Part shown: positions 1 through 48,544 of the stretch, piece after piece
How positions within the stretch are numbered: position 1 is the stretch's first letter
How the letters are laid out: each line of letters starts with the position of its first letter
Assembly: GCA_019232935.1 (NCBI GenBank)
Contig: JAFAMZ010000013.1
Span: 1-48,544, forward strand
DNA length: 48,544 nucleotides
Direction of reading: 5' to 3'
Source: Silvibacterium sp.
GTDB lineage: Bacteria; Acidobacteriota; Terriglobia; Terriglobales; Acidobacteriaceae
The notes under the pieces: generated by a model
The model's database searches: none
Told to the model about the DNA's origin: nothing
The model's input: the letters and a program-made list of their open reading frames with translations, nothing else
Made by a program: the position numbers and the translations under genes

Positions 1-108
1 CAGCCGTGGACTCCACAGGCGCAGGAGTTTCTGGTGGAGCAGATGAACCAGTACTTCTTCGGCGAGGGCTCGTCGCTGCCGAAGGAGTATGTGCCTCCGG
101 CGCATTGA
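1..108 (+). CDS. yggX: Fe(II)-trafficking/oxidative damage protection protein, 3' end (partial at window edge)
   Basis: Frame 1 translates QPWTPQAQEFLVEQMNQYFFGEGSSLPKEYVPPAH*, resembling the YggX C-terminus (L-x-x-x-M-x-x-F/Y-F ... Y-x-P-P); absent from the ORF track because it is truncated. Confidence 0.8.
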   Translation, partial: QPWTPQAQEFLVEQMNQYFFGEGSSLPKEYVPPAH

Positions 109-192
109 TTCTGGTGGGCGGAATTTGTATCTGGAGCGGTGCGCTGAACCGCCCCCTACTGTAAACTAATCCGAGTAGACCCCTGACGTAGT

Positions 193-269
193 CGGGACGT
201 GGCTCAGCCTGGTAGAGCACTCGCTTGGGGTGCGAGGGGTCGGCAGTTCAAATCTGCCCGTCCCGACCA
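193..269 (+). tRNA. tRNA-Pro(GGG)
   Basis: 77 nt; acceptor stem CGGGACG/CGTCCCG plus encoded ACCA; D arm GCTCAGCCTGGTAGAGC; anticodon arm CTCGC-TTGGGGT-GCGAG; T loop GTTCAAATC. Confidence 0.97.
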
Positions 270-324
270 TTCTCCGTCGTGATCGAAGAAGCGCCCGGAC
301 GAATCCCTACTCCGCGCGCGTTTC

Positions 325-2988
325 CTATTGAGTCCGATTTGATTCCTTGACGATTGCGTCGGCGGCGTTGCCGGCTACCACCCAGCTGGCGGACCCGGCC
401 ACCACGGCTTCATCCTCGAACCAGAGGAATCCGAAGTCGTCGATGCACTCCGGGAAATCCGGCTTGATGATGATGTAGCCCGGAATCACCGCCCCCGGAA
501 TATAGGCGTTGTCAGCTCGATTGTTGCTGTAGGTCTTCGTCTTCGAAACCGTGCCGACGCCGGCTACATACGACGTGCTGGATACCGGATGCGTGCCGAG
601 AATGTAATTGACGGCGCGCAGTGTGTATTCAGGGCCCACAAGGTCCGGATACGCCTTGTGCAGAAAGTACATCCGGATGGCCATGTCGACCACCGCGCCC
701 GATCCGCCCCACGTGCCGAGGCTCGGAGGCACGCCGAACGGGGTTGCATCCAACTGCTTGTCCAGGCCCGCCATGTACGTCTTGACGGCTTGCCGCAGTT
801 GGTCTTTCTCGCCTGCATCCAGATAAGGCAAGGCTCGGACGGCGGTCCATCCGCGGAAACCCATCTGCTCCGGCGTGATCATCTGCGGGAGCAACTGCTT
901 CAGGCGCGACTTGTACGGCTCGGCGCCATTTGTGGCAATCGTCAGCTCCAGTGCGGCGGCCCATTCGAGGCCCGCGCCAAACGCGCCTCGCCCGGCGCCG
1001 GGCGGCGGAGCTGCTGGTGGGGCAGCCGCGCCGGAGACCGCACCCTGCGATGAGGCCAGCACGCCGCCTCCCGGAGCACCCGCCGGAGCCGCGCCGCCCA
1101 GGCCGCCACCCGCCGGATTCGGCGTCGGGTGCGCCTTCTCCTCGTTCCACGCTGTGATCGCCGTCTCCAGGCAATCTTTCGCCATTGCGTCGTCGTAGCC
1201 TTTCAGCACATCAGCCGCCGCAGCCAATGCAGCGATGGCGTTCCACTGGAAGAACGGATTGTTGGTGGTGAATATCCAGCGGTCGTCGGGCTTGCCGGAG
1301 TAGTCGCCCTTCACTTCGTTCGGCCCGAGCTTCGGGTCGTAGATGCGCCCGTCGGTCTTCGAAGCTCCATCGCCTACCTGCGTGTACTGCCGGAGATCCG
1401 GCTCATGCGTGCCGCGGATCGCGTGGCCGATATTGTGAAACTGCGCCAGGATGTAGAGCGCGCCGTGCCTGACCTGCTGCACCGTATCGGGCACGCCATC
1501 GGGACGGTGCATCTCGACCTCACGCGCGGCTTCATCGACCGTGAGCTCGTCGTACTTGAGGTCAAATTCCCGATAGGCCAGAGCCAGGCTCTGAATCACG
1601 CTCAGCTGGGCAGGCTCCTCGAGGTCGAAGTCGCCGGCGTCATACCAGCCACCCACGTTCATCCCGGGAATGTGATCGCCGCCTTTGTACTTTCCGTCGG
1701 TGGCCGTGGCCTGGTTCCAGCCGTCGAACTGCTCTCCGACCACGGGCGCCATGCGGCCGTCATCCAGGTGAGACGCGCCGTGCCACATGCGGTAGCCCTC
1801 GCGCACCGAAACGTGATCCATTTGCTCCGCAAGGTGGTGGTCCAGGCTGTCCTGCCAGATGTTCGCGTAAGCATCCTTCGAGACAGGAAAGGGCGCCGTG
1901 CGCTGGCCTGCATACTCGATCACATAAAGGCCGGGATCCTTCACCGGCGTGAAGTCGAATTTCGAATAGACGTATCGCAGCCAGGGCGTGGAGGGAGTAA
2001 TCGGCCCCTCGAAGACCTGCTTGTAAGAACCATCCTCGGTGAGGCGCAGCACTTTGGCCGTCTTAGGGGCGTTGTACTTCGGGTCCAGTTCGAGGACCGC
2101 CACCTTCGAGAAGCCCGGCGCATAACCGACCTGGCTGTGCGCGATCACCGGCGGGCGCGTCCAGTTCGGGATCACGTCGGGCCGGATGTGCCAGACGATC
2201 GCGCCGGTGGTCTTGCCTGAAGGAATCAGCGATCGCAAGACGAACCAGCCATTCTGCGCGCGGTTGCGCCCATCGAACAGCATGAGGTCGGCGGTATCCG
2301 ACGTAACGTTGACCCGGGCGAGCGCGTCGTCCACTCCCATGGTGATGCTCTTTCCCTCTGCGAACGGCAGCGGCTGCGTGTATCCCTTGGCCTTGTCCCA
2401 GTCCTCCAGGTAATATGCCTTCTTCGGCTCATCCGGCAACGGCAGCACCTTGATCATGGGATCGTTGGGCGTGCGCGGAAAGATACCGGCCCTGGTTCCA
2501 TCCACGAGGTAGGTCTTGCCCATGTAGAACGATGGGAGGAACTCGAGGTTGAAGCCGGCCCGCCCGGCCAGCTTCTCCGGCAGGGGCTTGTCGAGATTGA
2601 TGCTGACCTTGACTCCGCCCGGCTCCGCCGCAACTTCCAGGGTGTAGCTGAAATCGAAGCTCGGGAAAGCGAGATCGGCGGTGAGCCGGTCTTTCTCCTT
2701 ATCGGCGTGGCGGCCTTTCAGCGTTGCCACCAGGTCCCACTGTTCCGGCGTCGGCATCAGGCGAACGTCGCCGTTCGTGGCGATTCGCTGACCGTGAAGA
2801 ATCATCTCCATGGCCGTGTTTTTCTGGTCGACGAAAACGGGATGGTAGGTGCTGTCGTAGAGAAATACGCTGAAACCTTGAGTGTCGAGGTAATTCTTGT
2901 CCGTCACCTTCATTTCGAACTCGGCGCCGGACAAGCTGGGGACCGAGGTCAGCAACAGGAGAAGGCACGCTCCGATTCGGGTAAGCAT
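325..2988 (-). CDS. Secreted glycoside hydrolase family 9 (endoglucanase-like) with N-terminal and Ig-like domains
   Basis: Signal peptide from ATG 2988 (MLTRIGACLLLLL...); SQVGY Ig-like motif; GH9 GGWYDAGD motif; NYILG...SYV.GVG and C-terminal acidic catalytic region. Confidence 0.85.
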   Translation of the reverse strand: MLTRIGACLLLLLTSVPSLSGAEFEMKVTDKNYLDTQGFSVFLYDSTYHPVFVDQKNTAMEMILHGQRIATNGDVRLMPTPEQWDLVATLKGRHADKEKDRLTADLAFPSFDFSYTLEVAAEPGGVKVSINLDKPLPEKLAGRAGFNLEFLPSFYMGKTYLVDGTRAGIFPRTPNDPMIKVLPLPDEPKKAYYLEDWDKAKGYTQPLPFAEGKSITMGVDDALARVNVTSDTADLMLFDGRNRAQNGWFVLRSLIPSGKTTGAIVWHIRPDVIPNWTRPPVIAHSQVGYAPGFSKVAVLELDPKYNAPKTAKVLRLTEDGSYKQVFEGPITPSTPWLRYVYSKFDFTPVKDPGLYVIEYAGQRTAPFPVSKDAYANIWQDSLDHHLAEQMDHVSVREGYRMWHGASHLDDGRMAPVVGEQFDGWNQATATDGKYKGGDHIPGMNVGGWYDAGDFDLEEPAQLSVIQSLALAYREFDLKYDELTVDEAAREVEMHRPDGVPDTVQQVRHGALYILAQFHNIGHAIRGTHEPDLRQYTQVGDGASKTDGRIYDPKLGPNEVKGDYSGKPDDRWIFTTNNPFFQWNAIAALAAAADVLKGYDDAMAKDCLETAITAWNEEKAHPTPNPAGGGLGGAAPAGAPGGGVLASSQGAVSGAAAPPAAPPPGAGRGAFGAGLEWAAALELTIATNGAEPYKSRLKQLLPQMITPEQMGFRGWTAVRALPYLDAGEKDQLRQAVKTYMAGLDKQLDATPFGVPPSLGTWGGSGAVVDMAIRMYFLHKAYPDLVGPEYTLRAVNYILGTHPVSSTSYVAGVGTVSKTKTYSNNRADNAYIPGAVIPGYIIIKPDFPECIDDFGFLWFEDEAVVAGSASWVVAGNAADAIVKESNRTQ

Positions 2989-3083
2989 AGACTTGGATCC
3001 GATTACTCCTTTGCGACAACCTACCACGATATGCACCACGTTCGGGCGGCTGGGTGTCCGCACATTTCGCGTAAGATTGGTGC

Positions 3084-3869
3084 GTGGCCGAGCGCGTTGC
3101 GAAAAAGGGCTCCAGGAAGATGCCGGTTGGGACCTGCCATGCGGCGGCTCCGTATTTCAATCAGAAGGCGCTCGATTTTCTGCGTCAGCTCAAGCGCAAT
3201 AACCGTCGTGAATGGTTTGAGGCGCGACGCGAGGTCTACGAGAGCGAATTGAAGGCTCCGATGCTGGCGCTGATCGAGAAGGTCACGCAGGGCATGCTGG
3301 ACTACGCTCCCGCGCATGTGCGTCCGGCGCAGAAGTCGATGCTGCGCATCTATCGCGATACGCGATTCTCGGCAGACAAGACTCCGTACAAGACGCATAT
3401 GGCGGCATGGTGGGCGCACCAGAGCGCGGCGAAGACCTCGGGCAGCGGATACTACCTGCATGTGAGTCCGACGGAGGTGACGGTGGCGGCCGGAGTGTAC
3501 ATGCCTCCGAAGGAACAACTGCTGGCGATACGGCAGCACCTGGTGGAGCATCACGAGGAGTTTCGGCGGCTGATCGAAACGAAAAACCTGAGGGCGAAGA
3601 AGCTGCCGGCGAAGATGGAGCTGCACGATCCGCAGGCGCTGAGCCGGCCGCCGAAGGGGTTTGCGGCGGAGCATCCGGCGATCGAGTGGATCAAGTGGCG
3701 GCAGTGGGGCGTGTATGCGACTCTGCCGGCGGAGACGGCGCTGAAGCCAGATCTGGCAAAGATGGTCGAGGGGTATTTCCGGCTATCGCAGCCGCTGGTG
3801 GATTATCTGAGCAAGCCGCTGCTGCGGGGCATGGAAAAGCGCAGGAAGCCGCTCTTCGGGCTTTACTAG
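3084..3869 (+). CDS. DUF2461 (TIGR02453) family protein
   Basis: Motifs NNRREWF, RIYRDTRFSADKTPYK, GYYLH, AAGVY; start codon uncertain. Confidence 0.88.
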   Translation: MAERVAKKGSRKMPVGTCHAAAPYFNQKALDFLRQLKRNNRREWFEARREVYESELKAPMLALIEKVTQGMLDYAPAHVRPAQKSMLRIYRDTRFSADKTPYKTHMAAWWAHQSAAKTSGSGYYLHVSPTEVTVAAGVYMPPKEQLLAIRQHLVEHHEEFRRLIETKNLRAKKLPAKMELHDPQALSRPPKGFAAEHPAIEWIKWRQWGVYATLPAETALKPDLAKMVEGYFRLSQPLVDYLSKPLLRGMEKRRKPLFGLY

Positions 3870-3976
3870 TAAGGGGACCGGGCCTATATTCGGGCCATGG
3901 CGTTTCCTGCCCGAGAGGCTCGGGAGCCGCGCCAGACAAGTGTTTGCGAGGGCGCCCACCTCGCGTTCCGGTTACT

Positions 3977-4085
3977 AAAGTGGCACGAAAACCGGTAGAA
4001 AACAGCTAAAACCCAAATAAAACCTGCAAAAACCTGTGGAAACTGCTCTTTTCCTGTTGACAAAGCTTTTCAAAAGACGCAAGGT
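3977..4085 (+). promoter_or_regulatory. Putative sigma70 promoter of the HU gene with upstream phased A-tracts
   Basis: TTGACA at 4057-4062, 17-nt spacer, weak -10 CAAGGT at 4080-4085; A3-5 tracts at about 10.5-bp spacing upstream. Confidence 0.45.
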
Positions 4086-4257
4086 AAACGGCGGTGGGGT
4101 TCTCTGAGAGCCGCATAAATACTGGCGAAAACCGGTGGTGGTGCGGAAAACAGGCAACCTGAAGTGAGCCGCACGCACCCGCGCAGTCCGGGTCTGGATT
4201 TAGAGGGGACTCGCGAAATGGGGCTCGAAAGTTAGAGGAATTCAGGAGGAAATACGA

Positions 4258-4554
4258 ATGGCAACAGCACTGACCAAAACAGCTCTGGTTCGGCAGATGG
4301 CCGAGAAGCTTGAGTTGACCAACAAGCAGGCTTCCTCGTTTCTGGACCTGCTGGCCGAAACAGCAGTGAAGGAGACGAAGAAAAACGGGGTTTTCGTGAT
4401 CCCCGGGCTGGGACGCCTGGTGAAGGCAGAGCGGAAGGCGCGCATGGGCCGCAATCCGCAGACCGGCGAGCAGATCAAGATCAAGGCAAAGACGGTAGTG
4501 AAGTTCCGCGTGGCCAAGGCCGCGAAGGACTCGATCGCTCCGCCGAAGAAATAG
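4258..4554 (+). CDS. hup: HU family DNA-binding protein
   Basis: GLG..., RKARMGRNPQTGEQIKIKAK, VKFR motifs; SD AGGAGG upstream. Confidence 0.95.
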   Translation: MATALTKTALVRQMAEKLELTNKQASSFLDLLAETAVKETKKNGVFVIPGLGRLVKAERKARMGRNPQTGEQIKIKAKTVVKFRVAKAAKDSIAPPKK

Positions 4555-4616
4555 ATTTGAGGGGCTAAGGCAGCCGCGCCTTTCACAACGCAGATCAGCG
4601 GCGAAACTCTAAAGGG

Positions 4617-4653
4617 AGAGGGAGACGGTGCAACACCGTCTCCTCTTTTGTTT
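4617..4653 (+). terminator. Rho-independent terminator after HU, between convergent genes
   Basis: Stem GGAGACGGTG-CAA-CACCGTCTCC followed by TCTTTTGTTT. Confidence 0.8.
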
Positions 4654-4659
4654 CAGGCG

Positions 4660-5388
4660 TCAACGCGGCTTTTCTAAGACGAATGCGCGAACGACCAGCG
4701 AGAGTCCAAAGCAGACGATGACGGCGCGGATGAGCAGGTCGGCGTTGTAGCGCCAGGCAAGCACGGCGAAGCAGATAGCCATTGCGATGGGATACGTCTC
4801 TGCGAGGAGGGCGCGCGGCCAGTTCGGTGCTGAGTCGGACGCCGGCAGGCCCGGGGTGAGGCTGGGAACGATCCGAGGGACGCGCTCCCTGTAGGCCAGA
4901 TAGGCGTCGCCCAGCTGCGCCGTGAGGTAGGCCTCTTCACCGAAGATGAGCCGCAGGTTCTGCACGAAAAGCAATGTGAGGAAGACAAAGGCTCCGAGCG
5001 GCGCCATGAGAATCGCGACTGAGCAGGCGAAGATGAATCCGCCCAGGTAGAGGGGATTGCGGACATGGCGGTAAGGGCCCGCGGCAAGGACGCTGTCGCC
5101 ATGCATGCGGCCTGAGGTCATGATGCCGGCGCCGATGTAAGCGGTGCCCCAGACCCGAAATGCTGCTCCGATTATCGCGAAAGCAATCATCAGCGATGTA
5201 ACGCCGAGGACGGCGGACTGCATGGTAAGGGCGCCGGTGCGCGCCAATGCTCCGGAAAGCGCGAGCCAGGTGGTGGTGACCCGTGGTCCTCCGACGCTGT
5301 AGATGAGCCATGGCAGCCCGAAGCCGATGCCGTAGATCAGTGCTCCGATAGCGAGGCGGAAGCGGAACTCGAAGGGCGTAGCCTTCAC
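4660..5388 (-). CDS. Isoprenylcysteine carboxyl methyltransferase / phospholipid methyltransferase-like membrane protein
   Basis: [24 protein letters not shown] motifs; several TM segments; GTG start overlaps the upstream stop (GTGA, 5385-5388). Confidence 0.8.
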
Positions 5389-6689
5389 GGCTGCGCGCTC
5401 TCGTTCTTGTAAACGACTCCGGACTTCATCACGAATTTCACATGCTGGAGGATGCGGACATCTTTCAGGGGGTCTCCGAAGACGGCAATGATGTCGGCCC
5501 ACTTGCCGGGCTCAATCGAGCCGGCCCTGTCGGTCCAGCCCATCAGGGCGGCGGCATTCAGCGTAGCCGATTGCAACGCGGCGAGCGGCGTCATGCCGAA
5601 CTGGTTTACGTAGACGTCAAGTTCGTGAGCGTTGAGACCGTGGGGGTAAACCGCGGCATCGGTTCCAAGCGCGATTTTTACTCCGGCGGCAATGGCTCTT
5701 TTGGCGTTGGCCTTCTCGACTGCGCTCACGTCCTTCATCTTCTGTGCGTAGAGAGCGGGCAGGTGGCCGTTCTCCTGCATCCAGTCGATGAGGTACGCGG
5801 TAGGGACGAAGTAGTTGCCGTGCTGCTTCATGGCGGCGATGTCCTCGTCGTTCATGTAGGACCCGTGCTCGATGGAGTCGACGCCGGCCTCAGTGGCCCA
5901 GAGGATGCCCTGCGATCCGTGGGCGTGGGCGGCCACCTTGCGGCCGAGTCGGTGCGCGTCGGCGACGATGGCTTTCATTTCTTCGAGGGTGTACTGGGAA
6001 GCTTGCGGGTCGTCGCCCTTCGAGAGCACGCCGCCAGTGGCACAGATCTTGATGAGGTCGGCGCCATACTTGATCACCTCACGGACTTTGTGCTGTACGG
6101 CCTCGACGCCGTCAGCGACTCCTTCGCCAGTCAGGTGATATTCGAAAGGCAGAAGGTTCTCGTCGCAGTGTCCTCCGGTGATGCCGAGCGCAGGTCCGCT
6201 GACCTGCATGTGCGGGCCTTCGATGAGTCCTTCGTTTATGGAGTCGCGCAGATCGACGTCGGCATAGCCGCTGGCTCCGACATTGCGGACGGTGGTGAAC
6301 CCGGCTTCGAGTGTGACCTTTGCATTGCGGGCTCCGATGAGGGCGCTCTTGGCGACACTGGTCGAAAGCTCATGGTAGGGATCGAAGTCGTTCGCGCCGG
6401 TGAGATGAGTGTGCACGTCGATGAGGCCGGGAAGGACGGTGAGAGAACGCAGGTCAACCTCGGTGTCTCCGGGATGTTTCGGCGTGGATGAAGTGGACGC
6501 GACAGAGACGATGCGGTCACCGGTGATGACGATGGTCTGATCGGCGGCTTCGTTTCCGGTGCGGACGTCGATGACCTGGCCGGCGCGGATGAGGGTTCGG
6601 GTGATTGGTGTGTTTTGCGCGAGCAGAGGGAACGTGAGAACACGTAACAATGATAGTGACGTAATAATGATGCGGCGGAAGACGTGCAT
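5385..6689 (-). CDS. Metal-dependent amidohydrolase (Xaa-Pro dipeptidase-like), probably secreted
   Basis: [36 protein letters not shown] motifs; N-terminal signal-like segment. Confidence 0.9.
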
Positions 6690-6756
6690 AGCGGCCTCAG
6701 TGACACTGGGATCAGGAGAGATTTCGGCAAGTGTAGCAGTTCGGCAGATCAGCAGA

Positions 6757-7653
6757 TCAGCGGGATTCGAGAGCGGTGCGAAGGCGTCCGCGGGCGACGA
6801 GCAGACGTTGCTCGGCCTCTTCCCTGCTGAGGCCGAGCCCGTGCATGACGATGGCGGTTTTTACCGAACCCGCGTGTTCGAGCAGGGCGGCAGAGTCGGG
6901 GTGGGGCAATCCCGTGATGGTCGAGATGATGCGGGCGGCGCGATCGCGGAGCTTGGTATTGGTAGGCTGCACGTTCACCATGAGGTTGCCATACACGTAG
7001 CCGAGACGCACGAGGGCTCCGGTGGAGAGCATGTTGAGGATGAGCTTGGTTGCGGTGCCGGCCTTCATGCGCGTCGATCCAGTGACGACCTCGGGACCGG
7101 TCGCGGGCGTGATGGCAAGGTCGGCAGCCTCAGCAAGTTCGGAGCCGGGAACGCAGCTCAGGCCGATGGTGAGCGCGCCGAGGCTGCGTGCGTAGCGGAT
7201 GCCGCCGAGCACATAGGGCGTGCGGCCGCTGGCAGCAATGCCGATAAGGACGTCTTTTGCGGAAAAGCCGTGCTGTTCGAGGTCGCGGCGGCCCTGCGAT
7301 TCGTCGTCTTCGGCGCGCTCGACGGAGCGGCGGAGGGCGGCGGCGCCTCCGGCGATGAGTCCCTGGACGAGTTCGGGAGGGGTGTTGTAAGTGGGCGGGC
7401 ACTCGGAGGCGTCGAGGACGCCGAGACGGCCTGAGGTTCCGGCGCCGAGATAGAAGAGACGGCCTCCGCTGTCGAGATACGCCGCAATGGCTTCGATGGC
7501 GCGGGCGACCTGAGGCAGTTCGTATTCGACGGCAGCCAGGGCCTCGCGGTCGGCGATGTGCATGGCCTGAGCCAGTTCAAGGGGTGAGAGGCTGTCGAGA
7601 TTCTCGGTGGCGGGATTGCGGGCTTCAGTGGGGAGGCTGGAGAGGTCGGGCAT
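6757..7653 (-). CDS. murQ: N-acetylmuramic acid 6-phosphate etherase
   Basis: [51 protein letters not shown]; ATG at 7653. Confidence 0.95.
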
Positions 7654-8725
7654 TGCTGTTGTTAAAGTCTGACTGAAGAGGGAGCTTAAAGACAACATTG
7701 ATCTGTGTCTCAACTTCCACAGTCTCGCCATTTAGAAGATACGGCTTGTAGCGCCAGGTTTTCACGGCGTCGAGCGCTGATTGCTGGAGCATGGGAGGGC
7801 CAGAGATGACGTGTAAGTTGGTGAGTGTTCCCGTTTTGCTGATAGTGACGGCGATGACTACTACTCCCTCGACGTGTGCCGCCCTGGCGATAGGGGGAAA
7901 TACAGGGTCATACCCTGAAATTTTGCCTCCGGCGACTACACCCGGCGAGAGGGTGACCTTTCGTGCCGGCGCGGGGACGGCGTCGGGCGGCGGCGCTAAG
8001 TCGGCTTCGACGACGGTTGCGATTGAGTTCAATTCGGTGACCGAGATACTTACCTGTGGCTTATCAGCATGCTTGATAAAAATCTGCTCGGCGACGTATT
8101 GTTCGCCGAATCGAACGATTTTATCGAAGAAGATTTGCGTTTCCGCATTGAGTACGATCGCTCGAACTGCAGGATGATCTTTCGAGATGCAAAATGCGGG
8201 GTAGACGCTCGGTATCGCGGAACCACCGTCCGCAACGGGCCGAAGACATCGCAGGTCTACACCGCCAAGGCTTACATCGCCTTCACTGAATTTGACCTTT
8301 AAGGCCAGCGCGAAATGGAGTGGTCGGGTGAGATACGTATGGACCGCAGCCTCTTCAGATGGAGGCCAAGTGCGTTCTCCCGTGAAAAATCTAGCAGCGC
8401 CGTTTCGAAACTCGACCTGGTTGAATCCTGTACTGGTGTAGCTCAGCTTGTATTTTTCGGCCCCGGCCCACCACTCCTCGAATTTGCCCTGATCTTTGGG
8501 TTGCCCGTTTTCGTCGAAGGTCTGGTAAGTGGCCTCGAGGTGCCACGGTTTCAGATCGGGCGAGCTGAGGCCGTTCACGTCTGCGGCAACGAGCATCAGT
8601 TCGGTAGGGTCTGTGGGCATCGCCGGTGGCGGTGTGACCGGAGGGGGACTTGGGGCGTTTTGACCAGAGAGAGCTGCGGCGGCTGTAACCGCAACGAACA
8701 AAAGGTATAGCGCTCGTCGTGCCAT
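7625..8725 (-). CDS. Energy transducer TonB family protein (N-terminal extra domain plus TonB_C)
   Basis: Signal/TM anchor and Pro-rich linker; C-terminal PVFPPIARAAHVEGVV...ALDAVKTWRYKPYLLNG..VEVETQINVVF. Confidence 0.85.
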   Translation of the reverse strand: MARRALYLLFVAVTAAAALSGQNAPSPPPVTPPPAMPTDPTELMLVAADVNGLSSPDLKPWHLEATYQTFDENGQPKDQGKFEEWWAGAEKYKLSYTSTGFNQVEFRNGAARFFTGERTWPPSEEAAVHTYLTRPLHFALALKVKFSEGDVSLGGVDLRCLRPVADGGSAIPSVYPAFCISKDHPAVRAIVLNAETQIFFDKIVRFGEQYVAEQIFIKHADKPQVSISVTELNSIATVVEADLAPPPDAVPAPARKVTLSPGVVAGGKISGYDPVFPPIARAAHVEGVVVIAVTISKTGTLTNLHVISGPPMLQQSALDAVKTWRYKPYLLNGETVEVETQINVVFKLPLQSDFNNSNARPLQPPH

Positions 8726-8781
8726 GAGGCAGAGTCTAGCGGACAAATGCCGATGGTGAACGACAAAAGTTTGGGCTCGGC

Positions 8782-9678
8782 TCAGACGCCGAGGCGTTCC
8801 ATAAGGGCGTCGAAGTCATCGAGCTTTGAGTACTCGATGATGACGCGGCCGCGGCCGTTCTTGTCCTCGATGGTGACCTTCATTCCAAGAGCCCGCTGGA
8901 GGAGATCGCGGGCCTCGCGAACATTAGGATCGAGCGGTTTATTCGCTTTTTCTTCGCTGGAGGGCTTCTTTTCAGGATGAAGCAAACCTTGAACATAGCT
9001 CTCGGTCTGCCGTACCGACATGGACAGGGCTGTGACCTTCTGGGCAGCTTCGAGGAGCGATTTAGGGTCTTCAATCGCCAGCAGAGCGCGGGCGTGGCCG
9101 AAGCTGAGTTCTCCGGCCTCGACTTTGCCTTGAACCTCGGAGGGAAGGCGCAGGAGTCGCAGGAAGTTGGCAACGGAGGCGCGGTCCTTGCCGGTGCGCT
9201 GGGCCATTTGCTCCTGAGTAAGTTTGAATTCCCGGGCTAGTCGCTCGTAGGCGCGGGCCTGCTCCATGGGATTGAGGTCGGTGCGCTGGAGGTTTTCGAC
9301 AATGGTCATCTCCAGCGCCTGCTCGTCGGAGACCTGGCGGAGTACCGCGGGAATGGTGTCCTTGCCGGCCATTTTCGACGCTAGCCAGCGGCGTTCCCCA
9401 GCAATGAGCTGGAATCGCCCCCCGGGAAGGGCTCGAACAAGGACCGGCTGGATGACTCCGGTGGCGGCAATGGACGCGGCAAGTTCGGCCAGCTGGGCCT
9501 CGTCGAAGCGGGTACGCGTCTGATAGGGGTTCCGGTCGATGTCCGCGAGCGGGATCTCGCGGGGTACTCCGTCAGAAGGTCTTGCTGTGGCAGGATCGAT
9601 GGTTGGGCGGACGCTCGGGAGCAGGGATTCGAGTCCTTTGCCTAAAGCCTTTCGTCTTGGCAATTCAGCGGTGTTCAT
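8782..9678 (-). CDS. parB: Chromosome partitioning protein ParB
   Basis: ALGKGL N-terminus, NPYQTR, IAGERRW, IVENLQR, HTH, LSFGHARAL. Confidence 0.96.
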   Translation of the reverse strand: MNTAELPRRKALGKGLESLLPSVRPTIDPATARPSDGVPREIPLADIDRNPYQTRTRFDEAQLAELAASIAATGVIQPVLVRALPGGRFQLIAGERRWLASKMAGKDTIPAVLRQVSDEQALEMTIVENLQRTDLNPMEQARAYERLAREFKLTQEQMAQRTGKDRASVANFLRLLRLPSEVQGKVEAGELSFGHARALLAIEDPKSLLEAAQKVTALSMSVRQTESYVQGLLHPEKKPSSEEKANKPLDPNVREARDLLQRALGMKVTIEDKNGRGRVIIEYSKLDDFDALMERLGV

Positions 9679-9721
9679 GGTTCTGAGTCCTCAGGTAATG
9701 TCGCAGGTCGCTTGGGGAATT

Positions 9722-10567
9722 TTACGCGTAGGGCCAGAATCGGACAGTGTGCTTTCCGCGAGCCTCAGCCTGGGCTTTCCGTTCCCTGGCACGGGGACTC
9801 TCGACGTCGTTGCGGGTGAGCAGCTCCTCGGCGAGTTCGCGGTAGCTCTCGGCTCCCCGGGAGCGGGGATCGTAGAGCTGGACCGGCTTGCCGTAACTGG
9901 GCGCTTCGGCAAGGCGGACGTTTCGGGGAATGGCGGTGCTGAAGAGCTTGTCTTTGAAATAGCCGCGCAAGTTCTCGCGTACCTGCTGGGCGAGGTTGGT
10001 GCGGTCATCGTACATGGTGAGAAGCACGCCTTCGATTTCGAGCTCAGGGTTGAAGGCTCCGCGAACACGCTCCAGAGTGTGAACCAGCTCGCTGACGCCC
10101 TCAAGAGCAAAGTACTCGGCCTGCATGGGGACGAGCAGACGGTCGGCGGCAACGAGAGCGTTCAAAGTGAGCAAATCGAGGGCGGGCGGGCAGTCGAGAA
10201 CGATGTAGTCGTACTTTTCTCGCTCCGGAGCGACGGCTTCACGGAGCTTGTAGGAACGACGGTCATGCTGGATGAGCTCAACATTTGCGCCGATGAGGTT
10301 TTTGCTCGAGGGTACGATCCAAAGGGTTTCGATTTCGGTGGAGAGGACGGCATCAGCAACCGTGCTGTCTCCAACGAGGATGTCGTAGGTAGATTTCCGC
10401 GCCTCGTCCCGGGAGAGTCCGTAGCCGCCGGTTGAGTTGGCCTGAGGGTCGCAGTCGATGAGGAGGGTTTTGAGTCCTTCAAGTGCGAGGGCGGCTGAGA
10501 GATTGATAGCGGTGGTGGTTTTGCCCACTCCGCCCTTTTGGTTTACGACCGCCAACACCCTGCCCAT
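9722..10567 (-). CDS. parA: Chromosome partitioning ATPase ParA/Soj
   Basis: [40 protein letters not shown]; ATG at 10567. Confidence 0.96.
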
Positions 10568-10761
10568 GAAGAAAAAGAGTATCGGTCTGCAGGGCAGCAC
10601 GCAACGGAAATGGCCTGTGCAGAACGCGGCTAAAGTTGTGGAAAGATTTCGTGTAACCGACTCGAAGGGAACTGTAACCCATGTTGAATGTGCCTGCTGC
10701 AGCACGGGAGGGATTGCGAAAGGAGTGTTGCAGGGCTACGAAGCCGTGGTGGAAATCTTTC

Positions 10762-10777
10762 TGTTCCACGTGGAACA
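10762..10777. promoter_or_regulatory. parS centromere site 1
   Basis: Perfect palindrome TGTTCCACGTGGAACA matching TGTTNCACGTGNAACA. Confidence 0.93.
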
Positions 10778-10797
10778 GGGCTGGACGCTCTCCAAGA

Positions 10798-10813
10798 TGT
10801 TTCACGTGAAACA
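10798..10813. promoter_or_regulatory. parS centromere site 2
   Basis: Perfect consensus palindrome TGTTTCACGTGAAACA; overlaps the rsmG stop codon. Confidence 0.95.
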
Positions 10814-11425
10814 CTCCTTGCGCCCAAAAAGCAGCACCCCGGTTTCCATGCCGAAAAGCGGTATCGGAGCTTCCCAGGTGAGGGAAGGAACGGTGTCTTT
10901 CAGGCCATTCTCAGTCGCGACTGTGGCGAATAGGACGAGAAGACCTCCGGCCCGTATCCTTGCGGTGGCCATCTGTACGGCCTCATGCATCCGATCAACC
11001 GCCCGCAATGTCAAGACGTCAAAAGTCTGCCCAGCAGCCATCTTCTCGATGCGTCCCGTAAATACCTGAGCGTTTAAGCCAAGTACTCGCACAACTTCAC
11101 GCAGGAACCCGGCCTTTCTCCCCTGGGATTCACCCAGCGTAACTGCTATCTCGGGGCGCACAATCGCAATCGGAATGCCCGGCAAACCCGCGCCCGATCC
11201 AAAATCAAGGAGGCTTTCAGCAGCGGGAAGCGCCTGGGCGCACTGAATGCACTCGACGAGATGCCGCTGGACAATCATCGAGGGTTCCCGGATGGCTGTC
11301 AGATTCAACCGAGCGTTCCACCGGAGAAGCAATTCGACATATTGGACAAACAAATCTGCTGCTCCGGGCTTGAGCGGTTTCAGCCCTGCCGCTTCGACTG
11401 CTCTTTCGATTTCTGCGGCGGTCAC
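10802..11425 (-). CDS. rsmG: 16S rRNA m7G527 methyltransferase
   Basis: WNARLNLTA, H, LDFGSGAGLPG, ESQGRK, LRAV; GTG start overlapping the upstream stop. Confidence 0.93.
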   Translation of the reverse strand: MTAAEIERAVEAAGLKPLKPGAADLFVQYVELLLRWNARLNLTAIREPSMIVQRHLVECIQCAQALPAAESLLDFGSGAGLPGIPIAIVRPEIAVTLGESQGRKAGFLREVVRVLGLNAQVFTGRIEKMAAGQTFDVLTLRAVDRMHEAVQMATARIRAGGLLVLFATVATENGLKDTVPSLTWEAPIPLFGMETGVLLFGRKECFT

Positions 11426-12159
11426 CCGATCACCGATTCGCGGATGGCTCGGGGTTGCCACTCCGCCGCCGCCTGGATGAAAGCACGAAACAGCGCTCTC
11501 GAGGCAGACTCCGAATCGAAGGTCCGCTCGGGGTGCCACTGGACAGCCAGAACGAACTGATCCGTGGTTCCTTCGACTGCTTCAACCACTCCATCTTCCA
11601 CGCTCCGAGCCGTTACGCTCAAGCCGTCGCCTGCCTTCTCGACAGCCTGATGATGGCTGCTGTTGACCATAAGTTCGGCGAGCCCGGCAATAGCAGCAAT
11701 CCGGGAATGTTCGGCAAGTGAGACACGATGCGCTTCCCGGACCTCGCGGCCGGGTTTGTGATTTACCCCCGTCTTCAAATCCTGGATCAGAGTGCCTCCA
11801 CGCCATACGTTCCAGGACTGCAATCCGTAACAAATACCGAAGATGGGCTTGTGCAGGTTGGCCGCGTCCTGCATCAGGAGTTCATCCACAGCTTCGCGGG
11901 CAGAATCGGCGGGGGCACATTCCGGGACCGGCATCTGTCCATATTTCTCCGGGTTCACGTCGGCTCCGCTTCCGGGCAGGAGCACGCCCTCGCACGAGCC
12001 GGCCAGTTGTGCTACCTCTGCCGGAGCGGCCAAGAGGTGAATCTTTACCGCCTCTCCCCCGACTGCCTCGACTGCCCTCGCGTATTCGGGCCAGGACCGC
12101 TCATTGTAGGCGAAATCATGCGAGGTTGGCTCAGGGATGGCGATTCGAGGTCTTCTCAC
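11422..12159 (-). CDS. Gamma-glutamyl-gamma-aminobutyrate hydrolase family (peptidase C26, class I GATase)
   Basis: GICYGLQ nucleophile elbow, NSSHHQA, VQWHPE. Confidence 0.9.
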   Translation of the reverse strand: MRRPRIAIPEPTSHDFAYNERSWPEYARAVEAVGGEAVKIHLLAAPAEVAQLAGSCEGVLLPGSGADVNPEKYGQMPVPECAPADSAREAVDELLMQDAANLHKPIFGICYGLQSWNVWRGGTLIQDLKTGVNHKPGREVREAHRVSLAEHSRIAAIAGLAELMVNSSHHQAVEKAGDGLSVTARSVEDGVVEAVEGTTDQFVLAVQWHPERTFDSESASRALFRAFIQAAAEWQPRAIRESVIG

Positions 12160-12980
12160 TCCGAGTCTCCCTCCGCAGAGATAGTGATGGCCTCGAGCTC
12201 AGGCCTCTCAGGTTTTTCGAGATAGGAATGGCTGTAATACAGCCGGCAAATCTCGTCACTGATTCGCGATGTGAGTTCCTCCACCTGTTTCATGTTATAG
12301 CCGGAGGTTTCAATGGGTTCGCCGACTGCGAGTGTAACGGGAACAGGATGAAATTCCATCGAATGCATCGGCAAAAGCTCGTAAGTCCCGATAACGGCCA
12401 TGGGGATGATCGGTAACCCGGTTCGAATCGCCATGAATGCAGGGCCGTTCAGGAAGGGCGCGAGATGACCGGTCGCCGAGCGCCCTCCCTCTGGAAAGAT
12501 AAACAGCGGCATTCCCTCGCGCAGTGTCTTGACGGCACCGCCGAGGCTTGAGACAGATGCCCGGGGATTGGTGACGTTCACCGGCACCTGGCCGGAGCGG
12601 CGGAGGTGCCATCCGATGAATGGGAGCTTGAAAAGATCGTGGCGCGCTACGATCCGAAACTGGAATGGCAGCGCGGAGAAGATCACCGGAGTATCCATGT
12701 AGGAGAGGTGGTTCGAGACATACACAGCTACCCGTCCGTTCAGGCGTGATGTATTCAGGGCGGTCAGCCGGGCGCCGCTGATACGGACCACGATTTGGCC
12801 CCAGCAGCGCGCGATTGCATGCTGCGCCTTTCCGGTTTTGTCCCAGAGGGAAGCCAGGAGCGAAAGGCTGCCGAAAAAAGCAGTAGAGAGGAAGAAGATC
12901 GGCGCGCGGAAGCAATAGCTTGCGATGCGCTCGCTCAAGGGAATAGGTTCGGGCCTCGATCCCAGCGTGCGCAGCGTCAC
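12156..12980 (-). CDS. plsC: 1-acyl-sn-glycerol-3-phosphate acyltransferase
   Basis: NHLSYMD (HX4D) and FPEGGRS motifs. Confidence 0.88.
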   Translation of the reverse strand: MTLRTLGSRPEPIPLSERIASYCFRAPIFFLSTAFFGSLSLLASLWDKTGKAQHAIARCWGQIVVRISGARLTALNTSRLNGRVAVYVSNHLSYMDTPVIFSALPFQFRIVARHDLFKLPFIGWHLRRSGQVPVNVTNPRASVSSLGGAVKTLREGMPLFIFPEGGRSATGHLAPFLNGPAFMAIRTGLPIIPMAVIGTYELLPMHSMEFHPVPVTLAVGEPIETSGYNMKQVEELTSRISDEICRLYYSHSYLEKPERPELEAITISAEGDSE

Positions 12981-14308
12981 TGCGCGGTCTCCGTCAGCAG
13001 CGACCTTACCGCTCCCACGAGATAGACCGAGCCTGTGACTACCACGAGGCCGTCGATAGGAGTCACAGCCCAGGCCTGATCGAGTGCAGCCCGGGGGTCG
13101 TCGGCCGTGTAGATCCGGACTCCAGTAGGCTTGGCTGCGGCAATCATGGCGGGCAGCGGCGCTCTGCGTGGCGAGTTCACTTCCGTCAGAACGACGGAAT
13201 CAAACAGGGGAAACAGGATTCGTGCGATATCCATTATCGGCTTGTCTGCCAGGCAACCGAAGACAGCAGTGATTGGGTGGGGTTCGGGATCAAGGTGGGA
13301 CAGCGCCGCGCGGAGCGCCCACGCGCCGGCGGGATTGTGAGCCACGTCAAGAAGCACGTCTGCGCGACCGGGGGCAGAGAGGCGCTCCATCCGGGCGGGC
13401 CATTGCGTGAGAGCGATTCCGGCGGCAATCTGAGCAGCAGTAATATTGTAACTATGATTGTTACGTAATTCAGTTGCTGCTGCGATCGCCAACGCCGTGT
13501 TCCGCTGCTGATGTGCGCCCGCGAGCGGCGAACGAACTTCAATGTTCTCGCCGAGCACGGTGACATGATAGCCGCTTCCCTTCTGTGCTTCGTTTCGGTC
13601 TGGAACCCACGCGGCAGCGTTCACGCCGCGCACATTCAGCTCGGTCGCTACCTCTCCGATGGTCTGGTTTGCCTCAGGATGCTGCGGGAGTGTCACCAGG
13701 ATTCCATTCCGGCGCAAAATTCCGGCTTTTTCTCGCGTGATTGTGGAGATTGTGGGCCCAAGCCATTCGGTGTGGTCGAGCGAAATGTCGGTGAGGACGG
13801 AGACTAGCGGCTCAACAATATTTGTCGCGTCCAGCCGGCCGCCCATTCCGACTTCGAGCACAGCGATATCCACCTTTTTTTCAACGAAGGCCAGAAACGC
13901 GAGCGCCGTCATCGTCTCGAAGAAGCTGGGATGGGTACGCAGAGCGCCTTCGGCGACGAGACGCTGAGCACAGTTATCGACCTGGAAGTAGAGCCTGGCG
14001 AAGTCATCATTGGAGATTTCCTCGCGGTCTATGCGCACGCGCTCGTTGACACGCGAGAGGTGCGGCGAGGTGTAGAGCCCAGTGCGATAACCCGCGCTGG
14101 TGAGTATGGACGCCAGAGTGGCCGAGGTGGATCCCTTGCCGTTGGTTCCGGCCACCAGAACGGAGGGAAATTTTTGTTCGGGGCTGCCAAGGGCCGCAGT
14201 GAGAACCCGCATTTCGTTCAGATCGAATTTGCGCCGAGGTTGTCCTGGAGCCGCATGCAACTCGGCAGCCAGCGAAAAGAGGCCGTCGATGGCCGCGCTG
14301 TACGACAT
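12977..14308 (-). CDS. folC: Folylpolyglutamate synthase/dihydrofolate synthase
   Basis: VAGTNGKGST, YTSPHL, EVGMGGRLDATN, DVAHNP, TGSVYLVG. Confidence 0.95.
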   Translation of the reverse strand: MSYSAAIDGLFSLAAELHAAPGQPRRKFDLNEMRVLTAALGSPEQKFPSVLVAGTNGKGSTSATLASILTSAGYRTGLYTSPHLSRVNERVRIDREEISNDDFARLYFQVDNCAQRLVAEGALRTHPSFFETMTALAFLAFVEKKVDIAVLEVGMGGRLDATNIVEPLVSVLTDISLDHTEWLGPTISTITREKAGILRRNGILVTLPQHPEANQTIGEVATELNVRGVNAAAWVPDRNEAQKGSGYHVTVLGENIEVRSPLAGAHQQRNTALAIAAATELRNNHSYNITAAQIAAGIALTQWPARMERLSAPGRADVLLDVAHNPAGAWALRAALSHLDPEPHPITAVFGCLADKPIMDIARILFPLFDSVVLTEVNSPRRAPLPAMIAAAKPTGVRIYTADDPRAALDQAWAVTPIDGLVVVTGSVYLVGAVRSLLTETAQ

Positions 14309-14377
14309 AGTTCAATTTTAGAGGAAAGCGCCGGGCCCGCCTGTGCGCGCCGCAAGTTCCCTGTTCTGCCTGATCAC

Positions 14378-15220
14378 TTACTGCACCTGCATAAAGTCGA
14401 GCGCGCGGATGAGGTAGCTCTTCATCTCTTTGCGTGGCACAACCGCATCCAGAAAGCCGTGCTCCAGAAGGAACTCTGACCTTTGGAATCCTTCGGGCAA
14501 CTTCTGGCGGATGGTCTGTTCGATGACGCGGGGGCCCGCGAAGCCGATCAGCGCGCCAGGCTCGGCGACATTGAGGTCACCGAGCATGGCGAAGCTGGCA
14601 GTCACTCCGCCTGTAGTGGGATCGGTGAGCACGGAGATGAACGGCACTTTGGCATCATCGAGACGCGCCAGAGCCGTGGAGATTTTGGCCAGCTGCATGA
14701 GACTGACGATGCCTTCCATCATGCGCGCTCCGCCGGAAGCGGCCACGATAATCAGCGGAGTGCGGTGTTCGTAAGCGCGGTCGACAGCCCGGGCGATGGT
14801 CTCGCCGACTACGGCGCCCATGCTGCCGCCGATAAAGCCGTATTCCATGACACTAAGCACGACGCGATGCGGCCCGAGCAGGCCAAGCGCATTGATGACA
14901 GCATCGTTCAGGCCGGTATCTGCCCGGGCTTTACTCAAGCGGCTGGCATAGGGCTTCAGATCGGTAAATTCCAGGGGATCGGTCGACTTCAACTCGAGAT
15001 CGACGAGTTCATAGCCCGGTTCGAGGAGCATATCGATGCGCGGGCGCGCTCCCAGGCGGAAGTGATGGCCGCATTTGGGGCAAACCATGAGATTGGCTTC
15101 GAGGTCGGCCTTGAAGATGACCGCGTCACAAGCATCGCACTTGATCCAGAGCCCTTCGGTGCGGACTGTTTTCGCCCCGGTGTCCTCTATTTTGTTGTCT
15201 TCTCGACGAAACCAGGACAT
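14378..15220 (-). CDS. accD: Acetyl-CoA carboxylase carboxyltransferase beta subunit
   Basis: CDAC...CPKC zinc finger, GGSMG, SGGARMMEG, PTTGGVTASFA, GFAGPRVIEQT. Confidence 0.97.
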   Translation of the reverse strand: MSWFRREDNKIEDTGAKTVRTEGLWIKCDACDAVIFKADLEANLMVCPKCGHHFRLGARPRIDMLLEPGYELVDLELKSTDPLEFTDLKPYASRLSKARADTGLNDAVINALGLLGPHRVVLSVMEYGFIGGSMGAVVGETIARAVDRAYEHRTPLIIVAASGGARMMEGIVSLMQLAKISTALARLDDAKVPFISVLTDPTTGGVTASFAMLGDLNVAEPGALIGFAGPRVIEQTIRQKLPEGFQRSEFLLEHGFLDAVVPRKEMKSYLIRALDFMQVQ

Positions 15221-15249
15221 CTTCCCTGCCTTCCCCTATGCGCGCGCCG

Positions 15250-15786
15250 CTAAAACTCGATGCCGCGTTGCGCCAGTATTCCCTTTTGATATGCGTGCTT
15301 GACCTCGCGCATCTCGGTCACCGTGTCAGCAATTTCGATGAGGGAGGGATGCGCATTGCGGCCAGTGAGAATCACATGCACCATTTCCGGCCGGGCCCTA
15401 AGGGTTTCGGCTACCTTCCCCGGATCGAGCATGCCGTAGCTGATCGCGTAGTTGATCTCATCGAGCACCACCATATCCCATTCCCCGGAGAGGATCGCGC
15501 TTCGCGCCGCCTCCCAGGCTTCTTCGACCAGCCGGATATCTTCCGGATCGGTTTCTGCGCCCCCGATTTTCACAAATCCGCGGCCCATCTGCTTCATGAC
15601 GAAATTGCCGTTGAAAGCCTCGACGGCATCGAGTTCGCCGTAATGCCATGAACCTTTGAGGAACTGGAGCATCAAGACGCGCATGCCGTTGCCGACCGCA
15701 CGGAGGGCCGTGCCCATGGCGGCGGTGGTCTTGCCCTTTCCGGGTCCGGTGTTGATCAGAACCAGCCCGCGCCGCGACTCGGTCAA
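15250..15786 (-). CDS. cobO: Cob(I)yrinic acid a,c-diamide adenosyltransferase (CobO/BtuR)
   Basis: TGPGKGKTTAA, QFLKG, LDEI, TGRNA, KH...GIEF; likely TTG start at 15786 after SD GAGGAG. Confidence 0.92.
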   Translation of the reverse strand: MTESRRGLVLINTGPGKGKTTAAMGTALRAVGNGMRVLMLQFLKGSWHYGELDAVEAFNGNFVMKQMGRGFVKIGGAETDPEDIRLVEEAWEAARSAILSGEWDMVVLDEINYAISYGMLDPGKVAETLRARPEMVHVILTGRNAHPSLIEIADTVTEMREVKHAYQKGILAQRGIEF

Positions 15787-15868
15787 AGCTTCACTCCTCT
15801 CTGTCAGGGTGATTTGCTGCGCTACCCCCCGGCCCGGTTCCCGCCGACCGTAGCGTGGGCGGGCGAGC

Positions 15869-16315
15869 CTAATGGCCGGTGTGGTACGGATGTCCAGCAA
15901 GGATTGTAAATGCCCGATAGATCTGCTCGCAGAGCACCACCCGGGCCAGTTCGTGCGGCAGCGTCATGGGGCCGAGCGAGAGCAGCAGGCTGGCCCGTTC
16001 GCGGTCCTGGCCCGACCAGCCGTCAGCAGGGCCAATGGCAAAGATAATACGCTGCCGGCCTTCATCCCTCTGCCGCCTGAGCCAACGGGCCAGATCTTCC
16101 GAGGCCCACTGCCTGCCGCCCGAGTCGAGCATCACCAGTGTGGCAGCCAGCCGCGAGCGCTGCGCAGCCAGCGTTTCGAAAAAGGCCTCTACAGTGCGGA
16201 AGACCTCCGTGGTAATCGGCAGATATGCCGAGGTGCGCTTCACGTACTCAGCGACCAGAGCGTCGCAGTGCTGGTTGCCAACGCGTCCGGCAATGGAAGC
16301 GATCAGGAGTTTCAT
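15869..16315 (-). CDS. rlmH: 23S rRNA m3-pseudouridine-1915 methyltransferase
   Basis: FAIGPADG, LSLGPMTLPHELARVVLCEQIYRA, GHPYH. Confidence 0.93.
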   Translation of the reverse strand: MKLLIASIAGRVGNQHCDALVAEYVKRTSAYLPITTEVFRTVEAFFETLAAQRSRLAATLVMLDSGGRQWASEDLARWLRRQRDEGRQRIIFAIGPADGWSGQDRERASLLLSLGPMTLPHELARVVLCEQIYRAFTILAGHPYHTGH

Positions 16316-16781
16316 GGCAGCCTACTCCGTTCGCGGGTAACCGGTGGATAAGCCGTGTAGAAGCGCATGAACTTGTGACGGTGCATCGTTTAATGGTGAT
16401 GAATAGCGTTGGAGAGGTGACGAACATGCCGAAAAATATGTTAAAACGTAGCGGATCGCCGATTGACCTATGGAAAGGCAGAGGTGCACAAGCATGGTAT
16501 CCGTACAACGCCTGGCGCTCTGGGGTGAAATTCGTATCCTTGCGCATGCCGACAGGTGAAATGTAAGTCATAAAGGCTCCGCTTTTAGCTTCACTTAGCC
16601 ATTCGGGGCCATTGACGGTCATGATAGCTGAGGCAGGAAAGACAACTCCTTTCTCGACGATTAAAATCCCTTTGATCATTGGCCGATGACGTGCATTGCC
16701 TTCTTCCCAAAATGGACATCGCGTGAGCTTTCGCCCGCCCATTTTGATTTGATCTCCAAACAAAAGCCGAGGTGACTCGCA

Positions 16782-19700
16782 ATGCGTCGAGAAGATTCTT
16801 TTCGTCCTAGCCAGAAGTGTCTTTTCGTAGTGCTGTCAACACTCCTTGTCGCCGGATTTGCCAATCTGGCAGCCGGACAAGGCATCACCACTGGATCGAT
16901 CACGGGAACTGTAATCGACGCTTCGGGAGCTGTCATTCGCGGCGGAACAGTAATGGCAAAGAACCTGGGAACCGATGCCCAGACAGTGCAGCATACACGC
17001 GATGATGGAAGCTTCTCATTGGTGTATCTGCCGACCGGCAACTATTCCCTCACCATTGAGGCGACCGGCTTTGAAAAGCTGGACATTCAGCAGGTGACGG
17101 TGGCGGTGGGCGAAACAAACATCGGACCGCAGCGGCTGAAAATCGGCAGCTCGACGGTGGTAGAGGTCGAAGGCAACGCGACGCCGCTGATTGAAACCAC
17201 GCAGGCGCAGGTATCGAACGCCCTGGATTCCCAGCAGCTTCAGAACCTCCCATTCGGCGGCGGATTCGACACCGCGGCGCTCCTCAGCCCCGGTGAGGTC
17301 ATCACTCACGACAACAGCTTCAGCAACAACAACGGGGCGTACGGCGGCTTCTCCTCGCAGGGGCAGCGCGGCCGGTCGAACAACTTCGAGATCGACGGTC
17401 AGTCGAACAACGACAATTCCGTTGCCGGCCCCCAGGTCTTCTTTTCGAATCAGGACGCGGTAGACAGTATTCAGATCATCACGAATAACTTCAGTGCGCA
17501 GTATGGCCGTAACGCCGGGTCAGTCGTGAACTACATCACCCGTTCGGGCAGTAACAAGTTCCACGGAACGGCTTTTTACTGGTACGAGGGCAACTGGGGT
17601 GAATCGTTCGCGCAGGGCCAGAAGAGTCCATTTCAGGGGTTCTGCCCACCGGGAGTTAAACCGAGCGACACAAATCCCTGCACCGTTCCAATCCTGCCTC
17701 GCTTCGTGCAGAACATATTTGGAGGAAGCCTGGGAGGGCCGATCCTTCACGACAAGCTGTTCGGCTTTGGGAGCGCCTACTTCGACCGGAATCACGCCGG
17801 CGGCGGTACCACGCTCAACCTTACGTCCATCACGCCGACTCCGGATGGGCTGACGGCGCTGTCTTCGACCTTCCCGAATGCCCCCGGTGTTGCCGCGCTG
17901 GTGAACAACGGGCCGTACTCAGTCAAAACGGGAAACCCACAGCCCGCCGGACAGGTCTACACCATCCCTGTGACTTACAACGGGGTCACCGCAAACATTC
18001 CATTCGCAGGCATAACGCGCTCGGTCCCCTCGTATTCGAACGACGAGGAGGTGCTTGGCCGAGTTGACTGGCAGCCGAACACGAATAATCACTTCTTCGC
18101 CCGCTACTTCTATCAGGACGACCCCAGCTACAACCCTTCAGGCATTTCAGTCGCCACCATAGCTGCGGGAGCGTGGTACAACGTTCCAGACACGGCGCAC
18201 TCGATCGGCGCCGACTGGGAGCATACATTCTCCCCAGGCTGGGTGAATCAGGTCCGCTATTCGTACCAGCAAACCAAGCTCTTTTTCCAGGGTGGCGGGC
18301 AGGCGAAATGCGTCGTAACCTCGCCCGACCAGTGCACTGCAAACGTCTCTTTCGGCAGCAGTAAGCTGACCGATGTCAGCGGTAACACCTACGGTGTGCT
18401 CGGGTTCGGCTACGCCACGAATCTTCCCCAGGGGCGTTTTGTAAAGGTAACCCAGGTGCAGGACAACGCAACCTGGACCACGGGGAGACAGACGATTCTT
18501 TTCGGCGGCGAATGGGATTACCAGAACTCTCCGAATCCTTTCCTTCCCTTTTATGAAGGCGCCTTTGCGTTCTCCGGAGCGACCAGTGCCTCGAATCCTG
18601 TCATGACCAATTTCCTCAGCGGCACAAGCCGATCGTTGACTCTGGCCAACGGCAACTTTTCAATCCACTTCACCGAGCCCGACTACGCACTTTATTTCCA
18701 GGATGACTGGAAAGTGCGACCGGACCTGACCCTGAACATGGGACTGCGCTGGGAGTATTTCACGCAGGCGGTGAACATCCTGCACAACGAAACGGTCACC
18801 CGCGAGACGAACCCGGCGACCGCGTTCTGGGACACATCCCTGCCGCTCTCAGTGCGCACCTTCCCCTATACCGATCCGGCGTACAAGAATTTCCAGCCGC
18901 GTTTTGGGTTCGCCTATAACCCGGAACGCTTCAGCAACAAGCTGGTGGTCCGGGGTGGTTTCGCGATTAACTTCGATCCGGCGTTTTACAATATGTTCCT
19001 GAATTCGGCTACCGCTGCGCCAGTCGTGAATAACGGCACAATCAGGGGCTGCGGAGTCACGAAGCAGTGCATGCCCTCCAGCGGCGTTCTGGCCGCACAG
19101 GTGCGCGCACAGAGCCTGCCGTATATTCCCACCGGTCCCGGAGTCAACCCGGGCAGCCGCAACACAACGTATAACTCACATAACTTCCATAATCCCTATA
19201 CCGAGTCGTATTACCTCGGCGTGGAAACGGCCATCGGGAACCGCGTTTCACTCGATATGAAGTACGTGGGCAATCACCAGGTTGGCAATTTCCAGAGCAT
19301 CGACGGCAATCCCTATCTGCTGCCTATCCAGCAGCAGTTTCCGAATTACGCGCCTATCGCTCTCTGCACGGACACCACGGCAGTCGGTTATGGGCGTCCG
19401 GACTGCACGCACGCGAATGTGCGCACCAGAACCAATGGAGCGTTTGCTAATTACAATGCGCTGCAGACCCAGGTGAAGACACGCGAATTCCATGGCCTGA
19501 CTTCCCTCTTCAACTGGACTTATAGCAAGACCATCGATAATACTTCGGAGGTCTACTCAACGTTTGCGGGCGGCAACAGCATCACGTTCGCCCAGAACCC
19601 CCTGAACCCCGATGCTCCCGAGCGCGGCCTCAGCGCCGTATCAATGACCCATGTAGTCTCCGCCGGATTTACGTACCTGCTGCCGATTCATCGCACTCAG

Positions 19701-20330
19701 AACGGGCTGGTGGGCAGGCTGCTCGGTGGCTGGCAACTGAACGGCATCTACACCTTCAACACCGCGCAGCCGGGAACCCCGTACCAATACGGTTTCTTCG
19801 GCGACGGGGCCGGTTACCAGAGCTACACCAGCGACGTACCCTTTATGAACTGGCAGCTCAGCGGGTATGATGTCGCGCGCCCGGTGCTATCGAACCCCAA
19901 AGCGCCCTTGAACCAGGTTGGAGTTTATGATCCCGACGGTTCGGTTTGCGGCGTGGGCCAAGGCTACTTTAACTGGGCCGATTGCAGTCCGAGCTCGCCG
20001 ACGGCCGTTCACTGGCTGCGGAACACACAGGCGCTGGCAAATCTGATGGGCGGGAATAATCCCTACATCGGATCGGGGCGCAGCCTGGCCCGGTCCCAGT
20101 CGTGGAACAACCTCGATGCCAGCCTCTACAAAACCACCAAACTCACCGAGGCACTAAGCATGCAGTTGCAGCTGGTCGCCTATAACGCCCTCAACCGCCA
20201 GTATCTCGGAATGCCGGACCTTGGCATTGACGACGTCAGCACAACGCCGAGCTCCAACACCTTCGAAGATCTTCGGTGGAACTTTGGCAGCAATCGCAAC
20301 GTCCAGATTGGCGTGAAGTTCATCTTCTGA
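16782..20330 (+). CDS. Oar-like TonB-dependent receptor with carboxypeptidase-regulatory-like N-domain
   Basis: Signal peptide; GSITGTVIDASGAV; NNFEIDG, SAQYGRNAG, RSGSNKFHG, QDDWKV..LTLNMGLRWE, FQPRFGFAY; C-terminal barrel signal GVKFIF. Confidence 0.92.
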   Translation: MRREDSFRPSQKCLFVVLSTLLVAGFANLAAGQGITTGSITGTVIDASGAVIRGGTVMAKNLGTDAQTVQHTRDDGSFSLVYLPTGNYSLTIEATGFEKLDIQQVTVAVGETNIGPQRLKIGSSTVVEVEGNATPLIETTQAQVSNALDSQQLQNLPFGGGFDTAALLSPGEVITHDNSFSNNNGAYGGFSSQGQRGRSNNFEIDGQSNNDNSVAGPQVFFSNQDAVDSIQIITNNFSAQYGRNAGSVVNYITRSGSNKFHGTAFYWYEGNWGESFAQGQKSPFQGFCPPGVKPSDTNPCTVPILPRFVQNIFGGSLGGPILHDKLFGFGSAYFDRNHAGGGTTLNLTSITPTPDGLTALSSTFPNAPGVAALVNNGPYSVKTGNPQPAGQVYTIPVTYNGVTANIPFAGITRSVPSYSNDEEVLGRVDWQPNTNNHFFARYFYQDDPSYNPSGISVATIAAGAWYNVPDTAHSIGADWEHTFSPGWVNQVRYSYQQTKLFFQGGGQAKCVVTSPDQCTANVSFGSSKLTDVSGNTYGVLGFGYATNLPQGRFVKVTQVQDNATWTTGRQTILFGGEWDYQNSPNPFLPFYEGAFAFSGATSASNPVMTNFLSGTSRSLTLANGNFSIHFTEPDYALYFQDDWKVRPDLTLNMGLRWEYFTQAVNILHNETVTRETNPATAFWDTSLPLSVRTFPYTDPAYKNFQPRFGFAYNPERFSNKLVVRGGFAINFDPAFYNMFLNSATAAPVVNNGTIRGCGVTKQCMPSSGVLAAQVRAQSLPYIPTGPGVNPGSRNTTYNSHNFHNPYTESYYLGVETAIGNRVSLDMKYVGNHQVGNFQSIDGNPYLLPIQQQFPNYAPIALCTDTTAVGYGRPDCTHANVRTRTNGAFANYNALQTQVKTREFHGLTSLFNWTYSKTIDNTSEVYSTFAGGNSITFAQNPLNPDAPERGLSAVSMTHVVSAGFTYLLPIHRTQNGLVGRLLGGWQLNGIYTFNTAQPGTPYQYGFFGDGAGYQSYTSDVPFMNWQLSGYDVARPVLSNPKAPLNQVGVYDPDGSVCGVGQGYFNWADCSPSSPTAVHWLRNTQALANLMGGNNPYIGSGRSLARSQSWNNLDASLYKTTKLTEALSMQLQLVAYNALNRQYLGMPDLGIDDVSTTPSSNTFEDLRWNFGSNRNVQIGVKFIF

Positions 20331-20356
20331 GCCAGAGAACGGAACAGAAACAATGC

Positions 20357-20391
20357 GGCCACCCGGGGCTCTCCGGGTGGCCTTAGTTTTT
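20357..20391 (+). terminator. Rho-independent terminator after the TonB-dependent receptor gene
   Basis: GGCCACCCGG...CCGGGTGGCC stem followed by TTAGTTTTT, between convergent genes. Confidence 0.75.
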
Positions 20392-20395
20392 CGTC

Positions 20396-22822
20396 CTATT
20401 TGGTGATTTTGGTGAAGGCTGTCGATTGGTTGTTGGGATTGGAATTCGGATTCTCGCTGGTGATCGTGGCGGTGTTGGCGATCTTCGATCCGGTCGGGCC
20501 GGTGGCGCGAACCTTGATTTCAATGTTGTACACAGCGAGACCGCTCCAGTTGGTAACGCCCAGTGAATTCAGTGTGCAGGTCAGCGTGCCGCCGGAGTAG
20601 GAGCACTGCGAACCCTCCGGAGTGTAGGAACAGCCCTTGGCGCCACAGGTGAAGAGCTGCGCATCGGCGCTAATGAAAGCCACGCCCGCGGGGAGCGCGT
20701 CGGTCACGACAACGCCGCTGGCCGGATTCTTGCCGAAGTTGGCCGCCGAGATGTCGTACTCGAAGACGCTGTTCTGCTTCACGACTGGAGGAGCCAGCTT
20801 GATCATGGCCAGATTGACCGGGGGAGGAGCCACCACCGTGTAACTCACCGACTGCGGCGTTCCGCTGTTGCCGGCCGCATCGGTTACGTTGACGGTGAAG
20901 GTGTAGGTACCGGCCTTGGAGGTATCGATCGGGCTGGTGATGGGGCCGGTGTTCTGCGTGGGTGTGGCGAAGCTCGATTTTCCGCAGGTGACGACGCCGG
21001 ACAGAGCATCGGTGCAGCTGTAACCAGCGGTCGCGCTCTGGCCTACAGCGTAAGAGTTGGCCACACCGAAGTTGGTCGAGGGGGGAGGATTCAGCGTCGG
21101 GCCGGAGGCCACGGCGGGCGCAGTGGTGTCTACGTTGACGGGAACGGTATAGAACAGGGTCGACCAGCTTCCCATTGAGTCCTGCGTGAACTTCAGCTCC
21201 TCGGTGCTGGCGCAGTCGCGGGCAAAGTAATGCAACGCGTACATGCCGTCTCCGGGGAAAGTAATCTGCTGCTGGGGCGGCGTGAAGGGGGTAGCCGTAT
21301 AGTTCTTAGTACCCGCGGTCGGGCACGCAATGCTGTTGGTCAGCGTTGTGTCTCCGGGAATGGGAGCCGGGGGCAGGGGCACGTTCGATGCCGGAGAGAC
21401 GCCGTAGGTGATGCTGGCGATCGGTGCGGCAAGGAAGTTCGCGGCTGCAGGCGGCGGGTTCGCGACGCCGGTGAATGTGGGCGGCTGGCTTGAGAAGGTG
21501 ACGTTAGCCGTACTGGAGTTGATCCAGCCGTAGGGTGTCTGGCCGGCCACCGTCACGGTGGTCAGGTCCTCGGGAACGGGTGCGATCGTAATGAAACTCG
21601 AATTCGGATGCGTGCCGTGGATGGTGCTGGTGTAGTCGCCGGGGCCACTGAATTGAACCAGCAGGTTCTGCGGGCAAAGCAGGGTGGCGAAGTCGGTGGA
21701 TGGATCGAACTGGCAGGGGCCGGGGGGCGCCCAGCCTTCGCTGCCCATCAGGAAACCGACGCCCTGGTGGAAGGTGGGGCCGCCGGTTACAACGATGTCC
21801 GGCAGCGTGAAGGCCGGGCCGTCGAAGTCTTCCATGAATACTTCGTTTGGCGATGTCGATACCGGGCACTGCGCGCCACTCTGGGATGTTCCCTGCCCGA
21901 TGAGGCATTGCAGGGTGTAGAGCTTGCAGACCGGGTTCCCGGTTGTGAGGGACAATTCGCCGGTGTGCGTAAGGCAATTGGAGGTTGCGAAGGAGGTTTG
22001 GGTGACATAGGCGGCCCAGGCCGTCGGCTCGATCGGCATATCGGCAAGGTTGGGCGTCGAGCCATCTGTAATGGTCAGGGTCTCCGCCGACTCAGCCGCC
22101 GAGAGGTCGTAGGTGAACTTCAGCAACTGGCCGGTGGTCGAGTCGAAGGGAAAGGTCTGCGTCAACTGTTGCAGCGTAGGTTTCGTAGACGAGATGGGAT
22201 TGCCGGTGATCTGGGCGGGGCCTTTGACTCCTTGCTGCGAGCAGCTGGTGCTGAGGTAGAGCGAGGAACTGGCGAGGTATCCGCCGGTGTCGACCAGGTC
22301 GAAGGTTACCTGTTGAGTGCCGGGCTGCAGGAAGGAGCTGATGTCAATGGGAGCAACGCCGCCCGTGGCCAACGTGACGCCGGGGGTCGTGAAATTGTCG
22401 GGATCCTGACCGGTGAGCTCGCCGTGTGATGCGGGACCCTGGTAGCCGGTGGTGAAGCAATCGTTATAGCCGCCCTCGCTTACGCCTCCGCGGCAAACGT
22501 TCGTTGGCCCGACGGTGGGATCTTCTTCGGCCCCGCTGGTGGTGACGGTGAGATTCACGTAGTTATCCACGAGAAGATTTTCCGGACCACTCGAAGTAAT
22601 AGGTCCTGAGAGCACAGCCGTGATTGGCGCTCCTGCCGGACAACTCAACTGCAAGGTAGTGGAGCTGAATATGTTTGGGTTCGCATTACTGGTTCCATTG
22701 GCTGAAAGGCGAACGTTGACCGGACCGAAAAGCTGAATCGAGTTCTGGGCAAAAAGTGCCGAGGCGGTCGAAAAGACACACCCGGCCAGGGCAACGCAAC
22801 GCAGAAAGCGGGCCTTTTTCAT
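20396..22822 (-). CDS. Large secreted Thr/Gly/Pro/Cys-rich protein with Ig-like repeats and a C-terminal DUF11-like domain
   Basis: ATG 22822 after SD AGGAGA; signal peptide; YSCTDALSGV, DTSKAGTYTFTV..TDAAGN; DUF11-like N.G..PASGVVVTDALPAG and NTATITS..P...NN. Confidence 0.7.
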   Translation of the reverse strand: MKKARFLRCVALAGCVFSTASALFAQNSIQLFGPVNVRLSANGTSNANPNIFSSTTLQLSCPAGAPITAVLSGPITSSGPENLLVDNYVNLTVTTSGAEEDPTVGPTNVCRGGVSEGGYNDCFTTGYQGPASHGELTGQDPDNFTTPGVTLATGGVAPIDISSFLQPGTQQVTFDLVDTGGYLASSSLYLSTSCSQQGVKGPAQITGNPISSTKPTLQQLTQTFPFDSTTGQLLKFTYDLSAAESAETLTITDGSTPNLADMPIEPTAWAAYVTQTSFATSNCLTHTGELSLTTGNPVCKLYTLQCLIGQGTSQSGAQCPVSTSPNEVFMEDFDGPAFTLPDIVVTGGPTFHQGVGFLMGSEGWAPPGPCQFDPSTDFATLLCPQNLLVQFSGPGDYTSTIHGTHPNSSFITIAPVPEDLTTVTVAGQTPYGWINSSTANVTFSSQPPTFTGVANPPPAAANFLAAPIASITYGVSPASNVPLPPAPIPGDTTLTNSIACPTAGTKNYTATPFTPPQQQITFPGDGMYALHYFARDCASTEELKFTQDSMGSWSTLFYTVPVNVDTTAPAVASGPTLNPPPSTNFGVANSYAVGQSATAGYSCTDALSGVVTCGKSSFATPTQNTGPITSPIDTSKAGTYTFTVNVTDAAGNSGTPQSVSYTVVAPPPVNLAMIKLAPPVVKQNSVFEYDISAANFGKNPASGVVVTDALPAGVAFISADAQLFTCGAKGCSYTPEGSQCSYSGGTLTCTLNSLGVTNWSGLAVYNIEIKVRATGPTGSKIANTATITSENPNSNPNNQSTAFTKITK

Positions 22823-23036
22823 TTGACGGAATCTCCTGTCAGGGCTAAAGAGCACCGGTCGATCACGCCTCGAAGGATACTTCTTGGGCCCATCGTGGCG
22901 GGCCGGGGGAACATCAGCTCCCAATGAGGTCGCGGCGAATGTGAGGTTCCGGAGGGGAACTAGAAACTGCCGGAAACGTTAGGATTGTCTAACCGGTAAA
23001 CGGCGCTGTCAATGTAAAAAGTACTGTCGCAGGAAC

Positions 23037-23066
23037 AAAAAAAAACCGCATGCAACAGCATGCGGT
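23037..23066 (-). terminator. Rho-independent terminator after the 2OG-Fe(II) oxygenase gene
   Basis: ACCGCATGC-N4-GCATGCGGT stem with a T9 run on the minus strand. Confidence 0.8.
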
Positions 23067-23094
23067 GTCCGAAATAAACCTGTCGTTTGGTTTT

Positions 23095-23904
23095 TTACCT
23101 GCGAAGGCTCCGTACCGCATCGGCCACGATAGGTGGGGTGACTGCATGCACAAACTTTTTCAACACCGATGGCCTCACTTCAACGTCTTCAGGCCGCTTC
23201 ATGAAGAGCGTCGAATGCGAATCGTTCATCTCCTCCTCGGGACGGCCATTGGAGTAGTAGTAGGTTGCGATCGACTTGCGGGCGCGCTCCGGCGGACAGG
23301 CGAGAGGCGTCGGGTGTCCATGGTAAGAGGTGGAAGTGGTGCTGAAGATAGCGCAGCGATTGAAGATGGGCAAAATCTTCAGCTCGCAGGCTGTCATGTC
23401 CCTGTTCCATAGTTCGAAATGCCCGCCGTACTCTTCTTTCCAGTCCTTATTGAGATAGACAAGTACGTTGATTCGCCGTTCCAGATTCAGCTTGGCGTGA
23501 TGGTTGAAGTCGGCGTGCACATCGAGCTTTCCGCCGCGCCTGATCTGGTGCAGTCCTCCGCCGACGTAATAGGGATCGGGAATTACTCCCTTGATCCCGG
23601 TGAGCACCTCAAGAAACTGAAGCATGGGGCGGCTGTTGAGGAAGTAGAGAACGTCCCGGTCCCCGGTGGGCAGCTTTTCGACTACATCGAACGCCAGCTT
23701 CTTTTCGTTGGGATTATCGAATTGCTGCCACTTCAGTTCTTTAGGTTCGGGAAACTCACGCAGGGCAGCTTCGGCGGCCTCGGCAGGCAGAAAGTCGTCA
23801 AAGTAGATATGCGGGAAAGGTTTGCCGTTTTTGTACCTTTCCGCATTTTCCCGGGCCAGACGCTCCAGCTTCAACGCAAATTCATCGCTCAGCAATTCCT
23901 TCAT
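23095..23904 (-). CDS. 2OG-Fe(II) oxygenase (prolyl-hydroxylase-like)
   Basis: GGGLH, HAD (HxD), YLN..W..EYGG.., distal HG, R.SIA.YYY. Confidence 0.9.
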   Translation of the reverse strand: MKELLSDEFALKLERLARENAERYKNGKPFPHIYFDDFLPAEAAEAALREFPEPKELKWQQFDNPNEKKLAFDVVEKLPTGDRDVLYFLNSRPMLQFLEVLTGIKGVIPDPYYVGGGLHQIRRGGKLDVHADFNHHAKLNLERRINVLVYLNKDWKEEYGGHFELWNRDMTACELKILPIFNRCAIFSTTSTSYHGHPTPLACPPERARKSIATYYYSNGRPEEEMNDSHSTLFMKRPEDVEVRPSVLKKFVHAVTPPIVADAVRSLRR

Positions 23905-24043
23905 GGATTTTCCTTGTTGTTGGGGGCGCGATCGAGCGCCGCGTTCAGCTATCCGATGGGTTCAAGTCCAGTCTAAAAAGCGTTCCCGCCATGGGCAATA
24001 ACACTTAAGTTCGGGAAGTAACCGGTCCGGAGTAGCGGCGGCT

Positions 24044-25444
24044 CTACCACGGGATCCCGGCAAATGGCGATCCGAAACCCAGAGACCAGCGAAGCGCCAG
24101 GGCCGCGGCCAGCGAAACAACGAAGGCCAGTGTGAGCCATGCATCCTGTGCAAACAGGCGAATGCGCTCGCGATACGCGCTGTACAGGCCGACGAAATAC
24201 ATTGGCAAGTCGGCGACTGCAACCGCCAACACCGCTCCGGTCATTCCCAGGAAATGAAAGCCGACCGGCAGTGCTATGTAAAGCGAAACGCAATACACAA
24301 AGTAGCCCAGCGCGTTGTAATGTGCCTTCTGCAGTGACAAAATCGCGGGGAACGTGGTGCTGTAAAGAAGGGTGTGCCAGAGGCCGAGCGCGAGAATGCC
24401 GATCATCCATGCGGCCGCATGATAACGATGGTCGTAGACATGGGTGATGAAGAGGTCGCCGGTGCAGATGACCAGGATGAGCATGAGGCCGCCGAGGGCA
24501 AGCACCAGCTTCCGGTATTTGAGAAGGATGTCTTGATATTCGCGGCGGGGCCTGGCGGAGAACCGGGCAATGAAAGGGAACCCCACACGGCCGCAGAATT
24601 GAAGAATGATCTGGCGAGGAACGTCTGATATCTGGAACGCAATGCCGTAGATGCCCAGCAACTGGAAGGAGATGAGTTTGGCAAGAATGAGCCGGTCGGA
24701 CTGACCGGCGAGAAAGGTAAGCCCGGTACCGATAAGAATCCAACGGCCAAACTTTACCAGCGCGCGCAGCGACTCGGTGTGCCAGGTGAAACGGGGCCTG
24801 AGCTCCGGCATAAGGAAATAGCTGGCGATGGTGCGCACTAATTCAGATATGAGACGGCCGGCCACCAGCGCCATCAGCGAAGGCTGATAAAGCGCCCACA
24901 CCAGCGTGACCACGAATTGCACGATCTGTTGCAGAAGCTCGAGCGCCGAGATCTTGCCGACTCCCAGGTGGCGCGCGAGACTGAGCAGGCTTGTGGAAGT
25001 GAATCCGGAGATAGCGTTGCCGAACCCGAGGGCCGGCAAAACCCATAGCAGCCGGGAATCATGGTAGAAATGCGCGACCGGCCAGGCGAGCGGAATGGTG
25101 ATGAGAAAGAGTGCTATGCCGCGGACGACCTGCACGGTCCATGCGGTATTGAGGAATGTAAGGTTGTCGCCGCGCGGGTCCTGGATGATGCTGTCCTGCA
25201 GGCCGATGTGCGAGAACAGGTACATTCCAAGAATGATGGTGCTCACGAGGGTGAGAACGCCGAAGAGTTCAGGCGCAAACAGACGGCTGAGCACGATGCT
25301 GCTGACCAGCCTCAGCGCAAGCGCCAGCCCATAAGAGATGGTGACAAAATATGTGCCGCGGACGGCCTTCGATTCGAGCGCACGAAGCGGCGAATCGTCC
25401 AGATCCTCGCGGGGCGATGGAGTAAGCTCCGCGTTGACGGTCAT
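24044..25444 (-). CDS. Oligosaccharide flippase (Wzx-like)
   Basis: About 12 TM segments; LSRLFAPELFG, TAWTVQVVRG, DRLILAK, LGIYGIA typical of the polysaccharide export (MOP) family. Confidence 0.88.
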   Translation of the reverse strand: MTVNAELTPSPREDLDDSPLRALESKAVRGTYFVTISYGLALALRLVSSIVLSRLFAPELFGVLTLVSTIILGMYLFSHIGLQDSIIQDPRGDNLTFLNTAWTVQVVRGIALFLITIPLAWPVAHFYHDSRLLWVLPALGFGNAISGFTSTSLLSLARHLGVGKISALELLQQIVQFVVTLVWALYQPSLMALVAGRLISELVRTIASYFLMPELRPRFTWHTESLRALVKFGRWILIGTGLTFLAGQSDRLILAKLISFQLLGIYGIAFQISDVPRQIILQFCGRVGFPFIARFSARPRREYQDILLKYRKLVLALGGLMLILVICTGDLFITHVYDHRYHAAAWMIGILALGLWHTLLYSTTFPAILSLQKAHYNALGYFVYCVSLYIALPVGFHFLGMTGAVLAVAVADLPMYFVGLYSAYRERIRLFAQDAWLTLAFVVSLAAALALRWSLGFGSPFAGIPW

Positions 25445-25685
25445 GACAGGCCGGGACCAGTCCCTCGGCTCGATTCAGGCTTGGATTTCATTTTCCCTTA
25501 TTGTTTCGTTTTTCAAGGAAACACTTGCGTGGGGCCGAGGCAAACTGGCAATTCGAAGCATCAGCAATAGTCAGGGTACCAGTAACTACATTTATTGCTA
25601 TTATGCCCGAGGGTGATGTAAACCCTACCTTCGTGGCATACCGCATCAAGAAGACCTGGGAGTATGGTAGACGAGAGGAGCATGC

Positions 25686-26582
25686 ATGCCGACCACTCCC
25701 ACGCAAATGCACCTGACTGCTTCCATTTTTAATGCCGCAAATCCCGGGTTTCGGGAAAACTTTGATGAAAAGCCTTTTGAATTTACTCACTGCTTTTGCG
25801 CCGATCATCCTCTGTTCCAGTTATCGCGACTTCGTCAATTAATTGACGATCCAGTTACGCGCCCCGGCATCTACTACGACGCCGGAGAAATCGGCATCGG
25901 GCAGAGATGGGATTCCGTGCCCGAGCGCAAACAGACGCTCGAGGAAACCTTCGACAGAATTGACAATGCCGGAGCGTGGATCCTGATGAAGCGCGTCCAC
26001 AAAGACCCCGATTACAGCGAAGTGCTTGACGAGTGCCTCAAGGAAGTTCAGCGCCTGAGCGGACGCCAGATCGATCAGGACAAAAAGAGTCAGGAGGCGA
26101 TCATCTTTCTGACGTCGCCCAATCGGGTGACTTCCTACCATATCGATCGCGAGTGCAACTTTTTGATGCAGGTGCGGGGCGAAAAGGAAATCAGCGTCTT
26201 CGATCGCAACGACCGTGAGGTACTTCCGGAAACCGAACTGGAGACCTTCTGGTCGAAAGACAACAACGCCGGAGTCTACAAGCCGCAGTATCAGAACCGG
26301 GCCACCGTATTTCTGATGAAGCCGGGCACGGGCGTACACATTCCGGTGAATTTTCCGCACTGGCTGAAGAACGGCAATAACGTCTCTATCTCGCTGAGTA
26401 TCAGCTATCAGTACAAGGATTGGCAGCGTAAGTATGTCTTCCAGGCGAACTACTATCTGAGGAAGATGGGACTGAATCCGACGCCTCCAGGCAAGTCGGC
26501 GCTTCTGGATAATACGAAGCGGATGGTTATGCAGGCCGGATTTGCCGGCAAGAAATTGTTGCAGCAAAAGCGGGCCAACTAA
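25686..26582 (+). CDS. JmjC/cupin-like Fe(II)-dependent oxygenase 1
   Basis: VTSYHIDRECNFLMQVRGEK (HxD), PG.GVHIP..FPHW (distal His), SISLS; SD GAGGAG. Confidence 0.8.
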   Translation: MPTTPTQMHLTASIFNAANPGFRENFDEKPFEFTHCFCADHPLFQLSRLRQLIDDPVTRPGIYYDAGEIGIGQRWDSVPERKQTLEETFDRIDNAGAWILMKRVHKDPDYSEVLDECLKEVQRLSGRQIDQDKKSQEAIIFLTSPNRVTSYHIDRECNFLMQVRGEKEISVFDRNDREVLPETELETFWSKDNNAGVYKPQYQNRATVFLMKPGTGVHIPVNFPHWLKNGNNVSISLSISYQYKDWQRKYVFQANYYLRKMGLNPTPPGKSALLDNTKRMVMQAGFAGKKLLQQKRAN

Positions 26583-26653
26583 CCGTTCTCAAATCCGCCC
26601 GCGGGTATTCAAGCCCTCTCGCATCGCTAAGTGAAACCACAACAGGGACCCGG

Positions 26654-27427
26654 ATGAAAACGATATTGCAACGAGCTGTTGCGATTGTGCGAGACCTCTA
26701 CACCTACCGCTACTTCAACGATCCTGAGAAGGCGCCACGCTATCGAGGCGTATATGCAACTTTTGAAGAGGCGGAAAGGGCCATTCCGAAAGGCAGGCCC
26801 GAGGGATTCAACCTGGACGAAGTGCCGGAGTTCTTTATCGGCAAGCAGTTTCTCTTCAACCCCCAGGACTACCCGGTACTTGTCTGGCTCTCACAGGCTT
26901 TCGAGCCCGGATGCAGAGTCTTCGACCTGGGGGGCGGATTCGGCCAGTGCTACTACAAATACCGGGAGTACATCCGCTATCCAGAGGGTCTGGAGTGGAC
27001 GGTATGCGATGTGGAGTCGTTTGCCTCGCGCGGGCCGGAGTTCGCCCGGCAACAGAATGCCGACGCTCTGCACTTCACCACCGAACGCGCTGCAGCGGAT
27101 GGTTCGACCATCTACCTCACGAACGGCGCGCTGCAGTATATCGAGCCGGACCTTCCGGAGATCCTCGGTCAGCTTTCATCGAAGCCCCGTCATGTACTGG
27201 TCAACAGGGTGCCCCTGTATGACGGCGAACCATATTTCAGCGTACAGTCGTCGCTTCATTCCTTCGTGGTGCACAAGGTAGGAAATACCACCCGGCTTAT
27301 CCGCGGCATGGAAGCGTTGGGATACTCGGCGATCGATCAGTGGACGCTGCCGCGTTCGATGCACGTCTACTTTCATCCCGAGTGCGATGTGCCGAGTTTT
27401 CGCGGGTTCTACTTCCGAAAGAGCTGA
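26654..27427 (+). CDS. SAM-dependent methyltransferase (TIGR04325/LIC12133-like)
   Basis: DYPVL.WL, VFDLGGGFG, WTVCDV, GALQY motifs. Confidence 0.8.
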   Translation: MKTILQRAVAIVRDLYTYRYFNDPEKAPRYRGVYATFEEAERAIPKGRPEGFNLDEVPEFFIGKQFLFNPQDYPVLVWLSQAFEPGCRVFDLGGGFGQCYYKYREYIRYPEGLEWTVCDVESFASRGPEFARQQNADALHFTTERAAADGSTIYLTNGALQYIEPDLPEILGQLSSKPRHVLVNRVPLYDGEPYFSVQSSLHSFVVHKVGNTTRLIRGMEALGYSAIDQWTLPRSMHVYFHPECDVPSFRGFYFRKS

Positions 27428-27433
27428 TCCCCT

Positions 27434-29380
27434 TCAATTGAGCCGGCCGCGCAGCGCCTGCGACAGGCTCGGACCTTTGAGCCCCGCAGCCTGGTCGCGT
27501 TCTTCTTCCGGCTGGGTATCGCCTTCACCGGGCGCGAGAAACAGATTGCTTTCGAAAGCATATTGCCGGGTGTACAGATCGTAGTACTGGCCGCGGGCGG
27601 AAAGCAGTTCGGCATGCGTACCGCGCTCCTGCACCATGCCGCTGTCGATAACCAGGATTTGATCGGCGCGGCGGATGGTTGAGAGCCGGTGCGCGATGAC
27701 AAAGGTGGTGCGCCCGCGCATCAGATACGACAGTCCTTCCTGAATGAGCGCTTCGGATTCCGAGTCGAGGCTCGAAGTCGCTTCATCGAGGATGAGAATA
27801 CGCGGATCGGCGAGGATAGCGCGGGCGATCGAGATGCGCTGCCGCTGGCCTCCCGAGAGTTTCACACCCCGCTCGCCGACAATGGTGTCGTAGCCCTCGG
27901 GGAAGCGGGTAGCGAATTCATCGACGCGGGCGATGCGGGCCGCTTCGAGGATCTCCTCTTCGCGGGCATCGGGGCGGGAGAATGCGACGTTGTCGCGAAT
28001 GGTCCCGTCGAAGAGGAACGACTCCTGCAACACGACGCCAAGATGGGAGCGGTAGCTGCCCAGTTCGATGGTTGTGAGGTCGATGCCATCGAGGAGAATC
28101 TTGCCGCTATCGGGATTATGAAATGCGGTGATCAGGCTGATGATGGTCGATTTGCCCGATCCGGAGGGGCCGACAAGAGCCGTCACGGTCCCGGGCGGAG
28201 CGATGAACGAGACGCCGCGTAGCACCGGCTTGTCAGCGTGATAGGCAAAGTGAAGGTCCTCGAACCGAACTTCGCCGATTAGTCCGCCGGGCGGAATGAT
28301 ATACGTCCGGCGCGGATCATCATCTTCTTCGGCTTCGGCCAGCAGTTCGCGGGTGCGGTCGAGCCCGGCGATGGCCTCGGTGAGCTGGGTTCCCACGGAC
28401 ACCACCTGGAATGCCGGCGCAATGAGATAGGCCAGAAACACCGCATAGGCGCCATACTGGCCGATGGTGAGCTCGTGCCCAAGGTATTCCCGGGTTCCGA
28501 TGAACATGACTAGCGCGCCGATCAGTCCGACAACGACAGTTGACGACACGCTCATGAAGGAAATGGCGGTGATCGACCGCATGATGTTGGCCAGCAGGCG
28601 GCGCACCCCGCCGGCAAAGACGGCTGATTCGCGGGCTTCAGCGCGGTATCCCTTGACGACGCGGACTCCCCCGAGCGACTCGGTGAGCCGTCCGGTGACA
28701 TCGCCGTAGATTTTTGCGCGCTCGTGGTAAATCGGCCGGATGGTGCCAAAGACCTTGCGCAGGGCGAGCGTGAATCCGACCATGATGAGCGTGGCCACGA
28801 TGGTCATCTTGAAGCTGATGCTGATCAGCACGCCCAGAGACATCAGCGCGGTCAACGTTCCGCCAAGGAACTCCATCAGGCCGGTGCCCATCAGGTTGCG
28901 CACACCTTCGACGTCAGACATGATGCGCGAGACGAGCACGCCGGTGCGGTTGGCGTCGTAGAAGGCGATCGGCAGGCGCCCGATATGCGCCTGAATCTGG
29001 ATGCGCAGGTCGGTGATGAGCTCCCACGCCGATTTGGATAGAGACTGCGCGAGAGCGAATGCCGTAATCGCCTGTATGGCGGTAGCCAGAAGCACGCCGC
29101 CGACCAGCGGGAGCAGGAGATATCCGTGCCTGGCAATCATCACCTTGTCGATGAGGACCTTGGTTGAGAGGGGCAGAACCAGTCCCGAGGCGCGATTGAT
29201 GATCAGCAGGATGAGCCCAAAGAGCAGGAGCCATTTCCGGGGGCGCATGATGCTCCAGATTTCGGGCATCACGTTGCGCAGCTGCTCCCGCCGCGTTCTG
29301 ATCGGGGCGGGCCGCTGAAGCACCTGGGGTTCGGTAGGCCGCGATACAGGCGGCGCAGTCTGGTCAGCCAATTGGGTCAT
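27434..29380 (-). CDS. ABC exporter, fused TMD-NBD (MsbA-like)
   Basis: TM domain; Walker A GPSGSGKS, LSGGQ signature, Walker B ILILDE, IAHRLSTI; likely ATG at 29380. Confidence 0.93.
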   Translation of the reverse strand: MTQLADQTAPPVSRPTEPQVLQRPAPIRTRREQLRNVMPEIWSIMRPRKWLLLFGLILLIINRASGLVLPLSTKVLIDKVMIARHGYLLLPLVGGVLLATAIQAITAFALAQSLSKSAWELITDLRIQIQAHIGRLPIAFYDANRTGVLVSRIMSDVEGVRNLMGTGLMEFLGGTLTALMSLGVLISISFKMTIVATLIMVGFTLALRKVFGTIRPIYHERAKIYGDVTGRLTESLGGVRVVKGYRAEARESAVFAGGVRRLLANIMRSITAISFMSVSSTVVVGLIGALVMFIGTREYLGHELTIGQYGAYAVFLAYLIAPAFQVVSVGTQLTEAIAGLDRTRELLAEAEEDDDPRRTYIIPPGGLIGEVRFEDLHFAYHADKPVLRGVSFIAPPGTVTALVGPSGSGKSTIISLITAFHNPDSGKILLDGIDLTTIELGSYRSHLGVVLQESFLFDGTIRDNVAFSRPDAREEEILEAARIARVDEFATRFPEGYDTIVGERGVKLSGGQRQRISIARAILADPRILILDEATSSLDSESEALIQEGLSYLMRGRTTFVIAHRLSTIRRADQILVIDSGMVQERGTHAELLSARGQYYDLYTRQYAFESNLFLAPGEGDTQPEEERDQAAGLKGPSLSQALRGRLN

Positions 29381-29809
29381 TGCCAGGCATTTTCTCCGAG
29401 TAGGGCTGAAACGGCTGCACGGGGCGGGCGCGGCAGATGCCAAAAAAGCCGCGCAGCGTAGAACCTCTCGTTCCGTCGCAACAAGTTATCCGGTTGCGCT
29501 ACAGCGATTAACGGAAGATTTCCGGGGCGGTGGAGCAAGTGGCGCATCCACGAAATCCCGTTCAGTATAGCCCGATTTCCGGCAAGCGTCTTAGCGCAAC
29601 TGCTACAACTTTCGTGCGCTAGACGACTTGCAGCGAGGCTCGTTGACGAATCGATTGAGCAAGGATTAAGCAAACGCCGCGCGATTGCTCCTCGTACAGC
29701 TGGAAAAGAAATACTCCCGGGTGTCTGAATGAGATTCTGCTGCAGACTCCGCCGGTTGAACAGTGTGTGCGACTTGAAATGTGTTCTCGTAAAGCTCCGA
29801 AACAATCGA

Positions 29810-30691
29810 TCACCGGGCCGCCAGCCGCTTCAATCTTCTCATCGCGCGGTAGCCGCCGCTCTTGATACTGTCAAGCACCGCGGATGTTCCGGGGCGGCGC
29901 GGATGAAGACCGGCTTTGCGCAGGACGTTGTTGATGCGATACGCGTCCGCTTTCGGATCGAAGACGCGTTTGAAGTTCATGCTGAGTGAGACCGATACAG
30001 CAGGGCCGTTCTCAACCCAGTGAGGAAAGATCACCGGATTGCTCACGCCGGTTCCCGGAGACAGCTCAAACCGCCAGGCCTTCTGCTCGAGACTCTCGCG
30101 ATATTTCGGGGCCTTCGTGTCGTCGCCCGACCAGAATTTCTCAAGCTCGATGTCGCTCAGAACCTCCGGATCGTCGCCGTCGAAGATGTGCACCGTTTTC
30201 GAACCCTGGATCTGCAAAAGAAAATTCGCTTCGCCATCGATGTGATAGGGCGTAACCCGCCCCGGCGATGTGATCAGAATGGTCATGACCGGATCGCGGT
30301 AAGTGCGCTTCAGGTCGATGTTGCAAAGGCGGCCGAGCTCATCCATGCAGGCCTGGAGAAAGCTTCGGTACTCGTCATATTCCTGAACGCGCTTCAGCAT
30401 GACCAGAGAATTGGATTCACCAATATTCTCGAGCACCTGGACCAGCGACTTGCCCTCCGGGACCCCCCGCCATTTTTCCCCGGGAGCGGTGCTGCCGGAC
30501 TCGAAGTAGTATCCCCCGGATTTGGCTTCGGCCCGAGCGGCGAGCCTGGAAAGCATCGGCCAGCCGAAAAGCTCAGACTGATGGACCGAGTGGGTCAGCG
30601 GAAAGGGCCGTCGGTCGAACCCGGTCTGAAACGTCTGCTGCGAAGGCAGGTCGCTCGGAAAGTAATGGGGAACAATGGTGACGGCATTCAT
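29810..30691 (-). CDS. JmjC/cupin-like Fe(II)-dependent oxygenase 2 (paralog of 25686-26582)
   Basis: VTPYHIDGEANFLLQIQGSK, LE.FWS, PGTGV..PV.FPHW.ENG, VS.SLS shared with oxygenase 1. Confidence 0.8.
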   Translation of the reverse strand: MNAVTIVPHYFPSDLPSQQTFQTGFDRRPFPLTHSVHQSELFGWPMLSRLAARAEAKSGGYYFESGSTAPGEKWRGVPEGKSLVQVLENIGESNSLVMLKRVQEYDEYRSFLQACMDELGRLCNIDLKRTYRDPVMTILITSPGRVTPYHIDGEANFLLQIQGSKTVHIFDGDDPEVLSDIELEKFWSGDDTKAPKYRESLEQKAWRFELSPGTGVSNPVIFPHWVENGPAVSVSLSMNFKRVFDPKADAYRINNVLRKAGLHPRRPGTSAVLDSIKSGGYRAMRRLKRLAAR

Positions 30692-30898
30692 GAATCTTCC
30701 TTCATTCAGCCAAAGAACAGGCTGCTGCAAAAGAAACTGATCGAGAGATCCGGAGAACCAGAAGAACTAATCCGGGGAACGGAACCAGGTCAAAGGAAGC
30801 GCCTGACCGCAACAATTTGTAACTCTTTCTGCTCTTTGATGGATCGGCGAGCAGAGATATTTGTTTCAGGACAGCATAACGGAGCGGCGAACGCCCAC

Positions 30899-30979
30899 CA
30901 TCCCCATCTGGTAACGGGAAAAGGTAATCTTTTCGTGTGATTTCTACTAATCCCTCGTGCCCGTTACCATTTGGGGATG
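30899..30979. repeat. 20-bp imperfect inverted repeat (18/20) with 41-bp spacer in a divergent intergenic region
   Basis: CATCCCCATCTGGTAACGGG (30899-30918) versus CCCGTTACCATTTGGGGATG (30960-30979). Confidence 0.85.
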
Positions 30980-31402
30980 ATAGATACAGAGCGCGCCTGT
31001 TAGTTTCATCCCATCGATCGAGAGCTTTTGCGATCCGATCGAACTCCAGCCTGGCTGTTTCGCTGGAGAAGTAGCGGTTCGTGCTTCTTGTTGTGCTTGC
31101 CCCCGGTTCTCGCAGTTAGTTGAAAGATCCAGCACCCTCCAAGTTTTCGAGATTCGCTCGGTGTGAGTGATATGGGCGAAGCCTGGTCGAAAGCAGCAAC
31201 CACTACAGCATATTTTTTTGATCCGCCATAGCGGCGAATCTTTGTGACGAGTTGCCTGGCAAAGTTCTCAAAAGACATGCCGCACATCGCCTGCCTCCCT
31301 CCTGGCAACCGCGACCCCCATGCGATGGCACGTTAGATAACCGATTTTACCCAAATCAGTTTTCTTGGGATGAAAGACATCATGGCGGGGAAATCAAATT
31401 AA

Positions 31403-32935
31403 ATGGGCGCTAATTTAGGAATTACCTCTGTCTTTGGTCAACAGGCTGCGAAAACCGATCTGCGGCCGACGAGCCTGAGCGGGCTGAGTTCCGCGAAGAG
31501 AGGCTTGGCCACCCAGCCGGTGGTGAACGCAGTCCTGATGATGGCGACCGATGTGTGCGCGGTCATTGCCGCGGTTTACCTTGCATTGCATCTTCATGCA
31601 GGACATGCGGCTGGCAGCTGGTCCGGGCTGCACCGGGCTATTGCCGCCGGGCCGGCGATGCTGGCGCAGCTTGCCTATGTGTTGTGGTTCATCACCACTC
31701 TGCTGGTTCTAGGCTGGCACGATGGGCTTTACGGACGTCTGCAGAGCGACTCGATTCTTCACGAACAGCGCATGACCGTGCAGGCCTGCCTGAACGCCGG
31801 CCTGCTGCTGTGTGGCGCAATGTACATGACCCACGACGCCACGACGCCACGAGCCGTGGTGATTTCGTTGGTGTGCTTCACTACTCCCCTGCTCTGCCTC
31901 CTGCGCGGATTCTGGCGTTACTCGCTGCATCGTGATTTTCAGAAGGGCATCGGCACACGAAACGTTCTTATCCTCGGCACCGGCCACATGAGTGACGCTG
32001 TGCGCAGGCAGATACTGAAGCATCGCCAGCGCCTGGGGCGCATCTTTAAGGGCTTCGTCGAACTTCCCGGAGAAGCAGCTCCCCACGCCGACTCGAAGGA
32101 GGTCCTCGGCAGTCTTTATCAACTCCGTCATCTGGTCCGCCAGCACTTTGTCGACGAGATCATCATTGCCGGCAGTTGCGACACGGCTCAGGTCCTGGAG
32201 CTGGTCGAGATTGCCGCCGATCTGGGAATCGAAGTGCTCGCCATCCCGGGACTGTTTGAGGACATGGCTCCCGACGCGCAGATCTTCTACCTGGGTGACT
32301 TCCCAGTGATGACGATTCATCGGCGCAACGACCGTGCGCTTGCTCTGTTGCTGAAGAGGGCGGTGGACATTGTGCTCTCGTCGATTCTCCTCGCCATGCT
32401 GGCCCCGCTCTTCGTGGCCATCGCCCTGCTAGTAAAAATGACCTCGCCGGGGCCGGCCTTTTATGTTTCCGAACGCATCGGCAAAAAGGGCAGGGTATTC
32501 CGGCTTTGGAAATTCAGGACGATGAAGTTGGGCGCCGACCGCATGAAGGCCGCTCTGGCTTCAGCAAACGAGCGCAATGGCATTCTCTTCAAGATTAAGA
32601 ACGATCCGCGGGTCACTCCCGTGGGCCGGCTGCTGCGGAAATTCAGTCTGGATGAGCTGCCGCAGCTCTTCAATGTGCTGCTGGGCGACATGAGCCTGGT
32701 GGGGCCGCGACCGCCGCTCGCCAATGAGGTGGCGCAGTATGAGGTGAAGCACTATCGCAGGCTCGACGTCCTGCCAGGCCTTACAGGACTTTGGCAGGTG
32801 CGCGCCAGACACGATCCCTCCTTCGATCAGTATGTGGCGTTGGACATCGCTTACGTCGAGAACTGGAATTTCTGGATGGACCTGAAAATCCTGGTCCGGA
32901 CTGCAGAGGTGGTTTTGCGGGGCACAGGCTCCTAG
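31403..32935 (+). CDS. Priming polyprenyl-phosphate sugar phosphotransferase (WcaJ/WbaP family)
   Basis: N-terminal TMs, VLILG.G nucleotide-binding-like domain, KRAVD, KFRTM, DPRVT, LDELPQL.NVL.GDMSLVGPRP, PGLTGLWQV. Confidence 0.93.
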   Translation: MGANLGITSVFGQQAAKTDLRPTSLSGLSSAKRGLATQPVVNAVLMMATDVCAVIAAVYLALHLHAGHAAGSWSGLHRAIAAGPAMLAQLAYVLWFITTLLVLGWHDGLYGRLQSDSILHEQRMTVQACLNAGLLLCGAMYMTHDATTPRAVVISLVCFTTPLLCLLRGFWRYSLHRDFQKGIGTRNVLILGTGHMSDAVRRQILKHRQRLGRIFKGFVELPGEAAPHADSKEVLGSLYQLRHLVRQHFVDEIIIAGSCDTAQVLELVEIAADLGIEVLAIPGLFEDMAPDAQIFYLGDFPVMTIHRRNDRALALLLKRAVDIVLSSILLAMLAPLFVAIALLVKMTSPGPAFYVSERIGKKGRVFRLWKFRTMKLGADRMKAALASANERNGILFKIKNDPRVTPVGRLLRKFSLDELPQLFNVLLGDMSLVGPRPPLANEVAQYEVKHYRRLDVLPGLTGLWQVRARHDPSFDQYVALDIAYVENWNFWMDLKILVRTAEVVLRGTGS

Positions 32936-33088
32936 CAAAGCACGCTGAAAGGCAAAACAAGCCGACTCTTCTTCAGGTCTCCAAATCCGCTGAACGCATC
33001 AAGGGACCCCCAGTATTTAAATCCCCCAACGAATTCAAATCTTTACTCGGCTCGAACCTCGGGGCGGGCTGCTGGGGCAGAAGGGGCA

Positions 33089-34003
33089 ATGCGTATTTTG
33101 TTGACTGGGTCGAACGGGCAATTGGGCTCAGAGTTCCGTACGCTCGACAGGAGCGCGGCAGAAGTCATCTCTACGGGAAGCCGTGAACTGGACCTCACCG
33201 ACGAGCAGGAGATCCGGCATTTTGTGCGTGACGCGAAGCCGTCGGTAATCATCAACACCGCGGCTTTCAGCGATATGGATGCGGCCGAGCGGAACTGGGA
33301 CGCGTGCTTCGCCCTGAACGCCATGGCTCCCGTAGTGCTGGCCGAGGAAGCCCATCGGCTGGACGCGCTTCTCATTCACTACTCCACCGACCAGGTCTTC
33401 GATGGTTCCAAGACGGAGCCGTACCTCGAATGCGATCGCACATCCCCTCTAAACGTTTACGGAGCGTCTAAGCTTGCCGGCGAACAGGGCATCGCATCGA
33501 GTTTTGCGCGAGCGCTTATCCTGCGGCTGGGATGGATCTACAGCGCGCGGGGCGAGAACTTCCTGCGTTCCATCCTGCGGCTCTCCCGATACAGCAACGA
33601 ACTGCATGTGGCCGCCGATCAGATCGGCGCCCCTACATCGACGAAGGCTGTGGCGCGCGCCACCGAGCGGCTGGTGCACATGTATAACGGCTCCCGCAAG
33701 ACCGATTTTCCCACGGGAATCTTCCATCTGACGGCACAAGGCGCCACTACCTGGCATGGGTTCGCCGAGACCATTCTCTCAATGGCGCCTGCGGCGAGGC
33801 GACCGCTCGTCACCCCAACTGAAACGGCAGAAAACGCCTCCTTCGCGAAGAGGCCGAGATATTGCCTCCTCTCCTGCCGCAAATTTGTCGCTACTTTCGG
33901 GTTTGAGCTGTCTCCATGGGAGGAACAGCTCGAAGAAGTCCTGCACGAGGTTCGGGATTTAAATACCTCGTGGGAGCTGATCGGGTGCGACGAAGCTATC
34001 TGA
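33089..34003 (+). CDS. dTDP-4-dehydrorhamnose reductase-like SDR (RmlD/RfbD family)
   Basis: GSNGQLG, HYSTD, YGASKLAGE, DQIGAPT, AKRP motifs. Confidence 0.85.
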   Translation: MRILLTGSNGQLGSEFRTLDRSAAEVISTGSRELDLTDEQEIRHFVRDAKPSVIINTAAFSDMDAAERNWDACFALNAMAPVVLAEEAHRLDALLIHYSTDQVFDGSKTEPYLECDRTSPLNVYGASKLAGEQGIASSFARALILRLGWIYSARGENFLRSILRLSRYSNELHVAADQIGAPTSTKAVARATERLVHMYNGSRKTDFPTGIFHLTAQGATTWHGFAETILSMAPAARRPLVTPTETAENASFAKRPRYCLLSCRKFVATFGFELSPWEEQLEEVLHEVRDLNTSWELIGCDEAI

Positions 34004-34008
34004 GGCTT

Positions 34009-34452
34009 CTATCGCGAGCGGTAATCGAAAGCCACGCTGCAAGCTCGTGAACCATTATCTTTCCAAATGCTTCCGTCGGCAAAGGTGGCTTCCAGCAGAG
34101 TGACCCTTTCGCCGGAACGATGGATATCGACCGAGGCCGGATCGAGCTTCCAAAGTCGGGCACGCGCCGGTTCGCCGGGCGGAATTCCACGACGATATTC
34201 AAACGGGTAAGGGTAAGGAGTCGGATTCCCGCCGGAGTCGAAAACGGCAAGCGAAAACACAAAGCCTGTAACGGTCTTTCTTGTTTGATTGGCAAAAGCC
34301 AGCCTCATTTGCGGCACGGATTCGCCGCCCGCGTGGTCATACCGCACGTCTACCCGCTCGAAGCCGACTGGGCATTTTGAATTGTCTACTGAGCTCTGAG
34401 CTGAAGCCGCGCCGCAAAAGCACGCCGTCAGAAACAGCAGCGCCTTTCTCAT
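34009..34452 (-). CDS. Hypothetical secreted protein
   Basis: Signal peptide MRKALLFLTACFCGAASAQ; beta-rich; FADGSIW near the C-terminus; fits the gap between flanking genes. Confidence 0.7.
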   Translation of the reverse strand: MRKALLFLTACFCGAASAQSSVDNSKCPVGFERVDVRYDHAGGESVPQMRLAFANQTRKTVTGFVFSLAVFDSGGNPTPYPYPFEYRRGIPPGEPARARLWKLDPASVDIHRSGERVTLLEATFADGSIWKDNGSRACSVAFDYRSR

Positions 34453-34655
34453 ACCGTGCCTTTCCGAGGCTGATTATAGGCTCCCACAAAAGTGTTACTT
34501 CCAATTTGCTTTTCGGGAGCAACGTTTTCACGGAAACAGACACTAACAATTGGGGGCCAGCCATTCCCCGAGCGCAATGCTGACTCTTCCGTTTCCGGTT
34601 ACCCGAACCGGCCATTTACTCAATTTTGAATCAGTGTTACCCAGATAAAGTGTCC

Positions 34656-37600
34656 ATGGAGCCCCTGGTGCCGCACCCTTCCCCACTCCCCGAAACTTCT
34701 GATCAGGGCCACACAGAGAGGAAGGCGGCCCCAGAGGAGTTGATACGCCGCCTTCCAGCTGAGCGCCGCTGCTCCCCGGGAGAAGGGCCGGCCTTCACCA
34801 CGCTGGAACTGACCGGGGAACACCGCGACATTCTCGTCCGGGCATCTGCAGAATTGAATGCTTCAATCGACGACTTCCTGCTGGCCGGCTTCGCCGGTCT
34901 GCTTGCCCGGCTGGGGTGGCAGGAGAGAATCGCCATTGTTTGTCATACGCCCGAACCGTGTGTCGCCGCCTTCGTCTGGGAAAACGGTCTCGGCTTCAAG
35001 GCGGCGCTTGCCAAAATACGAATCGAGAAGCTTGCCGGCAATGCGGCGCCTTGCGATGGCGCCGCCTATCAGTTCCTGGGAACCCGGTCCCGCGCCGTGC
35101 CACACGAGGGCGCGGCCCTGAGGCTGACAGCCAAGGAAGAGCAGGGAGTGCTCAGACTTGTCCTGGCCAGCTCGAATGGATGGTGGTCTGAAAGAACGCT
35201 TAACGGCTGGCTAGCATTGTTGCGGAACCTTCTGCTTGCTGGCGCGCAGTCGCCCGACTCTCCCCTCAGCACGCTGTCCCTGCTCGATGAGGCCGAAATT
35301 CTGCGCTTTTACCGCGGGCTGAATAGCACCGAAAGGGAGTATGACAGCCGAGTCACCGTACCAGATCTGATCGCCCGTCAGGCCGAGCGCAATCCCGATG
35401 CGATTGCCGTGAAATTCGGCGCTCGGCAACTGACTTACCGGGAACTCGAACTTCAATCGACCTTACGGGCGCAGCATCTGGTGTCGATCGGTGCCGGTCG
35501 GGACCGCCCCATTGCGATATGCATGGAGCGGTCGGAGCAGCTTCCCGTGGCGCTGCTGGCCATCCTCAAGTCGGGCTCGTGCTACGTGCCGCTCGATCCG
35601 CATCACCCCCGGCAACGGCTCGCGTCAACGCTGGAAGAGTGCAAGCCGGTAGCTGTTCTGTCGGATATGGCCACAGAACCCTCGCTCGGCGAGATGCCCT
35701 CGCCGGTGCTGTGCATGGACCGCGAATGGCCCGGGCATGAGCAGCCGAAGATCGAGTTGCAAGCGCCTTCTCCCGAAAACCTAGCCTACATTATTTACAC
35801 CTCCGGCTCGACCGGGAAGCCCAAGGGTGTGCCTATCCGTCATCGGTCGCTGGTCAATCTCTTCGACCCCGGATCGGGAATGCCGAAAATCGTTCCTGGC
35901 GACCGCGTGCTGGCCATCACCACTATCGCGTTCGATATCGCCACGATGGACATGTTGATGCCGCTCGCTTCGGGCGCAACCCTCATCGTTGCCGATCGGT
36001 TCGCGGCGGGAGATGCTTTCGAACTGACCCGCCTTCTTGAGGAAAATGACGCCACGCTCATGCAGGCGACGCCATGCACCTGGAGACTGCTGGTTAGCTC
36101 CGGATGGAGCGGCAAAGCGAATCTCAGGATGATATCCGGCGGGGAGGCCCTTCCCCGGGACCTGGCCAATCAGCTTCTGCCGTTGGGTAAGGAACTATGG
36201 AATTGCTACGGCCCGACTGAAACCACAATCTATTCGGGGGCCATTCGTGTCGAGGGCGAGAATGGCATTGTGCCGCTGGGGCCTCCAATTGCCAACACCA
36301 CCTTCTATGTCCTGGACGAAGCCGGAAAGCCGTTGCCGCCCGGCTTCCCGGGAGAACTTTGCATCGGCGGGGTGGGGGTAAGCCCGGGTTACCTGGATCG
36401 CCCCGAGTTGACGGCGCGGCGATTCATACCTGATCCATTCTCTTCCGAACCAGGCGCTACCCTCTTTCGCACCGGAGACCTGGTGCGCGCGCTCGATACG
36501 CTCCCATCCGGCTATGAGCTGGAGTTTATGGGCCGGCTCGATCATCAGGTCAAGCTGCGCGGCTACCGCATCGAACTGGCTGAAATCGAGTCGGTCCTGC
36601 GTTCGCACACCTCGATCCAGAATGCAGCCGTTATCCTGCGACAGGACGTTGAGGGCGAGCCCAGACTGGTGGCCTACGTAACTCTCGCTGCCGGGCAGTT
36701 GCTGAAGCCGAAAGAATTAAAGCAGTACGCCGGGCAATACTTGCCGGAGTACATGCTTCCTGCGCGCATCGCGCGCCTGGACGCCCTGCCGCTTACCGGC
36801 AGCGGCAAAATTGATCGTCGGGCCCTTCCGATCCCGGAGACCCTGCCGGGGCAGGAGGAGGAACTGCCGGAAGCCGCGAACGTCGCTCCGGCCACCGAAC
36901 TCGAAGCCAAACTCCTTGAAATCTTCCGTCAGGTTCTGGGCCGGCCGGGCATTGGTGTGACCGACAGCTTCTTCGATTATGGAGGCTATTCGCTGCTCAC
37001 GGCCCGGCTTTTCGTGCGCATTCATCGCCTTCTGGGCAAAAAGCTGCCGATCAGTCTTCTATTTGACGCACCCACCCCGCGCAAACTGGCAGAGGTCCTC
37101 GGCAAAGGTGAGCCGCTGCCGATGCTCGTTCCCATCCGGAAAGAAGGCAGAGGGGCTCCGCTGTTCGTGATCCATTCCTACCTGATCTACGCAGCGCTCT
37201 GCGAAGCCATCGAGGAAGACCGCCCCATCTTCGGCGTGCGCGAGCTTGACGATTCCGGGCCGGCCGTATCGCTCGAAGACCGAGCCGCGCTGTACGCACG
37301 CGAGATCAACCGGGTCTACCCGGACGGGCCGCTGAGTCTGGTGGGCTGGTGCCTCGCCGGATCGCTCACCGTGGAAGTCGCGCGGCAATTGCGTGAGCGG
37401 GGAAGAATCGTGGCTGTGCTCGCGCTGTTCGATTCGGAGTGTCCGGGTTACAAGCTTCGAAGCGAAGATGGAACCAGCCTGCTGAAAGCCAAGCTGGCCA
37501 GCTTCGCAAAATTCCATTCTGAGCGGCTCCGGGGCCTGGATTGGGCAGGACGGCTGCGCTATCTGTCTGCCAGTACATCGCGGCGCTGGAACGATGCGCT

Positions 37601-37982
37601 TGAATCCGTTGGCGTCCATCGCCGCGCGGCAGCTCGATGGCTGGAGCGGAAGCTTACATTCGCCCCCGGAGCCATTCGAGAGCGCCTTGCGCTGCTCGGG
37701 GCCGACGACCTGCGCCCTAGCACGCCACAAACCTATCCCGGAAAAATCATTCTCTTTCGGCCCTCGGACGTAGTGCAGGTTTCGGGATGCGAGCCTTCGC
37801 TCGGCTGGTCCTGCGTCGCCAGAGAAGGAGTGGTGGTCGAGTTCGCCCCGGGGGATCACGAATCCATGTTCCGGAAGCCCCACCTGCCACAGTTCGGCGA
37901 GATGCTTACGCGTGTGCTGCGTGAGGGCGAAGCCGCCTGCTTCCCCGGCGGGACCGCGCATCAGGCAGAGCTGAGCGCCTGA
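34656..37982 (+). CDS. NRPS-like protein: C-domain remnant - A (Gly-like code) - T - TE(Cys)
   Basis: A motifs YTSGSTGKPKG, FDI, NCYGPTE, GEL.IGG, RTGD, KLRGYRIE, GKIDR; T motif FFDYGGYSL; TE GWCLAG, LFDS, PGDH; no HHxxxDG. Confidence 0.92.
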   Translation: MEPLVPHPSPLPETSDQGHTERKAAPEELIRRLPAERRCSPGEGPAFTTLELTGEHRDILVRASAELNASIDDFLLAGFAGLLARLGWQERIAIVCHTPEPCVAAFVWENGLGFKAALAKIRIEKLAGNAAPCDGAAYQFLGTRSRAVPHEGAALRLTAKEEQGVLRLVLASSNGWWSERTLNGWLALLRNLLLAGAQSPDSPLSTLSLLDEAEILRFYRGLNSTEREYDSRVTVPDLIARQAERNPDAIAVKFGARQLTYRELELQSTLRAQHLVSIGAGRDRPIAICMERSEQLPVALLAILKSGSCYVPLDPHHPRQRLASTLEECKPVAVLSDMATEPSLGEMPSPVLCMDREWPGHEQPKIELQAPSPENLAYIIYTSGSTGKPKGVPIRHRSLVNLFDPGSGMPKIVPGDRVLAITTIAFDIATMDMLMPLASGATLIVADRFAAGDAFELTRLLEENDATLMQATPCTWRLLVSSGWSGKANLRMISGGEALPRDLANQLLPLGKELWNCYGPTETTIYSGAIRVEGENGIVPLGPPIANTTFYVLDEAGKPLPPGFPGELCIGGVGVSPGYLDRPELTARRFIPDPFSSEPGATLFRTGDLVRALDTLPSGYELEFMGRLDHQVKLRGYRIELAEIESVLRSHTSIQNAAVILRQDVEGEPRLVAYVTLAAGQLLKPKELKQYAGQYLPEYMLPARIARLDALPLTGSGKIDRRALPIPETLPGQEEELPEAANVAPATELEAKLLEIFRQVLGRPGIGVTDSFFDYGGYSLLTARLFVRIHRLLGKKLPISLLFDAPTPRKLAEVLGKGEPLPMLVPIRKEGRGAPLFVIHSYLIYAALCEAIEEDRPIFGVRELDDSGPAVSLEDRAALYAREINRVYPDGPLSLVGWCLAGSLTVEVARQLRERGRIVAVLALFDSECPGYKLRSEDGTSLLKAKLASFAKFHSERLRGLDWAGRLRYLSASTSRRWNDALESVGVHRRAAARWLERKLTFAPGAIRERLALLGADDLRPSTPQTYPGKIILFRPSDVVQVSGCEPSLGWSCVAREGVVVEFAPGDHESMFRKPHLPQFGEMLTRVLREGEAACFPGGTAHQAELSA

Positions 37983-38007
37983 CGCGGCGCGGAAACGTGA
38001 CGGTCCA

Positions 38008-39462
38008 CTATCCCCGTGGCGCGTCGTTCAGCTGAACGACGGGGCCTTCGATGATCGGCAGTTTCTTCTGCTGATGCGGGCCATCTGAAAGCATCGCACG
38101 CGGCGGCTCAATGTCCATATGGAGAGCACTGGTCGCCGCTTCCCAGGTACTCATGCCTCCCATGACCACCAGCAGCGGCAGGATCATCGAATTATTGAGC
38201 AGGTTGTCGATAGCGGTCATGAGCACGACGGCTACGAACGCATGTCTGAGGTTCATGTCTTCGATATCGGAGCGCGCCATGGGAAACCACACTACGCGCA
38301 CAATGGGAACGATCTGCAGCGCCTCGAGAGCTAAGAGTCCGAAGATTCCGTACATGCCAAAGGCCAGCAGCCATAATCCGGAAGGCCGCAGGCCGCTGTT
38401 GCGCCACCAGTCCCACTCACTGGACCCCAGGATGGGCTGCTCCAGGGCCGCGTCCACACTTCGCTCGTCCATTTCAAGCCGCATCATAAGTGAGCCGCGG
38501 CCGGCACTCTTGAGGAACGCAGCCGTCGAGCGCACGACTGGGCTGCGCTTGAGGAGGCTGCGGACAGAAACCGTCTTGGTCAGGCGGACACCAGCGAACA
38601 GAAGAATCCCGAGTACCAGCAGAATGGCGAAGACGCGCGGGAAATTCCGGCGGCTGACAAACACAAATGGAAGAAGTCCAAAAAGAAGCAGGATGCTGCC
38701 GCCAGATTGGCAGAGCAGCGCGGCTGCCACGAGAATCGCTGCTGCCCACCTGGTGGGAATGCCAAGCACGCGGTCGACCGTACGGCGCATCCAGAGCCAG
38801 ACAGCGATAAGGGCCGAAGTACACATCCAGATGCCAAGCTGCGTGCCCGTCTCGAGCAGTCCGATCGGCCTATATCCGATATAGCGATGCACCCTGACCC
38901 AGCGGTATGGCTGGTATCCGTAGAGATGTGCGTAAATCTGCGGCCCCGCCGCCGCCTCAAACAGACAGACGGGCAGGTAAAGCAGGCCCGCTATGACGAA
39001 CGCCCTGGCTGCGAGCCGCAGTGAGTCTGTCTCGGAGAAATAAACTCTGCCGATCACCCAGGGGACACCCCATGCCAGAATCTGGTAAAGCTCGCCCGCC
39101 ATGGCGTCGCCGAAGAACTCCGGGTTGGCGATTGCGGAAAGCAACGGAACGACGCACCAGACCAACATCGGCAGATCCCAGAAGGTGAGTCGAAACGCAC
39201 GAAAGCTGCGCCGGTCGAGCACCAGCAGCCATAGCAGTCCCGTGAGCGAGGTGACGGTCGCCTTGGTGAGAAAGTAGCCCGTGTATAAACCATTGCCGAG
39301 AATCCAGTAGGGCGAAGGCTCGCCATAAAAGCGGGCCACCGGCAGGACGGCCCAGCCGCCGAGAAAGTTGAGCAGAATGGCAACACGAATGGGATAGCGC
39401 CGGAAGAAAACCAGCGACACGAATACCCATGCGATGAAAGCCAGCAAAGGGGGGAGAATCAA
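38008..39462 (-). CDS. Multi-TM Wzy polymerase / O-antigen ligase-like membrane protein
   Basis: About 12 TM segments; periplasmic YRPIG loop, SL..R..M loop and PILG motif resembling the WaaL/Wzy_C fold; polysaccharide-locus context. Confidence 0.6.
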   Translation of the reverse strand: MILPPLLAFIAWVFVSLVFFRRYPIRVAILLNFLGGWAVLPVARFYGEPSPYWILGNGLYTGYFLTKATVTSLTGLLWLLVLDRRSFRAFRLTFWDLPMLVWCVVPLLSAIANPEFFGDAMAGELYQILAWGVPWVIGRVYFSETDSLRLAARAFVIAGLLYLPVCLFEAAAGPQIYAHLYGYQPYRWVRVHRYIGYRPIGLLETGTQLGIWMCTSALIAVWLWMRRTVDRVLGIPTRWAAAILVAAALLCQSGGSILLLFGLLPFVFVSRRNFPRVFAILLVLGILLFAGVRLTKTVSVRSLLKRSPVVRSTAAFLKSAGRGSLMMRLEMDERSVDAALEQPILGSSEWDWWRNSGLRPSGLWLLAFGMYGIFGLLALEALQIVPIVRVVWFPMARSDIEDMNLRHAFVAVVLMTAIDNLLNNSMILPLLVVMGGMSTWEAATSALHMDIEPPRAMLSDGPHQQKKLPIIEGPVVQLNDAPRG

Positions 39463-39524
39463 GGGGCTCTCACTTTCGAAAAAATCAGGCCTGATTTAAC
39501 AGCCCCTACTATAAGGGATGGACC

Positions 39525-40058
39525 ATGGTGATGCGAATGGCTGCCGAGTGGCTGACGCCGGTAAAAGCAAGCGGGGTGGCCTCGTATCTCATCGCAGCGG
39601 CGGCATGTGCCGTAACCGCCGCGCGTTCAGCGGATAGACGCGTTGTCCGGCTTGCGGCTGTTCTTGGCGCTCTTGACCTGGTTTTTTTGCTGGACATCGC
39701 ATTCGATTGGCGCTGGAAACTCTATGCGCAGCTCCGCAGCGGAGCAATGACTCATCACTGGTATAACCAACGGTCAGGGCCCCAGATCGCCGCGCTGATC
39801 CTTATCGCTACGGTTCTGATCGCAGCGGCAGTGTGGCTGAGCCGCAGGTTCGCTGCCGTTCGGGGCTCGCCGGTGGCCATATGCGGAGGCGTGGTTTCCA
39901 TAGGTTGCTGGCTAACGGAGGTTGTCTCCTTCCATTCGACCGATGCGATGCTTTATCGCCACGCCGGGCCGCTGCTGATTGTCAGCTTTCTCTGGATGCT
40001 TGGCTGCGGAATGACGGCAGCAGGCATCTGGATCGCCGGAACGGCGGCAGTCACGTAA
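39525..40058 (+). CDS. Hypothetical membrane protein (about 5 TM)
   Basis: Hydrophobic helices separated by WYNQR..PQ and SFH..D motifs; fills the gap between flanking genes. Confidence 0.7.
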   Translation: MVMRMAAEWLTPVKASGVASYLIAAAACAVTAARSADRRVVRLAAVLGALDLVFLLDIAFDWRWKLYAQLRSGAMTHHWYNQRSGPQIAALILIATVLIAAAVWLSRRFAAVRGSPVAICGGVVSIGCWLTEVVSFHSTDAMLYRHAGPLLIVSFLWMLGCGMTAAGIWIAGTAAVT

Positions 40059-40093
40059 TCCATACAGTTACATTTAGAGAGAATTTGTAACAG

Positions 40094-40837
40094 CTATTGG
40101 CGTGTTTTATTGCGCTCCTCCCACTCGAACATGTAAACACGCCACTCCCCGCGCTGAATCGCCAGCGCGCCGATGAATTCGTTGCCGAGATCGAGCGAAA
40201 ACAATGACCACCGTGTGATTTCGCCCGCATCCCATCGGCATTCCAGCAACCCGGAAGCGTCTTCTGCGGAGAGGCTTACGGCGAAGGAGTCGAGCGGAAT
40301 CGACAGGCCTTTCCCGTGGGCCTTGAGGAAAGCCTCCTTGCGGGTCCAGCATCGCAGGAAGGCGCGGAGTTTTCCGGAAGAACCGAAGGCACGGAGAGCA
40401 GCTATCTCTCGCTCGGAAAAATTCGATTGCGCGATAAGTTCCAGATCGCTTATCGGTCGCACCGTTTCCACATCCACGCCCAGATCGGCACTCAGGCAAA
40501 CACCGAGCAGCGTGAGGCCTTCGGTGTGCGAAAGATTGAAACGCACACGCCCCTCAGGCTGCAACGATTCAGGATTCATCAGCTCGGGCTTCCCGAATTC
40601 GTTCACGGCAAAGATAAGATTTTCGGGCGCCAGTCCTGTGTACGCTCCGAGAAGCAGCCGCATGCGCGCGTGATCTGCGATGAAATTTTGGGTCAGATGC
40701 GGAAACCGGAATCGCGCCGCGCGATCGCGTTCCTCAGCCCCAAGCAAGGGCGCATATTGCGCAAGGTCGGCGGCGGGCTCGGGCCGAAGTTTCCAGAGAT
40801 GGACTTCCCCGATGGCCAGCCTTGCCGGTCGAATCAG
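40094..40837 (-). CDS. Sfp-type 4'-phosphopantetheinyl transferase
   Basis: GKP, FNLSHT, GVDVE, WTRKEAFLKA.G.GL; N-terminal EVHLW in frame upstream of TTG 40747; probable CTG start at 40837 with SD AGGAGG. Confidence 0.93.
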   Translation of the reverse strand: MIRPARLAIGEVHLWKLRPEPAADLAQYAPLLGAEERDRAARFRFPHLTQNFIADHARMRLLLGAYTGLAPENLIFAVNEFGKPELMNPESLQPEGRVRFNLSHTEGLTLLGVCLSADLGVDVETVRPISDLELIAQSNFSEREIAALRAFGSSGKLRAFLRCWTRKEAFLKAHGKGLSIPLDSFAVSLSAEDASGLLECRWDAGEITRWSLFSLDLGNEFIGALAIQRGEWRVYMFEWEERNKTRQ

Positions 40838-43800
40838 GCGTTCGCCTCCTGTGCTTTGCCAAGACTCTGGCGCACCAGCTCGCCGACCACGCTGAGGTTC
40901 GGCTCAATAAACATGGTTTCATGGTTCCCGGGAGCCCAGTGCACCTCGACTCCCCGGGCAGCCAGGGCGCCCCAGCCGCAGGCGGGCTCCGCGCCCGGAA
41001 TATATGGCGCATCGGTGGCACGAATGAGCGTAATCCGGCCAGGAAACGGCTGGCCGTTGTAGGAGCGGATAGACTCGAAGGTCTGCAGGCTGACGTTGTG
41101 CATGAATGCAGGCAGCGGCAACCCGAGCGACTGGAAGAGCCGCTGCGCCATGGCCCAGTTCTTCAGGTAGAGCCTCGACCGCATGGAAAGCAGCTTCTGT
41201 TTGATGGCGTTCCACGCGTACCTGGCTTTTCCGCCTGCCGTGAGGGACTGCAACTTTCCGCGATGGAATCGAAATTTCCTGTACAGACGGGCGCGCAGCG
41301 CCATCTCCGGCATATGCTTCTGGGTTTCGGCCAACTCGGCTGCGTAACCCGGACGCCAGGAGTCGAACAGGACGATCATTCCAACTTCTTCGCCGGCGTC
41401 GATAAGCTTCCTCGCCGTCTCGACCGCCAGCGGCCCGGCGGCGCACCATCCGCCGATGTAATACGGACCCTTTGGCTGAAGAGCGCGAATCTCCTTTGCA
41501 TACGACTCAACTCGCTCGGGCATGGTCATCGACTGGTTCAGCTCGCGGAGGCCGTAGAAGGGCTGGTCCTCGCCTATCACCTTCGGGAGCCCGCCGTAAA
41601 GCAGGTACGAGTGAATAAGAAAGAACGGCGGCCTCGACCCTTTGGGCTGCACCGGCACGAGCGGCGAATAGAGCGTTCGCCCGCGAACGATATCCGCCAG
41701 CTGCTCGATCGTGGGAGCGTTAAAAATAGTCGTGATCGGCAGCGAGAGCGAGAAGCTCCGGTTGATGTTGGCGAAGAGCCGCACGATCATCAGAGAATAG
41801 CCGCCCAGCGTAAAGAAATTGGTGCGAATGCCGATGGGCCGGACGCCCAGCACTGTCTCCCAGATGGACACGAGGTTTTTCTCGAGTTCGTCGCGGGGCG
41901 GCACGTAGCTTGAATCTGCCGGTTCTTCCTGGGCGACCGATCCCGGGGCAGGCAGGATGCCGATATCGGCTGACCCGTCGATCCCGCGTGGTATGGCGGT
42001 AACGGCGATAACATCGGCGGAGGCCAGGTGCAGAGGCGCCGAGGACTTGAGGTGCGCGCGGAGGGCTGCAGTTGACGGCTGCTGACCGTTACGGCCTGCC
42101 ACCCAGGCGGCCAGCACGGGCGCCCCGGCCTTATCAGGGACTACGGCGGCTTCGGCATCGGCAACTGATGGCCCGGCCAGTAGCAGATCCTCGAGATCTT
42201 CGAGGTGGAGACGATGGCCGTGCAGCGTGGCGGAACGGTTCAGCCGGCCGGCTAGTTCGAATCCGTTCGCGGGCGAGTAGCGCGCCGTGTAGCCGGGCCG
42301 GAGCTGCTCTAAGTCGCGCTCGACCACGAGCTCGCCGGGAACTCCGAACGGCGCGGGGGAACCGGAGGCATCGAGGATGCGCAGAGTTTCCCCGGGCAGC
42401 GGCGCGAGCACACATCCCGGACGTGCGGCATCAAGCCGAATCGATGAAAATGGGCCGGCGGTCTGCGGCGCCGAGACAAGCAGCCACATCCGGCAGCTTG
42501 ACTTCGTGAGGCGGGCAGCTTCGGCCGAGGACAGCCGGGCTCCACGGCAAATGAGATTCAGCCTGCGGTCGCCCGCCCAGCCATCGAGCATCTGCGACCA
42601 TTCAGCGGGCTTGCCGAATGCGAACGACGCCTGCTCGCGATCGATCACGGAGCGGAAATGCTCCGGCTTTTCCGATCCCGGACAAACGATGGTCGCCCCG
42701 GCAAGCAGCGGCAGCAGCAGGTCCGTCCAGGCATCTGTCTGTGCGAGCGCCGTGCTTTCAGTGGTGCATGATACGAATACGGCGTCGCCCGGCCTGATCC
42801 CGAGCGATTGCGCTGCGGCCGTCATGCTTCTTACCGTGGCAGCCTGGGATAGCGATATGGATTCGTAACTGCCGTCGTTACGACTTACGACCCCCACCCA
42901 TGCAGTCTGGGCAGCGGCTGCTTCGGGTAAACATGAAATAGCTTCGATCGCGTTTCCGGGTGCGCTTCCAAGCTGGGCAAAAGCGGTGATGCCCGTTCCG
43001 CTGGCGGCGAATGCGGTATCGGCGAGGCACAGTGCGGGCATCAATTCGCCCCGGATCTTCCGCCACTCGGCAGCGCTTATATTGGCGGGCACCGGCAGAA
43101 CCGGCGCTCCAAGGCGCAAAGCGGCCAGCAGCGCGGCGATCGAGTCGGCATCAGGCTCGACTCTCACTGCTATGGTCTGCCCGATTCCGATTCCGCGCTG
43201 CTGCATAGCATGAGCGAACGCGATGCTTCGATTGCGGAGTTCTCTCCAGCTTGAGCGCGAGTCTCCCGCGATTAGCGCAGGGGATTCGCCGAGGGCGGCA
43301 GCCTGCGAGTCGAAGATCTGTGCGACAGATGTGCGCGATGGCTGCTCCGGCGCGGCCGCAATCGAGGACTGTGCTGCGGCGGAAATCAGCGCAGACTCCT
43401 CGTGGCCGGAAACAAGTGGCAAAGCCGAAACCGCCAGCGTGTCGTCGCCCAGTACCGCTTCAAGGACGCGCGTGTATTGATCCAGCAGGCGAAGAACGCG
43501 CTCGCGCTCGAAGAGCAGCGTGTTGTATTCGATCTGCAGGCGCGGGCCTTCGTTTCGCTCGACGACGCTCACCAGCATGTCGAAATTCACTCCGCCGCTA
43601 ACTGACGGGCGCGGAATAATGCGCAGCTCGCCGGCAGTCTGGGGCTGCATGAACGCTTTCTGATATACGAAGTAGACCTGCAGGAACTGCGAGGTCGCGC
43701 CGGCCTGGTCGAGCTGGAACTGCTCGGCGAGGCGCGAGAATGGCAGGTCCTGGTGGGCGTAGGCTTTCGTACTCCAATCGATGACGCGGTTCAGTAACTC

Positions 43801-44826
43801 GCGATAGCTGGGATTGCCGCGCACATCGGCCAGAATCACCTGGGGATGCGCGAAACGGCCGACCACGTTTTCCATGCCGGGCTGGGTGCGATTGGCGATC
43901 GTCGAGCCCAGCAGGAATTCCGCTTGGCCGGTGTAGCGTGTGATGAGCCCCTCAAAGGCCGCCAGCAGCACCTGGTGCATGGTGGCGTCGTGCTGGCGGC
44001 AATAAGCCTTGAGGCGCCCGGTCAGCTCCGGTGACAGCAGGCGTCCTTCGATATTGCCGGGCGCACTCTTTTGTGCCGTGCGCGGATGGTCGGTCGGCAG
44101 GTCGATGGCCGGCATCTCTCGCCGGATGTGGTCTTTCCAGAAGGCCAGAGCGGACTGTGCGGCCTCGCTCTCCAGCCACGACTGCTGCCACACCGTGAAG
44201 TCCGCAAACTGGAACGGCAGCTCTGGCAACTCTGGCTCCCGCTTTTCGATGGCGGCGGCATACAGCAGCGCGAAGTCGCGAATGAGGATGCCATTCGACC
44301 AGCCGTCGCAGGCAATGTGATGAACGGTGAAGGCGAGAAAATGTTCGCTGTCTGTAACGTGAATCAGCCGGACAAAAAGCGCGGGGCCATCGCCAAGATC
44401 GAGATGAATGCGACTATGCTCATGAATGAGTTGCTCGGCCCGGTCAACGCGCTCGGCCCTGGGGAGCGTTCGCAGGTCGGAAACCGCAAATTCGCAGGCC
44501 GCCTCTTCCGATATCACCTGGGAAAGCACGCCTTCAACCATGCGGAATGTCGTGCGCAACGCTTCATGGCGCAGCACCAGCGCGCGTACAGCCTGTTCGG
44601 CGGCCTGGTCCTCGATCGGTCCTTCAAGGCGAAAGGCGACCGCCATATTCGAGGCAGTCGAAGCCCCTGCCAGCTGGTCGAGAAGCCAATAGCGGCTCTG
44701 CTCGAGGCCTGCCGGGAAGACATACACGCCGTCCGGGGATGGTTCCACAGACTCCGATCTGTCGAGGACGGGCGCGTCTTCTGGGTTCACGTTCTGTACC
44801 GCACTAACCGAAGAACGATAAGACAT
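40834..44826 (-). CDS. NRPS: C - degenerate A - T - TE(Cys)
   Basis: C motifs RHEALRT, HHIACDG, QFADF..WQ; A-shaped region lacking the P-loop, YGPTE, TGD and catalytic Lys; T FFTLGGYSL; TE GWCAAG, LFDS, PGNH; start 44826 or 44865. Confidence 0.9.
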   Translation of the reverse strand: MSYRSSVSAVQNVNPEDAPVLDRSESVEPSPDGVYVFPAGLEQSRYWLLDQLAGASTASNMAVAFRLEGPIEDQAAEQAVRALVLRHEALRTTFRMVEGVLSQVISEEAACEFAVSDLRTLPRAERVDRAEQLIHEHSRIHLDLGDGPALFVRLIHVTDSEHFLAFTVHHIACDGWSNGILIRDFALLYAAAIEKREPELPELPFQFADFTVWQQSWLESEAAQSALAFWKDHIRREMPAIDLPTDHPRTAQKSAPGNIEGRLLSPELTGRLKAYCRQHDATMHQVLLAAFEGLITRYTGQAEFLLGSTIANRTQPGMENVVGRFAHPQVILADVRGNPSYRELLNRVIDWSTKAYAHQDLPFSRLAEQFQLDQAGATSQFLQVYFVYQKAFMQPQTAGELRIIPRPSVSGGVNFDMLVSVVERNEGPRLQIEYNTLLFERERVLRLLDQYTRVLEAVLGDDTLAVSALPLVSGHEESALISAAAQSSIAAAPEQPSRTSVAQIFDSQAAALGESPALIAGDSRSSWRELRNRSIAFAHAMQQRGIGIGQTIAVRVEPDADSIAALLAALRLGAPVLPVPANISAAEWRKIRGELMPALCLADTAFAASGTGITAFAQLGSAPGNAIEAISCLPEAAAAQTAWVGVVSRNDGSYESISLSQAATVRSMTAAAQSLGIRPGDAVFVSCTTESTALAQTDAWTDLLLPLLAGATIVCPGSEKPEHFRSVIDREQASFAFGKPAEWSQMLDGWAGDRRLNLICRGARLSSAEAARLTKSSCRMWLLVSAPQTAGPFSSIRLDAARPGCVLAPLPGETLRILDASGSPAPFGVPGELVVERDLEQLRPGYTARYSPANGFELAGRLNRSATLHGHRLHLEDLEDLLLAGPSVADAEAAVVPDKAGAPVLAAWVAGRNGQQPSTAALRAHLKSSAPLHLASADVIAVTAIPRGIDGSADIGILPAPGSVAQEEPADSSYVPPRDELEKNLVSIWETVLGVRPIGIRTNFFTLGGYSLMIVRLFANINRSFSLSLPITTIFNAPTIEQLADIVRGRTLYSPLVPVQPKGSRPPFFLIHSYLLYGGLPKVIGEDQPFYGLRELNQSMTMPERVESYAKEIRALQPKGPYYIGGWCAAGPLAVETARKLIDAGEEVGMIVLFDSWRPGYAAELAETQKHMPEMALRARLYRKFRFHRGKLQSLTAGGKARYAWNAIKQKLLSMRSRLYLKNWAMAQRLFQSLGLPLPAFMHNVSLQTFESIRSYNGQPFPGRITLIRATDAPYIPGAEPACGWGALAARGVEVHWAPGNHETMFIEPNLSVVGELVRQSLGKAQEANA

Positions 44827-44888
44827 ACGATTCGAACCAGGCAAACATGCTGCAAGGTACCGCAAGATACTGCAATGAGTCCTGAGTG

Positions 44889-47800
44889 CTATTGCAATAC
44901 TGTCCGCGGCCTGCGATGCAGCGAGCGGGGAACCGGCTGGATCGTCGTTCCGGTCGCGGCAGGTCTGTCATCACTTTTCTCTTCGATCTGTGCGCAGATC
45001 GCCGCGATTGTCTTGTACTGAAAGATATGACGAGCGTTCATCCTGATTCCGGCCTGGTTCGCCAGGGTGTTGATCCGGAAGATCATCAGGGAGTCACCGC
45101 CCAACTCAAAGATACTATCTTCGACGCTAACCTCCTTCAGGTTTAAAACATTGGCCCATATCCGGGCAAGCTTTTCCTCCTGAGGGTTACGAGGATAAAC
45201 AACAGCCCGCTCCCGCATCAGCTGCTCCGGCTGCGGCGCCGGCAGCGCCCGCCGGTCCACCTTGCCGTTGACGGTGCGCGGGAAGCTCTCGACTGCCATG
45301 ACAGCTGCTGGCTGCATATATTCCGGCAATTGCGTCTTCAGCCATGCCCGCAGCTCGGCAATCAGGCTGCCTGTGTCGCCGGCGCCCTCAGGAATGACGT
45401 AGGCGGCCAGCCTTTTATCGCCCGGAGCGTCGTGCTCGGTCTTCCAGTCCGTCCGCACGCAGGCCACCGCTGCGCGGACCAGGGGCGACCGCTCCAGCGC
45501 ATATTCGATCTCGGCGAGCTCAATCCGATATCCGCGAACCTTGACCTGGGTATCGGCGCGCCCCAGGAACTCGACGGTCCCGTCCGCGCGGTACCGCGCC
45601 AGGTCTCCGGTGCGGTAGAGGCGCTCGGTCAGCCCCGGCGCAAAGGTATGGGTGATGAACTTCTCCGCGGTAAGCTCCGGCCCATTCAGGTATCCGAGCG
45701 AGACGCCGTCGCCGCCGGCAAACAGCTCTCCGGTAACTCCCACCGGAACCGGCTGCATCGCGGAGTCCACAATGTAGATGCGAGTATTGCCGATCGGACG
45801 CCCGATGGGGACGGTCCCCGAGGTCAGGCTGTCGAGTGTGATGGTATGGCAGCAAGTGAAGGTCGTGTTTTCAGTCGGGCCGTAGCCATTGATCAGCCGC
45901 AGATGCGGTAGCTCTTCAAGCACGCGGCGAACGTGGGTGACCGACAGCACGTCTCCGCCGGCGAGCAGCTGCCGCAGCGGGCGCAGCGACTCGAGATGGT
46001 TCGTCACCATGAGATGGAAGAGCGCTGCCGTCAGCCATATCGTGGTGATCCCGTTGCCAAGGATGATGGCGCCGATATCTTCCGGCGTGACACGGCCAGC
46101 CGGAGCGACAACCAGGCGGCCGCCGTTAAGCAGCGCGCCCCAGATTTCGAATGTGGCGGCGTCGAACGACAGTGGAGCAAGCTGGAGAAAGACCTCCTCG
46201 GGCCGGAAGCTTGCGAAGCTGTTGTTCTTCACCAGGCGTAGCACCGCCCGATGAGGCACCAGCACGCCCTTGGGGTTGCCCGTCGAGCCGGAGGTGTACA
46301 TGACATAAGCCAGCTCCTCCGGGCCGCCGCTGTGGACAGGATCGGCTCCGGACTCGAGCGCAATGGCGGCCCAGTCGGCGTCAAGGCAGATGATATTTGT
46401 GGCAAGCTTGGGAAGCGTCGTGGCGATCGAGCGAGTGGTGAGCAGCGATTGCGCCTGTGAGTCTTCGACCAGGAAACTGAGCCGCGAGGCCGGGTAGCTG
46501 GCATCCACGGGAACGTAAGCCGCCCCGGCTTTGAGAATCGCCAGCAGCCCCACAATGACTTCGAGCGACCGGTCGAGGCAGATGGCGACCCGCATACCTG
46601 GCTTCACGCCGGACTTTCCGAGAAACTGCGCGAGCTGGTTGGCCTTTTCGTTCAGCTCGGCATAGGTCAGTGACTGCTGGCCGAAGGTCAGAGCAACCGC
46701 ACCCGGAGTGCTGCGCGCCTGCTGCTCGAATACGCGATGGATCGAGCTGGCGCGCGGATATTCGGTTGTGGTCTGGTTCCATTCGTAAAGGAGCTCGTTC
46801 CGCTGTGCGACCGTCAACAGCGAGACCTGCCCGGCTGGTTGCGCAGCATTATCGATAAAGGCCTGCAGGATGGATTCGAGGTGTCCGCGCCAACGCTCGA
46901 TCGTCGGTTCGTCGAAAAGGCCGGTGTTGTAGTCCACGTCCAGCCACAGCTCGTTGCCGCGGTCGATGAAGTTGAAGAAAAGATCCATGTTGACGTGGGT
47001 CTTGCCATTGGCGGCCAGATCGATGTTCAGCCCATCGAACTTCAATCCGGCGCCGACGGTCTCCACGTTGAACTGCACCTCGACCAGCGGCAGCCGCGAG
47101 GAGTCGCGCTCGATCTTCAGCTTGCGCAGCAGCGTGCCATAGGTGTAGCTCTGGTGGTCCTGGGCATCGAGCAGCTTCTTGCGTGCCTGCTTGAAGTACT
47201 CGGCGAGAGTCTGGCTCGCGTCGAAGCGGCTGCGGATGGGCAGGAAGTTCACGCAGTGGCCGACCAGGGAGCCGCCGTTTTCGATCAGCGACTGACCGGC
47301 CATCGGGATGCCGATGACCACGTCATCCTGTTGTGACAGGCGATGAACGAGCTGCGAGAAGCCCGCCAGGAGCGTCGCAAAGAGCGTGCTGCCCTGTTTT
47401 GCGCCCGCCTTTTTGACGGCTTTCAGAAACTCGGGCGGAAAGACAAAGCGCTTTGACGCGCCTGCATTGCCGCGCATCGCCGGACGCGGACGGTCGGTCG
47501 GCAGTTGCAGCACCGAAGGCAGCGTCTTGAATTCGTCGAGCCAGTAAGTCTCGACTTCGCTGTTCTCTTCGGAGGCATGCCGCGCGTGCTCCTCTGCCGC
47601 ATACTTGCTGAAGGCCAGCGGCGCAGCGAGGGAAGCGGCTTTTCCGGCAACTGCGGCGTTGTAGAACTCCGCCAGCTCGGAATAGAGAACGTTGGTCGAC
47701 CATCCGTCGAAGATGACGTGATGTGCAGTAAAGATGAAGACGTGCTCGGCCGGCGCGAGCTTCACCAGGAGCACCCGGAACAGCGGCCCGTGCTGGAGAT

Positions 47801-48544
47801 CGAACGGGGTCGATGCCTGCTCATAGATCACGTCTTTCAGCTTGGCCTCACGGGCATCCACAGCCAGGGAGCTGAGGTCTTCGCGTTCGAGCGGAAGGGG
47901 GATGCCGGCCGGGATGTGTACCGTTTCACCATCCTCGCGGATCACCGCGCGAAGCGCTTCGTGCCTCGCCACAATCTTCTCGAGACTGCCAAGGAACGCC
48001 GCTTCGTTGAGCTCTCCGGTGAGGCGCAGAGAGGTGCCTTCGTTGAAGGCGCAATTGGCTTCATCGCCAAGCTGCGTGCCGAAGAGAATCTCGCGCTGCG
48101 GCTCGGTGATGGGAATGTCGCGGTCGACAGGTGCTGACAGCGGATCGGGCGCAGCGGTCTTCTCTGGCGAGGTCGACGCTGTGCTCGCATCCCCGTGTCC
48201 AATCGCCTGCCCGGCGATCATCTCTTTCAGACTCGACCGGAAGGCCTCGCGCACAAAGTTCAGATCGTCGTCGGTGTGCGCCGTCGTCAGGAAGCAGGGG
48301 AAGCCTTCCTGGATGTGAATGCCCTTTTCGCGCAGATGGTAGTAGAGCATGCGCGCGAGCTTCGGCTCGGCAGGAGCGCTCATGAAAAACCACGACGAGA
48401 AGGTCTCGATCGTCGTCGGATATGAGAACTCTCGGAACATCGCGTTCAGGTCGCCGACCATTCCTGCGGTCTTTGCCGCAAGATCGGTCTGCAGCCCCGG
48501 GCCCGACTCTTTGATGTGCTCCAGGCTGGCGCGCACTGCCGCCA
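44889..48544 (-). CDS. Hybrid (PKS-)NRPS, 3' part: class III aminotransferase domain end - C - A (Val-like code) - T; 5' end outside the window
   Basis: Open to the edge; FSSWF..LYYHLREKGIHI.EG.PCFLTTAHT resembles McyE/MycA-type AMT C-termini; HHVIFDG; complete A motifs; T FELGGDSL. Confidence 0.92.
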   Translation of the reverse strand, partial: AAVRASLEHIKESGPGLQTDLAAKTAGMVGDLNAMFREFSYPTTIETFSSWFFMSAPAEPKLARMLYYHLREKGIHIQEGFPCFLTTAHTDDDLNFVREAFRSSLKEMIAGQAIGHGDASTASTSPEKTAAPDPLSAPVDRDIPITEPQREILFGTQLGDEANCAFNEGTSLRLTGELNEAAFLGSLEKIVARHEALRAVIREDGETVHIPAGIPLPLEREDLSSLAVDAREAKLKDVIYEQASTPFDLQHGPLFRVLLVKLAPAEHVFIFTAHHVIFDGWSTNVLYSELAEFYNAAVAGKAASLAAPLAFSKYAAEEHARHASEENSEVETYWLDEFKTLPSVLQLPTDRPRPAMRGNAGASKRFVFPPEFLKAVKKAGAKQGSTLFATLLAGFSQLVHRLSQQDDVVIGIPMAGQSLIENGGSLVGHCVNFLPIRSRFDASQTLAEYFKQARKKLLDAQDHQSYTYGTLLRKLKIERDSSRLPLVEVQFNVETVGAGLKFDGLNIDLAANGKTHVNMDLFFNFIDRGNELWLDVDYNTGLFDEPTIERWRGHLESILQAFIDNAAQPAGQVSLLTVAQRNELLYEWNQTTTEYPRASSIHRVFEQQARSTPGAVALTFGQQSLTYAELNEKANQLAQFLGKSGVKPGMRVAICLDRSLEVIVGLLAILKAGAAYVPVDASYPASRLSFLVEDSQAQSLLTTRSIATTLPKLATNIICLDADWAAIALESGADPVHSGGPEELAYVMYTSGSTGNPKGVLVPHRAVLRLVKNNSFASFRPEEVFLQLAPLSFDAATFEIWGALLNGGRLVVAPAGRVTPEDIGAIILGNGITTIWLTAALFHLMVTNHLESLRPLRQLLAGGDVLSVTHVRRVLEELPHLRLINGYGPTENTTFTCCHTITLDSLTSGTVPIGRPIGNTRIYIVDSAMQPVPVGVTGELFAGGDGVSLGYLNGPELTAEKFITHTFAPGLTERLYRTGDLARYRADGTVEFLGRADTQVKVRGYRIELAEIEYALERSPLVRAAVACVRTDWKTEHDAPGDKRLAAYVIPEGAGDTGSLIAELRAWLKTQLPEYMQPAAVMAVESFPRTVNGKVDRRALPAPQPEQLMRERAVVYPRNPQEEKLARIWANVLNLKEVSVEDSIFELGGDSLMIFRINTLANQAGIRMNARHIFQYKTIAAICAQIEEKSDDRPAATGTTIQPVPRSLHRRPRTVLQ

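Follow-up and report, generated by a model that had tools for sequence, protein, structure and literature searches.

A short peptide-polyketide assembly line interleaved with a Wzx/Wzy-type slime-polysaccharide locus in Silvibacterium

Gene content of the locus

The window, the whole stretch of 48,544 nucleotides analysed here, carries a slime-polysaccharide locus of a soil bacterium that hosts a small peptide-polyketide assembly line (Table 1). Open reading frame and profile scans of the window found every listed gene as an intact frame, as an earlier note had read for the glycan, NRPS, PPTase, oxygenase, methyltransferase and ABC exporter genes; PF13440, TIGR03025, TIGR01214, TIGR04325, PF01648, PF13640, the ABC exporter domains and the NRPS C, A, T and TE domains scored above curated cut-offs. 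A contig from run X1, which may be the source sample, covers positions 35798-41242 with zero differences to the window. The genes of the line module are spread over three sites amid the glycan genes rather than forming a single block, and the same gene order is found in relatives, indicating that this conserved interleaving reflects neither chance nor misassembly. Promoter-like sites numbered 9, compared with 4.5 ± 2.0 in shuffled sequences, and terminators were at chance level.

Table 1. Genes of the locus, with positions in the window
Feature	Position	Strand	Family, domains and remarks
2OG-Fe(II) oxygenase, prolyl-hydroxylase-like	23095..23904	-	PF13640; follows the glycan core
Wzx flippase	24044..25444	-	PF13440, 156.7 bits; glycan core
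Cupin A, JmjC/FIH-like	25686..26582	+	line module
TIGR04325 methyltransferase	26654..27427	+	class I SAM fold, no closely related solved structure; line module
ABC exporter, MsbA-like	27434..29380	-	ABC exporter domains
Cupin B, JmjC-like	29810..30691	-	38% identical to cupin A; line module
Priming polyprenyl glycosylphosphotransferase	31403..32935	+	TIGR03025, 402.6 bits (cut-off 295.6); glycan core
RmlD dTDP-4-dehydrorhamnose reductase	33089..34003	+	TIGR01214; present in line-less G005, G022
147-aa protein	34009..34452	-	signal-peptide-like start; no family
NRPS3	34656..37982	+	decayed C remnant, A, T, Cys-type TE
Wzy/WaaL-like membrane protein	38008..39462	-	glycan core; retained in line-less loci
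177-aa membrane protein	39525..40058	+	no known family; glycan core; retained in G005, G022
PPTase, Sfp-type	40094..40837	-	PF01648
NRPS2	40834..44865	-	C (HHxxxDG intact), dead A, T, TE with Cys-Asp-His, basic lid (net +14)
PKS-NRPS1, 3' part	44889..48544	-	class-III aminotransferase tail, C, A, T; gene cut by contig end

The priming transferase and flippase, together with locus-linked Wza and Wzc, which adjoin the PKS gene in relatives, place the glycan genes in a Wzx/Wzy-dependent exopolysaccharide pathway of the Wza-Wzc type; in the present assembly Wza and Wzc lie on contig C68, and it is uncertain whether C68 connects to the window. In relatives, wecG-GT-wza-wzc and a UpxY antiterminator (profile score at the cut-off) come immediately before the line, and the PKS gene is the next one after wzc in 12/12 mapped loci, 28 bp away in G004, with both genes sharing one direction of transcription behind UpxY. 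A close copy of the Wzx gene was not found in G032. The Wzy/WaaL-like gene, correctly placed by the earlier note amid the NRPS genes, lies between NRPS3 and NRPS2; it scores 22.5 bits with PF04932, below the cut-off of 31.7, and falls into an O-antigen-ligase cluster of the ESM Atlas at 0.99 (207/256 features), which fits a polymerase and a ligase alike. For the 177-aa membrane protein, a look-alike search returned unnamed matches only.

The three oxygenases and the methyltransferase had been assigned jointly to the peptide. This would fit the two cupins and the methyltransferase, which go with the line and, like NRPS3, were found in 0/4 line-less Wzc-bearing genomes, but not the enzyme at 23095, which follows the glycan core, occurring in the same 21 genomes as Wzc and being retained in the four line-less ones. 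Both cupins score 24-25 bits with PF13621, below the cut-off of 27.4, with their HxD...H metal motifs intact. Searches for the substrate of the methyltransferase gave no match in PDB sequences, and in fold searches several generic class I methyltransferases tied for the top place (best Z 16.2, rmsd 3.2, 181 aligned). The locus copy of the ABC exporter is present in 16/17 line-bearing genomes and absent from mapped line-less loci. The 147-aa protein adjoins NRPS3 in G032, G010, G017 and G018, and the loci of G005 and G022 do not have it. The PPTase frame is open as far as a CTG, the probable start, which overlaps the stop of NRPS2 and lies 7 nt behind AGGAGG.

Architecture of the assembly line

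The contig end cuts PKS-NRPS1. A candidate continuation within the assembly is the chain C403-C68-C98, whose members overlap one another at 99-100%. It was dropped, since C98 matches the window end at only 80% over 184 nt; its probable origin is a relative binned together with this genome, or else a second copy, and the full architecture was taken from relatives. Their PKS-NRPS1 of ~2,800 aa reads T0-KS-AT-ACP-AMT-C-A-T, and the full line is T-KS-AT-ACP-aminotransferase-C-A(Val)-T followed by C-A*(dead)-T-TE, whose TE has Cys as its nucleophile. Of the features for which the earlier note proposed an extension to the right, KS, AT and glycosyltransferase genes are seen in relatives; no mapped genus locus has a fatty-acyl AMP ligase or another domain for a lipid starter.

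Pfam domains and motifs in relatives and in C68/C98 (KS-AT-ACP, a class-III AMT with its PLP lysine, C-A-T) give the line the KS/ACP-AMT-C-A-T order of MycA (mycosubtilin) and McyE, and the AMT domain of a relative has MycA AMT as its closest PDB match (E 2e-124). Lines of the MycA/McyE type make free lipopeptides. The line here differs from them in having no fatty-acyl loader, one or two active A domains, a terminal module with a dead A domain and a Cys-TE, and a glycan-locus setting; with a lone carrier domain at its N-terminus and that number of active A domains, it does not belong to the iturin/mycosubtilin type, which has a fatty-acyl AMP ligase as starter and a peptide chain of several modules.

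The A-domain code of PKS-NRPS1, DAFWLGGTFK, corresponds to Val and that of NRPS3, DIMQIGCIYK, is Gly-like, in keeping with the Val-Gly-like unit first suggested, of which the Gly part is not obligatory: NRPS3, a paralogue of the A-T-TE portion of NRPS2, is present in 11/17 line-bearing genomes. As it was not found in G003, G020, G024, G025 and G027, a role as obligatory starter loader was rejected, and by gene content the Gly module appears to be optional. The three NRPS genes named earlier are all present, one of them with a dead A domain: motifs A3, A5, A7 and the A10 lysine are gone from NRPS2 in 10/10 aligned orthologues, while its C, T and TE domains are conserved, and NRPS2 is predicted to activate no amino acid. 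In the SyrB1/SyrC/SyrE and CmaA/CmaE systems, an amino acid is shuttled to a module lacking an A domain. The arrangement here resembles SyrC/CmaE, with NRPS3 as an A-T unit bearing a Cys hydrolase and NRPS2 as an acceptor without a working A domain, but the hydrolase forms part of the protein as a TE, 6/17 line-bearing genomes have no NRPS3 and the shuttle is a prediction.

Both TEs carry Cys in place of Ser. Cys at the nucleophile elbow, with Asp and His, is seen in 25/25 genus-type sequences, and Cys-TEs also occur in 5/6 alphaproteobacterial and 3/3 readable verrucomicrobial glycan-locus lines. The top Foldseek matches of the NRPS2 TE are AB3403, EntF and the TE of Pks13, the last a Ser enzyme, and the alpha/beta-hydrolase TE fold is shared with AB3403, ObiF1, SulM, MacB and Pks13. 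ObiF, SulM and MacB cyclise their products; the TE here has a lid of ~100 residues, basic and aromatic, with charges of +4 to +17 across sequences. Cys-TEs make up about 2% of known TEs (PMC13288461). By the description in PMC11298585, the NRPS2 TE resembles AB3403 in its Cys nucleophile and an Asp after strand 6, whereas beta-lactam/lactone-forming TEs have the triad Asp moved to a loop after strand 7 and SulM has the motif Gln-Cys-Asn; in view of this Asp position and of its motif, Trp-Cys-Ala/Leu, the TE here was not assigned to the SulM/ObiF class. Neither the Cys-TE nor the basic lid could be kept as an exclusive marker of glycan loci: Ser-TEs occur in the glycan-locus lines of G250, G143, G223, G133, G1092 and L249, G119 has a Cys-TE but no visible glycan genes, and basic lids are found in the non-glycan relatives G221 and G259 and in 3/7 outgroup TEs.

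Distribution within and outside the genus

Among 34 genus genomes, which are kin and not independent samples, the line occurs in 17 and Wzc in 21, with all 17 falling within the 21; counted by the NRPS2 orthologue, 17/17 carriers have Wzc and 0/13 Wzc-less genomes have the orthologue. Sequence records under the names Silvibacterium acidisoli, S. dinghuense, Paracidobacterium acidisoli and Acidicapsa ligni, all cultured, also carry the NRPS2 orthologue, and Rhizobium or Rhodobacter strains have the related line. Line-less loci do not form one clade (AU p 5e-116). G022, a 100% complete genome, keeps the glycan genes but at three separate sites lacks the line together with the cupins, the methyltransferase, the ABC exporter and the PPTase. 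In G005 and G007, the slot of the line holds a different cassette, composed of an ACP, two AMP ligases, an SDR, a PLP decarboxylase and a hydrolase pair, one member of which has a Cys motif; the cassette faces wzc and does not continue its operon, and G005 retains the PPTase alongside it. The G005 pair scores 46.2 bits with TIGR03100 (cut-off 168.5) and 74.7 with TIGR03101 (cut-off 202.8), which by these profiles suggests relatives, not members, of exosortase-A EPS-locus hydrolases 1 and 2. The nesting with Wzc, the loss in G022 and the swap in G005 and G007 indicate that the glycan locus carries the line as a module which is optional and can be exchanged; together with the position behind wzc, they support the functional linkage of line and glycan locus claimed earlier.

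A related-locus search on genome contigs returned mostly unrelated NRPS. Of 41 outside loci opened, 16 hold related short lines in glycan loci, in Alphaproteobacteria, Verrucomicrobiota, Bacteroidota and Gammaproteobacteria, and 14 lack glycan genes. The latter include copper/metal islands in Variovorax (L147), Spirosoma (L149) and G221, in the last of which a CusA/CzcA pump gene and a gene of the MbnB/TglH/ChrH family flank the line; these lines are still accompanied by a cupin, a PAF-acetylhydrolase-like protein or TIGR04325. In the glycan loci, both A positions of an Aliiroseovarius line show Val-type motifs, G1216 has a similar hydrolase pair around a TE-less AMT line next to a Wzy gene, and in G762 there are codon-to-codon overlaps of the line with genes for a glycosyltransferase and a WcaF-like acyltransferase.

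Proposed role and alternatives

We consider there to be an even chance that this optional PKS-NRPS module makes a diamino-acyl-Val(-Gly) unit that is grafted onto the Wzx/Wzy-Wza-Wzc glycan as a positively charged side group. Starting from the observed interleaving, with the PKS gene after wzc in one direction behind UpxY, the A-domain code and tree (a quick version, without bootstrap) suggest that the start carrier T0 is charged by the same single Val-type A domain that serves its own T. Malonyl extension and transamination, for which the motifs are intact and which are established chemistry of KS-AT-ACP-AMT lines, would then give 3,4-diamino-5-methylhexanoyl, condensed with Val. By calculation, the unmodified acids would have masses near 160.12 Da (diamino-methylhexanoate), 259.19 Da (with Val) and 316.21 Da (with Val and Gly). 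The tethered unit may be hydroxylated by the cupins and methylated by the TIGR04325 enzyme before the dead-A NRPS2 receives the chain, onto whose carrier the Cys-TE of NRPS3, where present, may shuttle Gly. In the most tentative step, the Cys-TE of NRPS2 might act as an acyltransferase on a membrane-bound acceptor, the ABC exporter moving the acylated lipid-linked intermediate.

The glycan graft draws support from the Wzc nesting, operon position, module loss and slot swap, and further from the prevalence of Cys-TEs, the basic lid, the Val-type motifs in Aliiroseovarius and the Pks13 TE, whose release onto trehalose (PMC12933137) is a precedent for TE release onto a sugar. Against it stand the cassette facing wzc with its uncharacterised chemistry, the Ser-TEs in glycan loci, the G119 Cys-TE and the basic lids outside them, the kinship of the genomes, the related lines without glycan genes, the ring formation by known Cys-TEs and the loss of the ABC exporter with the line, as a decoration made in the cytoplasm and flipped by Wzx needs no such exporter. 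The exporter tracking the line in 16/17 genomes and the 14 glycan-less loci speak for the main alternative, a free small peptide, exported by the ABC protein and merely co-regulated with slime, likely as a matrix metal chelator or signal; its product would be linear or cyclised by the Cys-TE, e.g. to a seven-membered diazepanedione through attack of the beta-amine. A vicinal diamine is a metal-binding group, which fits this product as do the lines in copper/metal islands and, by PMC11298585 and PMC13288461, characterised Cys-TEs that form rings and do not transfer to sugars. We nevertheless regard a free peptide as less likely, considering that the module genes sit at three sites among glycan genes, that an EPS-locus-type ACP/hydrolase cassette refilled the slot, that the lines in metal islands are built differently (a Thr-type loader, and either a Ser-TE or none) and that the G762 line overlaps glycan-type genes.

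Attachment to a short glycan or lipid, separate from the high-molecular-weight polymer and made by some of the locus transferases and one Wzy/WaaL-like protein, would give a glycopeptide- or glycopeptidolipid-like product. The MsbA-like exporter, the basic, aromatic TE lid, the two or three Wzy/WaaL-like paralogues and the PMT-like membrane transferases in G004, G017 and G003 would suit it, yet we judge it improbable in view of the lack of a lipid starter in the genus loci mapped and of Wza and Wzc, its operon partners, being polymer handlers. Mycobacterial glycopeptidolipids are surface molecules made by NRPS, PKS, methyltransferases and glycosyltransferases, with the sugars added to a lipopeptide; their loci are not known to have Wzx/Wzy/Wza/Wzc or AMT, unlike the one here. 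Glycan loci are recombination hot spots, and all genus copies may stem from a single insertion of a functionally unlinked passenger, the G022 glycan locus persisting without it. That short AMT lines turn up again in 16 glycan loci from four further lineages, that NRPS2 keeps C, T and TE as its A domain decays and that the PPTase was retained for the replacement cassette makes a passenger very improbable.

Extending the glycan graft beyond the genus, we tentatively propose, at slightly under even likelihood, that in at least four phyla short PKS-NRPS lines serve as plug-in tailoring machines, whose diamino-acyl peptide is grafted on the Wzy-type EPS repeat unit by interchangeable off-loaders (Cys-thioesterase, Cys hydrolase pair, WcaF-like acyltransferase), giving cationic, metal-binding peptido-polysaccharides that would have been lost in alkaline EPS extraction. 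If true, this would join assembly-line natural products and surface-glycan tailoring, now separate fields, and account for the absence of free antibiotics from such clusters. A widespread orphan cluster family (Acidobacteriaceae, rhizobia, Rhodobacterales, Verrucomicrobiota) would gain a function, as would the TIGR04325 methyltransferases and perhaps also the hydrolase pair linked to exosortase, and abundant bacteria of acid soils would be predicted to make a cationic, metal-binding slime. The natural deletion in G022, the natural swap in G005 and G007 and the cultured carriers make the reading directly testable; were the product free, the predicted diamino-acyl-Val metabolite co-regulated with slime would also be new.

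The literature searched, with few subscription journals, gave no description of the locus family or of an NRPS-decorated exopolysaccharide. Dlt D-alanylation is a carrier-protein-dependent decoration of a surface polymer, and Dlt and the ACP/ligase/hydrolase genes of exosortase-A EPS loci likewise make a thioester-tethered unit beside a polymer pathway; unlike these, the locus here builds the unit on a multi-module PKS-NRPS, with a conserved core lacking an MBOAT. According to PMC4337385 and PMC5014874, a conserved orphan cluster of Roseobacter, with no product known in those papers, combines PKS-NRPS genes with a glycosyltransferase and a PPTase, as here. Judged by gene order alone, L248 is a likely example; its PKS and NRPS genes lie among glycan genes in the order PKS-GT2-NRPS, with a Ser-type TE and no AMT motif found, and it lends no support to identity of the two clusters.

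Integrity of the locus and architecture of the line

The window is the complete contig C211 of an assembly that is 75% complete, assigned to the Acidobacteriaceae through its named relatives, and every gene listed in the earlier note was recovered in it intact. The Wzy-like gene and the cupins fall below Pfam cut-offs, with Atlas features backing the former and metal motifs the latter, and a single public contig spans 35798-41242 with zero differences. The last ORF is truncated by the contig end; the missing 5' part of PKS-NRPS1 was found on contigs C68 and C98 of the same assembly. Because C98 matches the window end (48361-48544, inside the class-III aminotransferase, AMT) at only 80% identity, it is probably of different origin: it may derive from a co-binned relative, or the assembly may hold two locus copies. 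The PPTase frame apparently begins at a CTG that lies 7 nt behind AGGAGG and overlaps the stop codon of NRPS2; this start is possibly non-canonical and coupled. The secreted large Ig/DUF11 protein adjoins the prolyl-hydroxylase-like oxygenase in G032, G010, G017, G018, G005, G022 and G012 (genomes of the genus) and is a matrix protein and, speculatively, a substrate of this enzyme.

Coordinates of features in the window and in related loci
Source	Position (strand)	Feature
Window	325-22822	Housekeeping stretch: GH9, HU-like protein, murQ-like, parA/parB, gidB, folC, accD, cobO, TonB-dependent receptor
Window	20396-22822 (-)	Ig/DUF11 protein
Window	23095-23904 (-)	2OG-Fe(II) oxygenase
Window	34656-37982 (+)	NRPS3
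Window	40094-40837 (-)	PPTase
Window	40834-40850 (-)	PPTase start
Window	40834-44865 (-)	NRPS2
G005	L196:2132-14110	Replacement cassette behind wzc
G007	L205:4862-17747	Replacement cassette behind wzc
G032	L030:14309-14375	Break in PKS gene
G017	L045:2642-4757; L042:5193-6779	FkbH, ACP, MBOAT genes
G004	L035:13829-16492	FAD oxidoreductase and ATP-grasp pair
G016	L232:10859-20000	FAD oxidoreductase and ATP-grasp pair
Alphaproteobacteria	L148:1-7939; L151:1-3196	Curli (csg) genes

In relatives, full PKS-NRPS1 is a single protein of ~2,800 residues with the order carrier T0-KS-AT-ACP-AMT-C-A-T. The copies scanned have an intact KS region and intact A motifs, and they retain the AT serine with its malonyl-type motif, the lysine of the AMT and the histidines of C; the AMT most closely matches that of MycA. 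The PKS-NRPS1 specificity code DAFWLGGTFK, a valine code, is shared by the window and all 13 copies extracted from relatives, and that of NRPS3 (A-T-TE, with a decayed C remnant in front) is Gly-like. NRPS2 has the architecture C-A*-T-TE with a dead A* domain: motifs A3, A5 and A7 as well as the lysine of A10 are gone from all 10 orthologues compared, and the domain evolves faster than C, T and TE. Cys is the TE nucleophile in 25 of 25 genus-type TEs, and the predicted T-TE structure (pLDDT 82, 42 rows) matches AB3403, EntF and the Pks13 TE. In several assemblies (L051, L058, L059, L085 and G032) stops or frameshifts break the PKS gene, which may reflect sequencing error or decay.

Occurrence, loss and replacement within the genus

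The order UpxY, WecG-STAS, GT2, Wza, Wzc, PKS-NRPS1 was found in all 12 loci mapped, followed by NRPS2 and PPTase wherever the mapped stretch extends far enough, with operon gaps of 28, 72 and 27 bp in G004 by our own gene calls. The remaining window genes adjoin this operon or lie up to ~90 kb away. Among 34 genus genomes, many incomplete and those of kin not independent, Wzc and the 23095 oxygenase occur in an identical set of 21 and an NRPS2 orthologue in 17. The cupin family occurs in these 17 and in G016 (18/34), G020 and G027 having only distant copies outside the locus. Both the TIGR04325 methyltransferase (14/34, three outside the locus) and NRPS3 (11/34) are confined to the NRPS2 set, 16 of whose 17 genomes carry a locus copy of the ABC exporter in addition to the genus-wide paralogue.

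Four genomes have Wzc without the line, namely G005 (99% complete), G022 (100%), G007 (92%) and the fragmented G012, and a search of these four for the AMT found none. G022 retains the oxygenase, Wzx, priming transferase, RmlD, Wzy-like gene, membrane protein and Wzc onward, and lacks three blocks at separate sites (cupin A-methyltransferase-ABC-cupin B; NRPS3; PPTase-NRPS2-PKS), where no remnants of the missing genes were detected. G005 lacks the same blocks except for the PPTase, and its local Wzx is absent, with a 59% copy elsewhere in the genome. The cassette in G005 and G007 encodes an ACP with two AMP ligases, hydrolases, a haem-oxygenase-like and a squalene-cyclase-like protein, a PLP decarboxylase, an SDR and homologues of MetY and MetA; that of G007 has a P450-like gene as well. 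The G005 hydrolases, one with Cys at the elbow, resemble exosortase-A EPS-locus hydrolases 2 and 1 at scores below cut-off; in G007 only the first was called. A phylogeny of 15 genomes, built on four glycan-core proteins, strongly supports G005 as sister to G032 and G007 as sister to G017/G028, and rejects a common clade for the three line-less loci. Given this, the G022 deletion and the G005/G007 swap, the line is a module that has been lost or replaced more than once.

A membrane-anchored PAF-acetylhydrolase-like protein accompanies many lines, whether or not glycan genes are present (L036-L037 in G004; L150; L151), and may act in the periplasm as a transferase or a trimming enzyme; in Rhodobacterales the accompanying protein is CocE/NonD. 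Neither the window's assembly nor the loci of G032 and G010 contain the PAF-acetylhydrolase-like protein. FkbH, ACP and MBOAT genes within the locus of G017, and likewise of G025 and G028, form a candidate second carrier-based glycan-acylation set. The FAD oxidoreductase and ATP-grasp pair adjoins NRPS3 in G004; in G016 it occurs with a cupin, PPTase and GT4, flanking a different NRPS.

Related lines outside the genus

We opened 41 outside AMT-line loci (plasmid loci from top matches, the rest from even samples of 301, 301, 251, 251 and 300 genomes), leaving out nine further matches. Glycan-assembly context is clear in 16 (G250, G143, G223, six alphaproteobacterial plasmid loci, G762, G771, G696, G849, G1092, G1062, G1216), partial in three (G133, G1090, G361) and none in 14 (G221, G356, G259, G119, L147, L149, G745, G512, G363, G1231, G1420, G1281, G1295, G1010); the other eight, being long or built in a different way, were excluded, several of them viewed over 20 kb only. 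The usual build is A-T, KS-AT-ACP-AMT-C-A(Gly)-T, C-(A)-T-TE. The genus Val A clusters with these outside loader A domains in a quick tree (SH-aLRT 99), which suggests that it displaced a Gly A and would now load both carriers; the same picture could arise from grouping by substrate. The lines differ in how they off-load: those with a Cys-TE are five from Alphaproteobacteria and three from Verrucomicrobiota, and six glycan-context lines (G133 included) have a Ser-TE. The G1216 line has a hydrolase pair and no TE, two Rhizobium lines and Jannaschia have a terminal C with Gln at the catalytic His, and the aligned His is missing from the Rhodobacter and Loktanella TEs.

The G221 line (L159-L160) lies in a metal island with a CusA/CzcA pump and MbnB/TglH/ChrH-DUF2063-ECF-DoxX genes, the island of the Variovorax RA8 line (L147) contains three TIGR04325 genes beside copper oxidases and ATPases, and that of the Spirosoma line (L149) has copper ATPases. 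All three are A-T-KS-AT-ACP-AMT lines, possibly an undescribed diamine chalkophore family. Curli genes, with Crp/Fnr and LuxR-type regulators, adjoin alphaproteobacterial glycan-PKS-NRPS loci, a candidate joint biofilm programme.

Proposed product and standing in the literature

By known chemistry, aminoacyl and malonyl units with transamination give a 3,4-diamino acyl group. Gene content, linkage, motifs and module boundaries are directly supported here; we propose that the line would start with Val, that cupins and methyltransferase would tailor the tethered unit, that Gly addition would be optional and that the Cys-TE would pass the unit to a membrane-bound glycan. We regard such grafting of a peptide unit as evenly poised between true and false, the main counter-evidence being that the ABC exporter is lost together with the line and that relatives of the line lie in metal islands. 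A free exported peptide is a possible but rather unlikely product, a small glycolipid or glycopeptide is improbable, and that the line is simply a passenger in the locus seems very doubtful. Pks13 offers a precedent for TE release onto sugar (accessible part of PMC12933137). Cys-TEs make up ~2% of known TEs and those studied so far are ring-forming (accessible parts of PMC13288461 and PMC11298585, respectively); the SulM/ObiF triad arrangement, by the criteria in that part of PMC11298585, is not present in genus TEs. The accessible part of an acidobacterial EPS analysis describes 2 M NaOH extraction (PMC5259719), so ester-linked groups would be removed.

The locus is real and conserved, a new combination of known parts whose predicted chemistry is testable. 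As far as searched it is apparently undescribed in print: the literature searched held no account of the family, and the accessible part of a 2026 Acidobacteriota cluster survey, including section 6, does not mention it (PMC13712943). PMC4337385 and PMC5014874, in their accessible text, call a Roseobacter orphan cluster uncharacterised, that of PMC4062626 adding nothing further. In the literature searched, TIGR04325 comes up in a single paper, on Leptospira.

What the first reader, a model, noticed from the sequence alone, without database searches (positions are those of the whole stretch)
37344..41451. Two thioesterases with a cysteine nucleophile (GWCLAG, GWCAAG)
Seen: both TE nucleophile elbows have Cys (codons 37350-37352 on +, 41443-41445 on -) in place of the GxSxG Ser. 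Asp (LFDS) and His (PGDH 37857, PGNH 40921) are retained, and the usual HPxGG loop is replaced by HSYL. Established: Cys-type NRPS TEs are rare; ObiF1 (obafluorin beta-lactone) and SulM (sulfazecin beta-lactam) use Cys to keep a reactive thioester for strained-ring closure. Inference: these TEs do transacylation (onto a sugar OH/NH2 or between carriers) or strained-ring formation rather than hydrolysis.
Basis: partly seen in the sequence, partly recalled or inferred. Interest (0 to 1): 0.78.

Follow-up and report, generated by a model that had tools for sequence, protein, structure and literature searches.

The report
Cysteine thioesterases in a polysaccharide operon
Two chain-release domains of a soil acidobacterium's peptide-polyketide assembly line carry a conserved cysteine where serine is usual; the line sits among the genes for the cell's exopolysaccharide, and the domains likely hand their cargo on to another carrier or a sugar rather than cutting it off with water, but they lack the active-site layout of the known enzymes that close strained antibiotic rings.

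Summary
Observation confirmed. Both thioesterases (TE1, TE2) have Cys at the nucleophile elbow, Asp 27 residues later and a catalytic His; the triad is invariant in 69 of 69 TE1 and 119 of 119 TE2 orthologues. They are paralogues in one uncharacterised short-loop clade (HSYL, GxCxAG). The strained-ring idea is not supported: the Asp sits after beta6 as in AB3403 and BulbE, not after beta7 as in ObiF1/SulM, and the predicted C-terminal residues are Gly or Val. Cys is not rare in this lineage: about one third of TE-like elbows in 251 genomes of the order, against none in 200 Pseudomonadota genomes. The context is the stronger finding. TE2 ends a PCP-KS-AT-ACP-aminotransferase-C-A(Val)-PCP line placed directly after wza-wzc in 10 of 10 relatives where that side was read. 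The two TE proteins are complementary wrecks of one C-A(Gly)-PCP-TE module: TE1's protein lost its C domain, TE2's lost A-domain activity. Best reading (0.45): non-hydrolytic acyl transfer to a carrier or to the polysaccharide. Rivals: lactam cyclisation 0.27, plain hydrolysis 0.18. Against a strict pairing, five near-complete genomes have TE2 without TE1.

The parts
34626..37982 (+). TE1 protein (P0001): remnant of a C domain's C-terminal half - intact A domain (Gly-like code DIMQIGCIY) - PCP (GGYSL) - Cys thioesterase
34731..35342 (+). Non-catalytic remnant of a condensation domain (no HHxxxDG in 0 of 66 orthologues; weak profile hits to the C-terminal half of C domains)
35373..36809 (+). 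Adenylation domain with core motifs kept (A3 loop 66 of 66, YGPTE 66 of 66, A10 Lys motif 63 of 66); predicted to load Gly
36990..36992 (+). PCP serine of TE1 protein (GGYSL)
37119..37940 (+). TE1 domain: HSYL loop 37173, Cys909 37350-37352, Asp936 37431-37433, His1078 37857-37859
40834..44865 (-). TE2 protein (P0002): intact C domain (HHIACDG) - degenerate A domain - PCP (GGYSL) - Cys thioesterase
41941..43314 (-). Degenerate adenylation domain (A3 loop in 1 of 109 orthologues, YGPTE and A10 Lys motif in 0 of 109); its profile scores highest on Gly-type A domains
40846..41670 (-). TE2 domain: HSYL loop 41613, Cys1141 41445-41443, Asp1168 41364-41362, His1315 40923-40921
44889..48542 (-). C-terminal part of the hybrid PKS-NRPS (end of aminotransferase, C, A with code DAFWLGGTF, PCP), cut by the contig end; full form in relatives is PCP-KS-AT-ACP-aminotransferase-C-A-PCP
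40094..40747 (-). Phosphopantetheinyl transferase, directly after the TE2 gene
38008..39462 (-). O-antigen ligase/Wzy-like membrane protein (weak PF04932 hit, below cut-off)
31403..34003 (+). Priming polyprenyl glycosylphosphotransferase (TIGR03025) and RmlD-like gene, upstream of the TE1 gene on the same strand
23095..30730 (.). 2OG-Fe(II) oxygenase, Wzx flippase, two cupin-like genes, TIGR04325 methyltransferase and an ABC exporter of the same locus

Best explanation
Both domains are intact cysteine-type type I thioesterases at the end of an assembly line encoded in an exopolysaccharide locus, and they likely act as acyl transferases rather than hydrolases. Shown: triad residues, domain order, which domains are dead, operon position. 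Predicted from codes and motifs: the hybrid protein starts from an aminoacyl group on its N-terminal carrier (likely Val loaded in trans by its own A domain), extends it with malonate, turns the new ketone into an amine and adds Val, giving a 3,4-diaminoacyl-Val chain; the TE1 protein loads bare Gly. Inferred: TE1 takes Gly as a Cys thioester and passes it on, most simply to the carrier of the TE2 protein, whose own Gly-type A domain is dead; TE2 then moves the finished chain as a still-activated thioester onto an outside nucleophile, most likely a hydroxyl or amine of the lipid-linked polysaccharide repeat unit.
For: Triad invariant in 119 of 119 and 69 of 69 orthologues down to about 40% identity. 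TE1's protein has no catalytic C domain (0 of 66), so its cargo is predicted to be a single amino acid and hydrolysis would only burn ATP. Complementary decay: the dead A domain scores 180-230 bits on Gly-type and 106-171 bits on other full-length A domains; intact C-A(Gly)-PCP-TE members of the clade exist in G030, G201 and G218. TE1 was never found without TE2 (11 of 11 in 34 genomes of the genus). The line follows wza-wzc in 10 of 10 relatives where that side was read. Related lines in G092, G297 and G221 also end in an A-less module with a Cys TE. Precedents: in BulbE, Cys is needed for alcohol and indole nucleophiles and Cys-to-Ser raises hydrolysis (passages of PMC11792885 and PMC11536411); PCP-to-Cys transfer is energy-neutral (PMC6668435); alpha/beta-hydrolase shuttles load A-less modules (PMC8748450, PMC10956176); MysE is an A-T-TE enzyme that adds an amino acid to a small acceptor (PMC12232313).
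Against: TE1 was not found in five genomes of 97-99% completeness that keep the line and TE2 (G042, G114, G306, G326, G162), two separate events on the TE2 tree; G042 shows only one active NRPS A domain, so the TE2 carrier there has no Gly donor. In 2 of 8 genomes where its surroundings were read, the TE1 gene lies outside the polysaccharide locus (G186, G248). Clade members in G030, G201 and G218 have no polysaccharide genes within the 40 kb read. Cys is common in this order and the tree needs 22 Cys/Ser changes, so it may be inherited without special chemistry. One clade member has Ser (P0248/P0363). Ser enzymes can also shuttle (LgnA). The locus encodes an ABC exporter, which fits a free product. 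No product, polymer structure or expression data were found.
Confidence: 0.45

Rival explanations
1. TE2 is a cyclase: an amine placed by the aminotransferase attacks the Cys thioester and releases a small cyclic lactam (7- to 11-membered, depending on the amine used and on Gly), exported by the ABC transporter and perhaps glycosylated later by a ligase-like protein. TE1's protein would be an optional Gly supplier.
For: Aminotransferase domain in the line; characterised position-I Cys TEs make macrolactams (BulbE; polymyxin TE, 60-fold loss on Cys-to-Ser, passage); ABC exporter and O-antigen-ligase-like genes in the locus. That aminotransferase-made beta-amines close the ring in iturin-type lipopeptides is recalled, not from a call.
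Against: It does not explain why TE1, predicted to hold bare Gly, keeps the same triad and loop; a primary amine does not strictly need Cys (BulbE Cys-to-Ser still cyclises through an amine); it does not explain the fixed position after wza-wzc.
Confidence: 0.27
2. Both are ordinary hydrolytic or editing thioesterases, and Cys is an inherited trait of a lineage rich in Cys TEs. The TE1 protein's A domain would load the other carriers directly in trans.
For: About one third of TE-like elbows in the order are Cys; 22 Cys/Ser changes on the tree; a Ser member inside the clade; a standard type I TE fold; carrier-to-carrier transfer without an active TE is known (PacP, passage).
Against: Cys is kept in 55 of 56 clade rows on the tree and in all 188 orthologues, with a changed loop and elbow; in ObiF1, SulM and BulbE, Ser gives more hydrolysis, so a hydrolase gains little from Cys.
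Confidence: 0.18
3. The TEs close a strained four-membered beta-lactone or beta-lactam as ObiF1 and SulM do.
For: Cys nucleophile; oxygenase-like genes in the locus could make beta-hydroxy-Val; 4 of 9 clade representatives with an active A domain just upstream have a Ser-like code.
Against: Asp at position I, invariant, with a variable residue after beta7; no Gln-Cys-Asn motif; ObiF1 and SulM not retrieved by the clade profile at E up to 1; SulM TE ranks 48th by structure with 9% identity; Gly has no beta-substituent.
Confidence: 0.05
4. The TEs are inactive scaffolds, because the shortened loop and the Ala in the elbow have destroyed the oxyanion hole.
For: The loop that normally helps form the oxyanion hole (own knowledge) is 4 residues shorter, and GxSxG has become GxCxA; other domains of both proteins have decayed.
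Against: All three triad residues are invariant in 188 of 188 orthologues, while the truly dead A domain has lost its motifs; the models keep the fold.
Confidence: 0.05

Closest known systems
AB3403 (A1S_0115 orthologue) termination module, Acinetobacter baumannii, PDB 4ZXH/4ZXI
   Same: Cys nucleophile (GWCFGG), Asp after beta6, fused PCP-TE, Gly-preferring A domain (PMC5376624 passage); best PDB match by profile (E 3e-32) and by structure (Z 24.3, rmsd 6.4, 225 aligned, 21% identity, tied within 1 Z unit with several Ser TEs).
   Different: AB3403 keeps the long HPIGG loop and GxCxGG, is one intact C-A-PCP-TE module, and is not in a polysaccharide locus; its TE reaction is itself uncharacterised.
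BulbE TE (bulbiferamide) and the polymyxin TE
   Same: Type I TEs with catalytic Cys; BulbE has Cys961/Asp988/His1097, the same 27-residue Cys-Asp spacing and Asp after beta6.
ObiF1 TE (obafluorin) and SulM TE (sulfazecin)
   Same: Cys nucleophile in an alpha/beta-hydrolase TE at the end of an NRPS.
   Different: Their Asp follows beta7 and they group with type II TEs; 9% identity to SulM TE; they act on beta-hydroxy or beta-amino residues.
SyrC, CmaE and LgnA aminoacyl shuttles
   Same: A donor A-T protein and an acceptor module without a working A domain. That SyrC and CmaE use Cys is recalled.
   Different: They are stand-alone proteins; here each hydrolase-fold domain is fused behind a PCP, and the acceptor module occurs without the donor in five near-complete genomes.
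MysE (shinorine A-T-TE enzyme)
   Same: A-T-TE layout with one amino acid as cargo, added to a small acceptor.
   Different: Different pathway and acceptor; its TE nucleophile was not checked here.

Membership tests
ObiF1/SulM strained-ring TEs | Cys nucleophile | tested here: met
ObiF1/SulM strained-ring TEs | Catalytic Asp after beta7 (position II), not after beta6 | tested here: not met
   Asp after beta6 invariant (119 of 119, 69 of 69); the acid after beta7 varies (TE2: E 74, D 32, Q 10, other 3; TE1: D 63, E 6); criterion from PMC11298585
ObiF1/SulM strained-ring TEs | Gln-Cys-Asn elbow (SulM) | tested here: not met
   Trp-Cys-Leu and Trp-Cys-Ala
ObiF1/SulM strained-ring TEs | Closer in sequence or fold to ObiF1/SulM than to standard type I TEs | tested here: inconclusive
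   Neither retrieved by the profile at E up to 1; SulM Z 19.1, rank 48, 9% identity; ObiF1 not among the 50 entries shown; no joint tree was possible
ObiF1/SulM strained-ring TEs | C-terminal residue with a beta-hydroxyl or beta-amine | tested here: inconclusive
   Codes predict Gly and Val; hydroxylation of Val cannot be excluded
Position-I Cys type I TEs (AB3403, BulbE) | Cys at the elbow, Asp 27 residues later, His after beta8, fused behind a PCP | tested here: met
Position-I Cys type I TEs (AB3403, BulbE) | Long HPxGG-type loop and GxCxGG elbow as in AB3403 | tested here: not met
   4-residue shorter HSYL loop and GxCxAG
Position-I Cys type I TEs (AB3403, BulbE) | Cys-dependent non-hydrolytic release | not testable with these tools
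   needs an enzyme assay
SyrC/CmaE/LgnA aminoacyl shuttles | Stand-alone alpha/beta hydrolase | tested here: not met
   both are fused to a PCP
SyrC/CmaE/LgnA aminoacyl shuttles | A donor A-T protein and an acceptor module without a working A domain in one cluster | tested here: met
SyrC/CmaE/LgnA aminoacyl shuttles | Donor required wherever the acceptor module occurs | tested here: not met
   TE1 not found in 6 of 17 TE2-bearing genomes of the genus, 4 of them 97-99% complete
SyrC/CmaE/LgnA aminoacyl shuttles | Carrier-to-carrier aminoacyl transfer | not testable with these tools
   needs intact-protein mass spectrometry
TrdC/NcmC Dieckmann cyclases (Cys-Asp-His) | Discrete cyclase acting on a beta-ketoacyl amino acid | tested here: not met
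   fused TEs; the aminotransferase is predicted to remove the ketone; family described in PMC10956176

The most novel reading that the evidence does not exclude
One C-A(Gly)-PCP-TE module was duplicated and decayed into two complementary halves whose cysteine thioesterases work as reversible shuttles: TE1 loads Gly onto its partner, and TE2 grafts a 3,4-diaminoacyl-Val(-Gly) peptide-polyketide onto the exopolysaccharide. That would be an assembly line built to decorate a Wzx/Wzy polysaccharide in abundant soil Acidobacteria.
Probability: 0.25. Interest if true: 0.8.

Novelty: new variant of a known kind. Interest (0 to 1): 0.5.

Why it matters
Cys thioesterases are used as a genome-mining flag for beta-lactones and beta-lactams. 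This clade shows the flag is weak without the position-II Asp: in Terriglobales about a third of TE-like elbows carry Cys. If the transfer reading holds, a fused TE would act as a carrier-to-carrier and carrier-to-sugar transferase, and a common acidobacterial hybrid cluster with no product found in my searches would gain a testable job in making the cell's polysaccharide coat. Named homologues come from described species (Silvibacterium, Paracidobacterium, Acidicapsa), so the test is within reach.

Tried and rejected
Lid charge: the lids are basic (median +12 in TE2, +10 in TE1 orthologues) but so are those of Ser TEs in the same set (+11), so this is no evidence for an anionic or membrane acceptor. 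TE1 as the required loader of the N-terminal carrier: rejected, since the line occurs without TE1. Sequencing error: rejected. ESM Atlas search with homologue P0024 returned only general NRPS clusters. Plasmid searches gave no close relative, all under 60% identity; a Nostoc plasmid region fetched in the hope of seeing MysE had no annotation and was not analysed. No RNA holder was listed for the stretch. Earlier-findings look-ups by sequence and place were empty. Paper searches for an exopolysaccharide-linked hybrid of this type found nothing that describes it (open-access library only, and passages of two Acidobacteria papers). The search for the hybrid-KS motif listed no paper holding it among the 10 shown. 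No complex prediction was run, as enzyme-carrier contacts are poorly scored. Contigs C68 and C98 of the window's assembly hold wzc and the front of the hybrid protein, but C98 overlaps the window's end at only 80% identity over 184 bases, so I do not treat them as the same copy.
Full report
Observation. TE1 ends the 1118-aa ORF 34626-37982 (+); TE2 ends the 1343-aa ORF 40834-44865 (-). Their PCP-TE parts are 36% identical over 352 residues. Contigs from run X2, a different study from the likely source run, cover both Cys codons without a difference. The window is all of contig C211 of a 75% complete genome; named relatives are Acidobacteriaceae.

Conservation. The TE2 search found 343 proteins and listed 120; 119 are orthologues (49-100% identity, including the window's own) and all have Cys, Asp and His; the 120th is a distant 33% hit. 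The TE1 search found 95 proteins; 69 are orthologues (38-100%, including the window's own cluster) and all have the triad; 1 TE2-type and 25 distant hits were set aside. The elbow is GxCxAG or GxCxAA, and the loop after beta3 is 4 residues shorter than in AB3403. AlphaFold2 models give a standard alpha/beta-hydrolase fold with Cys at the strand-helix turn. Geometry was not measured.

Family. A profile of 25 Cys TEs matched AB3403 best in the PDB (E 3e-32) and did not list ObiF1 or SulM at E up to 1, although ObiF1 is in that PDB copy. By structure AB3403 ranks first (Z 24.3, tied within 1 with several Ser TEs) and SulM TE 48th (Z 19.1, 9% identity); Foldseek's top rows are Pks13 and 7CRN. Passages of PMC11298585 and PMC6668435 state that ObiF1 and SulM carry the Asp after beta7, and AB3403 after beta6. 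Here the Asp after beta6 is invariant and the acid after beta7 is not. On a FastTree tree of 186 TE domains, with loop and elbow columns removed, TE1 and TE2 are separate subclades in one 56-row clade (support 96) with 55 Cys and 1 Ser; the whole tree needs 22 Cys/Ser changes. That set came from a Cys-biased profile (104 Cys, 58 Ser, 5 other of 167 domains), and known TEs could not be added.

How rare is Cys? A DNA pattern for the TE elbow gave 56 Cys matches in 46 of 251 genomes of the order, about 5 of which look unrelated by eye, with 0 in the reversed control. The wider pattern gave 163 matches (150 listed) with 15 in the control. So roughly a third of such elbows are Cys. In 200 genomes drawn from the phylum of a Stellaceae genome (Pseudomonadota) there were 0 Cys matches (control 2) against 29 Ser codons among 39 matches, counted by hand and including some esterases. 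The pattern is strict and misses some TEs, and kin are not independent. Cys is thus rare in one phylum sample and common in this order. Passages of PMC11536411 and PMC11792885 add two characterised Cys TEs, BulbE (Asp after beta6) and the polymyxin TE, both macrolactam makers; BulbE Cys-to-Ser loses indole and alcohol nucleophiles, keeps weak amine use and hydrolyses more. I reached BulbE through an earlier finding and a review passage.

Architecture. In G108 the protein upstream of TE2 is a 2809-aa PCP-KS-AT-ACP-aminotransferase-C-A-PCP; the window holds its last 1217 residues. Its KS has NDKD and VQTACSTS, which I recall as marks of KS domains that accept amino acids. Its A code is DAFWLGGTF or DALWLGGTF in all relatives read; I recall this as Val, and PMC12283262 lists the near code DALWIGGTFK among Leu/Ile/Val domains. 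The N-terminal carrier has no A domain of its own. In related lines of G221 and G257 a separate loader carries this same code, which suggests loading in trans. The TE2 protein keeps a strongly conserved C domain and PCP, but its A domain has lost the catalytic motifs and derives from a Gly-type domain. The TE1 protein keeps an active-looking A domain, code DIMQIGCIY (27 of 66; most others close variants), nearest to the Gly code DILQLGMIWK, and only a half-domain remnant of C. Intact C-A(Gly)-PCP-TE members of the clade occur in G030, G201 and G218, beside a P450 in G030 and G201. The two proteins therefore look like complementary remains of one module. This is inference from profiles, not a rooted history.

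Context. The window carries a priming glycosyltransferase, RmlD, Wzx, a ligase-like gene, oxygenase-like genes, an ABC exporter and a PPTase. The line follows wza-wzc on the same strand in 10 of 10 relatives where that side was read (G108, G301, G146, G186, G248, G162, G042, G143, G326, G327; not read for G306 and G114). The PPTase follows TE2 in 12 of 13 genomes including this one. The TE1 gene follows wcaJ-rmlD in 5 of 8, lies elsewhere in the locus in 1 (G146) and outside it in 2 (G186, G248). In 34 genomes of the genus, 17 have TE2 and 11 have TE1, always with TE2; 6 have TE2 alone, 4 of them 97-99% complete, as does G162. G042 shows one active NRPS A domain in the whole-genome search. How the TE2 carrier is loaded there is unexplained; the C domain might pass the chain straight to it, as the A-less C-C-PCP-TE ends of G092, G297 and G221 would also need.

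Mechanism. Shown: residues, domains, gene order, co-occurrence. Predicted: Val start, malonate extension, transamination, Val addition; Gly on the TE1 protein. Inferred: TE1 passes Gly on, since hydrolysing a lone amino acid would be futile, and TE2 moves the chain to an outside nucleophile, with the polysaccharide the most likely acceptor given the operon. I put this at 0.45, lactam cyclisation at 0.27, plain hydrolysis or editing at 0.18, a four-membered ring at 0.05 and inactivity at 0.05. Shuttle and A-T-TE precedents come from passages of PMC8748450, PMC10956176 and PMC12232313; AB3403's Gly preference from PMC5376624 and PMC10510592. I read passages only, no whole texts or supplements; the supplements of PMC11298585 hold a TE tree that may bear on placement. 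Two further papers were opened and not used.

Verdict. The uncharacterised short-loop clade, the split module and the fixed place in a polysaccharide operon make it a new variant of a known kind with a clear test. Interest 0.5.

Noticed in passing
window 36981-36995 and 41791-41805: Both carriers in front of the TEs have the motif GGYSL, with Tyr before the Ser, kept in 66 of 69 and 117 of 120 homologues; the other carriers of the line have GGTSL, GFDSL and GGDSL.
   Followed up: partly
L083-L084 (G221:C16:543108-559006) and L077-L078 (G257:C2:1423987-1441042): Related polysaccharide-linked lines with a CmlA-type beta-hydroxylase before a Val-code loader, then KS-AT-ACP-aminotransferase, ending in a short-loop Cys TE; they could build hydroxy-diamino acids that resemble amino sugars.
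   Followed up: partly
L065-L066 (G030), L075 (G201), L153 (G333:C339): A second context for short-loop Cys TEs: cytochrome P450 next to C-A(Gly)-PCP-TE, with a free carrier in G201 or a Leu-code A domain in G333, and no polysaccharide genes in the stretch read; G333 is a Stellaceae genome.
   Followed up: partly
L137 (G028:C2:8517-11184), L139 (G241:C4:511808-515099), L141 (G093:C1:1738632-1741982): Neighbouring pairs of small TE or PCP-TE proteins, one with Ser and one with Cys, with no C or A domain, near polysaccharide or sugar-nucleotide genes.
   Followed up: no
P0363 / P0248: The only Ser member of the clade; it has an active Val-code A domain and a half C domain, a natural control for the Cys.
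   Followed up: partly
L044:14375-14507 (G301:C1 near 1124400): The hybrid gene is split into two overlapping frames in this assembly, possibly a sequencing error.
   Followed up: no
L089 (G000:C98) against window 48361-48544: The assembly's contigs C68 and C98 hold wzc and the front of the hybrid gene but match the window's end at only 80%, suggesting a co-binned relative or second copy; the last 94 bases of the window had no cover in the two runs laid.
   Followed up: partly
L090 (G000:C48): A second NRPS-PKS cluster in this genome with a thiamine-pyrophosphate enzyme between an NRPS module and a KS.
   Followed up: no
window 39525-40058: A 177-aa membrane-like protein with no Pfam or NCBIfam match, found beside the ligase-like gene in several relatives.
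   Followed up: no
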